Source: Klebsormidium nitens (taxonomy: Eukaryota > Plantae > Klebsormidiophyceae). Taken from it: a DNA stretch of 41,502 nucleotides. Positions 1 to 41,502 of the stretch are shown here, in pieces (positions within the stretch are counted from its first letter, which is position 1; each line of letters opens with the position of its first letter). A program made the translations under genes and the position numbers. The notes below the pieces were generated by a model, which saw nothing but the letters and a program-made list of their open reading frames with translations, made no database searches and had not been told where the DNA came from. The stretch is from assembly GCA_000708835.1 (NCBI GenBank), contig DF237660.1:1-41502 (forward strand). Reading direction: 5' to 3'.

Positions 1-24
1 TCACATGCGTTTTTCTTGCTCCAG

Positions 25-2974
25 GCCCCGGCCCGGCTTTGCAACCCCAGCAGGGAGCAACTCTCCCGAGCCTGCCGTCCAGTTCACCATGGAAGAGTAC
101 GGGCAGGTCCTCAAGTCATTCATCCACAACATTGGCTTCGCCAGGGACGAGGGCCAGCTTCGGACGCTTGGCGATGTCATCGAGGCGACTACCGAGCGGC
201 ACCCGGGTAGCGTCCTCCATGTTTTAGACCTGCTGAAGGGGCATTCTCCGTCGAACTACGCTGGGAGGGCGGCGGAGTGGGCCGCAAAGGCGGTGGACTT
301 TGTGGCATCCCCAAGGCTGTTAGACTCCCTTTCTGGGACTCGATCCTTTCCCTCGTGAGAACGCCAGCCATCGTTGCTGTGTCCGTATTTAATTGCATTG
401 CAGGCCCATCGCTGCCGCGATAGTAACCATTAAGCAGCATCTGCAAAACCTCTTGCATGCATCTCTCTGGGCTTGTGCATGTGCTTATCGCGCTGCGTTG
501 ATCCGGCAACGTTTTCGTAGGTCCACAAAGCCGACACATGTAGCTGGTGGTGGTGCCTGATTCTGTGTATCCTTCTTCAGCGTGAGCGAGTTGGTGAGGG
601 ACCGCGAGGCGCTCGACCTGATCAGCCACCTGTTGGCATCCCGTGGCCAGGTGGGTGCAGGCGTTAAGTTTGTTCAGCCTTGTGGCTCTCACATCCATCT
701 TGAGTGCTCGACTACAGTACCGGCACTAGAATCCGACCAGAAATAGTAGTTTGGGTTTTGTGCGAAGTGTGTGAAAATTTATTGTGAGGGATTCTGCTGA
801 ACTGAACACTGTTAACCGGCAGGTGAACGAGCCGGTTCAGGTTAAGGATGAAATGAAGTTAAAAACGAATATTGATTCCTCGCAGCTGCCGGGTGCGAAT
901 TCCCGCGCCGGTATAGTACTCGAGTCAATGCTTGCTCCGTCGCGTTTGGATTGTGTCGCTCGTGACGCTCCAATTCTGCAGGAATCTCTGGAGGCTCTGC
1001 GGCGCAGCAACCCGCCGCTCGCTGACAAGGCGGAGGACTTCGGCAAGTCGGGGTATCTCCTCCTGGAGAAGGACAGCGTGTCCTTCACGAGCGGGTTGCA
1101 CCTGGAATTCTTCCGCTACAATCTGGCCAGGAGGGTGTGGGGCACCCCCAAGGACATGCCGCGGTCACTCGAGGCGTTTCTGGAGGAGGCCCTGTCCAAG
1201 ATGCAGGCGCCTACGCTACAAAACAGCCTGAACCTGAGCACGAGGGGCGGTGTAGTGGGGGGTGTGCTCGAGTCGCATTTCCAATTTGAGCTGTACTCGT
1301 GAGTTTCCTTCGATCACTTGTGGAATGCATCGCAAATTGTTTGGGAATTGCTGCCAGCATTCAGCCAACGAGTCGGATATGATGCAGATTGTGTTCCCAT
1401 GCCACCGATACTGCTTCCAGATAAGTACTTTTTCCAGCCGCAGAATTACTGGTCCGTGGCCCTAACCTGCGGAAAGAATAGCCGGTTACTTACTTTTTCC
1501 AAAGACATTGGCGGCTTCAAACAATGACTTCGAAACCACGAGTATTGCTTCAGATGTTATGTGTCGATTCTACTCCATCTCTTTGCGATAGAGACTTGCC
1601 CTCGATACTCGGTCCAACGGCAAACCCCATCGAACCTATTTGGTGGCTCGTAGCGAGTCGGTGGCTCGTAGTAACCTTGCAGAAATGCTCCTTCGTATGG
1701 TGTGGTCTGAAACCACGGCTAGCCTCATTCGTCCGCATTCCCACTGGGCGCGCTGATTTAAAACCGCTTGGCTGGTTGCCCGTTTCCTTACACTCCTCAC
1801 TCCCCGGTGCTCTCCCCCGGTTGTGCGCCCCAAGGGTCCTCTTCATTTCTCCGTTAACTGTTTTCTTCACCGTCATCTCACAGAGCGGGTTTCCGACCAC
1901 TATCAGGCGACGTCCGGTTCTGGGTTCGTTTCTAACCCCATTCCCGCCTCCGCAGAATTCCAACCGGGCACTAATTTTGGAATCGCCCTTAAGCTGGGGC
2001 TCCGGTCCTCACCCGGCTCTGCTTCCAAACCCGTTTTTTGCAGTCGCTTCTGCTCCCAGAGTAGCGAAATTCGATTTCGTTGCCTTTGCCTCCGTTTCCG
2101 CTTCCGTTTCCGCATTGAATTGTCGTCCCGCTTCGACTTTCTGTTCTAGCTTCAAGTTCCTCAATTGGTACCCGATATACTTTTCTCAGCTGAAAATCGC
2201 TGCCAGCCTTCAACCAACGAATTAGATATCATGCGAGTGGGATGATCCCCAGATTCCGGCCCCGTTGCCCCAATGCACCATAGCCACGCACCAATCGGGC
2301 TAACAAGATTTCCTCTGAAACAGGGCGGTCACGAGTCTGTTACCAGAGGGGGTCTACTTCTCCCCGACAGTCGGCAAGATCTATGGGCTGGAGGCTTACG
2401 TGGATTTCGTGTTGCACGGGACGGGGATAAAATGGGCATTCGAGCTGCTGATTGACGGGAGGGACCTGACAGAGCATCTAAAAAGGTGCGCACATCAGGG
2501 CTGTAAGCATCTTCAGTTGGTCTTTGTGATGCTTCATGAAGTAGTGAAGCAACTGTCGGAGCCGTCGCAAGCATGAAGAGGGTTATGCCCTCATCTTTCA
2601 GGCTGGCAGGGCGAGCAATCCTGCTCATCCGCATCAGCCCATTGTGCCCACTTCTCGCTCTCACCACAAGCTACAACAGATTCATTTCTTCAAGAGCACA
2701 GAAACTTGTAGCGGCTACACATTTGTCTCCCTCAGCAACTCGGATGTTGGCCTTGTGCAGATTTCTGCCAAACGGGCGATATCATCCCATGATCCAGGGC
2801 AATCAGATCGACGCATGGGTTGTGGTGGACTTGCGCAACCACAGGACCGGGAAGCCAAGACGGGCGAGGGGTCCAGGGGTCTGCCATGTTCTCTTCGACT
2901 CCAAGTACGAGAGGGCAATTGTTGATTATGGTAACAACAAAGAGCACGCAGTACTTCTGATGGGTCGAAGGTGA
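25..2974 (+). CDS. 3' part of a spliced Crinkler/CR-type NTPase + PD-(D/E)xK restriction-endonuclease-fold (CR-REase) protein; 5' end lies outside the window
   Basis: Exons 25-354, 982-1298, 2324-2485 and 2761-2974 have GT/AG borders. The last three join in phase: ...VLESHFQFELYS|AVTSLLPEGVYFSPTVGKIYGLEAYVDFVLHGTGIKWAFELLIDGRDLTEHLKR|FLPNGRYHPMIQGNQIDAWVVVDLRN... This matches the CR-REase pattern E-x2-Q-x-E-x-Y / SP-x-VG / DF / W-x2-ELL / EH-x2-RF-x3-G-x-Y. The 354/982 junction is 1 nt out of phase (CCC run at 351-353). Confidence 0.7.
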
Positions 2975-5733
2975 CGCCTTGTGATTCGACTTGTTCGCAA
3001 AGGTTTTAACTAGCGGCAAATACCCATCACCCAGGACTGCTTGAGAGCAAGCTTCCCTTGTTACACTGCTAAGGTGGGTCCAGCCGGGCACACAAATGGC
3101 GCCCGCGAGAAGCCCCAAATGCGGCAAGATAGGGTACGCATCGGCTTTGCCATTTCACCGCTGAAGCTTGCCAAACAGTCAAAGTCCTATTGCACATAAC
3201 CTTCGGCATCCGGCCAAGCCGGCAAAAAGTGGTTCTCCCATGTTGACCATGCAAAGAACTCCTGCCCGCTGCGTATTGTGGTCACTTGAGATACTGAAAT
3301 GCACCTCGCAGCTCTAAGCCCTCCTGTTTAGCGTGGTTGGTGCAGATTGCTTGGCATTTTGTACTCAAGAGCATACAAGTATCCGTATGGCCTCCACTCT
3401 TTCCTATGTAGAGTAGCTAGTTCGCATTGTCTGCTAACAATTTCGTGTGCTTTTTTGCACATCCACCATAAATGTTGCGATTTATAGTGAGAGTGGAGGC
3501 AATTTAGGCGCAAGCTCGGACAAACTTTTGTTCTGCATTGGTGTTGAGGCTTCATTGTATAGCATGGGGGTGCAAAGAGACAGGCCCAAATGGCCCATAA
3601 ACCTATCATGCCAAGCGCTTTGTTGGCTATCTCATAGCATACCATATGAACCCGCCAGTTCTGCAGCCTTCTGAGAGGAAAGGCGCATGGTGGTGCGGTT
3701 GATGAGGTGTTATCATGGAACGCGCAGCTACCGAATGCTGCAACTTTTTCACCTAGTACACTAAATGTATTGCCTTTGGTACGAACCGAGTTGAGCTAGA
3801 ACAATCAAAGCCACATGTGAAATCCAAAAATTGATACTGACCACTATAGCATGCACTAAGATCCATTCGAAGTGTCTAGAATTAACCAGCAAGTGCGCTT
3901 GCTGCTATCTTTATTCCGGAGTAGGGCCCAGCAGCCCCAGCTAATTGCCAGATACGGAGCCCAGCAAGAGTTGGGAACATAGTGACGATGTCCAACTCAT
4001 CCCGGTCAGTCCATACCGGCCACATCAGGCCCCGCCCTTCCTATTCGCCCTTCCGGCCTACGGTTAAAGTGCCATGCGCCACAAGGGGCAGCAAGCCACA
4101 AGAGCGGTATGCCAGCACAGTTGGCGCGACCTGCCTTGCATTCCAAACCAACTCCCCCGGGTGATCTGCCCGACGGCCCGGGGTCCGGTGCCCAAGGTAT
4201 AAGGTGCACGGGCCATGAGGGTTCAGCCCCTACCATTACCATTCAGGCCGCGATAATGGTGCCTGAAAGTGCAGCAAGAAGCGGGATCATGCTAGAAGCT
4301 TCTGTCCCTTGCCACAGCACTCCCCCTTCAGCATCAAGGGGGTCCCTCTGACGTACAGCAACGAGGCTTACATATGTGCTCCGGAGCATATTGTGGGGGT
4401 ATCACTGCCTGCCAACATTAGAGCTTTGGAGCTTGTCTATTGGCACGTGCTGTGTAACACAAGCTTAGGCCCAGTCCAGGGGGGGCGCCATCGCTACCAA
4501 GTCAGGCCCTGTTGCCGCTCGGGCCAGCCATTGAATGCTGCTAATATGGCTGCGAAAGGTCCAGCCTTCGTTCCGTGAAGGTTCCAGGCTGAATCAGCGC
4601 CCAGATATTCTCCTTCCAGTCTGGAAACTTCTGGGGCTGAGTCAGCACTTAGATATTTTGGGACAGGTGGCAGTTTTGGTGGCATAGTAATGGCAAGGCG
4701 CGGCATGGCGTGGCAGCTGTTTTTTGCTGCCTGCCTGGTTTTGATGGGTTCCCACAGCTGTTTTTGGGACATTCCAAGAAACCTTCTCTTTGTAGAGCCT
4801 TGGCAGGGGACCAGAAGTGGCAGTCAGAGAAACGACAACTCCCAAAGTCCTGAAAGGCGCGCGACATGTGCGAAGGTAAGTTCCTGGACACTATGCTACC
4901 TGATTGTTTTTTCAGCTGCAGCATGCTTGCAAGGGAACCAGGCCTGGTACCTGTTTATTCCTGCAAGCTCTGAGTGTGTGTGCATGACAATTCTTTCTTC
5001 TGAGGTGCTGTTTCAAGTAGAGGCAATCTTCTGCTTTGCATGCACGCGCTGATGACAACTCTGTTCTGCATCCTCATTAGCATGTCAAGCGGGATTTGAC
5101 ATGTTAACCAACTTGATAAGTGTCTGAAAGACCGTTAGCAATCACCAGAGTAATTTGGAATCTCAATTGGCGCTTCTTATACTGCTACAGAACATGTGGC
5201 TCAGCTAGTCACGAACGGATGTTGGTCAGGGCTTAATAGCCTGGATGTGGGGAATGATTGAGGCCTGTTGTCCATAATTGAAACTCATGGCAGAGGGCCA
5301 GGTATGTCTGCTTTTGTGGTCTATGAGGACTGTGGACTGAAAGTGTACATGTCCTTTTCTCTCATACAGGTTGAATGTCAATTGATCGCGGACCTGGCAA
5401 AGGAAACACTCAGGTGCAACAGGCTGGTTTCAAGGAGCTGCCCTGGGTTCATTGCCTTGTTCTGGGCTCGACAGCCGCTGGAGACGCGTTGCCATCAGGA
5501 GAGCCCATGGCTGTGCAGCCCACTGATGCGGCCCGTCAAGGGGAAGACCGCAGCTGCTGCAAGCAAAACAACCAGGTTGGTTCTCTGCCCCACCCCACGA
5601 GATATAATTACCTTCAGGTATTTCCCACAAAGGTGTTTCAAGTGGCCTGGATCATTTTATGCAATATTTGAGCTGGTCCATATGTCAGGGCTGTGAGATT
5701 AGCGGCCCGGTACTCCGGTTGGGCTTTTGACTG

Positions 5734-6568
5734 GGTCTACATGTTGTAAGTGGCCATACGGATGCAATCTGACACCAAGTACAAGGTGTGGGCCCTAATG
5801 AGACCCAACTGCAGCGTGGCTTAATGGTGGAGTGGCAGGCATGTGTTCTCTGGTTGCTCTTCTGAGGAGGGTCCACACGTTGATATTGGTTAGTAAGGAA
5901 TTGAGTCTTGAGCCATCTGCAAGGTGTGGGCCGTCAGCAAGCCAGGCCAAGGTGTGGCTTTTGCAGGTGGTTGCAAGCATGCGTTCTCTGTTTCAATTGT
6001 TTACAAACAAGTCCACACCTTGCGTCTGGACCCTAGGATTTCAGTCTTGTTCCAACTACGACGTGTGGACCATCAGCATACCCAGCCGCAAAAGAGCTTC
6101 CGCAGGCGCGCACTTTCTGATTGCCCCCATTTGGATTGAACCCACATGTTGCTACTGGTTCCTAGAAAAATCAAGTCTTCAGCTCCTGTGGGTCACATGC
6201 AAGCCAGGCCACAACTTGGAATCTGGAGGAGATGGCAGGCACGCCGATCTTTGGTACTTGCTTTGAATTGGGGCCACACCTTGTCATTATCATTGGAAGT
6301 CCAGTCTTGCGCCACCTTAAATGGAGCGATTTGCGGGGCATGCAGTTTTTGATCGCTCTTTTGAATGGGTCACACGTTGTATATGGTAATTAGGGATCTA
6401 GCCTTTAGCCATCTGCAAGGTCTGGACCGTAAGCAAGCCCGGCCAGAGCTCAGTTGCTTGGGGGGATTGGGGGGCACAGGCGCTTTCTGACACCTGTTTT
6501 GATTCGAGTCCACACCTTGTAAGTGGTTCTTAGAGATCGAGGCTTCTGCCATCTGCAAGGTATGGACC
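5734..6568. repeat. Degenerate cluster of the ~62-bp palindromic repeat family, mixed orientation
   Basis: Units at ~5734-5794, 5870-5932, 6011-6071 (reverse), ~6270 (partial), 6367-6430 and 6507-6568, e.g. ggtccacacgttgatattggttagtaaggaattgagtcttgagccatctgcaaggtgtgggcc. Confidence 0.75.
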
Positions 6569-6730
6569 ACACGCGAGCCCGCCGCACGTCTTAACAGGGT
6601 TCATGGGAGAAAGGCCGCATCCAATCGGCAGGCATGTGCCGTTCAACTTCCAGGCCTTTAGAAGGTAGCGAGCAAGAACAGCGGGTGCTGTGGGTTGTGA
6701 CTAACACGCGGTACTCTTGCTTCGTTGCAG

Positions 6731-9700
6731 AAGCCGTCGCCGGGTGCGAGCACTGCTCAGGGAATTTGCCTTTCTCCGACGCCCCCGACGATCGACGCGG
6801 GCACCCATGACTGTCAGGCAAAGGCTCTTTCCCTCTGTGCCATCCGCCAGCTCGCCCCAATGGCTGTGGCAGGACCGTCCGCCGGCATTTCAGTGAGGGG
6901 CTTGCGTGTGCTCCGCAAGCGCGCAGGGATCGTGTGCCGGCGCGCTCAAGGGGAGTTGGGGCCTGCAGGTCTTCTCTGGTCGGAGGCTGCCTGGGTTGGC
7001 AGCTTGCGTGCTGCAATGGGTGGCCTCAAAGGGCTAGCAAATCTGCCAGATGTCGATCTGCTGAGTGGGTTCGAAGAGGTTCTTGCCTCAGTCAAGAGGT
7101 CTCACCTGGAGGGGCTCAAGCAGCCAGCGGGTGTGTCCCGCAGATTCCGCAAAGCAGGACGGCAAACCTCCAGTTGCCCCCGCCCTGCAGCTCGCAGTGC
7201 AGAAAGGAAAGCAGCTCAGCGCCTTGCGCGCTCGCTCTGCGAACCAGAGGACACAGGTAGGATAGCTCGTTCCCGTTCTTGGTGATGCATCTCAGCGCCC
7301 GAAGCTCAGGTCTGAAGCAAAACGTGATGCGAAACAAAGCAGTTGCAGAGAGACTTGGAATCTTCTGAAAATGGGGTGTGTTGACTATTGGGGTCTTTGC
7401 TGGGAGACTCGAGTAGCATCTTTGGGTGCCAGAAATGGTGCGCTGTTCTTTTTATGGGCGGGGCTGTCAAGTGTACGGAAAGTATTTCCGTTTGCCCTGG
7501 CTGCGCTCACAGCTCCTTTGGAAATGTTACTTAGGAGATGAGTTTCGAGTCCCTCAACTACTTTTTGGGAATTGAAGCGCCTTTCAATCAAACATCACAG
7601 CACTCTGCAAGCACACTAAGCATCACCTTCACTGGTTGCCTCTTTTCCAGTTCCGTACGCACTATACTGCCACGAGTGCGGCGCCGGTGCAGACTGTGGG
7701 TTGCGTGGAAGCAAGGAAGGGGGGGAAGTGAAGTACGTTTGCAATGAGCACGCTGACTCGTACCGCTACTTCAGCATCGACAAGGACCGTGCAGGTGAGC
7801 GCTGCATGGATCTGCTTGTTCGATGAGTTGGTCGGCAAACAAGTATTCAAGCGCACACTTGCACTTTTTGGGCAGCACCATAGCAGGGTCCTGCCATGGA
7901 GCCGATCTAGAGCCTAAATCCACTATAATCTGTTCCTTGCAGCGTTGGGACGCGCAAAGGCAAAGGTCGTGGGAAAAAAGGATGTGGCATCGCCGGCCGG
8001 AGACCAGACTCGCAGTCAGTCAGGTGAGCACTTAACCGCAAACGAAGCTGACAGGATATGCGTTATCGACCAATCTGAAGCAAGTGTCCCATTGAGTGCT
8101 TGCCATACTTTTCTTTCATTGCAGGCATATTCAAAGTTGATCCGGATACTAGGATGCAGAGGTTGTTGATGTATTGCTCGTGAATTGCAGCGTGCAACAA
8201 TACCTTCCAGCGAAGTGGGTTGTACTACGATGCAGCGCCCAAAAGCAGACGCCTCACAGGTGAGACACTGATCGAAAGGGCCCCCTAGCTCAAGCTTTTG
8301 CGACCCCCTTGTGCTGCTCCAGAATCTGTTGCCTTCTTCGCCCTTTGATCTTGACATCCTTCTACTGGAAGCTACGTCCTGCATCCTGCATCCATTGCTC
8401 ACATCCGATGTGGTTTCAATGAACAGCGACGCTCCTGATCATCGGGGGAATTGAGCCCAATCCCGGCTGGGGGCCCGACGAGGTGAGCGCTCAAGGCAAG
8501 TCAGCGCCAGGTCACGACATCGGCACAAGTCGGCCACTCATTCCACTGCCGTCGCTTGAGGTGAGCGTACGTCTGACCCTCTTGCAGTTCGTTGTTTCAG
8601 GAGCATCCTCTGTTGATGACTGAACCCTTAACCAAGTTGAGTAGCAGGGCGTCTTCTGTGGCCATAGCTATCAGTGTAGGCGAGCAGGCTCTGCACTTGT
8701 GCTGACATACGGTTGTTGCACAAAGGAATGAGCCTGAGCTTTCTTAATTGGTCCTCTTATGTGATATGCAGGAGGTCTACGGCAAACCGCTGTTGTCCGA
8801 GAGCACGTACCCACTTTTCGAAGATTGGAGGAAGCGAGCACGTTTGAGCAAGCAAGTGAGTTTAGTGACCAAGCAGAACCAAGCGGTATTTGATTCGTGA
8901 AAGTGGGCACATGCACTGTGTTCGTGACTTTCTGCAGCGTCGAATCTTGTATGGAAAGTCGAACGATGCAAATTTAGTCGAAGCACGTGGCAAAAATATG
9001 CCTTTTTGCTTGTTGCATGGATACTGCTTTGTAGTGATATCGGAATTAGATTGACCAGAACAACGGGTTTGTCAATCCTGTGGGAAGAAGCTGCGCAGTG
9101 ATTCTCCCAGAGCGGATCTTTCTGCACATGCAATTGACTTGTTCATTTTCCTCTTTCCAGGTGGGAATCAGCTGTGCAGCCTTGGAGGGAGGCGTTGCTT
9201 CAGGAGAATACGACCGCACGGGAAGGCCCGAGTCTGCGGAAGAGATGCCAAGTCTGGACAGAGAATTGGTCGACGAAGAACTCAGTCATCTGGACAGGAT
9301 TGAAGAGGGTCTTCTGACTGCCCTGGTAAGACCTGAGTTGTAATCTCTTCGCTCTAGTTGGGAGCACCTGAGTTGGGAGCTGTTACGGATGCTTTCTGTC
9401 CTCCTTTTGCAGGCAAGTTGTTGGAGATCATTCAAAGCATTCCGAACTGTTTTCACCTTGGACATGCATGGTTTGTAATCTTACTCAGGTCGCTTGTTCT
9501 CTTTCAAGGTGGAAAACAACGGGGGGGACGAAAGGAGCCAGCTGTCCACTTCGCTGAGAGAAGTATCTGGCGCTGTAAACGAGAACAAGGGATGCGGCGC
9601 CGCAGCAAAGGTGAGGATCCAATCCTGAGGTGCGGACTTCAATCGAGCTCTGGTCAATCTGTGCTGCTCACCTTTGCTTCTGGAAAGGCCACAGAAGCTC

Positions 9701-12700
9701 GATGCTAGCTTCTTTCTTCGAAGTGTTGAGTATGAGCACTGTTTTTGGGCCAGATTAGTATCCTGTTGTGGCTCTCTCTCTTTCAAACTGATTGCAACCT
9801 GCGGACCATCAGGTGTCGGCAATTCGTAACATTTGACGGACTAGCTGGCTGCGGTGCACGAAGTGATCGCCGCTAGTCGTCGCTGTTGCATTAGGTCGTC
9901 CTTCTGATCAGAGCCGTTCTATTCTTTGTCCAGATAAGCCGTGGCAACAAGCGGTCGGCGGCGATTGCGGCCAGTGAGTCCGATTCTGAGCAATCAGGAT
10001 CTGAAGAAGGCGAGGACATTGAGGGGGCCGAATTTGAGAGTGTGGACGAGTCTTCAGACGGGGAGACATCTCAGGACCGCCGTATGATCGACGACGGAAG
10101 CCAAGACGAGGAGAATCCGGTGATCGCGCAAGGCAAAATGCGCGCCGCCGGGAACTTCGATCATGAGCCGGACATCGCCCAGCTTCTGGCTGGGCGCTTC
10201 AAGCCGCAAGCGCCTCGACAGGCGACCAAGGCGCTCCAAACCGGACGCCAAGACCGTCTCCTGCCTTCACGGTCCAAGTCCGCAGCCGACGGGGGCAGCC
10301 CTTCGCGGAGCTCTTGCTCTACCGCGAGCGACGGGCGGTGGGTGGGTGCCCAGGTTGATCAACAGCCGCCGGCCGCCGCAAGTGCTGGGCTCTTGCCGCT
10401 GCGCTCCGGGAGCTTGCAGTCGGAGGAGCTCGAGAAGGACGATTTCGACGTGAGCCTGGTGGTCGGCTGACAAAAGGCTCCTATTTCGGCTGACAGATGA
10501 ACATATCTCGTTGCCTTCGGTCAGGCCGCCTGCTTTTTGCATGAATATGATTCGAATGATGAGGAAGCCTTTTAGATATTGCTTCAGGGGTTCGCAACCT
10601 GTGTTCACGTTGCTGGAAGTGAGGGGGTTTGAGGCCTTTCGTCTGAAGGTGCACGAAATTTGTCGGGTCCGGGCAGGCGTCTGCTTCCGGGACGAACCTT
10701 TTGAAGTCGGAAGCTCTGTGCACGTTGCTGGAAGTTAGGCCCCGGTTTTCCGAGGAAGTGGGTTTTCTTTATCGCGAGGGGTTGATCAACCGAGTCAGAG
10801 AGGAATTTACGGATTTTGCCTGTACATATGAACACCCGCTGATAAATGCGTGGCGATTTTGTCTCTGTCATTCTCGACACTCAGGTGGCTTGGACACATC
10901 CTGGTGACGATTCCTGCGGGTCGGGTGAGGAGGAAGCGGTGGAGTCAGGCCGGCTGCGGAGGCTGCGAGTTGTCAGCGACGAATCGGAAGAGGAGCGTCC
11001 TATTCCCAGGCAGGGACGCAAGGTCGTCCTTTCGCGATCCCCTTCCGCCGAAGACCTCCTTGCAGAGCCGGCGTCTACTGCGCCCGCACAAGGAAATCAG
11101 GTACGTTCTTGCAAGAGCTGAAAGCCTCTTCCGTTGTGAACTTAAAAAGAGCAATATTCAGCCGGAGATGCGCGCAAAATCTGGCCTTTTTCAAGGCGTT
11201 TTCTGGTGACGGTTTCACTTTATCGGGTCGTTGGCATCCACTGTTGGATCTGATGAACGTGCTATTGTTGTAAGGTAAGGTTGGCAGTCCGCTTTGCCTT
11301 CTTATGGTGGTTTCCCCTGTTGGTGTCCACTTTTGAGTCTGATTGGAGTTGCTGAAGGCCTCCAGCCACCTACAAGGTGTGGACCGTAAGCCGGTCCGGC
11401 CATAGCGCACATTTTAGGGCGGACGGTAAGCACAGGGCCCCTCTTCCTTCTCATTACTGGTCAACACGTTGCCTTTGGTTTTAAGGAATTGTATGCCAGG
11501 TCAACTGCAAAGTGTGGACCGTAAGCCGGCCCGGCCGTACCACAGATTACGAAGCCGAAGGCAAGCACAGGCCACGGGTCCACACGCTGTCTTTGGTTTT
11601 AAGGAATTGTATGCCAGGCCAACTGCAAAGTGTGGACCGTAAGCCGGCCCGGCCATACCACAGATTATGAAGCCGAAGGCAAGCACAGGCCACGGGTCCA
11701 CACGTTGTCTTTGGTTTGAAGGAATTGTATGTCAGGCCAGCTGCAAGGTGTGGACCGTAAGCCGGCCGGGCCATGTCGCGGATTTTAGGGCGGACGGTAA
11801 GCACGGGGCCCCCTCCGCTTTCTCATACTGGTCCATACGTTGTCTTTGGTTTTAAAGAATCCTGTCTTCAGCCAACTGCAAGGTGTGGACCGTAAGCCGG
11901 CCCAGCCATACCACAGATTTGGAGCCGAAGGTAAGCACAGGCTCCCACCTTCCTCGGGTCCACACGTTGTCTTTGGAATTAAGAAATCATGCCTCTGGCC
12001 ATCTGCAAGGTGTGGACCGTAAGCCGGCCCGGCCACGCCACCGATTTCGAAGCCAAAGGCGGGCACGGCCCGGTCCACACGTTGTCTTTGGAATTAAGGA
12101 ATCATGTCTCTGGCCATCTGCAAGGTGTGGACCAAAGCCAAGTATCTCTCCATCGCGAAATGCAATCATAGACTCCACTTTCACGTCAGCTCATGATGTG
12201 CGTGTCCATGTGTGCAGGAATCTGAGGGGACAGAAGGCGATGGTGAAGATGTGCGCCAGCAGCCCCGATGGATGTCTGCTGCGGATCTACACGTAAGTCG
12301 AACAATGTGCGCTCCAATGACTGCTCTTTCCAGCCCCTCATGACAGTCAACCAGTGTAAAGTCTTTGAAGAAAGGGGCAACGTTGTTGCTTTGCAAAGTC
12401 TCGGATCCTCCGACCTGCTCTTTGAAACAGCCTGGAAGGCCACTGTGTCTTGATCAAGGGCGTCGAGCTGAAAGAGACCAAGTTTGAGTCGCTCGCGCGC
12501 ACCATCGTCCAGAGTTGCTTCATCCCGTCTCTAATCCCCTTGTCTTTTGCAGGACGATGGCCCTTCCTCCGACCGTGTGCATCCGGCTAGGGAGCCGCAT
12601 TCTGCTGCTGCGGAGCTGGCACCTTTGGTGAGTCCACTCGCCTTCGTGTACGGGGAATGGGCATCTTGACAGTAATCTGGTCGCTGTTGACCCGGATCGA

Positions 12701-15700
12701 ACCTTTGTCGCTCCGACCGCCGAGCCCCTTCCACTCGACAGTCCCGCTCAGTTCCACGCCCCACACGGCGAAGAAGTGCGAGATGAGGTACTCCAACCAG
12801 CTCACGTAGTTATAAAACTTCTCTCCCTCGTCCCAAACAAGAGCTTGCTTGTCGGGTGAAAGCGTCCACTGGCAGTAGAAGGAGGGGAACTTCTTTGCGA
12901 TGTCGTATCCCTCCCCGGAATAGATGCGCTTGCGCACATGTCTGTCGATCTTTACCGGGCGCTTCTCGACAATTGCGTAAGGGAGCTCCAGGTCCTCCTC
13001 GTGGCGGTGGTCGTACACGGCTTCCAGAATAGCGGTCTCCTCAGCAGTCAAGGGTCGAGAAAGGGCGAAGTGACCGGTGAAATGCGTGTCGTAGCCCATG
13101 ATTGCAATGCCCTTTGAGTGCAAAAGCGTTTCCCCTAAGTATGGCAAAAGCGCGTGCTGAGCCGCTTTCCAAATCTTTCGCCCCCAGGTTCGATCTCGGG
13201 AAGAGGGGGCAGGGGGGTCCCCATCGGTGGCGCGCCGACCAGTTAAGAAGAAGCCACGGTAAGCCCGTTGCGCACTTGATTTGATCGTCCTGGGCTCAAC
13301 TGTTGATTCTGTCGTTGGAAAAGCCGTGCATCGAGTGAGCAGCCTGGAGAGGTGCCTCTTCAGGTGGTGTAGGCCGTGCTGTCAGCCCTGCTCAAAGTAG
13401 CAGGCTCGTGTCTGAAGGGGGTTTTTGCCACTAACCAGACTCGCTAACCAAGCACTAACCATAGCATGCAAGTCTGATTAGCAGCTCCTAACCAGACCCG
13501 GAACACCGCAGCTTCTTTCTACTAACTCGACATTCCCTTCATGCACAGGAAACGCACCAAGCCGAGTCCTGCCCCAATGGACGAGGCGACCCGAACCGCT
13601 GGACAAGCGGCTCTTCAAGCTCATTTCCGCAACCTCAGGGAATCGAGGCTCCATGGAACCTGGCAGGAGGGGCAAGTTGTACAGCTAACTGATCCGGGTG
13701 ATCCTGGAGACTCGCTTCATGCTCCCGACGCCGTAAGTCGTCCGCAAATCTGTGGCCTTTGGAGCCAGCTAGACCGCGCAAACCGCTGGCAATCATAATT
13801 GGCTTGTGCGCACAGCCTTGCAAGACTCTTGACAAGCAGGGTGCAGTGCCCCGAATTTGAGATTGAGACTTTGTAAAGCACGTTTTTGTCGGAATGGTTA
13901 CTGTACATGATCTGTAGCCTCTGCTGGCACTGCCTCCTCCAATCTTATGCAGGCCTGCCCCCACTCCAACCAGCGTTTCAGTCCCGTTTATTAGTGCTCG
14001 CTTCAAAACTCACCCGTCTGCTATATTTTTGCCCTCAGGTCCTTGATGAGGAAGCGAGACCATCGACATCACTGGCGCCAAGGACTGGTCGACCAGCTCA
14101 AAAGAAGCGAAGGTGAGTTCTGTGGCCGACTTGGTGCGTCATTCTTGGCTCACCTGGTGCATCATGCAACCGAAAGCGGTGCAAGCAGTAAAGGAAGGGC
14201 AAAAGAAAGATGTACTCCTTTGTTTATCGCAGGTTCTTTTTGCCAGTGCCGAAAGAGCGTCCGACTTGTAATTCTGTCATCAACTCAACTTCCTTTATCC
14301 CACAGCAAACGGGCAAAGCCAAGTCCTGCCCCATTGGACGAGGCGGCTCGGGCGGCTAATCGAGTGGCGGTTGAAGCTCATTTTGGGGCACTGGAGAGAT
14401 CGAGGCCCCATCGAATCCGGCACGAGGGGCAAGCTGTACATCGAGCGGAGTCGTCCGATCTGGGAGGGCCGCACCATGCCGTGGTAAGTGACCTGCAGCC
14501 CTAGTACCCTTTGCACCTCTTGCGGGCGCCTATGTCACTGCTGGGCGCCGTGGGCCATCATGTCTGCACCTCAAGTCACGCAAGACACCGTGCAGACTGC
14601 TCAAGTCAAGACTTGCTGGGTTTGATTTCGAACTCTGCGGTTGTCATTTGCTCTCAATCCTGAGGTTGGCGTACCATCATGAAAGCAAGTAAGGAATAGG
14701 CCAACTTCCTTTGTGAACAGCCAACAGTGCAGGGTCTTGAGGAGTTCGATTCGCCACCTGTGTACCACTTCAGACACCAGAAAGCCCATGATCCGTCCAA
14801 TTTCGCTCACAAGCATTTTGACCTCTCTTTGCAGGCAGCAGCGCGACCGATGCTGGAGGCGCTGGGGGCGGAGGAGCAGATCGCCCAAGAGGCAGCTGCA
14901 GTCGAGGCCCATGTGGACGCGGCCCAGAACGACATAGAGGGCCAGCAGGAGCGCGAGTGAGCCACTGCTGCTTTGTGTTGCTTTGCGTCTGTGTGTGTCG
15001 ACCAGCTGCCTGCACGAATGATTCTCAAACTTCGTCTTGGCCAGGTTGTATTGGGATGCGATTCTCTGGCCGTTTTGATGGAGGCATGCGCGGTGGACCG
15101 TTCCCAAGGGCTTTCTGGAAATGTTTGAGAGGAGAAGTGGGATTGAATACGATAGGAGAAACGGAACGAGCGTTGGGAATGGAGCGCATTCGAAGCACTG
15201 AGAATGCCTGGTTTTTGCAGGCACTCCGAGATGGCGATGCAGCAGCACGTTCTGCAAAGCCCACAGGAGCAAGAGACGCTCGGAGACGCTGAGGTGAGCC
15301 TGACGTCAACATTTGCTGACGGCGGGCACGAACCTCCCCCCTCTCCTTTGTGTTCTTTCAACTGGTCCACACGTTGTCGTTGGTACTAAGGAATGCTGTC
15401 TTCAGCCAATTGCAAGGTGTGGACCGTAAGCCGGCCCGGCCATACCGGGTTGGCAAGACAAACGGTGGGCATGCGCCCCCACTTAATGGGTCCACACCTT
15501 GTACTTGGTTATAAGGGAACGAGGCTTCAGCCATTTGCAAGGTGTGGACCATGTCGAGGCAAGCAGTTTGTAGGCTCGAGTGTGAGATTTTTCGCTGAAT
15601 TGCATGCTCCTGTGTTTTCTGCAGGAGCCCGAGGCGCCCCAGCAGATCTGGGGGGTTCCTGCCGAGGATGTCGGCAACGCGACAAGCTCGCCCGCCAGTG

Positions 15701-18700
15701 CAGAACTCTGTCAGCCCAGCACAGCCCCCGACCTCGACGAGCCTGCCCAATCTGGGAATTGGGTTTCGACGGAAGATGTAAGTCTCAATTGCTCCAGAGA
15801 AACGCTCAATGATAACTGATCAAATCACGTCGTGTATGCTTGGTCCGTAGTAATCGTCAAAGCTGAGCGGTTGTTGATCCTCTTCTTCGCTGAAGTAACA
15901 AACATTGAGGCCTTCAGGGTCTGTATCCAACTGATATCTGATGTAGGGAGCCACCGAGCTCCTGTCCCAGTCCTTAAAGCCGCCATCCTCTGTGAACTCC
16001 TTCAGCAGGTCCGGCCGTTGCAATTTACTTGTGTTGCCGCACTTGCCCATTCGACGAAGGTCGTCGATTGCCTCCAAGGCAGCTTCTAGGAACAGCCTTG
16101 CCCTGTCGCAAGCCTCCTTGTCATTGCGATCGAGCTCAAAGAGATCCTGTAGTTGCTCGTTCGAGATTGGTGCTCCTTTTCCGGCGGCGAAAGACATGAG
16201 ATTTTGCCTTTCTGCAGCACAACGCTTCCCTAAGTAAAAATCTTCATCACAAGTCGTCTGTGGCCGCGCCCCCTTGTTCGGACCCCATCATTGACCTGGT
16301 CCTTCTTTTGTGCAGGATGTCCCTGTGGTGGCGCCCGCCTCTCGAGTGCGCCCTGGCGAGACTCTGGTCCACAGCGAGCACGACGGAAAACTGTTGACCG
16401 TCAAGAAGGCGGCGCTGGGCACCTTTTTCTTCGCCAAGCGCAAGTTCGACGATAAGGTTGACTACCGGGATGCGAAGAACGGGCCGCAGGGTTTCTGCCG
16501 ACGTTATGGAGAAGTGCTCCGCCATCAGGTCGAAATCCGTCGCCTGCGCCCCTCTCGGGAGTTTGGGTCCTACCCAGACTGGCCCTCGGCGTTCCCCAAA
16601 CTGCGCAGCGAGCCTCACTTGGAGGAGGCCATCAAAGCGGGGTGTCCCTGCAAGCCGTACCTGGATCTGGAGAGAGACGGGGGGCTGCCGGACGGGGAGA
16701 CCCTCGAGACGGTCATTGCGGCCTTTGAGGAGGCAATCACGATCGTCTTCAACTTGGACTACGGCCTCAAGCTCCCAGCGGAAGCCTTCAACTGGATCCC
16801 CTGCGACTACGGGCCGGGCGGCAAGTTTAGCCTGCACCTGGTCGTCTCCTCCCATTCCCCCCAGTTTGTCTTCCGGTCCAACCTGGCAGCCCCGGCGGAC
16901 CCTCAGGGAGCGGGCCATCTCGCGAGAAAGCTCGGCCAGCGCTTGCCCGACCGCTATGCCGAGCTCATCGACCAGTCGGTGTACACGAGGAACCGGGGAA
17001 TCAGACTCCCCTACTGCTCCAAACCCTCCACTCCTCAAAGCCGCCTCATCCCCCTGGACGAGAGCAAGCCGTACGCGGACGCCTGCATCACCTGGTTCGA
17101 TGACCACGTCCAGACGATCAAGGTCCCCAGCAGCGAGATCCCCGACGTCGTGCGAGCGGGGCGTCCCCGCAGCAGGCCCGAGCATTTCCGGTACCAAAGC
17201 CCCAAGGTCGCAAGCATGTATGAGATCCAGAGGTGCACCGAGCTCATCCAGACGCTGCACCCGACGGCTTACCGCAGGGGGTCGGCAAACTCGCTGAACT
17301 TCAGCTGGCACGATCGGAGCGAGCCGTGCTACTCGGGGCACGTGCATGCTGGGGGGAGGGACATCCTCTGCATCGCGGCCCCGGAGAAGAACGCAGTCTT
17401 TGCCAAGTGCTGCAGCGAGCGAATCGATCCAACGACGGGCGTGTGCTGCAAGGACCTGCCGTCCAAGTACCTCGGGCCGTACTGGGTGGATTGCGATACG
17501 TGGAAGGACGGTGCTGTGGAGATCGACATGAAGTACCTGCAGCGGAACCCGCTGGCTGCCGCGCCCATGGACCTGGAGCAGATCCGTGGCGGCTTCCGCC
17601 CCCTGACCAACGGGGTCGTTTTAACGACATCATGAACAAGTAAGATCGTTCACTGCGCAAGGGACCTTGGTGCGCGCGCGCTTCAGGCGTAAACGTGTGA
17701 GTCTGGTCGCTGTTGCTTGGTAAGTGCTGCGTCGCTGGTCGCTGGACTCTTAGGCTCAGTTTGTCTGGGATTCTGCTTGGTACTATTGGCAGCCGGTTAG
17801 CGCTGGTCTTGGGCAGATGTTGTGCGTTGGGGAATAGAGGATCGTGCAGAGAACTTGAGGCAAACAGCAGGCTGATCAGCCCTGCTGTTGGAAGGTGTTT
17901 AGACGCTTTTAGGTCTGGTTGACCCCAGGATTTTGATCGCTGTCAAGGAATCGGGACCAGATCTGAGTTGGGAGGCCGAATACATGCCTTTTTCAGAGGG
18001 TTTTGGCAGCGTACAACGCTGCAAACCTGGTTGTGATCAGCGCTGTAAGTCTGCTTGTAGTTGTGTGCTGTTTTGCGTCCGTTCAAAGGGTGCTTGTTAG
18101 CGTTTGAGCAAGGGTTTTGCAGCAAGAACCAGACTGCTGTCGCGCCCCGTGGCGCATGCGTGTCGCTCACATTTTGGCAGCCTAGATAGCGCTTCAGATC
18201 AGATCAGCTGACACCTGATTTGAGGACACCCCGGCGTCAGATTCGGAGCGATTTGGGATTGTGAAGCAGCTTGCAGACAGCCGTCAGGTGTCGAGACTTG
18301 AGGCGCATCTCAAATTGCATCAAGAGCGCGCGTTTGTGGCTGTGGTGGTCAGACAGACAGGGAGGATAGGCAGCTCGACTGTAGTGCATACTGAGGTGTT
18401 GGTGCTTCAGTCTTGCAGCCGTCTTTAGTTTTCGGAAAGCCAGCGCTGTTTAGCGAAAGGGTCTTCATAAGGTTCCTTTGAAATTCTGAACGTTCTTACA
18501 ACCTTTTCGTGCAGGTGGCAGGAGGGTCAGTACAAAGCCGTGATGCTGAGGAGTCCCATGGGGAGCGGAAAGAGCACGCTTCTTCAAGCCCTCTTGGCTG
18601 AAGAACCTGAGCCCGAGACGGTCAACATGGCCTCTTACCGTCGCACGCAAGCTCTGGACGCTCAGGGCAAGCACAAGGACTTTTCTCACTACGAAGTCCT

Positions 18701-20672
18701 CAAGCAGGCAGATGGGCGCGAGGTCGGCGGGCGCTTCATCAGGCCTCTCGCCCACAGGGAGCTCCACCCCCGCGTCATTTGCCAGGTCGACAGCCTGCCC
18801 GGCCTGCTGGCTGAGGATGACGAGGACGCCCCCGCGTTCGACCTGCTCGTCCTGGACGAGAGCGAGTCAATCTTGGCACATCTGTCTGCCAACACGCTTC
18901 GCGAGAGGCACACCGTCATTCGGCTCCTGGTGAGAATGATGAGCAGAGCGCAGCGGATCATCTGCATGGACGGGCACTTGGGGCAGCGGACGTTCGAGTT
19001 CCTCACCATGCACGGGATTTCGTGCTCCCCCGTGGTGGTCAACACCCATCCCCCGGAGCGGCCCCTCCAGGTTGAGTTCGTTCACGGCAAGAACAAAGGG
19101 CTCCCAAAGTGGGAGGGGGCGATCTTTGAGGCGCTGGAGGCCGGCCGCAACGTCTTTGTGGTGAGCATGTCCTCCGACAAAGCACGAGAGTTGGGGGCGA
19201 TGGTCGCGGATCGGGCCGTCGTAGAGAACGACCAGATCTTGATCATCACCCGACACTCAGACGGTGCGGTCAAGCGGGGGCTGCAAGACGTGAACGTGCA
19301 GTGGCGAAAGCGGCTCGTAATCATTAGCCCCACGGTTGAAGCAGGCGTGGACTTCAATCAGCGTTGGTTTCATCAGATGTTCCTGTACATCTGCCCGAAA
19401 AGCACGCACCCGAGGGGCTTGGATCAGATGAAGGGGCGTGTGCGGAAGCTGGAAGACCAACGGGTCCTGTGTTACGTCCAAGAGGGCATCAGGCTGCCCG
19501 CTGAAGGGTCGCTGGGGGACAGCTTCTTGACGAAGATGAAGACCGATTCGGGCAGCATTGCGAGGCTGGGGCTCGAAGAGACCTATCAGTGGTTTTTGAA
19601 CCAGGATCAGAGGGGCGGGCTAGGGGTGAACTGTGCGGGTCCGATAACCCGCCTTCTCGCTCACAATGAGAAAGAGCTCTCTAACGGACAGACGCATTTC
19701 TACGAAGAGTTTACAGACCTGTTGCGGAGCGACGGCCACATTGTCTTGGGCGTGCCTGTCGAGGAGTCGGATGACGGTGAGGCGGTCGAAGTGAATCCAG
19801 GCGGCTCGGAAGAAGGAGGGCGCAGGGGCAAGTATCTTCTTGAGGCGATGATCCGCGCCCCTAATATCTCGCAAGCCCAGTTTGCCGACATCGAAGCACG
19901 GGTCCGCAAGAACCAAGACCATGAGGGGGAGATAATTTCGATGGAGAAGTACCAGCTGGCGCGGTTTTACGACGTGCCACACCTGAACGAGGACTTCCTG
20001 CGAACGGTCGGTCCGTACCCAATCCACGCGGTTGATTTTCTCGAGCAGGTGGTTGACGAAGGGTACAAACATGAGGAAGCGGAGATTGGACGGCACAGGT
20101 ACCCCCCTCTGATGGCAGATATGGCCAGGGAGCTCTTAAGGGTATTGGGATTCGGGCACCCGCTCGACTTGGCTCACAAAACGGCCCCTCTTGAGGCGCT
20201 GAGGCCGCAACTTGCTGGAACTGCCTTCTTCCAGAATTACTCGGAGAACGCCAGGTTATTCCATACTCGGGCAACAGGCGCAGCTGACGCATTGGCCTAC
20301 CAGAAGTCGGCCACGATCGGTCTTAACCACGTCTTCTCGGCGTTGGGACTGCGCTTGAAGGCAAGGAACCTGGGCAAGCTGGAGGTGAACGATGGGAAGA
20401 GCTCAACAGGCAAGCAGCGAAGACGGAAGATTCGATACGGAGGCTGGTATTTATCGCGAAACCCTCGGAGCACGACCCGTCCTGTATGTGGTCCTCCCGG
20501 GGTAGACGTGATGGCTCAGTTGTTGAAGCTTCGTCTGGAGCATTCGGATGCGTTGAAGGCGAGGATTCCGGCAACTTTGAGGGATTACGTGGACGGACTT
20601 CGCTTAGCATGGCCGGAACTCGTCCAGGACAGGAGGTGCGAGATCGAAGTAGGACCAAGAGAGGTGGAATAG
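6731..20672 (+). CDS. Multi-exon gene (~20 exons, ~2,120 aa): low-complexity/Zn-finger-like N-terminus + AEP primase-polymerase + Zn domain + UL9-like SF2 helicase; true start probably further upstream
   Basis: Phase-compatible GT-AG exon chain traced by hand: 6731-7256, 7651-7794, 7943-8023, 8191-8259, 8427-8482, 8772-8855, 9161-9325, 9509-9610, 9934-10449, 10885-11100, 12218-12292, 13188-13258, 13549-13732, 14039-14112, 14306-14483, 14835-14956, 15221-15293, 15625-15777, 16316-17639, 18515-20672. One 1-nt frame break lies in the TTTT run at 17619-17622. Confidence is higher for the last two exons than for the upstream chain. Confidence 0.7.
11322..12133 (+). repeat. Tandem array of 7 palindromic ~62-bp units with related spacers, inside an intron (11101-12217)
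   Basis: Unit ggtccacacgttgtctttggttttaaggaat(N~13)gccaactgcaaggtgtggacc, followed by gtaagccggcccggcc. Unit ends at 11385, 11520, 11638, 11756, 11891, 12018 and 12133 (periods 135, 118, 118, 135, 127, 115). Confidence 0.93.
12587..13099 (-). CDS. Intronless phage-type conserved hypothetical protein, nested antisense in intron 12293-13187
   Basis: MGYDTHFTGHFALSRPL...FPSFYCQWTLSPDKQALVWDEGEKFYNYVSWLEYLISHFFAVWGVELSGTVEWKG...DKGSIRV. This fits a pattern I recognise from bacteriophage hypothetical proteins (MGY-x-T-x-F-x-G...CQW...WDxGEKFY-x-Y-x2-WL-x-YLI...L-x-G-x-V-x-W-x-G). Confidence 0.75.
   Translation of the reverse strand: MGYDTHFTGHFALSRPLTAEETAILEAVYDHRHEEDLELPYAIVEKRPVKIDRHVRKRIYSGEGYDIAKKFPSFYCQWTLSPDKQALVWDEGEKFYNYVSWLEYLISHFFAVWGVELSGTVEWKGLGGRSDKGSIRVNSDQITVKMPIPRTRRRVDSPKVPAPQQQNAAP
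13188..14483 (+). repeat. Tandem duplication of a two-exon module within the large gene
   Basis: Exon pair 13188-13258 + 13549-13732 (RPVKKKPR|KRTKPSPAPMDEATRTAGQAALQAHF...EGQVV) parallels 14039-14112 + 14306-14483 (RPAQKKRR|SKRAKPSPAPLDEAARAANRVAVEAHF...EGQAV), with identical intron phases. The DNA block aagccRagtcctgccccaWtggacgaggcg is shared. Confidence 0.85.
15364..15550 (+). repeat. Two further units of the palindromic repeat, in intron 15294-15624
   Basis: ggtccacacgttgtcgttggtactaaggaatgctgtcttcagccaattgcaaggtgtggacc and ggtccacaccttgtacttgg...ttgcaaggtgtggacc. Confidence 0.9.
15820..16197 (-). CDS. Intronless hypothetical protein (125 aa), nested antisense in intron 15778-16315
   Basis: ATG-initiated ORF with globular-protein-like composition (MSFAAGKGAPISNEQLQDLFELD...) that fills most of the intron; no family recognised. 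Confidence 0.55.
   Translation of the reverse strand: MSFAAGKGAPISNEQLQDLFELDRNDKEACDRARLFLEAALEAIDDLRRMGKCGNTSKLQRPDLLKEFTEDGGFKDWDRSSVAPYIRYQLDTDPEGLNVCYFSEEEDQQPLSFDDYYGPSIHDVI
16316..17639 (+). CDS. Exon encoding an archaeo-eukaryotic primase (PrimPol / NCLDV-herpes primase-like) domain plus Cys/His-rich Zn-binding domain
   Basis: AEP motif I PYLDLE, motif II KFSLHLV and motif III IDQSVYTRNRGIRLPYCSK, followed by EPCYSGHVH...FAKCCSER...C. Acceptor cttcttttgtgcag at 16315; donor aa|gtaaga at 17640. Confidence 0.88.
18515..20672 (+). CDS. Exon encoding a superfamily-2 helicase of the herpesvirus UL9 / origin-binding-protein type
   Basis: LRSPMGSGKS (Walker A), ASYRRTQA (Ia), CQVDSL, LLVLDESES (Walker B), IICMDGHL (III), IISPTVEAGVDFN (V), QMKGRVRKL (VI). 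Order and spacing resemble UL9-family proteins. Splices in phase from NDIMNK to WQEGQYKAVML. Confidence 0.85.
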
Positions 20673-21100
20673 AGGTAGCAATGAATGCGAGCCGTACTGT
20701 GGACTGGAAGTCTGGAGCAATTTGGTCAGGCTAGAGTGTGGTCCGCGTCTTACAGATGGCCGTCAGGCTGCAGTCTTATTTAATCTAGCAATTTGAAATA
20801 TGCGAACCAATATGTATGCTTTTTAGGTTTTGCCAATCTGCGTGCCAACCCGTTTTCAGGAACGCCGCAAGCCAAATCTTTTATAGACCCTAATTGCCTT
20901 CAAGAGTGGGTACACGCGCAATGAATTATAGAGACGTTGAGTGGCATGGTCAATGTGTATATCATTGCATCCAGCGTGCAAGAGGCGTCCAAATGCGCAA
21001 CCTCGGTGTTGCTGCATTATTGCACGCTCGCTAAGTCGCAAGCCGCATACATACTTAGAGAGATGGCTCGGCTCAAAGATATCAACTGAACAGCCCTGCC

Positions 21101-21502
21101 ATGGAGCACCTCGCAGATGGACGCATACTATGCCGAGCCAGTGGGGTCACCTTTGAAGGTCGCCAGAATCGCATACGCATGCTTCGTCCTGGCCAAGAGC
21201 TCGTGCTTCGCAAGCAACTAATGGACGGATATAGCGCGTTTGGCATCGGCATCTTTGACCCTACGGATCGTGACTCCTCGCCTTTAGGCTTCATAGCGCG
21301 CGAAATCAAGTACCATAGAGTGTTCGACCCGATTCGCAGAGGGTCCGAGGTGCAAGCACGATTGCACCGCGTCAATCGGGGAAGCCGGGGCCGCTACGGA
21401 CCGTGGGGGTTTCAAGTGGAGATTGTGGACAATCCGGGCTCCAGTATATGCTACGATCCCGCTTTGGACGACACGCTCTGCGAGATTGTAATAAGAGATT
21501 GA
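21101..21502 (+). CDS. Stand-alone HIRAN-domain protein
   Basis: SGVTFEGRQNRIRMLRPGQELVLRKQLMDGYSAFGIGIF...LGFIARE matches the HIRAN pattern G-v-x-f-x-GRQ...l-x2-G-x2-l-x-L-x-r...N/D-x-y...AI-x-v...lGy-i-x-r. Intronless. Confidence 0.8.
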   Translation: MEHLADGRILCRASGVTFEGRQNRIRMLRPGQELVLRKQLMDGYSAFGIGIFDPTDRDSSPLGFIAREIKYHRVFDPIRRGSEVQARLHRVNRGSRGRYGPWGFQVEIVDNPGSSICYDPALDDTLCEIVIRD

Positions 21503-21666
21503 TCATAGTTTGAAGGCCGTTCGGCGTTAGACTTTCCATAGCTCTACCCTCAACGGCTGATACCGTCTACCTGTAGCTCGAGACATTTATTAGAGGCAAC
21601 AACAATCGATCGTGTTTGAATGGTACCTCGTAAATTTTGCCTAGAGACAAAATCTGAACGGTTTGT

Positions 21667-22221
21667 ATGGATGCCATCCTTGGCTACCGTCCTCATGCCC
21701 GCGTTGCCATCCTGGACATGGATAAACAGATTCTTGAAAGTGCTCGGTCTGCAATTGTGAGGGCATATCAAGACTTTGGATCCCTTGAGACGACGTTGGA
21801 TGCCATTGCCCTGGGCGGCATCCGATCTTTAGCAGAACCGTTCAATGTGTCCCATATCTGCAGAGCCCTCGTGCGCTCGTTGATTGCGGAGGGTTTTCAT
21901 GCCTTTTGGGATAAAAGCAACGATAATTGCCCGTACGCTGTGAAGGTTAGCTGGAGAGCTGCTCTAAGAAATGCGACTCAAGCACGGCGCCGAGCCCGCA
22001 AGCTGCGGGTCGTGACGTCTAGGGAGATTGTGCACGATGCTCGAGTGGTTTCTCCCGTAGACCACATGCAGCCAAGAGCAATATCCCCTTCCTTCTCATC
22101 TCGTCCTCCGAGTGTCATCTGGACGGATTTTAACGTGCCTGTGCTAGGCTTAGAGCAACTGGTGAACCCAGAAAAGGTTCGAGGCGCTCTCGAGTCTCCT
22201 AAATCCGCCCGGTCTGGATAA
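21667..22221 (+). CDS. Intronless hypothetical protein, possibly of a large-DNA-virus family
   Basis: 184-aa ATG ORF. PFNVSHICRALVRSLIAEGFHAFW...VKVSW loosely resembles the NCLDV hypothetical pattern 'yi-x3-L-x3-GF-x-V...isW'; the family call is weak. Confidence 0.55.
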   Translation: MDAILGYRPHARVAILDMDKQILESARSAIVRAYQDFGSLETTLDAIALGGIRSLAEPFNVSHICRALVRSLIAEGFHAFWDKSNDNCPYAVKVSWRAALRNATQARRRARKLRVVTSREIVHDARVVSPVDHMQPRAISPSFSSRPPSVIWTDFNVPVLGLEQLVNPEKVRGALESPKSARSG

Positions 22222-22285
22222 CGGAATATACAAAAAAGCCCACTTGTCTATTTCTGTACACCGCTGGTCACATTATCTAGAGCTA

Positions 22286-22411
22286 GTATATTTTCGGCCG
22301 AAAATATACGAAACTCAAAGTACCCATCTTGCTTTTTATTCGGCTTCTACAAGCAGCGATAACCGTTTTCACCGTGAAAAGCTGCTAACGGTCTCGATTT
22401 GGTGAAATCGA
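22286..22411. promoter_or_regulatory. Cluster of three palindromes directly upstream of the tyrosine recombinase (candidate att/binding site)
   Basis: Perfect 24-bp palindrome gtatattttcggccgaaaatatac (22286-22309); ttttcac-c-gtgaaaa (22366-22380); tcgattt-ggtg-aaatcga (22394-22411). The palindromes are seen directly; the function is inferred. Confidence 0.5.
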
Positions 22412-22497
22412 TTTTGAACCTCGATATTCACGTTATCTGCGGAGGGGGCCTTCAGCGTGGTCAAGATTTTCTCGCCAGTATCCAGATAACCTGAAAG

Positions 22498-23553
22498 ATG
22501 CAAGGGCCTGCCAAGAGCACACGACACATAACCACGGTTTCTGAAGGCGGAAGGCTATTACGCCAGGTCTTTGAGGATGGCGATCGAAATGAGAACACGA
22601 TCGGTCAATATTGCAAGCACGTCATGCGCTTGTTCCAGGGTTTGCACGGGCAAAGGGATTTTAGCAATTTGAAATGGCTCAAGGACGCTGACGGAATCAT
22701 CAAGTACTTTCAAGAAGCCTACCCCTCAAAGCTGTCGATGCAGGCCACTGGGATTAACCCGCTTCTTGTGATAGCGCGCAAAGCATTTCCCGATGACAAA
22801 CAGCTCTATGATGCTTACTATAAGCGGTACACAGAGGTTCGAAAGCTCATGGATCAAAGCAAGCCGCCTCTCCAGCAACTAACAGAGCGCGAAGCAGCAA
22901 ATTGGAAAACTTTGGATCAAATTAACGAGCGCAGAGTGGAGCTACAGAGGCACGTCAATCGCAAGATTCTGAACAAGAAGCCCGAAGATTTGTCCGACGA
23001 GGACAAAATTGTGCTTTTTTGCCACCTCGTATTGTGCCTTTATAGCTATCAACCGGCAATTCGCAATGGATGGGGGGATTGCCCCATCGTGCGCTTAAAA
23101 GACATTAAAACAGTTGAGACTCGCGAGATCATGTCTGGATCCGGAAATTATCTGTTGGAATTCGAAAAAGACGAATTTCGTCTGGTATTGAATGATTTCA
23201 AGACCGTCCGTCACCATGGACCGACTTCCGTAGACATGTCGACCCGCTGCAACAACGTCATCTCGGAATCGCTGGAAGTCTTTCCGAGGAGGTACCTATT
23301 ATCTCGAATCAGGTCGCCCGACAAGCCAATGAGCCGAAATTATCTCTCAAAATTTTGCAGCACAGGTCTTTTCAAGGACGCAAGCGTGGGTTCGTGTCTT
23401 CTTCGCAAGATTTGTGTGAGCAATCTCTTCAAAGACGCCCCGAGCATAGCCGAGCGTGACGACCTTGCGCGGAGCATGTTGCATACGGCCGCTATGGCAC
23501 AGCGAACCTACGAGAAAAAATTCGACCAACACGGCTCTCGGATCCGGTTTTGA
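22498..23553 (+). CDS. Tyrosine recombinase/integrase of the virophage / Polinton-like-virus / NCLDV type
   Basis: N-terminal core-binding-like helices (NTIGQY...LKWLKD). Catalytic set: LYSYQPAIRN (R), LNDFKT (K), SCLLRKICVS (R), ARSMLH (H), AQRTYEK (Y). Intronless, 351 aa. Confidence 0.85.
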   Translation: MQGPAKSTRHITTVSEGGRLLRQVFEDGDRNENTIGQYCKHVMRLFQGLHGQRDFSNLKWLKDADGIIKYFQEAYPSKLSMQATGINPLLVIARKAFPDDKQLYDAYYKRYTEVRKLMDQSKPPLQQLTEREAANWKTLDQINERRVELQRHVNRKILNKKPEDLSDEDKIVLFCHLVLCLYSYQPAIRNGWGDCPIVRLKDIKTVETREIMSGSGNYLLEFEKDEFRLVLNDFKTVRHHGPTSVDMSTRCNNVISESLEVFPRRYLLSRIRSPDKPMSRNYLSKFCSTGLFKDASVGSCLLRKICVSNLFKDAPSIAERDDLARSMLHTAAMAQRTYEKKFDQHGSRIRF

Positions 23554-23589
23554 ACGATTCACAATGTGCTCGCCACGTGGCAAATTCTT

Positions 23590-23943
23590 TCAGGACACTT
23601 GAATGCTTGTGAATGCACCCAAATGGAGCGAGGGCACTTCGGTCTCATCTGACGTGTCTGAAGACGCCATTTGATGATCAGCATGCTGCCATGCACGATG
23701 CGGACCGTTATCTACTGGAAAGCCTGCATCAAAGAGGCGCTGTAGAGTCCTCTGTTGACATGCATGCCCATTTTTGTAGCGCTCAAAGGCTTGGGCCAAA
23801 AGGATTGCATCCCTATGTCTGTAATAATACCTTTTCGTGTAAGTCTTTCGAGCATCCGGATGCTTTTCATAGAATTGCTTGATAGTTTTGCACACTTTGC
23901 AAGTGCAGCAATCGTTCAAAGCGCTTTCGTTATGCGACTCCAT
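23590..23943 (-). CDS. Small basic hypothetical protein
   Basis: ATG at 23943 (MESHNESALNDCCTCKVCKTIKQFYEKHPDARKTYTKRYYYRHRDAILL...). Cys cluster plus K/R/Y-rich helix; divergent from the primase gene. Confidence 0.45.
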   Translation of the reverse strand: MESHNESALNDCCTCKVCKTIKQFYEKHPDARKTYTKRYYYRHRDAILLAQAFERYKNGHACQQRTLQRLFDAGFPVDNGPHRAWQHADHQMASSDTSDETEVPSLHLGAFTSIQVS

Positions 23944-24033
23944 GCTCAGTACTGATATTATGGTAAGAAAATGTGCTTGACCCGACACCAAACGCACGTG
24001 CGTTTAAACAGACTGGTTTTAAATCTTGTCAAA

Positions 24034-26830
24034 ATGTACGAAGAAATGGCGGACGCCCAAGCTAGCTTCTCAGGACCTCCAACCGCTCAAGACCCTAGGC
24101 CCGTAGGGCCCCGAGCAGTTGCAGACGAGATCCAACGGCTCTCCAACGTTGGGCTCTATGCAATTCCCGTGCGCATGTTCTGGAATGAAACAGAGGGTAA
24201 GAAAGATGCCAAATTTCCACACAAGTACGCAAACATCACAACGCCCGAATTGTGGAAACATTCTATCGATAAAGCAAAGCAGGAAAGGAAGGACGCCAAT
24301 GGAGTCGCAATCCTCACACGTCCCAGTCGGATCTTTGTGGTTGACGTTGACGTTTCGAGCAACGATAACAAAAAGCCGGGAATTCAGCTCTGGAACCAAC
24401 TCGTCAAGGAACATGGTGAGCCTAAAACACTAAAGGCACAATCAGAATCCGGTGGGTATCATTTCTATTTCAAAGCAGCTACACCCGGCCTAAAATGCAG
24501 CCGTAATTTTGAGAGCATTAAGGTGGGTGAAACTACCTATGGTATTGACGGTCGGGCTGGTGGAGGGGTCGTCTTTGCTTTTCCCGCAAGCTACGTCAAT
24601 GATCAGGGCAAGCTTGCCACATACGAATGGCTTGGAGGGCCTGCTAGCTTTGAAGCGTGTCAAGACATGCCTCAATGGCTCGTAAAGTTTTTGAATGATC
24701 ACGTTCAACAAACTGCATTGGACCAGACTAAAAAGCACAAGTCATGCGAGAATGACTCGAATGCTACCCCATCCGTTGTTAAGAACTCAACATCGATGGC
24801 GTCAGCACCTCTTGGAAACGTGCAAGAGGCCGTGCCTGGATTGGAACGAGCGCGTGAAAAGATTGAGGAGTTGTTGCGTGCCAAAGCGCCGGACGACTCT
24901 AGTATCTTCAACGGAGTCGGGAGAAGAACCGCGAGTGGCTGGCAGATTCTGAAGTACAAATTCAACGGCACGCGAACTTGCTTAAACGGCAACCAACATG
25001 ACTCAAATAAGTTCAGCATCCTAAGCAATGGGTGCGTCCTTGTGTACCGCTGTCTGAGTCCAGGATGCATCGATCGACCAAAGCAACTACTCGGCGTCTA
25101 CTTTTGGCCTGAGTGTTTGCCTCTGAGAGTGGACGGGGAACTTTTCAGGACCTGCGAAAGCTACATTCTCCTCTTCAAGTCGTCAACAGATGAAGGGGAA
25201 GAGAAAAACTTGAAGAAGAAGAAAGAAGATGACGAACAAACAAGAAGAGCAAAAATGGACTTGCACGATCTCGTCTTGCGTACCATGAACCATTACTTTG
25301 CCGTCGTGCGTTCGACAAAGGCGATTTACCTGGAGACAATCTACTCGAGAGACGCAAACGGGAAGCTTGAGCCTGAGGAGACCATCCATCGGTCCGGCCG
25401 CGACTTCCTCGAGGTCCGCAAGAATTTTCAGCTTGAAAGCCTGTCTGGAAAGAGCAAGGAGGTTGCCAAATTTTGGGAGAGCAGTTTCAAGCGCCGAGAA
25501 TACGATCAGATTATATTCGAGCCGGACCCATCAAAGGTTTCCTCACGACATTTCAATCTGTTCAGTGGGCTTAGTTTCAAACCACTCGACCACAGATTGA
25601 CGGACTTGGAGCTCGTGGAGTGCGAGGAACATATGCCAAGGCTCATGTGGCACTTCCGCAACATCATGTGCGATGGCTCCAAGGAGCGGTTCGACTACAA
25701 TATCCGTTGGATGGCGCACGCCGTTCAGAAGCCTTGGAGGAAGATTGGGGTGGCTCTCGTGTTCCGCAGTGGGCAAGGATGCGGAAAGTCTGTATTGTGG
25801 GACTTTTTTGGACGGATGATCCTTGGCGGCAAGTATTACCTTTATTGTAACGAAATCGAAAAGATCATTGGCAAATTTAACTCACTAGCAGCCAACAGGT
25901 TGTTGGTTGTGTTGGACGAATGTGGCAGTTGGGGCGGAGCGTATCGAATGAACGATCGGATAAAGTCCCTGATCACTCAAGAAACAACATGTATGGAGCG
26001 CAAAGGCCAAGACCCTATCAGCGTGGACGACAAAAGCAATATCGTGTTCACTACAAATAATTTCTGGCCTGTGAAACGAGAAGCAGACGATCGCCGATAC
26101 TCTTGCCAGCAAGTCTCGGATGCCAAGATGGGGAACAAACCATACTTTGATGCCCTCGTGGGAGAGTTGGAGAGCCCCGAAACCGCTTATTCACCTCTAT
26201 CCGGTATCTGTCATCCATCGATATCTCCGACTGGAATCCCCAAAAGATGCCGGTCACAGCTTGGGGGAGGGCCTCAAAGAGCACTCGATTCCACCTCACG
26301 TCAACATGATGCAAGCACTGCTCGAGAACGGATGCTTCCATCCTTCTTTAGAGACATGGGTAGCATCAGCAGACATTAAGCGGACATATGACGTGTTTTT
26401 GCATCAGATGGACATCAAAGAAGACCGCCATACCGACATCAACGTCTTGATGCGCTCTCTGGTTGCCGTTTTTAAGATGCGACCGCAGGCACGTTCCATT
26501 GATAAGGTGCGGACCCACAAGGGATGGTGGTTTGCCCCACAGGGCGCTATTTGCGAGGCTCTGCATAAAGGCAAGCTTCTGAGCTCCACTGTTGAGTGGG
26601 TGGATACATGGCAACGGCTTGACTACGACAAAGATAAGGAGGGGCCATGGATGACAGAGCCAACAGCTCTTCAAGAGCTAGTCAATGCCTCAAAAGGTTC
26701 GCGACAATCCGTTGCAGATCAAAATTGTTCGTTCTGCTTGAACCGTCATGTGTGGGAGGTAAGACGAAGTAAAGACGGAGAAGTATCGACACGAGAGAGG
26801 CCAAACAATGATTCTTCTCAAAGTGGATAG
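24034..26830 (+). CDS. Intronless Prim-Pol (bifunctional primase/polymerase) + Zn domain + D5-like SF3 helicase, with local frameshifts at 26186-26270
   Basis: Prim-Pol motifs NGVAILT, IFVVDVDV, SESGGYHFYF, IDGRAGGGVVFAFPAS. CLNGNQH...YRCLSPGC. SF3 motifs FRSGQGCGKS (A), LVVLDE (B), KSLIT...ERKG (B'), VFTTNN (C), DDRRY (Arg finger). Three 1-nt indels restore PETAIHLYRYLSSIDISDWNPQKMPVTAWGEGLKEHSIPP, which continues in ORF 26120-26830. Confidence 0.88.
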
Positions 26831-26843
26831 ATACCAAATAGCT

Positions 26844-27049
26844 CATTACCCTTCTATTACCCTAATCACACACACACACACACATGACGGTACCCATGAA
26901 TGGTGCCTATACCATACATTCTATTACCCTATTACCCAATTACCCATTGCTTTTGCAAGTATGGAACCTCGTGAATTCCTCTCATCACATGACAGATGTA
27001 AAAACGAAAATGGAACTTGGGGCGGTGGGTAATGGGTAATAGAGTAATA
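26844..27049. repeat. ATTACCC iterated motif forming an inverted repeat between convergent genes; includes a short (CA)n tract
   Basis: tattaccctattacccaattaccc (26922-26945) versus gggtaatgggtaatagagtaata (27027-27049; reverse complement tattactctattacccattaccc). Two more copies at 26844-26863; (CA)n at ~26867-26884. Confidence 0.8.
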
Positions 27050-27059
27050 CAGAGGAACC

Positions 27060-30000
27060 TCAACAGCGCCCCCTCTTAATGGAGTCTCTCAAAGGATTAC
27101 TAGCCTTGCTCCAATACAATGCGTACTTTGAGCGCTCGAACAGCGTGTCGAGGATCGTCGTGAACCTGCTCAAGAGCCGCTTGATGCTCGTGATCTGCTG
27201 GAGGCTGGCCGCGCATCTCTTGAGGCCCGAGTTGATGCCCTCCGAGGCCGTCGTGATCGTGTGGCTGTGTTGTGGAAACAAGTCGATGAAGAGCGTCGGG
27301 GCACACGTGTGCGTCGCATAACGCTTTGCGCCAGACGGCGCGCAGCTCACGGGGCCCGAGTGGAACCGGTCGACAAGAAATAGCATGAACTTGGCCAGCT
27401 GTGGCACCCGGTTCAGCATCCACTCCTGGGCATTGCAAGCGGCATCCTCCACGATCGTGAGCCCACGCAACGTCCTAAAAGGGAACCGTGTGAGCAGCAC
27501 GGTCCCCAGGTCCGAGACGCTCTCACCGCCCTTCAGCCAATGGTATCCCAGGGGCGCTTGGTCCTGGCAGCACGCAATGAACATCCCGGCGCGCCCCTTT
27601 GATGACCGAGGGTTCGGGGCGCTGCAGTGCTGGGTGAGCCGCTCCTCCGAACCCCTCTTTCCCCGACCCGCTTCGTCTTCCCAATCGACGAACCGAGGCC
27701 GGCCGTACAACAAAGGGTGGAACGCGTAGGCCGAGACGGCGCCGACCCGCTCCGCGTAAGTTGCTGACGGCGCTCGAAGGAAGCCGCCGTCTTTGTAGCA
27801 CTGGGGCTCTCGAACTTCGAGCTCGAACAGAAGCGAGTTGGCAGCCCCCTTCAATGCCGCCCCGCGCTGCTCGGCATACTCCATTGCGGCCCCCTCCATC
27901 TGACCCGCAAGCCTCAGCTTCTCGCCTTCGATCGCCCAGAGGTGCTCGGTCGCATCATGGAGGGCGGCCAGAGGCGACCGCGACAAGGGCCCTGGCCGGT
28001 TTGCGCTGGGCTCGAAGCAGAGGAGGTTCGTGGCATAAATGTCGCGCACGAGCGGCCGCAGCGCCGCCGGAAAGGCGTACTGTCCGCCGGCGCTGGGATG
28101 CAGGCGCAGGACGGCCGCTAGCATGGGACCGTCGTTGGAGAGAAAGGCCATCCCTTGCGCATCGAGAGGCCCCTCCAGCAACACGTGTCTCAGCAGCTTC
28201 AGGGTGACGATGCGCCCAAACACCCAGGAGTACCTCGGAATGAGCAGCGCGTGCAGGAGGGCTCCATACGGCTGGAAGTGCGTGGGGCACCAACCGGTCG
28301 GCCCCACCGGCCCCTCCTTGAGAAACCCTTGCATCCAGGGCCGCCTCGGGACCCCCTGGCAGACGGCACACGTGGCCGGGTCAATACAAGCCCCCGCCTC
28401 CGTCACGAAGTCGATCAGGGCAACGACGTTTGCCGGAAGCCCTTCTCGTATCATGACGAACTCCTCCGGTTTTAAAGGCGCATTGCTCCCTTGCGCCGGA
28501 GCCTTTCGAAAGTTGCACCAGCGAAGCGCCAGGGCCCGTATTGCCGGCCGTAGCTCTGAGAGCCCGTTTCGGAACTTCCAAGGGCAGTCGATCCCTTCGA
28601 GCGGCACGTCGGATGGCCGCACTCCGCCTACGCTCAGAGGACTGAAGCCCCCAGCAACCCTCGTTGCCCTTGGATCCGGCTCGCAGATGCTGTGCAGCGA
28701 TGCCTCCGTCTCAGAGTCTCGCATCGCGCTTGAGTTGGCAAAAAATGTGCCGTCGAACGTGATGACCTTGTCCCGCCCAAAAGCGTAGGTCGACAGCTCG
28801 GAGCTCGGCCCCTCCGTTCGCTCCGGCCTCAGGGGGGTGCCGGCCTTTTGGGCCTCAGCCCCGGCCGCCTCTACCTCGCATGTGTACAGATGCGCGCAAT
28901 CGGCGCGCGAGCAGACGTGCTGGATCCGAGGCCGGGCGGCCAAGTCGTTGAAGGCCTGCATAGCCGAGTCGAACACCCGGTCGTCCAGTCTAGGGACGTT
29001 GGGGCCCTCGAGGCTCCTTGTCGCCATGTCACCGGCCTCAAAGTTGAGGCTGTGGGCTGCCCCAGAGCTGCGGCAAAGTAATTTCGCAAGAGCAATCCGT
29101 GCGAGATGAGGTTGGTGCCGGAGAAGTTGAAGATGCCGTCTTCCTGCAAAAAGGAACAACATCACCGTAAATATGCGTTTAGGAGAGCCTTCATTTTTTC
29201 CAAGGCTTGAATACAGCAGACCATGTCTTTGAACGAAAAGTTTGCGTCCGCTTTGAGTATTGTCGGCCAGAAGGGCTTGCTCAATCTTCCAGATCTGGCT
29301 GCTTCAGCCTGTACCTGCAAAGATACTCAAGCTGCTATTGGAACAATGATGCACGACTTTCCTTTCTCGAGCAACAATTCACCCGGCCCGCTTTACGTCG
29401 AGTCGGTCTTGCCTCAAGAATGTTGCGCAATATGCAGCAGTGCGTGGACTGATTTGCGATGGCCCATGCATCCCCATAAAGGACTGGCGACCTGTTTGAG
29501 GTGTCTGGATCTTGGGCTGCATAGCGCACTTGATTGCCTGACCACAACCGAGGCGCGAAAGAAGTACAAGATCAAAGACCTTGCTTTGCTTCAGTGGACC
29601 TCTCATCCTCTGAAAACGCTTCAAACCCGTTACTATCGAGAAGTCGACGTACGTGTGCTCGCTATCCGGGAGCGAGGGGGTCCGGTGGGCTTTCGTGAGG
29701 CTCAAGAAGCTCGACAAACAAAGATCATAATGCAACGGAGGAAAAGGCTCGTCAAGCATTATGAGGATCTTGCAAACCAAGGAAGGTGCTTCCAGACGCA
29801 AACCGTACTAGCTGGTCTCAATCTGCCAGAGTGCATTGACCTTCGAGCAAAGCTCGAGAGCCCCAAGGAAGGATCCGAGCGCATCTTTCGGGAGGAAGCA
29901 ATTCAGCAACTCTCACTTCTTCGTCGTATGGTGCCTTTGGAATCTCCAAAGAAATATTCCCTGTTGTGGACCGAACCAGACTACCCGCTCACTGTTAAAG

Positions 30001-32006
30001 CCAAGTGCAACATTGACTACCTCAAGGCAAATGCTATTCTACCCTCTGAAGCAGCATACAGACGCTACAAGGAATGTGCACTCAATCAATGTATCAATCC
30101 GTATGATGAAGGTGTTAGTTCTCACCAGGCCGTCGTAGGCAGTTGAGCAGCAAGCCGCCTCTTGCCCTGGGGCGATGCGGCAGATCCTCCGATAGGTTGT
30201 GATAGAGTAGCGCGCTCCGGCCGTTGTTAGCGCCCCCTTCCGGCTCTCCACTTGCCATGGTCGGCCGCACGGCGACAGCACCTCGACGGGTCGCGGGGCG
30301 CAAAAGTGCTTTGCTTTATCACGCCGCCGCACCCCCTCTTCGCCCCACCGTTCGCAAAGGCTCGCAACACTCGCTCCACCCCGGCTCATGACCGTGTCGA
30401 TCTTCCGATGGCTGTGGCCCATATCGAGGGCCGCCGCAGGGAGACACTCCCACAGCTCTCGTGAGTCCCGGTGGGTGCACGCAACTTTCGAGTCCGGCCG
30501 CCGGCAAAGCCGATCGTTGCAGACCCAGAGCTTTCCCTGCCCTGACGCTCGAAGCTCCTCCCTTTCCGCCCGTTTCTCCAAAACGGGTGTTGTGCGTGTT
30601 GCAACCTGAAGCACCCGTCCGTCTTCAGGTCGGAAGCTTACTGCCGTGCGTGACTGCTTCGTCCCTGCAAAACCTCTCTCCACGTGCGAGCACCCCTCCT
30701 GATCCGGACATCTGCTGCAAAAGGCATTCCTCCCTGTGAGCACGCAAACTGCTGGGAGTTTGTCGACTCCCGCCCCAGTGCCAACCACAAACAGACGGAG
30801 TCTTGGCCCCGACCATGCGGCCGCGTTGAGCCCACTGATTGGAGCTCCCAGACGGCCGTCCAGCTCGATGGGGAGGACCCGGTCTGGATTGCTCATGACC
30901 TTTCGTACAAAGCTTGAGCTCTCGTCAAACGGGCCAAAGTCTGGTCGCGCCCCCCCTGTGACGGATCCCCACCAGCCCTCCATAGCTGCGGTGTCTCTCA
31001 AAAGGCCCACTTCATGGTCTCTGCATGCTTTCTGGCCGCACATGCAGCGGAAGTTGCCCGCATGATCCACCTTGACGAGCCGAGGCAGATTGACCGGCTT
31101 CCCCCCGGTCTCTGACAAAGAGAACTCGAGAACCCGCCCGTCGCCCCCCAGATGCGGAACGAGAAACAGCCCCGCGCCAATGACGGTCGGAGGGATTGTG
31201 CACCGTTTCAACTCCTCCAATACTGCAGCCGTCCCGCATTCCTTCGGAGTGGGACCGGACTCGAGCGCCCTCTTTATTCCCCGTCTGGCGACCTTTGCCT
31301 TCTTGCAGCACGGGCACGCCTCCAAATCCCGCCTTTGAACAAAAAACTGGCGCCCCCCCTCCGCCGCGGGCTGCCCTAACTTCGGCTCTCTCAACTCTCC
31401 TGAGTCGGGAGAGGCCTCGTACTTCTTGAAGAGGTCACTTCGGTCTATTGCCTCTCCAGTGACCGTTGAGACAAAGGGGCGGCCCTCGGCGTATGCGGCG
31501 TCCAAACATCGGAGACAGAGGAGGTGTCCGCCGCCGCCTGGGCAGATGATCGCACCTCCACGGTTCCGTTTCCGCTCCCAGATGAACGGCTCGGCTCCTC
31601 GGGTGTACAGGGGCACGTTGCCTTTGCAGACACTGCCTTGGCACGGCACCCCAAAGCCGTCCTTGGTGAAGGCGCTCCCGAGCTTGAGGCGAAAGGCGTA
31701 CGCATAATCGAAGAAGAAGTCGTCGTTTCCTTGCTGTGCCGCTTATGAGGGGGTCCCGCCACGGATGCCGCCAGCGTGTGGCAGAGGGGGGACGGCTGCT
31801 GGCACGCTGCGAATGTCGCAGATTCTGATGGAAGTGCCGAGAGGGCTGTTCGGAGACGAGATATCAACGCCGCCGATTGTGACCGCCCCCAGAGCTCGCA
31901 CGTGCCCACCACCCGCCAATGCGCCGTGCAGATAGGCGTTTGGACCCGGAGCGGTCGATGCAAGCAGCTGCACTTCTTCTGTGGAGACCACTAGGCATGA
32001 CGCCAT
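27060..32006 (-). CDS. Two-exon SWIM/CxC Zn-cluster + Kyakuja-Dileera-Zisupton (KDZ) transposase (~1,320 aa); one in-frame TAA and one frameshift
   Basis: Exon 32006-30126 (SWIM-like RCMCGQKACRDH and FCSRCPDQEGCSH; CxC-like CAP..SPCGRPW...RICR...CCSTAYDGL) splices in phase to exon 29143-27060 (EDGIFNFSGTNLISHGLL...). KDZ core: GMFIACCQDQAPLGYHWLKGGES, TIVEDAAC, LNRVP, FLVDRFH, THTC, TTASEGINS. Lesions: TAA at 31743-31745 and a 1-nt break in the C4 run at 29060-29063. Confidence 0.82.
29223..30146 (+). CDS. Intronless F-box-like + XPA-like Zn-finger/DNA-binding protein, nested antisense in the KDZ intron (29144-30125)
   Basis: N-terminal LLNLPDLAASACTCK (F-box-like), then CAIC...TCLRC followed by LTTTEARKKYKIKDLALL...HP...TRYYREVDVRVLAIRERGG, the XPA C-terminal pattern (iT-x-TEAk-x2-Y-l...Y-x4-V-x3-A-x3-wG). 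Confidence 0.7.
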   Translation: MSLNEKFASALSIVGQKGLLNLPDLAASACTCKDTQAAIGTMMHDFPFSSNNSPGPLYVESVLPQECCAICSSAWTDLRWPMHPHKGLATCLRCLDLGLHSALDCLTTTEARKKYKIKDLALLQWTSHPLKTLQTRYYREVDVRVLAIRERGGPVGFREAQEARQTKIIMQRRKRLVKHYEDLANQGRCFQTQTVLAGLNLPECIDLRAKLESPKEGSERIFREEAIQQLSLLRRMVPLESPKKYSLLWTEPDYPLTVKAKCNIDYLKANAILPSEAAYRRYKECALNQCINPYDEGVSSHQAVVGS

Positions 32007-32291
32007 CCTGCAAATGGAGAATTGATTGCTTGTTGAGAGATTCACTTTTCCTTAAGTACCCCTTCGATGTCGCTTTTAAACCACATTTGCCATCACTTGT
32101 GTTTGCTCCCCGGCCCCTTGGTGACACGTTATAGCTGATTTAGACTGTTTCATTACCTAAAGTCAGAAAGCACGTGCGGTTTGGCGACCGTTGGATGCCT
32201 GCTACAGAGTAAAGCCCGCAGTATGGCCACGGGCTAACCTACGGTCCCCACGTTGCAATCGATGATCGGCGATGGCCCCGAACTGGCTGAT

Positions 32292-33151
32292 GGTCCACAC
32301 CTTGCAGTTGGCCTAACACACAATTCCTTAAAACCAGAGACAACGTGTGGACCCGGCCGTGCCCGCCTTCGGCTTCAAAATCTGCGGCGTGGCCAAGTTG
32401 GCTTACGGTCCACACCTTGCAGTTGGCCTTCCATACGTTTCCTTAAAACCAAAGACAACGTGTGGCCCCATGGCCTATGCTTGCCATCGGCTTCAAAACC
32501 TGCGGCGTGGCCGGGCTAGCTTACGGTCCACACCTTGCAGTTGGCCTTCCATACGATTCCTTAAAACCAAAGACAACGTGTGGACCAGCACCTGCGAACA
32601 CGTGGAGAAACGTGGCGCAATCAGTGCCCGCCATCCACTCTAAGATGTGTGGTAGTATGGCCGGGGCAGCTTACGGTCTACACCTTGTAGTTGGCCTTCC
32701 ATACGATTCCTTGAAGCCAGAGACAACGTGTGGACACGTGCTCTGTGCTTGCCATCGGCTTCAAAGTTTGTGGTGTGGCCGGGCCAGCTTACGGTCCACA
32801 CCTTGCAGTTGGCCTTCCATACGATTCCTTAAAACCAGAGACAACGTGTGGACCAGCACGTGCGAACACCTGGAGAAACGTGGCGCAATCAGTGCCCGCC
32901 ATCCACTCTCAGATCTGCGGAAGTATGGCCGGGCCGGCTTACGGTCCACACCTTGCAGTTGGCTGATGACAAGACTCCCTTAGACAAAGAACAACGTGTG
33001 GACCAGCATCTGCAGACACTTGAAGAACCGTGCCCTGATGGGGTGCCCACCATCTGCTCTAAAATCTGTGGTATGGCCGGGCTGGCTTCCGGTCCACAAC
33101 TTGCAATTGGCTGAAGACGGGTTCCTTGAAACCAAAGACAACGTGTAGACC
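32292..33151 (-). repeat. Tandem array of 7 palindromic units, inverted relative to the 11322-12133 array
   Basis: Units start (ggtccacaccttgcagttggcc...aaaaccaaagacaacgtgtggacc) at 32292, 32407, 32525, 32675, 32793, 32943 and 33091. Periods 115, 118, 150, 118, 150, 148, i.e. a 268-bp higher-order duplication. Confidence 0.93.
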
Positions 33152-33964
33152 CGTTCAGAAAAGGAGAGGGAGAAAAGCTCAGAAAACGTGCCTCACATTG
33201 TCACGGGCGATTATTTTACAAAAAGGAGCCGCCATCGGAATTTTGTGTGCACGCCCTTTGGCACCAGCCATATAGAGAGTTAGTGCAAAGCTCACCACAC
33301 TTGCCAGCGAGAAGGGTGGGGGCTGCAGCTGCCGCTTCCATCAACGTGCGGCCGTCCTAACCTCTTGAAGCTGTCTCTGTTGGCCAAGTGAGTGCCCCTC
33401 TAGTGCACGTTTCGAGCCGCCGTGAGATCCTGTATACGACCTCGCGACCTATGCCGGGCGGGGCTGCTCTGCTTGAACTTTGGAGCGTAGATCTAGACTT
33501 GTCTGCTCATCTACGGTCTAGAATGAGCGGCTCGGCCGTCAACCGGGCGGTTCTTTCAAGTTCGGGGGAGAATCCCCAATGGACGGCGCCCGAATGTCCT
33601 GCCTCCAATGGACGGCCACGATGCAAACCCTGAGTTGGGTTGGATTGTAGCCTCGCGCCGCCCCGGGGCCCGGCCGCAGCCGCGCGGCCGCGGCGGCCGC
33701 CTGCCAATGACTTGGTGCGAAAACGGAGGTGACGCGGAGCCATTCTCAGATAAAATCTGCTATGCTGCGCAAACAATGCGAACCAAGGCGCAATGATGCT
33801 CCAGCACCACCTGTTGTCAATCAGGACTGGGTAGGAGTCTGGTCACTTGCGGTCTTTCTGCAATTTTGAGCTTGTAATAACTTGTATTTGGAGAAGTGCT
33901 GACATCCAGCTGTGTGCTTCGTGCCTGATGCGGCTCGTGGCCTGCTGAAAGTGTGCCGGCAGTC

Positions 33965-36437
33965 ATGGCGGCCAGCTCGGCCCGGTGTGGGATCAGGGCG
34001 CACCGGCTGGAGGTGAGCCGGCTGCCGGACCTTCCTGCCCAGCCTGGGCCACACGGGATCGACTCACGATGCAAGGCGTGGCTTGGGGCGCCTCACCAGC
34101 GCAGGAAGGACGCAGCTTGCGGTCCTCAATTGCGGCAGGACCCTAGTAGCTCCGCAAGCTGCGCCAGTCGCAGTGACCAGCAGCCGGCGGTGAGGCAGCC
34201 CCACCCAAGCCAGGCCCGGGGCCGCCACCGGAGTGGCCCTGCGGCGGCTGTGGTGCTGGGAGGGCAGGCCAGTGTTGGTGGTAATGATGGGGAGGGTGGC
34301 GGAGGGGGGGGGAGGGGACGCAGCAGCGGAGGGGGCTCTGGCGGGGGCGGAGCGGGCGATGGGCCTGCTGAGGGGAGCAGCGGGGATGAGCAGGAGCATG
34401 GACGGATCCTGTCGACAGAAGAGGTACATAGCTCTAATGCAGTCTAATGCAGAGGAGCATTGATTGCTGCGGACTTTCTGCAGCTGTAGGGTCTGAGCTG
34501 CCAGCTTGGTCTCTGCGTCAGGCAGTTGTGCACTGCCTCTTCAGGCTCACCTGCATTGTGCCTGATCTCTGCCTGCTCTCTCCTGTCTGCTCCTGAGTGG
34601 GCGTGGCACTCGCTGCGGCGCAGCTGAGGCGTGCTGTGGGCTGCGCGCAGGTGGAGCGCCTGCTGGCGGCAGAGGGTGTGCAGCTGCCGGAGGACATGGC
34701 GGCAGCAGCCGCGCTCGAGGGCCTCCCCGAAAAGATCCTGCACCGCTTCCTCATGTTCCAGGTCAGTGCGAGGGCGGGGCACGCTCGCACCAGGCTGCGC
34801 TGACCTCTTTTGCTGGTGGCATCATGGGTGAGACTCCATCGTCGTGTTTGCGGCCGCGACGCTGCATGCCTTGCTCCCGCGCCGTGCCTTCAGTCCCCTT
34901 CAGGCGAGGGTCGAGATGGGAAAGAGCTTGTTCCTAATCTGGTCTTTGGTTTTGGCCTCCCAATCCAGACTGCAACGGGCCCTGTGGGCTTCCTGTTCCG
35001 CGGGGTCACCTCCGTGCGCAACCGGCTGCTCGCCGATGACAAGTTCCTCTTCAAGGTCTTCACTGAGGTGAGCCCCACCACAACCATCCCACAGCCCGCA
35101 CTGCTGCGGCCCCCCCCCTCGCCTGCTGTGCCTGCTCCTGCGTCTGCCCCCCGCGCGCTGTGCCCCCCCTGCTGTGCGGCGCTCATTGGGGCTGGGTGTG
35201 CCAGGTGGCGGTGGACACGGGGTGTGCCACGGTGGCGGAGGTGCAGAAGCGCGGGGACGACTTCTGGGCCGAGTTTGAGCTGTACATGTCGGACCTGCTC
35301 GTGGGCCTGGCGCTGGACGTGGCGCTGGTGGGCATGCTGGCACCCGTTGCCTCCTTCGCTGCGCACGGGGCGCCGGCGCGAGGCCTCACGGCAGGCCTGA
35401 GCCGCCACCTTGCAGCGCTGCCGAGCAGGTGAGCGCCCCTGCTTGCAAATGGGAGAACCGCTGTGAGCCGCCCATGCTGGCTAACGAGCGCGTGAGAACA
35501 CACTGGAAGGGTTGCGGCTTCGATGGCTGGCAGCAGACTTCTCAATGGCCGGATGTGGATGGTCACTCTGAGCTGACTGAGGTGGTTTTGTTTGAGCTGG
35601 CCTGCACTTGGAGAGCGGTGGTGCTGGAAAGGCTGCCCCTCAGTGTTGGCGCTTTGCCCTGGTGCAGCATGTTCGAGGCGGCCGGCCGCGGGCGTTCCTT
35701 CAGCGTGGGGCAGCGCGTTGCCTGCTACCTGGTGAAGGGCGGGCAGTACGCGGTGGTGGGCACCGGGTGCGGCCTGGTGGGGCAGGGCATCGCCAACGCC
35801 ATCATGACGCTCAAGAGGTGAGGCCCACGCTCAAGGCGGGAAGGCCGCGGGGCCCTTGCAATGCCTTCTCAAAGTAGGCCTGCAAAGTGTCTTTGTGGGA
35901 GGCCGGCGGGTGGGCTGGGCGCCCCTTGGTGCAGCTCTAGTAAATATTTGCCGTTGCGCGAATACTGAAGACAGGTGGTCAATGGCGGTGCAGGAGAATG
36001 AAGCCAGCAGACGAGCATGCGGAGCAAGTGAAGGTCCCCCCTCTCATGAAATCTGCGGCCTTATGGGGTGAGTAGCCTGCTCTCACATCTAAGCTGCATG
36101 TGGTAGTTGTCCGCCAATGGCCGCCTATTCCAGCAAGCCCGATCCGGCTATTGTGATTGGAACAGTGTTTCGTGTGCGCATTGTCCTTCCATGATCATGT
36201 AGTGCTGAAGAGGATTTGAAGATTATCTTGTTGTTACGTGTAGGGGTCTTCATGGGAGTGTCTTCAAACACGAGATACCAGATCATCAATGGGCTAGAGC
36301 GATTGGTCGAGCATAGTCCAATGACAAGAAAGTTTCCTGTGGCATCCAATGCATTCACTGTTGCCATCCGCTTTGGCAACAATGTTTTTGGAGGGATGCA
36401 ATTCGTTGACTGGGCACGGTTGGCAGGCGTTCAATAG
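33965..36437 (+). CDS. RER1: RETICULATA / RETICULATA-RELATED 1-like chloroplast envelope protein (DUF3411), host gene, 7 exons
   Basis: Exons 33965-34423, 34651-34761, 34969-35067, 35205-35428, 35668-35817, 35994-36067 and 36244-36437, all in phase. Transit-peptide-like N-terminus and Gly-rich linker. RNRLLADDKFLFKVFTEVAVDTGCATVAEVQKRGDDFWAEFELYMSDLLVG, KSAALWGVFMGVSSNTRYQIINGLERLVE, RFGNNVFGGMQFVDWARLAGVQ. RE versus RER1 orthology is not resolvable by eye; exon 1 may hide a further intron. Confidence 0.92.
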
Positions 36438-39359
36438 TGAACATTCATTGGTATAACGTTAATCTGCTCGGAATGGTTGGCAGCGTCAACTAGTTGTTGT
36501 GACAGCATCATATTTTGCAAGGCTGGGAGATATTCAATGTGGCCTGCAAAGGTATACACTTATTTAGTGAATTGGGGTAACTGTAAAGACGAATTCTTGA
36601 TGAAACAGGTTGACACCTCCAATAAAAGTTTACCTTGGCTTTCTCCTACGGTACCCCTTCCACGGTATTGATTCCGTGGCCAAGGTTGTGCAATCTTGGC
36701 AATATGGTGCCATGGTACTGCTTTGCTCCATTACCTCCGGATGGTAGACTTTTTACTGCGCCAATTCATTTTCTTGTTCGATGTCCCTTCGAGCAATACA
36801 TATCAGCTGAGCCATGATTCACAATGTGCTCTCTCTCGATGGTAAATCTGGAGATTTTGGCGCCGGCATCCAAACCTCGATTGAAGCAAAGAATGCGACT
36901 TTGGATAATCTGGATTGCTTTACGGTGGCATAGGTCTTTAATGTCATGCAGTCCCGGGTTGGTCAAGAACGATATCATGTGGGCGCACAAGACGAGTACT
37001 TTGATTCAACCGTCGGTGACAGCGAAAAATATATGTGGTCACATGTCACTTAAATGGCATGTCGGAGCATCTGTGACCCCGGCGTGCCCGAGAGTACTCT
37101 GGACACATGCTAATGCAAATGGAGCGAGGGAAGCGTGAAAACAATATAATGGCTTCGGATGGATCGCCGTCAAGAGCTGCTCTATTGCCGGACCATCCGT
37201 GGAAGTCCAATTTCCAACTTGCTACTAAGTTGGAGAATTGAGCGTCTGCTCGCTATTTCATAGCTACGGTGAAATTTGTTTGCCTAAGTTCCATTGTGGG
37301 TCGTCGCTCAAATTACCCACGTTTCTACAAACTGCCAAAAGCTACTCGAAAGTACAACCTGCCTCTGCTAATGCAATGAACAGTTAAGCGGAGTCGATGA
37401 CGCGTTATATTGAAGTCACTGAGTAGGATCGATAGCATTGAATCCGCCCTCGTATGAAATTTGGTCTGTTGGCGGAATGTGGGCAGTGGGAGTCACGCAC
37501 GAACGTGGCATGAGAATACCATGCAGAAGGATCGCGTACGGGTACCCAATGCATGGTGCGCAACTTCATGGGTGAGTGCCGTAGCGGAGAAACGGCAAAC
37601 GTGCAAAAACCCAATTGTCAATAGAGTCATCGAGCGCGATGCGTACTTGCAATGCGCGCATGTCATGGCCGTTCAATACGCGTAAGGCTATGAGGTAACT
37701 AGATACAACAACGATCTAGGAAGGGAGTAATCTCTACTCATGCGAGCCCCAAATGGGGTCCAAATAGGATGGGCGGCATCTAGCAACTAGTATGGGCATA
37801 AAGGCATATGGCCGAGCCTTCACGGCAACGACAGAAAACGGCATGACACTCTAATCATGCAATCATGAATCCTTGCGATATTGTTAAAAATCGATGATTC
37901 TAGTCAACCGAGTCACTTTGATTAGAGTTCAACCCCGACTTCGACTTTAAACCGGCGAGCGCCGGCGTGCATCACTGCACGGCGGTTAGGAGGTTTTACC
38001 CTAGAGGTTAGCGGGTTGAGAGGACCGTCAATGTGAGCCGCAAATGAGGATAACAAAAGTCGAAGATCGAGTATGGGAGTGACCAAGTGTGAGATCCCTG
38101 AGACAACAGTGATTGAAAACACTACCGTGCTAGCGTAATCAAATTCGTCAGACGACGCCAAATACTTGATTATGGTATAGTATTTCGGCAGACCCATCGT
38201 GTCACTTTTGATTAATAATATTATCGATGGCCCTTACCCCTTGCATGAGATTTTTGGCAGGCCACAATGAAATTCGGATTGTTTTTGTTTTAAGGAAAGC
38301 AAACGCTGATACGGGTTTTTTCAAATGATCATTTCAAGAGAATGAGAGAAGTCATGGAAAGAAGGAAGCCGCTTACGTGTCAAAGGCGCTTCGTGTGTTT
38401 CTTTTTATGGATGGCTACCATTAATAAGTAATGAGCATGAGTGTTGGGCACTTCGATAAGAACCGATCACGAGTGACCCACTACGCGAATTTATTATCCC
38501 GCCAAATCTCATTAGGCTATGTGCCCACTGTCACAAGAGATAAGATCGACGTCCACGAAGGATGAAGGCAGCCGTTTAGTGAAGAAGGAGGGTTTGGTTT
38601 CTTTGGTGTATGAGCTGAATCGTAAAGTGATGATGGCGATCGTCGACAACGTGGAAGGTCAGGCTGCAGAGACTCTTAGCATATAAGGGATGGATGTGTG
38701 CACAAAAGGAGCCGCATTCCGTGGAGGGAGGGGAGTGTCAATCCAAGCAAAAGGGCAGGTATTTAACCACACAGAGAATACTTATGTGATTTTGATCGAG
38801 CCACAGCTGTGACGTATGGGCTATGGTTAAGTCTAACCGCACATAGTCACCAGTAAGTTAGCCTTCGGGTGCGCGCGTACGCCGGGTTGAGGCGTATGAG
38901 CACAGTATTGATGTGACGTAGTTAATGCAAGCTTGATTAATTACGCCACCAAATAGTTCGTAGAGTGCAAGATAGGTATGCTGAGTCATTGACGTGACAG
39001 CATGATCTTGCAAGACTATGGCATGACCAGGATTGCTTGGCATGGTGCATGGTGCTCTACTATGTGGTCGTAGTATGCAGTCCCAGTAAGTAAGCTGTCC
39101 TGGACATGACTGGCCCACGCGGCTACGAGATGCCTGCGGGCACTCCTCGAAGTAGCCTCTCCACGATTCAAGACTTGGCTGAACACGCAGTGGAGCAAGA
39201 CACGAAACCTTGCGGGGATCATTCGAAGTACGAATTCCCAACCAGCAAGCAGAACTGTCTTGAGCAGAAAGACAACATTTTTACAGAGCAAGCGCCTCCA
39301 TCCGAGAATGCCTGCAACCATGGTTTCCGCACATGGCTGCCGTATATGTGTCTAGTTAT

Positions 39360-39570
39360 CCCGCCAGCGCTTCGCTTAAGCTGGCCAACCGTCACAACAG
39401 CGGCAAAAGCGCGGCAGACGGTTGAAGGACATTTTTGAGAAGAAGACCAGTGCGCAAGTGATTTCGCTTAGAGGAAGCTGACGGGTCAAAGATTGACCAA
39501 GGGGAAAGCCGTTTAACGAGTACCTTACGGAGTTTCGTGAGATCAAGGCTGAGCTTGATGAAACGTTCTT
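39360..39570 (+). pseudogene. Possible degenerate LTR-retrotransposon gag fragment
   Basis: Broken frames giving ...WPTVTTAAKARQTVEGHF*...KPFNEYLTEFREIKAELDE, reminiscent of the gag 'Q...eY-x2-eF-x2-l-x2-el' helix. No pol or LTR pair was found. Confidence 0.25.
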
Positions 39571-41502
39571 ACTCCTTGTTAGCATGGGAGAGGCGCGAAG
39601 GCGCCTGCTGATAAACTCAGTCTCGGCTCGAGAAGGTGGTGTAAAGGTTACACCTTTGGTGGAATCCAGAGACTACATGTTTCATCCTGCTCCTTCTTGG
39701 GAGTTGCATGCATAATCTCATGTGTATGATATTATGAGTCGCAGAGGCTTGCGATCCGTGCACATGCATAGACTCAGACAGTATGCCCGTTTGAATTCAA
39801 CCGGATCCGGCCATTCGACGGCGGAACTGGCTCGGGGTTTAACTCGGGGGCGCACTGCGCGTTGTTGAAACACAGCGTTGTTGGAAGTGATCGTTGTGGG
39901 GCATCATCAATCTCTGGACCGCAATTTTCAGAGGGCGCCTACTGGCGACAATGGCTGCCGGAAATATCAAGGTTCACCAGTGGAACCTGCGTTTGCTCTA
40001 TGGCCCTATCGTTTTTGGCAGTAAAGCAATTGGAGAGCATCTCTCAGGAGCTCTGCAATGATGCTAGATGCACTTATCCTGTCTGACCACACAAGTATTA
40101 CCCATAATGGCCTCAACGAGCAAATGGCCTGAAAGAGTGCGAGCGCCTGCCGTCTTGCTGGTGGGTTCAAAGCCTGACAGCAACGGAAATTGATTGTATC
40201 ATTGAGCTTACTAGTGCTCAAGCTGGCTGCCGCAGCATTGAAGTGCAGCTACTTTGAAGCATCAGATTGCCGGGAGGCTTCAAAAAATTGTGGCACATTG
40301 AAAGCCCATTTAAAGCCACAGAAGAAGGAAGGGGCAGCAACCTAAGCTAAGTTCCCAGCTCACTGTCGAAGCTTGGCTGTGCGTTGTTATTTATCTGGAT
40401 GTAAGCCGTTTGCTAGCTGTGCCCGTGTTTATTCAAAACTTTCCATTCAACGGTAAGTCAATGTGATGACGGAATTTGTGGGTCAGGACTGAGATCCAGT
40501 GCTGGACAAAAAGCAACAGGTGCTTAATCTGCCTTGGCAATGGCCTTTGCAATGAATCTGGATGCACCAATCTCAGACTGAGAGACTGGAGTACAAGCAA
40601 TGTGCTGGCGTTGAATGAGCAATGTTCGGAAAGCCTCGGGGACCCGGAAAGCCACCTACTTGAAAGCTACAATACAAGTTCGATCCAATTAGAAGCCACA
40701 CAGCAACTAGATACTGTTTCTTTCCTGTTTAGTTCGTTTCAAGGTTTAAAACATCCCAACAAGGTGCAACACCTCCAAGTCGATAACTCGCCAAAGAACC
40801 TTGCCCTGCTAGACCCCGGCTAGTTCACACTTACCATGGGCACTTGCTCCTAAAATACCGCTAAGCTCCAGAATGAACTTCATTCAGTGCCAACCTTTTT
40901 TTAGCCACCTTCTGATCATCATTCGGCTGCTATCCTTCCCGCACTTTTCATTTTCAATGAAAACCACGGCCAACGTCCTGGCGCTTCCACTTCCATCCTA
41001 AACTAAGAAACAATCAGAAGCTGATGGTCATTGAATATGACTCGGCGATTACTCTGTGATCTTAGCATGTGCACTCTATGACTCTGGCCTTATCTCCCCA
41101 ATTCCCTTCTTCGATTTCTAAAAGCCACCGTTCTAAGTCTGGCGCCTACACCAAGTCTACTAGTCAGGGACCAGTTGACGCTCTGAACCCTCAAAAACTT
41201 TCTTGAATCTGTTTCAATGGAACATTTGCACCCCGGTTTGCACGAGCTAGAATATCTTGCCAATTGGCGGCCAATCAAAAAGTCTGCTCGTTGTTTTTGA
41301 AAGTTTCAGACGAGTACTGTGCTTGCTCGCTGTTTCAAGAGTGTCGGACGGATATTGTGCTTGCTTTCAGGATTTAATGTTCTAAACCTTGCATTTCAGA
41401 TGGATCTGTCTCGTCATATTAATATCGCATTGAGCCGTGTTACAATCCGGTGATTATGGTCAGCCGGATTACTCCGTGATTAGGGTTCGGACCGAGTTAG
41501 GG

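Follow-up and report, generated by a model that had tools for sequence, protein, structure and literature searches.

Giant KDZ transposons are described from Ectocarpus, Chlamydomonas and Cryptococcus. They encode a CxC/DDE-type transposase of about 1300 amino acids, measure about 30 kb, and carry cargo, fixed nested insertions and, in many copies, a pseudogenised transposase (PMC12477816, PMC9977147, PMC11343200). Those with fixed nested insertions and pseudogenised transposases reach up to 30.3 kb (PMC12477816), and excision of a 31.7-kb Zisupton is reported in Chlamydomonas (PMC9977147). The locus described here, from the alga Klebsormidium nitens, shares these features. It differs in its cargo, as the accessible portions of those reports name no primase, helicase or tyrosine recombinase (YR).

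Other described systems resemble the locus in part. A YR next to a primase-helicase, with inverted repeats, is the proposed end module of polinton-like viruses (PLVs) (PMC11296320), and a YR lies beside a primase-helicase here too. Unlike virophages and PLVs, the locus has no detected major capsid protein (MCP), penton, protease or packaging ATPase, and it has two primase-helicases, introns and linkage to a DDE-type transposase. Teratorn, a piggyBac-herpesvirus fusion, likewise joins a cut-and-paste transposase to viral replication genes, but as outlined in its report it keeps a whole 180-kb herpesvirus genome, including capsid and DNA polymerase (PMC10175614), whereas the locus pairs a KDZ-like transposase with no more than a minimal primase-helicase/YR set. 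The Amoebidium 'Plavaka giant repeats', of up to 50 kb, also carry transposase and tyrosine recombinase genes (PMC11244446). However, Plavaka is EnSpm-related, not KDZ (PMC12730594), and the Amoebidium repeats form tandem intron-poor clusters for which the accessible text names no primase-helicase. The PrimPol-UL9 origin-binding protein of nucleocytoplasmic large DNA viruses (NCLDVs), found in a 1.02-Mb viral record (L009), has the same domain fusion as the locus, but the two proteins share 23-26% identity, fall in separate clades, and the gene at the locus is split by introns.

To our knowledge, eukaryotic DNA elements that copy themselves do so with a protein-primed PolB (Polintons), with HUH proteins (Helitrons, Replitrons) or as a whole virus (Teratorn). 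A review, as far as its available text goes, suggests that a nucleic-acid-primed polymerase and a primase combined with a suitable integrase or recombinase could yield novel transposons of unprecedented size (PMC6431247). If the interpretation given below is true, the Klebsormidium family is a near match to that idea, without PolB, and another transposase-virus fusion. Its host, an alga that can be cultured, is a relative of land plants, and the family would allow a direct test of whether possessing a replicon enables a cut-and-paste element to increase in size and copy number. Even with the viral genes as mere cargo, this is an unannotated giant repeat family. The literature searched describes no such combination of genes, in agreement with a preliminary description of the sequence, although an element described only in a database could have escaped.

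Gene content of the locus

The window, meaning the whole stretch of DNA analysed, is a 41.5-kb K. nitens scaffold. It contains genes for PrimPol-UL9, a YR, a Prim-Pol with a D5-type helicase and a KDZ-like transposase, together with 62-bp palindromic units (Table 1). The four enzyme genes had been named in the preliminary description and are borne out by Pfam, PDB, AF2 and ESM Atlas comparisons. A repeated Klebsormidium element of at least 27 kb is represented here by a broken copy. Three of its four core genes (PrimPol-UL9, Prim-Pol-D5 and KDZ) are broken, and the YR alone is intact. The span first assigned to the element, 5734..33151, is too short: the element runs past 33151 and possibly also to the left of 5734. 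The neighbouring gene was correctly described as an ordinary plant gene and is RETICULATA-like.

Table 1. Features of the K. nitens window.
Feature	Position	Strand	Basis or detail
Left cluster 1	5871..6568	+	4 ungapped units; degenerate units by eye near 5734, 6137, 6273
Upstream exons of a long spliced gene model, terminating with PrimPol-UL9 in other copies	6926..16315	+	mapped: 6926-7129, 8390-8560, 9931-10380
Left cluster 2	11459..12133	+	6 units, spacing 115-135 bp
Intronless ORF, uncharacterised phage-type family, antisense inside the long spliced gene	12590..13100	-	phrog_38666, E 2.7e-22
Left cluster 3	15364..15550	+	2 units
PrimPol-type AEP exon	16316..17641	+	best PDB sequence match human PrimPol
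UL9-type SF2 helicase exon, KFL_007110030	18515..20672	+	PF02399, E 1.8e-21
ORF, likely HIRAN domain	21101..21502	+	Atlas 0.94; PF08797 in 27/30 matches
ORF matching no family	21667..22221	+	family searches
YR, intact, intronless	22498..23553	+	AF2 fold comparison; R/K/xxR/H/Y motifs
Prim-Pol + DUF5906/NrS-1/D5-type SF3 helicase, intronless	24037..26830	+	PF09250, E 3.5e-15; helicase E 1.2e-19
KDZ-like transposase gene (predicted), KFL_007110040	about 32009-27063	-	ESM Atlas 0.96 to CxC5/KDZ clusters
ORF, antisense, filling the KDZ intron	29226..30146	+	306 aa; no family assigned
Right array, inverted vs left clusters, directly upstream of KDZ gene	32292..33152	-	7 units, spacing 115-150 bp
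Candidate right terminus	33608..33664	.	57-bp stretch common to other contigs, which diverge after 33664/33665
RETICULATA-like host gene, right flank, outside element	about 33966-36440	+	PF11891, E 1.8e-15

The AEP exon matches human PrimPol at E 0.04 only and has no Pfam match, yet all three catalytic motifs align. A frameshift near 17620-17626 leaves it out of frame with the UL9 exon, whose Walker A and B motifs are intact and which follows an AG acceptor at 18513-18514. One contig of the X1 run is identical to the window across 17320-18766. Gene models of three other copies fuse AEP and UL9 in frame, and the N-terminal parts of KFL_005490050 and KFL_012130020 match the upstream exons at 46-62% identity. 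The Prim-Pol-D5 gene carries two frameshifts at about 26200-26280; its matches in phages and plasmids are at only 25-33% over the helicase. Having two primase-helicases is redundant for an element and more in keeping with accretion than with need.

The AF2 model of the YR (pLDDT 84.5) matches the Cre/Xer/lambda-Int fold with a best E of 2.7e-6, and the protein has no Pfam match. Its gene lies in the middle of the element, away from the ends. Starships are defined by a DUF3435 recombinase as the first gene at the element end, and the window has no Pfam match to that recombinase at E 1. The HIRAN candidate also lacks a Pfam match, and its recognition score is slightly below threshold.

GC content is 62-64% in KDZ, 59-64% in PrimPol-UL9, 49% in the YR and 50% in Prim-Pol-D5. 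Introns of the spliceosomal type are present in PrimPol-UL9 and KDZ and absent from the YR and Prim-Pol-D5. Going by the consecutive KFL numbers, the gene numbering of this scaffold leaves out the YR and D5 genes.

The KDZ-like transposase gene

The gene has two large exons separated by an intron at about 30124-29147, and is interrupted by an in-frame stop at 31743-31745 and a frameshift near 29060. All ten ESM Atlas family matches (10/10) fall within one clan. CxC4 is found in eight of the ten KDZ homologues at E 0.002-0.04, short of the cut-off, and there is no match to PF18758. For the KDZ part, AF2 gave an unusable model (pLDDT 35). Candidate D/D/E residues, which we take to be the catalytic motif, lie at about 28754, 27446 and 27242 and are conserved in A3. 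The KDZ assignment is a prediction from one language-model search and these motifs.

Palindromic units and element ends

Each palindromic unit is 62 bp long, with 20-bp arms and a 22-bp centre. Exact matches to the unit pattern number 10 against 0.00 expected, and 19 ungapped units are present in the window, 12 on the plus strand (left) and 7 on the minus strand (right). The preliminary description saw the arrays as a mirror-image bracket. They are real, and left and right are inverted relative to each other, but they do not form a simple bracket. On the left are three clusters, which fall between exons of the long spliced gene leading into PrimPol-UL9; on the right, the array ends about 510 bp before the likely right end. 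The unit has the same sense relative to the PrimPol-UL9 gene, where it is intronic, and the KDZ gene, where it is upstream. The arrays were considered as terminal inverted repeats (TIRs) and rejected, because two clusters have homologous gene sequence on their left side and shared sequence runs on to 33664. Repeated mini-exons were also considered, most of the units being followed by GTAAGC, and set aside, since the exons so defined would have lengths that differ in frame, and an acceptor is missing from several units.

The right end of the element is likely at 33664, judging from shared sequence. At least four X1 contigs match 33608-33664 and thereafter differ both from the window and among themselves, and an X6 contig covers 32825-33663 with 4 differences. 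The candidate end finishes in CCCC. Within the window it lacks any inverted partner of at least 9 nt, and neither a TIR partner, a target-site duplication nor a left end was found there. Zisupton ends have TIRs, Kyakuja ends have CA..TG without TIRs, and KDZ elements produce target-site duplications of 7-8 bp. Near-identity coverage by X6 is almost complete over 1-5884 and 31900-33663, at a depth of about 2; 6004-20000 is covered only to a small extent, and 33709-37500 not at all. An internally deleted copy at another site was considered for X6 and is not counted, as no contig spans the junction. Depth in X1 tracks GC.

The arrays bear on whether the element is, as first suggested, an autonomous capsid-less replicon, excised and integrated by the YR and replicated as a circle from the 62-bp palindromes, with KDZ as captured cargo. 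Inverted palindrome arrays would suit YR or origin sites, and the YR is the sole intact core gene in the window. However, core YR sites have a 6-8-bp spacer, unlike the 20-bp arms and 22-bp centre seen here, the YR is mid-element and the arrays are away from the ends. The distribution of copies (below) also speaks to this explanation, which we consider unlikely.

Other copies of the element

Among K. nitens scaffolds, 23 carry KDZ-like genes (72-96% identity) and six carry UL9, an imbalance that argues against the autonomous replicon. In its favour are a divergent YR group (about 50-59% identity) with no KDZ partner among the matches found, and a sister clade of about 25 PrimPol-UL9 proteins on short contigs, not found in IMG/VR. 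Dispersal extends across many scaffolds at 57-90% identity.

The preliminary description proposed co-occurrence elsewhere as the test against a chance pile-up. On five other contigs KDZ occurs together with YR or YR-D5, and on one it accompanies UL9, which indicates that the locus is not a one-off pile-up of insertions. The pairing of D5 with KDZ outside the window is based on a single gene, KFL_008920020, a YR-fragment/D5 chimera adjoining the KDZ gene KFL_008920030. Size matches among 37 YR contigs exist for 4 of 13 non-NCBI KDZ contigs, size being a proxy. Across only six pairs, two of them with YR fragments of 62-74 aa, YR identity is correlated with KDZ identity (14 comparisons; rho 0.80, permutation p 0.029).

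All four genes are seen together in the window alone. The locus could be read as a composite of distinct elements, two or three in number, with a KDZ-YR-D5 unit and a PrimPol-UL9 element independent of it, nested in the same repeat-rich regions, with the 62-bp unit as a separate miniature repeat. No UL9-YR pairing was found beyond the window, none of eight UL9 contigs matches a YR or KDZ contig by size, four of the five other UL9 scaffolds have no KDZ match, and the modules differ in GC and intron content. However, two of those four scaffolds span just 10.7 and 13.3 kb, and the fifth, scaffold 1136 (12,742 bp), carries KFL_011360020 (UL9) and KFL_011360040 (KDZ C-terminal exon) at a distance compatible with the 10.6-kb span in the window. 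The shared sense of the 62-bp unit in PrimPol-UL9 introns and upstream of KDZ also argues against separate elements, as do, weakly, other X1 contigs in which the unit adjoins AEP or UL9 sequence with sides of just 22-40 nt. We regard this reading as quite unlikely.

Relationship to viruses

As first described, the locus has no recognisable capsid, packaging ATPase or PolB gene: none was found among the 119 + 150 ORFs scanned. Tblastn queries with four virophage MCPs and four ATPases had no match in the window, although very divergent capsids could escape. Nor did the window have Pfam matches to the Polinton/Maverick hallmarks, protein-primed PolB and rve integrase.

A YR and primase-helicase module, as in virophages or PLVs, is nevertheless present. 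Three virophage-type contigs (L001, L002 and L006) combine a YR with a UL9-type helicase; the YR has weak similarity, 23-24%, to those of L002 and L006. The tree rows labelled PLV are virophage-type contigs (Sputnik MCP in L006, L010, L013 and L015). The Klebsormidium UL9 clade is separate from both the virophage clade and L009, with identities of merely 22-29%, in quick and FastTree trees that are unrooted and have strong composition bias, the second without P0207 and P0128.

These data bear on a third explanation, that an endogenous virus, either a giant virus or a virophage/PLV, is represented here by a fragment, its capsid genes being elsewhere or deleted. The PrimPol-UL9 fusion in L009 and the YR and UL9-type helicase of virophage contigs favour it, and Phycodnaviridae-like DNAP, MCP, ATPase and VLTF3 genes are listed for K. 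flaccidum/nitens in the accessible part of one survey (PMC5294986). However, no NCLDV core gene (MCP, PolB, A32 or VLTF3, which an endogenous NCLDV would carry in a gene-dense block with few introns) was found across the whole 41.5-kb scaffold of this copy, a finding that also goes against the conventional NCLDV fragment named as the refuting case in the preliminary description. The spliceosomal-type introns in PrimPol-UL9 and KDZ, the many scaffolds at 57-90% identity and the separate UL9 clade argue against a viral fragment as well, and we consider it very improbable.

Proposed origin and propagation

We think it somewhat probable that the locus belongs to a multi-copy giant KDZ-type cut-and-paste transposon family that carries virus-type genes for PrimPol-UL9, YR and Prim-Pol/D5 but in which no capsid gene is detectable. 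Intact copies would likely be an undescribed kind of giant transposon and may also copy their own DNA. A KDZ backbone that gained viral genes fits the data better than the reduced giant virus with an acquired KDZ transposase that had been suggested, because KDZ is the most numerous gene and adjoins the likely end, and KDZ elements of ~30 kb with fixed nested insertions are known. Assembly was likely layered. The GC-rich, intron-containing KDZ/PrimPol-UL9 backbone would have come first; the intronless YR and Prim-Pol/D5 cassette of 49-50% GC, similar to a virophage/PLV end module, would have been inserted early and then inherited with KDZ.

The KDZ transposase, encoded beside the right end, would move the whole unit and leave 7-8-bp target duplications. 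In intact copies the primase-helicases are predicted to load at the 62-bp palindromes and amplify the excised form, and the YR to resolve multimers, so that the element gains copies. Tentatively, and with doubt, we suggest a new class of capsid-less and PolB-less self-replicating giant eukaryotic transposons that combine KDZ with a primase-helicase/YR replicon, use 62-bp palindrome arrays as origins, and have relatives in other hosts marked by the sister PrimPol-UL9 clade. The term 'autonomous', as first applied to this locus, is false for the window copy, whose transposase and two replicase genes all carry disruptions; this copy could be mobile solely in trans.

Gene content

The four enzyme genes of the preliminary description, PrimPol-UL9, Prim-Pol-D5, a tyrosine recombinase (YR) and a KDZ transposase, were all recovered through Pfam, PDB, AF2 and Atlas matches, the KDZ gene as a prediction. 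The ordinary plant gene reported alongside them has a RETICULATA family match on the right flank. The PrimPol-type exon (AEP) gave no family match; among PDB sequences it matches human PrimPol best (E 0.04), in an alignment that includes the DxE, SxH and third-aspartate motifs, and the AEP-UL9 fusion is present in gene models KFL_000090020, KFL_012130020 and KFL_005490050. The YR model is structurally closest to Cre, Xer, Tn1549 and lambda integrases, and residues of catalytic type occupy the R, K, R, H and Y positions. Identification of the KDZ-like gene rests on an ESM Atlas match of 0.96 to a CxC5/KDZ cluster, CxC4 matches below threshold in 8 of 10 homologues, and conserved candidate D/D/E residues, which we take to be the catalytic motif; its AF2 model was not usable. 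Additional ORFs comprise one that likely carries a HIRAN domain, one of a phage-type uncharacterised family, and two with no family match.

Features of the window, with the nearest related proteins
Feature	Position	Strand	Basis or description
Spliced gene	1-2975	+	
Homologous upstream exons	6926-7129, 8390-8560, 9931-10380		match to gene models of other copies
Exon	8430-8475	+	reads LLIIGGIEPNPGW; common to KFL_012130020
Direct repeat	13533-13626, 14290-14383		74% identical
AEP frameshift	near 17620-17626		
UL9 helicase	18471-20669		Pfam Herpes_ori_bp, E 1.8e-21; KFL_007110030 (100% identical)
YR	ORF from 22498		351 aa; AF2 model pLDDT 84.5
Segment downstream of YR	23577-23879	+	60% conserved at the translated level in two Logan proteins whose C-termini read through
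Prim-Pol + DUF5906 (D5 gene)	23956-26376		Pfam, E 3.5e-15 and 1.2e-19
D5 frameshifts (two)	near 26200-26280		
KDZ-like gene			KFL_007110040
KDZ frameshift	near 29060		
KDZ-intron ORF	29226-30146	+	306 aa, antisense, fills the intron
KDZ in-frame stop	31743-31745		
RETICULATA gene	about 35.1-35.8 kb		Pfam
Nearest PrimPol-UL9 fusions			P0099, P0101, P0102, P0104, P0106, P0107, P0115, P0122; 1035-1422 aa, short contigs

YR is the sole intact gene of the core set, and this copy of the element is dead. The proposed autonomous replicon fails here, as AEP-UL9, D5 and KDZ are all broken. Because of its frameshift, the AEP frame ends ahead of the UL9 splice; a contig over 17320-18766 from sequencing run X1, which may represent the strain used for assembly, is identical letter for letter.

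Palindromic arrays and extent

The palindromic unit has a 62-bp core of fixed length, in which the inverted arms, imperfect and about 20 bp long, flank a 22-bp centre. A profile search found 19 ungapped units (scores 38-97; three shuffled 20-kb controls peak at -19), 12 on the + strand in three clusters and 7 on the - strand, and the exact pattern gave 10 matches against 0.00 expected. The arrays are mutually inverted, as described previously, but do not lie at the element ends: the left clusters sit among exons, some to their left, of a gene model that runs on into PrimPol-UL9 in other copies, and the right array is directly upstream of KDZ. Since donor-like GTAAGC follows most units and CACAG closes several 50-56-bp spacers (e.g. 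11521-11576), the spacers resemble very short introns.

The element covers at least 6.9-33.66 kb. X1 contigs share 33608-33664 and then enter unlike sequence, two after 33664 and two after 33665, with agreement of 0.65 and 0.63. One contig of run X6 tracks 32825-33663 with 4 differences, and another departs at 33428. The divergence at 33664 looks like a family terminus lying some 300 bp short of the host gene; possibly, the shared stretch is a short unrelated repeat. The search for shared ends yielded a candidate right end, but neither its inverted partner nor a TSD was found in the window. X1 variant contigs cover 1-5300 and X6 contigs 1-5884, so the left end may be at or beyond the scaffold start.

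Distribution of the genes

The window makes up one entire K. nitens scaffold, and other copies were compared through protein records and assembled contigs. KDZ-like genes occur on at least 23 numbered K. nitens scaffolds, counting the present one, and UL9 on at least 6; close YR relatives number at least 28 (49-82% identity). UL9 and KDZ lie together on scaffold 1136 (12,742 bp), compatible with their 10.6-kb span in the window. On scaffold 892 a YR-fragment/D5 chimera adjoins KDZ, the arrangement that an internal deletion would leave if gene order were the same. KDZ and YR also pair on four non-NCBI contigs, judged from identical lengths (4 of 13 KDZ lengths recur in the set of 37 YR lengths), and their identities correlate over six pairs (rho 0.80, p 0.029), which suggests joint inheritance. 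Against one family, UL9 lengths match YR or KDZ lengths in 0 of 8 contigs, four of the five other UL9 scaffolds have no KDZ match, no KDZ partner turned up for a more distant YR group, and the full set of four genes was seen only in the window. The pairing counts are lower bounds because sequence length and gene annotation restricted what the searches could reach, YR and D5 appearing unannotated even on this scaffold. Outside the window, co-occurrence was found for gene pairs and not for the full set. Separate nested elements are quite unlikely.

Origin of the modules

YR and D5 are intronless with 49-50% GC, and AEP, UL9 and KDZ are intron-split with 59-64% GC; this split suggests a layered build. 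At 22-29% identity, YR is paired with a UL9-type helicase in virophage-type contigs L001, L002 and L006, and the same PrimPol-UL9 fusion occurs in a 1.02-Mb viral record. The claimed absence of capsid, packaging ATPase and PolB is borne out within the window: families for capsid, A32 ATPase or PolB were not detected in 119 of 163 ORFs of ≥90 aa (most of the remainder being alternative frames that overlap known genes or arrays) or in 150 of 209 shorter ORFs outside known genes, and eight virophage MCP and ATPase queries gave zero matches. A virus fragment is very unlikely.

In quick trees, subject to composition bias and midpoint-rooted, the Klebsormidium UL9s form one clade beside about 25 mostly PrimPol-fused proteins. 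Eight of these neighbours, when looked up, lie on 3.5-28.5-kb contigs; the clade was not found in IMG/VR and possibly signals related elements carried by other hosts. A UL9 subgroup (P0058, P0060, P0063, P0066) has Walker A DTAKS instead of GSGKS in four copies. In the P0096 (KFL_005490050) model a ubiquitin-like domain lies upstream of PrimPol-UL9; this domain does not map to the window.

Placement among known elements

The multi-copy composite element is real, and present evidence places it with giant KDZ transposons; we lean towards its being one. KDZ would move the whole unit, the viral module having presumably been fixed early. In intact copies the primase-helicases are predicted to use the palindromes to amplify an excised form, and YR would resolve multimers. 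A YR-integrating replicon carrying KDZ as cargo would accommodate the YR group with no KDZ partner; it is unlikely. A new class of self-replicating elements is doubtful.

The combination is apparently undescribed, as claimed: no such element was found in the full-text literature searched, a coverage outside which Repbase and most subscription papers fall, and the KDZ/Zisupton literature found does not mention Klebsormidium. Giant KDZ transposons of 30-32 kb are described (PMC12477816, PMC9977147; see also PMC11343200), and Zisupton has an 8-bp TSD with TIRs and Kyakuja a 7-bp TSD without TIRs (PMC12730594). Other sources treat Teratorn (PMC10175614), giant repeats with Plavaka and YR (PMC11244446), NCLDV core genes in K. 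flaccidum (PMC5294986) and a PLV end module (PMC11296320). A review proposes that a polymerase primed by nucleic acid, together with primase and integrase/recombinase, could yield novel very large transposons (PMC6431247).

Other features

Variant contigs in X1 point to another, near-identical copy of 1-5300. The spliced gene at the left, without a Pfam match, could be cargo or flank; to us it resembles one encoding a Crinkler-type restriction-endonuclease-like domain. The LLIIGGIEPNPGW exon presumably resembles a 2A ribosomal-skipping motif with two key positions altered. The direct repeat seems to represent an exon duplication in the upstream spliced gene. Conservation of the segment downstream of YR indicates that the YR-D5 spacer is common to copies. 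The KDZ-intron ORF had no match in family searches, and to us it looks F-box- and XPA-like; in KFL_015070010 a different sequence is inserted at that intron position.

Follow-up and report, generated by a model that had tools for sequence, protein, structure and literature searches.

The locus at 6731-20672 of the window (the whole 41,502-nt stretch of Klebsormidium nitens DNA analysed here) raises the question of why a primase-helicase of viral type lies in a multi-exon gene of an alga, and what that gene now makes. Virus-derived replication genes of algal genomes are usually seen as silent, intron-poor relics. Since K. nitens serves laboratories as a model for how land plants arose, each step of an answer is testable. 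The answer that we prefer, at a probability of roughly 45%, is that the gene belongs to a family of mobile-element replicases and that loss of one base has split this copy, the helicase half of which is likely not made.

Transcription was assessed on contigs from eight runs of six studies, which we took to be RNA based on exact GT-AG joints together with zero cover at 20969-22900 (4/4 runs). GT..AG joints were found for all 20 introns between 6731 and 20672, and spliced expression was steady (8/8 runs). The joint 15777->16316, whose absence would have refuted the original prediction, places the short upstream exons on the same transcript as the primase exon, and 17639->18515 ties the latter to the last (helicase) exon. 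The host-type expression inferred in the original prediction is therefore borne out, as is the spliced exon series with GT-AG introns; its counts of 20 exons and 19 introns are not, the numbers being 21 and 20, with an in-frame 102-nt exon at 9509-9610 having been overlooked. The 3' ends of the contigs fell at 20819-20892 in all four runs. At the other end, contigs of this copy reach 17-31 nt upstream of 6728, and the joint of exon 5370-5575 to 6731 was directly seen only on a paralogous contig. The reading frame probably starts upstream, at ATG 5375, the first in-frame ATG of ORF1, which is preceded by an in-frame TGA; the start codon of ORF1 is nevertheless uncertain between 5375, Met111 at 6860 and Met163 at 7016. 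The message of this copy would also include the leader exon (Table 1), which holds six upstream ATGs, the one at 4690 opening a 185-codon out-of-frame uORF.

Table 1. Features of the primase-helicase locus and its introns (window positions).
Feature	Position	Strand	Basis
5' leader exon, probable	4384..4875	+	paralogous contigs spliced 4875->5374; in X2 also contigs with this copy's own letters
First coding exon	5370..5575	+	in frame with 6731; joint on paralogous contigs
62-bp palindromic units, first coding intron	5870..6568	.	inverted GGTCCACACNTTG boxes, 36-bp spacer
Conserved N-terminal head, 8 exons	6731..9610	+	RNA joints; aligns with paralogues of both clades
Head exons	6731-7256, 7651-7794, 7943-8023, 8191-8259, 8427-8560, 8772-8855, 9161-9325, 9509-9610	+	RNA joints
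CxxC..C..H zinc-finger-like motif, aa 249-276	7668..7751	+	kept in P0001, P0167, P0023, partly P0022
2A-like (StopGo-like) peptide, aa 340-355	8256..8470	+	spans 8259/8427 joint
Acidic/basic low-complexity spacer, 11 exons	9934..15777	+	RNA joints; composition
Spacer exons	9934-10449, 10885-11100, 12218-12292, 12553-12627, 13188-13258, 13549-13732, 14039-14112, 14306-14483, 14835-14956, 15221-15293, 15625-15777	+	RNA joints
Tandem array of 62-bp palindromic units, 11101-12217 intron	11373..12133	.	6 full units
Phage-type ORF, 170 aa, intact	12587..13099	-	phrog_38666, E 2.7e-22
Two further 62-bp palindromic units, 15294-15624 intron	15364..15550	.	self-comparison
ORF, 125 aa, intact, antisense in 15778-16315 intron	15820..16197	-	ORF list
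PrimPol-type AEP primase-polymerase with Cys/His zinc finger	16316..17635	+	profile, fold, conserved columns
AEP motif I DLE, aa 1194-1200	16652-16672	+	sequence motif
AEP motif II SLH, aa 1251-1256	16823-16840	+	sequence motif
AEP motif III, aa 1299-1312	16967-17008	+	sequence motif
Cys/His zinc finger of primase	17324-17452	+	conserved columns
Frame break in T4 run and ATGA overlap	17619..17635	+	blastx frame switch; RNA letters
ORF2, 721 aa, UL9-like SF2 helicase	17632-17639 joined to 18515-20672	+	PF02399, HSV UL9 matches
3' UTR	20673..20892	+	RNA contig ends, 4/4 runs

The first protein, ORF1 (1520 aa), consists of a long N-terminal part followed by an intact PrimPol-type primase with its zinc finger. 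Aligned to human PrimPol, the primase exon shows motifs I (DxE), II (SxH) and III (hD), whose columns are invariant or near-invariant across 67 sequences, in which C338, H344, C365 and C378 (primase exon numbering) are near-invariant as well. The human PrimPol profile matched the exon (E 2.9e-10), and a predicted model (pLDDT 82.9) matched PrimPol in Foldseek (E 3.1e-10); together with the conserved columns, this model has the AEP fold and a C-terminal Cys/His finger. A single-sequence prediction was unusable (pLDDT 34.7), and the exon gave no match in Pfam, PHROGs or NCBIfam. Eukaryotic PrimPol is the closest solved fold, sharing the catalytic motifs and the finger, but identity is only ~20%, and the K. 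nitens family differs in being helicase-fused and in having viral or metagenomic proteins as its nearest relatives; the best viral fold matches are NCLDV primase/origin-binding proteins, including ASFV F1055L. Judged by its domains, the intact family would have primase/polymerase activity.

ORF2, identical to database protein P0004, carries helicase motifs I (Walker A, GSGKS), II (Walker B, DESE), III, V and VI, in conserved columns, plus a C-terminal part. It matched PF02399 with 76.4 bits against a cut-off of 20 (E 1.8e-21), and HSV UL9 chains matched its residues 10-164 (E 3e-8). With HSV-1 UL9, the origin-binding protein, it shares the N-terminal SF2 helicase motifs, whereas UL9 is without the primase of the K. 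nitens family, and no homology of ORF2 to the C-terminal origin-binding domain of UL9 was demonstrated. The pairing of a virus-type AEP primase with a UL9-like helicase, as first proposed, thus agrees with both profiles and fold matches.

The two enzymes are not in one frame. The original prediction had allowed for one homopolymer indel in an otherwise continuous frame; the open N-terminal frame stands, but the exons do not yield a single ~2100-aa protein because the indel, in the T4 run 17619-17622, is present in RNA too. The resulting TGA (17633-17635), 4 nt before the last donor, overlaps the ATG of ORF2 (17632-17634), and the message therefore holds two ORFs. An RNA contig spanning 17320-17639 (X13 record 14) aligns with neither mismatch nor gap, and none of four runs lists an indel, keeping in mind that contigs drop rare variants; with identical RNA letters, assembly error is ruled out. 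Against 5/5 fused paralogues shown, blastx switched frame at this point. None of the joints listed restores the frame, and contigs within the last intron (X5 record 17) fit intron retention, which would close ORF2 after three codons. The break is private to this copy: 10 K. nitens paralogues, among them the closest copy, P0019 (82% in primase), have primase and helicase in one frame and read through the point, so that the single polypeptide of R8/F1055L type is found in those ten and not here. We interpret these data as a recent one-base loss which would end the first protein between primase and helicase.

Whether the helicase is still made is the central issue for this copy. Leaky scanning is excluded because 41 ATGs precede the ORF2 start. 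The main rival to an untranslated helicase is functional gene fission, in which a bicistronic message would yield the two enzymes separately by termination-reinitiation at the AUGA overlap, a known form of coupling with related cases in non-LTR retrotransposons (PMC5972666, in the part available). The break falls within a 203-nt linker that makes up 3% of the coding length and separates the last zinc ligand of the primase finger from the first helicase strand; of 110 fused relatives, only 2 have Met at the ORF2-start column, and this ATG has A at -3; and ORF2 is complete with all SF2 motifs on a branch that is not long (0.13-0.14 in helicase trees). No further lesion occurs in either ORF over 2240 codons, which, like the good splicing, also fits selection on both halves, and two paralogues (P0007, P0009) are annotated as helicase-only. 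Nevertheless, the closest paralogue has Val at the start column, one transition from Met, any xTG-A would give the same stop after the shift, and no other copy readable across the junction is split. In addition, UGGGA is absent within 120 nt upstream of the overlap; the available part of PMC5972666 describes it as also missing from other such systems, and reinitiation past long ORFs as rare outside viruses. We consider fission unlikely, albeit a serious contender; translation of ORF2, if it occurs, would mean that ribosomes restart past a 1500-codon ORF of a nuclear mRNA, a rare case of termination-reinitiation. A programmed -1 ribosomal frameshift at GUUUUAAC, restoring the fused protein at a low rate, is very improbable: the shift needed is indeed -1 and maps to the U run, and paired structure is predicted just downstream (-30 kcal/mol over 100 nt, a value with no shuffle control), but 270 nt around the stop contain no canonical X XXY YYZ heptamer and the site occurs in no paralogue read across it. 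Within the mobile-replicase reading, we put the chance that ORF2 goes untranslated at somewhat better than even.

The N-terminal part was predicted as an addition of ~960 aa; the long addition is upheld, its length being 1081 aa from the first ATG or 971 aa from Met111. Its 1081 joined codons hold no stop across 20 joints, as compared to 18 or more stops in 2000 shuffles (mean 34), and the other two frames hold 15 and 28. In most relatives outside Klebsormidium the first catalytic motif lies at residue ~50-140 rather than 1194-1200, and the head is therefore an addition; with its zinc-finger-like motif, which may bind metal, and its 2A-like peptide, it is missing from compact viral and metagenomic relatives. 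The peptide of this copy has the 2A core (D/G)xExNPG, as GGIEPNPG, followed by Trp in place of Pro, and skipping here is therefore doubtful. The motif recurs in 8 of the 14 other copies; at +1, this copy and four paralogues have Trp, two have Met, and only two have Pro (P0022, P0167). A Leu/Ile-rich helix followed by GxExNPG near a protein's N-terminus, here of a probable mobile element, resembles the 2A-like peptides of non-LTR retrotransposons and other eukaryotic proteins, among which the non-canonical core GxExNPGP is documented (10.64898/2026.06.17.732966), whereas Trp at +1 sets this copy apart. A reporter screen (PMC13405545 supplement 4) assigned the 'skipping' class to a K. nitens protein whose 2A ends in NPGP and whose head is, by inspection, similar to that of this family; for the other K. 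nitens row of that screen, the top match is to an Ndc10 domain.

The spacer contains NLS-like clusters at aa 812-822 and aa 903-910, the former, RRPVKKKPRKR across the 13258/13549 joint, being the cluster noted originally as RPVKKKPRKR, and a duplicated exon module (13524-13683 / 14282-14440, 73% DNA identity). The 170-aa ORF, nested in the 12628-13187 intron on the opposite strand, extends into the end of exon 12553-12627. For it, 16 of 19 candidate viral stretches were confirmed at 29-58% identity, the matching atlas clusters are 69-87% viral, and GenBank phages gave no match; contig 12600-13216 fits intron retention and gives no sign of antisense expression. No family was found for the 125-aa ORF in Pfam, PHROGs, NCBIfam or a viral-contig scan.

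K. nitens has at least 14 other copies in two old clades, A and B; the 15 named loci lie on separate contigs, 11 of the other 14 being on contigs shorter than 62 kb, and so show the dispersed multiple copies expected of a DNA transposon. Full primase and full helicase are joined in only 3 of 14 models (P0001, P0003, P0024), a pattern that fits spread and decay, though fragmented assembly or poor annotation may be the cause of incomplete models. The closest paralogue proteins are 82% and 73% identical and near-identical copies were not found; a recent burst is therefore not demonstrated. Clades A and B, ~31% identical in primase, both carry the head and probably also the last intron, which bears out the long nuclear residence originally inferred. 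They are sisters in helicase trees (support 95 FastTree, 91 IQ-TREE) and were not recovered as sisters in the AEP tree (unstarred branches).

Mobility may alternatively have given way to domestication: the family, or this copy's ORF1, would serve the host as an additional PrimPol-like enzyme for repriming or lesion bypass, its long N-terminus being regulatory and its helicase dispensable. Steady spliced expression, intact AEP motifs on a short branch (0.052 for this copy vs 0.17 for P0019) and a break that leaves ORF1 whole agree with this, as does the distance of that break from the last junction, no more than 50 nt, since such sites generally escape junction-dependent decay. We find it improbable, however, given 15 or more diverged copies with mostly incomplete models, no head orthologue outside Klebsormidium among 188 proteins compared, and no third-position bias against a paralogue in the first 140 nt of exon 6731 (5/5/6, from only 16 listed differences). 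Of the two fates first offered, transposon replicase or domesticated gene, the many loci and incomplete models lean towards a mobile family, with no integrase or element ends found to decide between them. Self-comparison of the window gave no element ends, no integrase, transposase, terminal repeat or target duplication is attributable to the gene, and no transposase or recombinase lies within it. A recombinase-like ORF lies 1.8 kb downstream, in a cassette of 49% GC vs 59-63% with no RNA cover over the part compared.

Neither a capsid protein nor a packaging ATPase was found in the window (18 ORFs in Pfam, 14 in PHROGs; divergent capsids can escape), and its ORF list holds no long unexplained ORF of capsid size; the pair that would mark a Polinton-like virus or endogenous giant virus near its replicase is thus missing from the window. 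Two stretches may be HIRAN-like (21101-21499) and KDZ-like (27060-31742), readings for which no library match was obtained. The scaffold as a whole is pieced together from assorted mobile sequences. Such surroundings, intact phage-type ORFs within introns, and the parts available of reports on NCLDV-like regions in K. nitens (PMC5294986) and predicted spliceosomal introns in algal endogenous viruses (PMC9693826) would suit a passive relic, an old endogenous-virus gene under a host promoter with flanking sequence as exons, spread by ordinary segmental duplication where repeats are dense and now functionless. We regard this as quite improbable, because long neutral decay would not leave catalytic motifs and head conserved between such divergent clades, nor so long an open frame.

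Cumulatively, our findings favour the replicase of a long-resident, virus-derived nuclear mobile element, likely descended from the compact primase-helicase found in DNA viruses both small and giant. From its domains, the intact protein would be carried to the nucleus by its basic clusters, its UL9-like SF2 helicase would open a site in the element, and its PrimPol-type AEP with zinc finger would prime and extend DNA there, yielding extra copies; the head with its 2A-like peptide may act during translation, limiting the product or dividing it, as happens with proteins of retrotransposons. A bolder version, which we consider a long shot, is a capsid-less class of self-copying nuclear elements in streptophyte algae, each a single spliced primase-helicase gene under a 2A-controlled head, whose replicase would fire at the 62-bp palindromic units in introns and elsewhere, this copy having become a two-protein system through AUGA stop-restart. 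The two inverted boxes around a spacer resemble the oriS layout recognised for HSV-1 UL9, but this spacer is only 50-59% AT, unlike oriS (PMC13483431, available part).

AEP-UL9-like SF2 primase-helicases are known from mimivirus R8, ASFV pF1055L, ostreid herpesvirus 1 and some Yaraviridae (10.1101/2024.02.29.582850, partial text). AEP, zinc finger and UL9-like helicase follow one another there as in K. nitens, with fold matches, and compact relatives of ~1000-1200 aa, one annotated in Tetrabaena socialis, are 25-37% identical; in contrast, the K. nitens family has >20 spliceosomal introns, a ~1000-aa added N-terminus that carries a 2A-like peptide, at least 15 copies in one host genome and, in the window, no capsid genes, and this copy is split into two ORFs. 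What is new relative to these intron-poor kin is a fully spliced, steadily transcribed family with a conserved added head. Metagenome scans for related loci gave no matches, viral-contig scans nothing close (some gave only distant helicases, 21-30% identical, among the matches listed), and a literature search covering few subscription journals found no description of the family, which is easily missed since databases split or truncate its genes. As far as the accessible part of 10.64898/2026.10.13.758929 goes, AEP-SF2 fusions are a minority type of Polinton-like virus/polisuvirus replicases, Bodo saltans virus has multi-copy AEP-helicase genes without integrase or flanking repeats, and independent movement is proposed for lone AEP replicases (section 13); those cases sit in viral genomes whereas the K. 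nitens family is nuclear, and nothing in that part describes a nuclear family that is spliced, expressed by its host and extended by an added head. With the K. nitens family, the idea that AEP replicases can move without integrase could be tested directly. Finally, in PLV-like contigs UL9-like helicases occur together with a recombinase that is related to the neighbour of this gene (L011, E 3e-10).

When the locus was aligned with contigs from eight public runs (six studies), GT..AG joints were present in the contigs for 20/20 introns between 6731 and 20672 (15 in one alignment and five more in another), and zero cover at 20969–22900 in 4/4 runs indicates that these contigs represent RNA. This bears out the spliced gene with consecutive GT-AG introns proposed in the original prediction, in which one in-frame exon (9509–9610) had nevertheless been overlooked. 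The reading frame extends upstream into an exon at 5370–5575, where ATG 5375 is preceded by an in-frame stop; the only contig that directly carries the joint of this exon is paralogous, and contigs of the studied copy reach 17–31 nt past 6728. An additional leader exon with six uATGs probably lies at about 4384–4875. The coding region has 21 introns of 148–1155 nt (median 306; phases 13/5/3), and its N-terminal 1081 codons hold no stop, whereas none of 2000 shuffles had fewer than 18. Leader exons 4384–5575 are ~93–99% identical to other expressed loci, whereas against the same paralogous contig the next exon has an identity of only ~82%; there are hints in these identities that the 5' module may be shared among loci or recently exchanged.

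The claim of one joined frame, apart from a homopolymer indel, did not hold, as the spliced message contains two ORFs. ORF1, with the N-terminal part and the primase, ends after 1520 codons at TGA 17633–17635, while ORF2, the helicase (721 codons), begins at an ATG overlapping that stop (17632–17634), spans the last intron and is identical to database protein P0004. By blastx, the frame change maps to a T4 run at 17619–17622, where fused paralogues are uninterrupted. Assembly error is ruled out, since an RNA contig over 17320–17639 carries the same letters with 0 mismatches and 0 gaps, and no indel is listed at the break in 4/4 runs, keeping in mind that minor variants may be masked in contigs. 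Leaky scanning to ORF2 is excluded by 41 upstream ATGs, and around the ORF1/ORF2 junction we found neither a canonical slippery site, which makes a programmed frameshift very improbable, nor UGGGA. Functional fission, with primase and helicase made as two proteins via stop-restart at ATGA, would fit a break within a linker that comprises 3% of the coding length, the rarity of Met at the break column among fused relatives (2 of 110), and the AUGA overlap, a known reinitiation signal by the account in PMC5972666; given that the same account describes reinitiation as rare after long cellular ORFs, and that UGGGA is absent, we regard it as rather unlikely. The upstream ATGs and the lack of slippery site and UGGGA leave as the default a primase-only product, with the helicase as an untranslated trailer.

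The added N-terminus had been described as low-complexity. Part of it is indeed an acidic/basic spacer that carries NLS-like clusters and in which an exon module is duplicated, but residues ~98–410 are conserved and alignable across both clades of K. nitens paralogues (A and B). In this region lie a helical block, a CxxC..C..H motif and a 2A-like peptide, together with a short box that is also conserved. Eight of 14 paralogues have the 2A-like core, with Trp as the following residue in four, Met in two and Pro in two. Skipping at 2A peptides requires Pro at +1 and is doubtful in the studied copy, because its +1 residue is Trp. GxExNPGP is described as a recognised non-canonical 2A core (10.64898/2026.06.17.732966), and K. 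nitens GAQ93188.1, with an NPGP ending classed as skipping in the supplement to the same work (PMC13405545), has a cysteine motif that by eye is similar to that of the head; related GG[IV]ExNPGP peptides are spread there over skipping, fall-off and non-skipping classes (PMC13405545).

Primase exon 16316–17639 had no match in Pfam, PHROGs or NCBIfam, and a four-sequence profile of it found human PrimPol (E 2.9e-10). A model from 67 sequences (pLDDT 82.9) matched PrimPol first, followed by poxvirus and herpesvirus primases, and among viral predicted structures NCLDV primase and origin-binding proteins, including ASFV F1055L. Primase motifs I–III and the Cys/His finger are intact. The last exon contains the complete set of SF2 motifs and matches PF02399 (E 1.8e-21), HSV UL9 (E 3e-8) and, below cut-off, CyRepA1. 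The same AEP–UL9 architecture is already reported for mimivirus R8, ASFV pF1055L, ostreid herpesvirus and Yaraviridae (10.1101/2024.02.29.582850).

Searches traced the studied protein and 14 other loci to K. nitens, on separate contigs of 8–474 kb; seven close metagenome proteins (57–73% identity) start at or within the last exon. Primase and helicase share a single frame in ten K. nitens copies, including the closest, P0019 (82% identity in primase), itself cut ~35 residues beyond the break position. Both modules are covered in full by 3/14 paralogue models, and the incomplete ones may partly reflect assembly or annotation failure. The two clades, ~31% identical in primase, are sisters in helicase-core trees with support of 95 (FastTree, 153 rows) and 91 (IQ-TREE, 26 chosen rows), and not sisters in the primase tree, the deep branches of which are weak. 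Clade B protein P0022 terminates exactly at the last-intron position, and a short distance upstream P0011 and P0014 depart from the other family members; both observations suggest an old intron. When 1.84 billion representatives were searched by profile, 2887 proteins had E values up to 1e-30; among the best 150 of these, non-Klebsormidium relatives are mostly compact (1000–1200 aa, first catalytic motif near residue 50–140) and none matches the N-terminal part. Similar proteins fall in clusters of Mucoromycota and viruses in an atlas search, and K. nitens may therefore not be the only eukaryote in which this architecture has expanded. Walker A reads DTAKS in a paralogue subclade (P0001, P0007, P0009, P0012, P0015), and P0002 has a ubiquitin-like domain in place of the zinc-finger/2A part; heads thus vary within the family, and helicase activity presumably does too.

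Introns of the gene hold two intact ORFs in antisense orientation: one encodes a phage-type protein of 170 aa (phrog_38666, E 2.7e-22; viral candidates confirmed 16/19), the other is an orphan of 125 aa. Their presence suggests either upstream growth of the gene over adjacent element genes or a later insertion of genes of this kind. For a 13-bp box, 41 occurrences were counted vs. 0.29 expected, mostly within 18 palindromic units of 61–63 bp in three introns and at 32.3–33.2 kb, where the array may be a subterminal repeat of a KDZ-like element. The unit layout is reminiscent of HSV oriS, in which a spacer is described as flanked by two boxes in inverted orientation (PMC13483431), but the K. 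nitens spacer is only 50–59% AT and no match to the DNA-binding domain of UL9 was obtained. Loose contig ends occur at the repeat in the RNA contig alignment and suggest that it is dispersed. A miniature transposon is therefore at least as likely as an oriS-like origin.

Cumulatively, we favor, at a probability of roughly 45%, the reading that the family serves as replicase for an element that derives from a virus and has long resided in the nucleus, with a primase-only product in the studied copy. DNA opened by the helicase would be the template for the primase-polymerase, and replicase levels would be kept low by host splicing as well as by uORFs and the 2A-like head. The transposon replicase of the original prediction thus survives as the best reading, with mobility itself putative. 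AEP replicases have been proposed to be mobile on their own (10.64898/2026.10.13.758929, section 13). Neither a terminal repeat nor a target duplication nor a capsid gene was found in the window. That the gene was domesticated is unlikely, and that it is a passive relic distinctly more so. There are precedents for its component parts, and earlier reports cover NCLDV relics in K. nitens (PMC5294986) and introns predicted in endogenous viruses of algae (PMC9693826); no description of this family was found in the literature searched, with most subscription journals outside its coverage.

Features of the window other than the studied gene
Feature	Position	Strand	Remarks
Exon-like ORFs of upstream gene	1–2974	+	No Pfam match; terminal segment presumably a Crinkler-type restriction-endonuclease domain
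Two short intronless ORFs	21059–22221	+	No RNA cover; first taken to resemble a HIRAN domain, no support from Pfam, NCBIfam or PDB
Recombinase-like ORF, 351 aa, intronless	22495–23553	+	A recombinase-like protein from a PLV-type contig (L011) is related, E 3e-10; no family match; presumed tyrosine-recombinase motifs
Prim-Pol (PF09250) + DUF5906 SF3 helicase gene, intronless	23956–26830	+	Other frame from ~26075–26379
Two Cys/His-rich long ORFs, 747 and 567 aa	27060–31742	-	Presumed KDZ-type transposase with zinc fingers; no match in Pfam, PHROGs, NCBIfam
311-aa ORF	29211–30146	Opposite to KDZ-like ORFs	
Seven 62-bp palindromic units	32243–33151		Inverted relative to intronic arrays; adjoins KDZ-like ORFs
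Exons of apparent host gene, 66–67% GC	34000–35830	+	Presumably RETICULATA-like; single scanned fragment without Pfam match

The intronless cassette of lower GC downstream of the gene, with the recombinase-like ORF and the frameshifted Prim-Pol/DUF5906 gene, looks like a separate insertion. A perfect 24-bp palindrome (22286–22309) lies upstream of the recombinase-like ORF, and the Prim-Pol/DUF5906 gene is a second primase-helicase, broken and unrelated, 3 kb from the studied gene.

Follow-up and report, generated by a model that had tools for sequence, protein, structure and literature searches.

A 41,502-nucleotide stretch of Klebsormidium nitens DNA (contig DF237660.1; hereafter, the window) carries a virus-derived mobile element, the island, with more than 20 spaced palindromes, most of which lie in introns of an expressed primase-helicase gene. 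Judging from the sequence, the arrays that these palindromes form are likely to be repeated sites at which the element's own giant-virus-type primase and UL9-like helicase would bind or initiate replication, a reading that we hold with roughly even confidence. If it is true, a streptophyte alga has kept a herpes-like initiator/origin system inside a gene that is expressed and spliced, and this would suggest a class of nuclear mobile element able to replicate itself. The available text of the literature consulted describes no target DNA for UL9-like helicases fused to a primase, as found in giant viruses, virophages, and their relatives. We offer explicit candidate sites, with one arm sequence per element and natural swaps as controls, so the pairing of initiator and origin becomes testable by gel shift.

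Anatomy of the repeat unit and positions of the arrays

We built a profile from 12 units and scanned the whole window with it. The scan aligned 21 units and recovered 3 remnants, which are grouped in four arrays:

5734-6568, plus strand, array 1: five units of greater divergence plus two remnants, within the intron at 5576-6730
11324-12133, plus strand, array 2, where the repeat was first noticed: six whole units and one decayed unit, with a period of 115 to 135 bp
15364-15550, plus strand, array 3: two units, within the intron at 15294-15624
32230-33151, minus strand, array 4: seven units plus one half unit, in the opposite orientation to arrays 1 to 3

Whole units scored 18 to 90 bits, compared to at most 8.8 bits in 20 shuffles of the window, and a repeated family of spaced palindromes was detected in none of 30 window shuffles. 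No profile score exceeded 3.9 bits in the 10,836 bases of flanking DNA outside 3000-33665. The preliminary description of this DNA had reported more than 20 units, all inside the island and all with inverted arms of 13 to 14 bp, and each of these points holds, with the symmetry extending further than was described, to a pair of TGG/CCA triplets.

The unit follows the formula GGTCCACAC(G/C)TTG-N4-TGG / 22 bp / CCA-N4-CAAGGTGTGGACC. Each arm is bipartite, with 13 bp, 4 free positions, and then TGG or CCA, and the two arms flank a 22-bp core. The 13-bp arms are separated by 36 bp, as against a first estimate of about 34 nt. Whole units are 62 bp long in 16 of the 20 cases measured (61 or 63 bp in the remaining four) and are embedded in a tandem repeat of 115 to 150 bp, the linker of which is partly conserved. 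The left and right arms are unequal at position 10 in 18 of the 21 units. AT content is 57% over the 36-bp spacer and 61% over the 22-bp core, while the window as a whole has 46% and introns free of the repeat have 48%, and the longest pure A/T run in the core measures 3 to 7 bases. The core had been called T/A-rich; it is AT-richer than the window and the repeat-free introns, which is as far as the description can be kept, and with these values it is not a strong unwinding element.

Whole units in array 2 start at 11459, 11577, 11695, 11830, 11957, and 12072, and the unit at 11324-11385 has a decayed left arm. Array 4 lies 11 kb away from the helicase, on the upstream side of the KDZ frames. 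A weak remnant (10 bits) lies directly after the helicase stop, at 20724-20763. The motif TTARGGAA has 10 matches against 1.45 expected, of which 7 are inside units and 2 are on the minus strand upstream of reading frames; a TATA-like role was considered for it.

Conservation and RNA folding of the units

We counted departures from consensus across the 21 aligned units, with the 3 remnants excluded. Departures accounted for 28 of 544 cells in the arms (5.1%), 3 of 126 in the TGG/CCA triplets (2.4%), 42 of 168 at the N4 positions (25%), and 140 of 460 in the core (30%). The arms and inner triplets are 6 to 12 times better kept than the core, also between arrays, a contrast that is inflated because the units were partly detected via their arms. 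Single units form strong hairpins, with z-scores of -3.8 to -5.9 in all six units folded. Changes on both sides were found in 1 of 19 stem pairs, covariation was not above that of shuffles, and the stem contains a fixed mismatch, with position 10 unpaired in 18 of the 21 units. Constant arms beside a drifting core, with no compensatory changes, make up the pattern expected of protein-binding sites, which supports the reading as binding sites in the preliminary description. We infer that the units probably represent a bipartite, double-stranded protein site with fixed spacing.

Three arrays lie in introns of a giant spliced gene

The island contains a giant spliced gene with the following features:

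4500-20672, plus strand, giant spliced gene, its 5' end lying left of 4500
11101-12217, plus strand, intron holding array 2, with a GT..AG joint in contigs from three runs of three studies that is absent from DNA run X1
16316-17639, plus strand, AEP primase exon of the giant-virus/herpes type
18515-20672, plus strand, exon for the UL9-like SF2 helicase and its C-terminal domain (Pfam Herpes_ori_bp, 1.8e-21)

We placed 14 GT..AG introns of this gene from splice joints and inferred one more from sequence. RNA contigs remove the introns at 5576-6730, 11101-12217, and 15294-15624, which hold arrays 1, 2, and 3, respectively, and the joints chain the exons onward via the primase exon into the helicase exon. 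The RNA status of runs X5, X9, and X12 is our guess, backed by joints that DNA lacks and by a joint of lariat type in the array-3 intron (15597 to 15294, run X5). No splice joint was found across array 4, and the KDZ region has almost no cover in the RNA runs.

Starting at 10885, the chained exons stay open over 846 codons until a stop at 17633-17635, which overlaps the ATG of the helicase frame at 17632-17634. Both DNA and RNA contigs match the window gap-free at this split between the frames. Primase and helicase are fused in the paralogs P0015 and P0017, whereas in this copy they are split frames on one transcript. The arrays had been tied to the UL9-like protein of the island, and this tie is supported: arrays 1 to 3 lie in the introns of its gene, and array 1 recurs at a paralogous copy.

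The primase and helicase proteins

The helicase is identical to K. nitens KFL_007110030, and its relatives comprise four more K. nitens proteins and several others (56 to 73% identity). Paralogs of the primase-helicase gene include KFL_011360020, KFL_013210020, KFL_000090020, and KFL_012130020. The best match of the helicase core, in both sequence and fold, is HSV-1 UL9 (PDB 9HGI/9HGJ). The structural alignment (Z 19.6, rmsd 4.5, 364 aligned) pairs residues 3-419 with UL9 residues 43-502, and the UL9 match stops at UL9 residue 502-516. The origin-binding domain of UL9 comprises residues 536-851 (PMC12543377, available text); because the alignment stops before this domain, the UL9 match covers the helicase core only.

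The C-terminal domain takes up residues 420 to 721, approximately, and in the full-length helicase model the C-terminal half was poor. A separate model of the C-terminal region, based on a 29-row alignment, reached a pLDDT of 76.8. Foldseek returned no match to this model at E<=0.001 from the PDB, which includes UL9, a result that does not imply a different fold. The model matched giant-virus UL9-like helicases by fold (E from 3e-9 to 1e-3, BFVD) and, weakly, HHV-6 UL9 (E 0.03, probability 0.47). The C-terminal region also aligns with the C-termini of viral helicases to residue 623 (HHalign 100%) and resembles cyanobacterial plasmid initiators of the CyRepA1 type (TM 0.53 to 0.57, Atlas), CyRepA1 being a Rep protein (PMC10899382, available text). 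At its end the model has a helix and then a long basic beta-hairpin, which would make a plausible DNA-binding wing. HSV UL9 and oriS are characterized by an RVKNL recognition motif and a GTTCGCAC box, respectively (PMC12543377, available text); RVKNL is absent from the protein (P0007), and the box is absent from the arms. The direct analogy with HSV oriS/UL9 drawn in the preliminary description is not supported: the UL9 match is confined to the helicase core, the C-terminal model has no PDB match, and the protein is of the giant-virus type with a fused primase.

The primase exon matches the AEP_C962R and Herpes_UL52 clusters (Atlas feature scores 0.92 to 0.97) and a giant-virus contig protein (phmmer, 1e-17). 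The AEP domain stands N-terminal to the SF2 core, the two being fused in P0015 and P0017. A C962R/UL52-type primase together with the giant-virus match of the C-terminal region indicates the architecture of ASFV pF1055L and mimivirus R8. In a quick tree of 35 selected rows, the window helicase forms a long, unplaced branch.

Other genes, candidate ends, and copies beyond this locus

To the right of the helicase, the island contains the following features:

22495-23553, plus strand, putative tyrosine recombinase as labeled in the preliminary description, with no Pfam match and no repeat units nearby
23956-26379, plus strand, Prim-Pol and D5-type SF3 helicase (Pfam Prim-Pol, 3.5e-15; DUF5906, 1.2e-19)
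27060-31742, minus strand, KDZ-type transposase frames (27060-29303, and 30039-31742, which position alone places in that gene)
33525-33665, strand unassigned, candidate right element end: a short multi-copy stretch, copies of which enter unlike flanks at 33665

The putative label of 22495-23553 also follows from its motif pattern, and its homologues are present in many virophage contigs. The inner module formed by the recombinase and Prim-Pol/D5 has lower GC (48 to 49%) and contains no repeat units. The KDZ frames had no direct Pfam match; of 20 chosen relatives, 16 matched Pfam KDZ and 9 matched CxC4 (E<=0.01). Depth was 58 to 72 over 33525-33665, compared to about 12 to 15 beside it, and three contigs have a loose end near 33665 (agreement 0.53). 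Array 4 is about 500 bp from the multi-copy stretch ending at 33665. Neither the island nor the inner module showed a TIR or a target duplication, and we found no matching inverted left end. Pfam scans detected no capsid or polymerase family in the island, and the window as a whole yielded no virophage capsid gene. The island is flanked by host-like genes, among them a RETICULATA-like gene from near 33970.

Our evidence for copies elsewhere consists of variants in DNA contigs from sequencing runs; depth does not represent copy number, and copies below 80% identity are invisible. Among the matches listed, the KDZ exon position was variant in at least 11 contigs, the primase position in 5, and array 4 positions in 1 to 2. 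All 19 variant letters listed for array 4 are explained by its sister, array 2, and all 4 listed for array 2 are explained by array 4, while 6 letters listed for array 1 come from another locus. A paralogous contig extends from the unit at 6508 as far as the next exon and, over 483 bases, differs by 67 letters and 15 gaps. Because the contigs show many KDZ copies and few array copies, the unit is unlikely to be a genome-wide MITE; within the limits of the contigs, this indirect evidence suggests that the unit follows the helicase gene family and neither KDZ nor the genome at large. Genome-wide spread as an independent MITE or minisatellite was part of the refuting case named in the preliminary description, and the contig matches listed speak against it, with few outside copies at 80 to 82% identity or more. 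Viral scans with the exact arm and with the single proteins P0001 and P0002 gave no match. A metagenome pattern scan returned one locus, which we rejected as a chance match on a bacterial-looking contig with no profile score.

Spaced palindromes in viral relatives

We assembled 126 IMG/VR loci, some of which share a contig, from alignment scans with the helicase and with the capsid (best 80 of 251 for the capsid scan), and restricted scoring to loci of at least 9 kb. The detector was blind to gene content and recorded inverted repeats with a spacer, provided that their arms recurred at no fewer than two dispersed sites. A palindrome family was present in 10 of 17 virophage contigs with a UL9-like helicase and in 0 of 860 shuffles. 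At the strict setting, 1 of 12 contigs of the D5 type (p=0.008 versus the 10 of 17) and 1 of 23 unclassified contigs were positive, these being related contigs. Allowing spacers up to 70 gave 10 of 17 UL9-like versus 3 of 12 D5-type contigs (p=0.13), and another wide-spacer count gave 8 of 17 versus 3 of 12 (p=0.27), again among related contigs. Positives also included 1 to 2 of 23 virophage contigs with no identified replication gene and 4 to 6 of 22 UL9-positive loci with no capsid gene. Two assignments bear on these counts: L044 scored positive first, with a UL9-like gene found later in the same record, and L019 was moved into the UL9 class after it had scored positive. Given that D5-type units were also found, the architecture is common beside UL9-like helicases without being specific to them. 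A link between the architecture and such helicases is supported by the 10 of 17 virophage contigs and weakened by the D5-type contigs.

Arm sequences partly track the helicase. TAAGT-type arms occur in one helicase clade (L003, L007, L008, L009, and L026) and CGGGATT-type arms in another (L028, L096, L097, L102, and L104, with L100 lacking them), while the arm core GAAAGACC is common to L019, with a UL9-like helicase, and the D5-type L084. Within one capsid clade, L014 and L031 are placed apart in the capsid tree (FastTree; MCP 66% identical) and have an 84% identical D5 protein and one common 81-bp unit; their capsid sisters have UL9-like helicases and TAAGT-type arms. Because L014 and L031 share both the D5 protein and the unit, unlike their capsid sisters, the unit appears to move with the replication gene.

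The viral units (loci L003 to L105) are internal and dispersed, with long spacers and whole-unit lengths of 41 to 81 bp. None of the 46 units located in gaps lay in a divergent gap, though 24 of 146 gaps are divergent; 15 units lay in 19 convergent gaps, at gene 3' ends. This avoidance of divergent gaps suits a 3'-end signal or simple promoter avoidance. The window arm matched none of the arms of the first ten viral loci, so the link between the algal and viral units consists of architecture and protein homology only.

Alternative explanations

The units could be enhancer-like sites for a dimeric transcription regulator of the host or the element, as baculovirus hrs are for IE-1, with the helicase uninvolved. 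The conservation pattern would be equally expected of such sites, the placement in introns of an expressed gene suits them, and every array is oriented alike relative to the sense of its nearest gene. The change of viral units with the replication gene would be left unexplained, though, and array 4 has no spliced transcript beside it on the KDZ side, a weak objection; we consider a regulator rather unlikely. The strong folding of all six single units and the 3'-end placement of viral units (15 in 19 convergent gaps and 0 in 24 divergent ones) would instead favor an RNA hairpin, active now or in a viral ancestor, either as a 3'-end signal like that of Mimiviridae or as an intronic structure. 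Two-sided changes in the stem are no more frequent than in shuffles, however, the stem mismatch is fixed, and the sense transcript reads through three arrays and is spliced across them. The Mimiviridae hairpin at transcript 3' ends is not conserved in sequence (PMC4402537, available text), whereas the arms here are conserved in sequence without covariation. We regard a hairpin function as improbable.

The gene content of the island suggests two further candidates. The KDZ transposase could bind the arrays, at subterminal or internal positions of a single large transposon whose two ends carry them in opposite orientation, since the island, like KDZ transposons, encodes a KDZ/CxC4-related transposase, arrays 1 to 3 (plus strand) and array 4 (minus strand) face inwards, and array 4 is close to the candidate end at 33665. 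Against this, at least 11 contigs bear KDZ variants while the array 4 variants listed all derive from array 2, and arrays 2 and 3 are at least 7 and at least 11 kb, respectively, from any possible left end. Target duplications measure 8 bp in Zisupton, which also has TIRs, and 7 bp in Kyakuja, which has CA..TG ends (PMC12730594, available text); neither type of end was found at the island, and our search found no literature on subterminal inverted repeats in Zisupton. A role as KDZ sites is thus also unlikely in our judgment. Recombination sites of the putative tyrosine recombinase would account for 13-bp inverted arms in an island that encodes such a protein. Sites of the lox/FRT type have spacers of 6 to 8 bp. 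The spacer here is 36 bp (22 bp if counted from one inner triplet to the other), which agrees with the preliminary description in setting the unit apart from such sites. Moreover, no unit lies within or borders the recombinase module, many virophage contigs negative for palindromes encode homologues of the protein, and the retrieved parts of several palindrome-positive contigs yielded none, which leaves this explanation very improbable. Finally, tandem arrays with decayed edges, and the intermixing of units from arrays 2, 3, and 4 in a weakly supported tree, would fit a functionless minisatellite or a self-spreading MITE with terminal inverted repeats of 13 to 20 bp. Neutral repeats of this kind would not be expected to keep arms and triplets so much better than the core, to be missing from the 10.8 kb of flanking DNA, or to have so few outside copies among the best-supported contig matches, and we think them quite unlikely.

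A model for the arrays

Under the origin reading, two protomers or dimers would grip the inverted arms through the C-terminal domain of the helicase, the SF2 motor would melt the core, which is mildly AT-rich, and priming by the AEP domain would allow synthesis by a host polymerase. Our evidence comprises anatomy, conservation, placement, and comparative pattern; binding, melting, and replication are proposed steps. To give the arrays, a single intergenic unit of viral type may have been copied to several places in the element and then multiplied in tandem through unequal exchange, as in baculovirus hrs. They would act, or would once have acted, as origins; this copy, whose primase and helicase frames are split, may no longer be active. 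We counted several observations against the origin reading: the split frames, the position of array 4 by KDZ, the moderate AT content of the core, the long branch of the helicase, the C-terminal domain without a match to the origin-binding domain of HSV UL9, the D5-type viral units, the 3'-end placement of viral units, the lack of a shared arm, and the arm core common to L019 and L084.

A wider reading is that Klebsormidium hosts a family of capsid-less, intron-rich nuclear elements with virus-like copying and intronic origins, and that the palindromes of many virophages are unrecognized origins travelling with the replication gene. We put this forward tentatively and with some doubt. A transposase or the recombinase would then move the element, and its own primase and UL9-like helicase would fire the iterated origins.

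Comparison with known systems

The units resemble HSV-1 oriS in having inverted, slightly unequal boxes around an AT-richer spacer, and the window helicase resembles HSV-1 UL9 in its SF2 core. Unlike oriS, the window has 24 copies in tandem arrays, no third box, and a core with 57 to 61% AT, and unlike UL9, its protein lacks RVKNL and belongs to a primase-fused family. Baculovirus hrs are dispersed, tandem imperfect palindromes that a viral protein binds and that have been proposed to serve as origins and enhancers (PMC6669502, available text), and the four arrays here are likewise dispersed and made of tandem imperfect palindromes. The hr palindrome is about 30 bp, has no long spacer, and binds IE-1, whereas the window has a 62-bp spaced unit, spliceosomal introns, an algal nuclear scaffold, and a UL9-like helicase; Pfam scans of the island found no match to the IE-1 family. 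Our best reading of these analogies is that the arrays may work like oriS or hrs while belonging to neither.

Primase-helicases that combine AEP and SF2 domains include ASFV pF1055L, mimivirus R8, and those of OsHV-1 and some mriyaviruses, and the available text on them describes no cognate DNA site (bioRxiv 10.1101/2024.02.29.582850). Their domain order is that of the window; unlike them, the window gene is intron-rich, has many extra 5' exons, and is split between primase and helicase. Inverted repeats have been proposed as origins for the primase-helicases of PLVs (PMC11296320, available text), and in endogenous virophages, terminal palindromes have been linked to non-pPolB replication genes (bioRxiv 10.64898/2026.07.28.741278, available text). 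The repeats described in the available text of these reports are terminal and were screened with a gap limit of 10, whereas the units of the window and of L003 to L105 are internal and long-spaced. Among titles and the beginnings of abstracts (a search that mostly leaves out subscription journals and excludes supplements), we found no description of the repeat or the element. As a separate observation, the 8-mer CCTTAAAA, chosen post hoc, occurs in units of the window, L091, L013, L044, and L003.

Spaced palindromes in viral relatives

A close geometric counterpart of the 62-bp algal unit lies in one of the viral loci that we recovered with helicase and capsid alignments:

L003, 1-15586, linear element bounded by long terminal inverted repeats

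This locus encodes a 1484-aa UL9-like helicase together with a GIY-YIG nuclease, and no virophage capsid gene was detected in 1-15586. Each of its terminal repeats holds three spaced palindromes of the form GGTC...GACC, each 63 bp long and so close to the algal unit in geometry as to be almost identical. Dispersed, sequence-conserved spaced palindromes are also found between genes in virophage contigs L091, L013, L026, L035, L038, L044, L097, L099, L102, L019, L014, L031, and L084; the literature searched held no description of these intergenic palindromes.

The inner module of the island has a repeat cluster of its own:

26845-27049, ATTACCC cluster directly 3' of the Prim-Pol/D5 gene

Five copies of ATTACCC and two inverted copies form 19-bp arms 82 bp apart, an arrangement that resembles the 81-bp units of the D5 virophages L014 and L031. 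This cluster is a candidate origin of the inner module. Separately, a perfect 24-bp palindrome is present upstream of the putative recombinase, at 22286-22309.

Antisense reading frames

Reading frames lie antisense to the giant gene and to the KDZ frames:

12587-13099 (-), small frame nested in the giant gene, multi-copy in DNA contigs
15820-16197 (-), small frame inside the giant gene
29211-30146 (+), 311-codon frame on the strand opposite the KDZ frames, multi-copy in DNA contigs

Both small frames are preceded, approximately 30 to 40 bp upstream, by ACTTAGGG(G/A)A, and a similar motif occurs ahead of the KDZ frames at 32048-32055. A Pfam search with the 311-codon frame returned no match.

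Structure of the giant gene and its surroundings

At 17632-17635, the primase stop overlaps the helicase start in the sequence ATGA, with a splice donor just beyond, whereas primase and helicase are fused in the paralogs. Either the window holds a broken copy, or translation stops and restarts at this overlap. Farther upstream, the intron containing array 3 gave a lariat-type read-through (15294-15597, run X5) in which the branch-point base is misread.

The exon at 8427-8482 encodes LLIIGGIEPNPGW, which resembles a 2A stop-go peptide except that W replaces the final P; paralog P0017 carries the same 2A-like sequence, also with W for P.

The left-hand gene has an intron in which a 40-bp direct repeat (82%; 1346-1385 and 2195-2234) brackets approximately 850 bp, possibly a small insertion.

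The motif CCCCAATGGACG occurs in two duplicated exons (13533-13626 and 14290-14383) and in two further copies at 33574-33614, within the element's candidate right end.

What the first reader, a model, noticed from the sequence alone, without database searches (positions are those of the whole stretch)
12293..30146. Introns made of antisense genes: intronless ORFs nested in the introns of both large genes
Seen: 12587-13099 (-) in intron 12293-13187; 15820-16197 (-) in intron 15778-16315; 29223-30146 (+) filling intron 29144-30125 of the minus-strand KDZ gene and overlapping its donor exon by 21 nt. A further broken minus-strand frame lies at ~12300-12530 (GARERLKLGLFQLDALDQDTVAFQ...). All three nested genes are antisense and intronless. 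Inference: the long mRNAs arose by splicing across a gene-dense virus-like genome, removing opposite-strand genes as introns, or cargo genes are tolerated only antisense within introns. Either would be an unusual packing strategy.
Basis: partly seen in the sequence, partly recalled or inferred. Interest (0 to 1): 0.75.

Follow-up and report, generated by a model that had tools for sequence, protein, structure and literature searches.

The report
Virus-like genes hidden in algal introns
In a green alga, a repeated virus-like stretch of DNA has one shown and two likely small genes lying backwards inside introns of its two long genes (splicing is shown for one long gene and inferred for the other), which likely shows virus-like genes being turned into introns as a neighbouring gene grows over them.

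Summary
Partly confirmed. The window is Klebsormidium nitens DNA carrying a spliced primase-UL9-like helicase gene (+) and a KDZ-like transposase gene (-), both multi-copy. RNA contigs from four studies confirm intron 15778-16315 exactly. ORF A is a real phage-family gene with conserved paralogues. ORF B is coding-like and shares an upstream TACTTAG motif with A. ORF C is too long for chance but has no confirmed homologue. The broken frame is probably a decayed copy of B. The KDZ intron rests only on homology (13 paralogue gene models); RNA was not tested there. Each intron is little more than ORF plus 79-118 nt. The + gene's 5' exons are lineage-specific, so splicing over neighbouring genes is plausible there. 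The KDZ intron splits an old CxC4-like domain, so that cargo arrived by insertion. 'Only antisense, only in introns' is not supported: n=3, and most cargo lies outside introns. No independent expression of nested genes was seen. New variant of nested genes in a giant cargo-bearing element.

The parts
8500..20672 (+). Spliced primase (AEP-like) plus UL9-like helicase gene; 5' end lies further upstream (homology from about 6821). Low-complexity short exons precede the primase exon.
   Evidence: GT..AG joints in RNA contigs; 1155 codons open across 15 junctions from 8500 to the stop at 17633-35; PF02399 E=2e-21; 6 K. nitens paralogues. The AEP label is recalled from motifs, no library hit.
12293..12552 (+). 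Intron (260 nt) holding the broken antisense frame
   Evidence: Joint 12292/12553 in 6 of 8 runs laid
12300..12530 (-). Broken frame D, likely a decayed duplicate of ORF B
   Evidence: About 60% identity over about 110 nt in register with ORF B, single-pair p=0.004; preceding exons alike, p=0.048; protein alignment not significant, p=0.45
12553..12627 (+).
   Evidence: aligns with paralogue P0036
12628..13187 (+). Intron (560 nt) holding ORF A
   Evidence: Joint in 6 of 8 runs laid
12587..13099 (-). ORF A, 170 aa, intronless, phage-family protein (phrog_38666) of unknown function
   Evidence: 31 homologues, 13 at 58-73% identity; phrog_38666 E=9e-23; 12 of 19 listed paralogue differences at third codon positions, p=0.007; fold match to a Tupanvirus protein E=1e-6
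13135..13141 (-). TACTTAG motif 42 nt before the ATG of ORF A (candidate cargo promoter)
15778..16315 (+). Intron (538 nt) holding ORF B, directly before the primase exon
   Evidence: Joint 15777/16316 in 6 of 8 runs laid
15820..16197 (-). ORF B, 125 aa, intronless, likely a gene; no protein homologue found
   Evidence: Codon-model z=3.5, p=0.001 against stop-free nulls; shared upstream motif; related DNA in other contigs; no hit in Pfam, NCBIfam, phage genomes or Atlas
16230..16236 (-). TACTTAG motif 39 nt before the ATG of ORF B
16316..17639 (+). Primase exon; the frame ends at a stop at 17633-35, so the helicase exon is out of frame in this copy
   Evidence: RNA contigs agree with the DNA here, no gaps
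18515..20672 (+). UL9-like SF2 helicase exon
   Evidence: PF02399; CyRepA1-family domain E=2.5e-41, below cut-off; RNA cover
21052..21502 (+). Non-nested cargo ORF (133 aa, HIRAN-like by recall) with the same TACTTAG motif 49 nt before its ATG
   Evidence: no contig cover at 21028-22400 in 4 of 4 runs
21667..26379 (.). Further non-nested intronless cargo: 184-aa ORF (+), 351-aa tyrosine-recombinase-like ORF (+, label recalled), 117-aa ORF (-), Prim-Pol/D5-like primase-helicase (+)
   Evidence: PF09250 E=4e-15 and PF19263 E=1e-19
27060..29143 (-). KDZ-like transposase, downstream exon; one-base frame break near 29062 relative to paralogues
   Evidence: Mostly 73-90% identity to K. nitens and JGI relatives; frames
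29144..30125 (-). Inferred intron (982 nt) holding ORF C; splits the CxC4-like domain
   Evidence: GT..AG; 13 of 37 relatives read across the junction; PF18717 matches spanning it, below cut-off; no RNA test
29223..30146 (+). ORF C, 307 aa, intronless, likely a gene; last 21 nt overlap the KDZ donor exon
   Evidence: Length p=0.0005; codon model p=0.04; Atlas best hit 0.92 to an unnamed cluster, recognition 2278, just under the tool's 2300 mark; no homologue confirmed by alignment
30126..32006 (-). KDZ-like transposase, upstream exons (cysteine-rich)
11365..12150 (+). Tandem array of about 120-nt units with an inverted 12-nt core, inside intron 11101-12217; related units at 5735-6585 and 15354-15567
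32244..33153 (-). Same array in inverted orientation beyond the KDZ gene; host RETICULATA-like gene follows at about 35 kb

Best explanation
Small intronless virus-like cargo genes (A shown, B and C likely) lie antisense inside introns of two long multi-copy genes of an algal element, and they likely got there by two routes. First, the once-compact primase-helicase gene likely gained new 5' exons from the spacers between its divergent neighbours, so the spliceosome now removes each neighbour with its promoter as one intron (A, B, and the decayed copy D). Second, a cassette (C) likely inserted into, or created, the intron that splits the transposase's CxC4-like domain. Shown: splicing over A and B, the tight fit of intron to ORF, and the coding history of A. 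Inferred: the order of events, the promoter role of TACTTAG, splicing of this KDZ copy, and that antisense copies persist because sense copies would disturb the long transcript. In this copy the cargo appears nearly silent and both long genes carry a frame break, so it is likely a non-autonomous copy.
For: Joints in 6 of 8 runs, 4 studies, in frame over 15 junctions. Both relatives from other collections start just before the primase match, while K. nitens 5' extensions run 130-780 aa and only P0036 of 6 matches the exons around ORF A. In all three cases the ATG is 79-118 nt inside the acceptor and the stop lies 42 nt before, or 21-41 nt beyond, the donor, although the cargo-free introns are mostly 183-351 nt: little spare intron is left. 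ORF A's tail Asp-Ser-Pro is the antisense reading of the donor; 5 of 13 close relatives end in or near the same tripeptide after tails of different length, which suggests the same donor there (DNA not seen). TACTTAG occurs 4 times in the window, 3 times 39-49 nt before the ATG of a cargo ORF, one of them not nested. The KDZ junction lies inside PF18717 matches. ORF A relatives share contig lengths with KDZ relatives for 4 of 7 JGI contig lengths, and locus tags put one pair on one scaffold.
Against: No paralogous DNA could be fetched, so order of events and constancy of cargo are inferred from proteins. B and C have no alignment-confirmed homologue. The KDZ intron has no RNA test, and the public gene model of this copy uses the same donor but other acceptors. 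None of 6 K. nitens primase-helicase models shares a scaffold with the 22 other KDZ models, so the two long genes may be a local composite rather than one element. The TACTTAG motif was chosen after seeing A and B, and C carries only a loose variant. No termini or target-site duplication were found.
Confidence: 0.5

Rival explanations
1. Ordinary nested-gene formation: all cargo inserted into introns that already existed, and the introns later shrank around whatever was still under selection.
For: This is the usual route described for nested genes (PMC5174743, abstract start). It fits the KDZ intron, whose position is fixed in 13 models. One paralogue model has a different 120-aa sense segment at this junction (P0066). 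An ORF A paralogue sits in a different setting, next to a DnaJ gene.
Against: A and C run through the donor into the exon; little spare intron remains; A's donor-derived tail is shared by divergent relatives.
Confidence: 0.28
2. Selected packing or switch: the element keeps cargo antisense in introns so that transcription of the long gene silences it, and cargo fires only when the long gene is off.
For: Unspliced contigs over A have depth 4-7 against 266-600 for the spliced form; shared upstream motif; transcriptional interference is documented for nested genes (PMC5174743 passages).
Against: Non-nested cargo at 21.0-22.4 kb also shows no cover, so silence does not need nesting; D has decayed; both long genes are frame-broken here; n is small; contigs cannot rank expression.
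Confidence: 0.1
3. Only ORF A is a gene; B and C are chance or shadow frames, so the pattern rests on one case.
For: No homologue of B or C in Pfam, NCBIfam, phage genomes or PDB; only a weak PHROG hit for B, E=0.02; Atlas blank for B; C folds poorly alone, pLDDT 38.
Against: C fills 92% of a 982-nt intron, p=0.0005. B scores like the element's known genes, z=3.5, while 0 of 11 control introns do. B shares A's motif. No general protein-database search was run for B or C.
Confidence: 0.12

Closest known systems
Nested genes of eukaryotes (Drosophila, mammals)
   Same: Small internal gene inside an intron of a large gene, mostly on the opposite strand (71-73% in two Drosophila species; PMC5174743, passages read).
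   Different: Here the internal genes are virus-like cargo of a repeated element, fill 70-92% of short introns, overlap the donor exon, and seem partly to have been overgrown rather than inserted.
Giant KDZ (Kyakuja-Dileera-Zisupton) DNA transposons with accessory genes (Ectocarpus up to 30.3 kb, Chlamydomonas 31.7 kb, fungal TET/JBP carriers)
   Same: Large CxC-bearing transposase in many copies, extra genes, nested insertions, often a broken transposase (PMC12477816 passages; PMC9977147 passage; PMC12730594 first part and passages).
   Different: Cargo here includes virus-type replication genes and a phage-family gene, partly inside introns; no Pfam KDZ core hit; ends and target-site duplication not found.
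Endogenous viral elements of Klebsormidium and protists (NCLDV inserts, Polinton-like viruses)
   Same: Primase-helicase and recombinase-like genes in a 15-30 kb island (PMC10120064 passages); K. flaccidum/nitens is known to hold several viral inserts (PMC5294986 passages).
   Different: No capsid, packaging ATPase or DNA polymerase hit among the window ORFs scanned; the two main genes are spliced, whereas such elements were treated as intronless.

Membership tests
Nested gene pair | External gene is spliced across the internal gene | tested here: met
   A and B: joints in 6 of 8 runs. C: homology only.
Nested gene pair | Internal ORF is a real gene | tested here: inconclusive
   Met for A; likely for B and C; no homologues found for them.
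Nested gene pair | Internal gene lies wholly within the intron | tested here: not met
   Met for B only; A overlaps an exon by 41 nt and C by 21 nt.
Nested gene pair | Internal gene has its own transcript | not testable with these tools
   Only unstranded contigs; cover over A (depth 4-7, 3 runs of one study) is no higher than over other retained introns.
KDZ transposon | CxC cysteine cluster associated with KDZ transposases | tested here: inconclusive
   PF18717 CxC4 at E 8e-4 to 0.04 in 11 of 14 relatives scanned, all below the curated cut-off.
KDZ transposon | RNase H-like DDE core | tested here: inconclusive
   No Pfam KDZ-core hit. Acidic motifs CC.D, ED..C, D.FH and E..NS are near-invariant in 19-22 of 37 relatives; their likeness to KDZ is recalled, not tested.
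KDZ transposon | Defined termini and 7-8 bp target-site duplication | tested here: inconclusive
   Inverted tandem arrays flank the region but no terminus or duplication was located; feature taken from PMC12730594.
KDZ transposon | Dispersed multi-copy family | tested here: met
   23 K. nitens gene models on different scaffolds, this copy included.
Polinton-like virus or NCLDV insert | Capsid, packaging ATPase or DNA polymerase genes | tested here: not met
   No such hit among the window ORFs scanned against Pfam, PHROGs and NCBIfam; not every ORF was scanned and divergent capsids could be missed.

The most novel reading that the evidence does not exclude
A giant KDZ-like transposon of streptophyte algae has absorbed a virus-type replicon and converts whole virus-like genes, promoter included, into spliceosomal introns. 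The gene-bearing introns then decay into ordinary-sized ones (ORF B intron 538 nt, its decayed twin 260 nt), which would be a visible route of intron gain from antisense genes.
Probability: 0.25. Interest if true: 0.8.

Novelty: new variant of a known kind. Interest (0 to 1): 0.55.

Why it matters
If the 'grown over' route holds, it shows how an intronless virus-like gene cluster becomes a eukaryote-style spliced locus: neighbours become introns and spacers become exons. With more than 20 copies of the transposase in one cultured alga, intron origin and decay could be ordered directly. It also means annotation misses such cargo: none of the 9 cargo ORFs looked up is on record as an exact protein. 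The family of elements was not found in the papers searched.

Tried and rejected
No whole genome is held. Searches for paralogous DNA failed: viral contigs gave only distant phage relatives of A (16 and 2 loci) and nothing for the primase or KDZ exon; metagenome contigs gave 4 distant loci; prokaryote genomes gave none. No RNA evidence was obtained for 20900-33600 beyond 22400, so the KDZ intron is open. No run was on record as RNA; the spliced GT..AG joints show that the contigs derive from RNA. X21 laid nothing, which proves no absence. The broad profile search for B or C never ran. Folding C alone failed; fold searches of A in the PDB found nothing. Phage-genome tblastn of A, B and C was blank. 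Remnant genes in the other 11 introns tested were not supported. A likeness between intron A and intron 17640-18514 (p=0.005, gappy, post hoc among 91 pairs) was set aside as chance. Programmed frameshifting at the primase-helicase break was considered and dropped: paralogue models read through in frame and no canonical slippery heptamer is there (rule recalled). Earlier findings of the scan: none. The original KDZ paper was not held; no supplements were opened, and those of PMC12477816 and PMC12730594 may describe comparable elements.
Full report
What the window is. A K. nitens gene model (P0069) is listed on a contig of 41,502 bases and maps residue for residue onto the minus strand at 27063-32471. 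Between about 5.7 and 33.2 kb lie a + strand primase-helicase gene (PF02399; the AEP label is recalled), several intronless ORFs including a Prim-Pol/D5-like protein, and a minus-strand cysteine-rich transposase-like gene. A tandem repeat with an inverted core lies at 5.7-6.6, 11.4-12.1 and 15.4-15.6 kb and inverted at 32.2-33.2 kb. A host RETICULATA-like gene follows near 35 kb. Both long genes are multi-copy: 6 K. nitens primase-helicase models of 770 aa or more and 23 KDZ-like models.

Checking the introns. Contigs of four runs from four studies give 15 listed GT..AG joints along the + gene, each in 4 of 4 runs. Two more runs repeat them and add 10449/10885; two further runs show none. The joined exons are open for 1155 codons across 15 junctions. 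Intron 15778-16315 is exact. For the KDZ gene there is no RNA test. Its proposed intron has GT..AG ends, 13 of 37 relatives read YDG[QR]-EDG[IL]FN across it and 7 of 37 start at its acceptor. This copy has a one-base frame break near 29062 relative to its paralogues, and the primase frame stops at 17633-35 before the helicase exon, a break the RNA contigs share.

Are the nested ORFs genes? A: yes. It has 31 homologues, 13 of them at 58-73% identity, matches phrog_38666, has relatives in large phage contigs and a structural match to a Tupanvirus protein. An expressed paralogue differs at third codon positions in 12 of 19 listed sites, p=0.007 (the table was cut, 72 rows unseen). B: likely. A codon model trained on the element's genes gives z=3.5 while 0 of 11 control introns score; a 96%-identical unspliced contig joins B to the primase exon in run X20, with a one-base gap in B at depth 2, and another contig joins B-like DNA to the repeat. 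No protein homologue was found. C: likely. Length p=0.0005, codon model p=0.04, Atlas first hit 0.92 to an unnamed cluster with F-box clusters as lower leads. D: probably a decayed copy of B, though the evidence would not survive correction over all 91 intron pairs; I had named this pair before testing.

Geometry. In all three cases the ATG lies 79-118 nt inside the acceptor and the stop lies at the donor: 41 nt into the exon (A), 42 nt short of it (B), 21 nt into it (C). The ORFs fill 84%, 70% and 92% of their introns; 11 of the 16 + gene introns are 183-351 nt. A's tail Asp-Ser-Pro is the reverse reading of the donor site, and 5 of 13 close relatives carry Asp-Ser-Pro at or near the end, one more Thr-His-Pro, which is the same DNA word in another frame. 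This suggests an old, shared arrangement, but the DNA of those copies was not seen. TACTTAG occurs 4 times in the window, and 3 times 39-49 nt before the ATG of A, B and a non-nested cargo ORF (nominal p=1e-4, motif chosen after seeing A and B).

How it most likely arose. Two relatives from other collections are compact primase-helicase fusions that begin 24-60 residues before the matching part. The K. nitens copies have long low-complexity 5' extensions that differ among copies; only P0036 of 6 matches the exons around A. The simplest reading is that the gene gained upstream exons from spacers between divergent neighbours, so that each neighbour and its promoter became an intron. The KDZ case differs: the junction lies inside CxC4 matches, so the two exons were once one domain and C, or its intron, is an insertion. 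One paralogue model has an unrelated 120-aa sense segment at this junction, a hint that cargo varies there. ORF A travels with the transposase (4 of 7 JGI contig lengths shared; one shared scaffold), but none of 6 primase-helicase models shares a scaffold with the 22 other KDZ models, so one unit is not shown.

Orientation and expression. Three of three antisense is unremarkable: p=0.125 at even odds, and about 71% of Drosophila nested genes are antisense. Most cargo here lies outside introns. An ORF A paralogue is joined in sense to a host DnaJ gene in a gene model. Unspliced contigs over A have depth 4-7 against 266-600 for the spliced form and appear in three runs of one study; other retained introns reach depth 3-120. 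Contigs give no strand, so independent transcription is neither shown nor excluded.

Comparison and verdict. Nested antisense genes and giant KDZ transposons with accessory genes are both known, and so are viral inserts in this alga. I saw passages of PMC5294986, PMC12477816, PMC5751038, PMC10120064, PMC5174743 and PMC9977147, the first seventh and passages of PMC12730594, and only listings of the rest. Eight searches aimed at this element or arrangement found no description of it, in a library that lacks most subscription papers. Membership in KDZ is likely but not shown. The finding is real after correction and is a new variant of known kinds; its most novel reading, genes turning into introns and then decaying, is open and can be tested on the public assembly.

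Noticed in passing
protein P0032 (paralogue of window 12725-13099): A K. nitens gene model joins an ORF A paralogue in sense to a host DnaJ C-terminal domain; RNA contigs of a paralogue (depth 35-83) end at that junction position. Possible capture of a phage-family domain by a host chaperone gene.
   Followed up: partly
window 13135-13141, 16230-16236, 21052-21058: TACTTAG 39-49 nt before the ATG of three cargo ORFs; a candidate promoter of the cargo genes.
   Followed up: partly
window 5735-6585, 11365-12150, 15354-15567, 32244-33153: Arrays of about 120-nt units, each with an inverted 12-nt core about 40 nt apart; inverted at the right end; could be transposase binding sites or the ends of nested element copies.
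   Followed up: partly
window 6821-16316: The + gene looks chimeric: 6.8-10.4 kb matches paralogues P0037-P0039, 12.2-15.8 kb matches P0036, with a repeat array at the seam.
   Followed up: partly
window 17615-17640: A well-covered transcript stops before the helicase exon, so this copy would make a primase-only protein; paralogue models read through.
   Followed up: partly
protein P0066, residues 605-725: An unrelated 120-aa coding-like segment sits in sense at the KDZ junction in one paralogue model; possibly different cargo in the same intron.
   Followed up: no
window 23971-26830: The Prim-Pol/D5-like ORF continues in a second overlapping frame (26075-26830), suggesting another frame break.
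   Followed up: no
run X20, window 15857-16606: One unspliced contig, 96% identical, ends in letters that by recall are a library primer; it joins ORF B to the primase exon in a related copy or strain.
   Followed up: no
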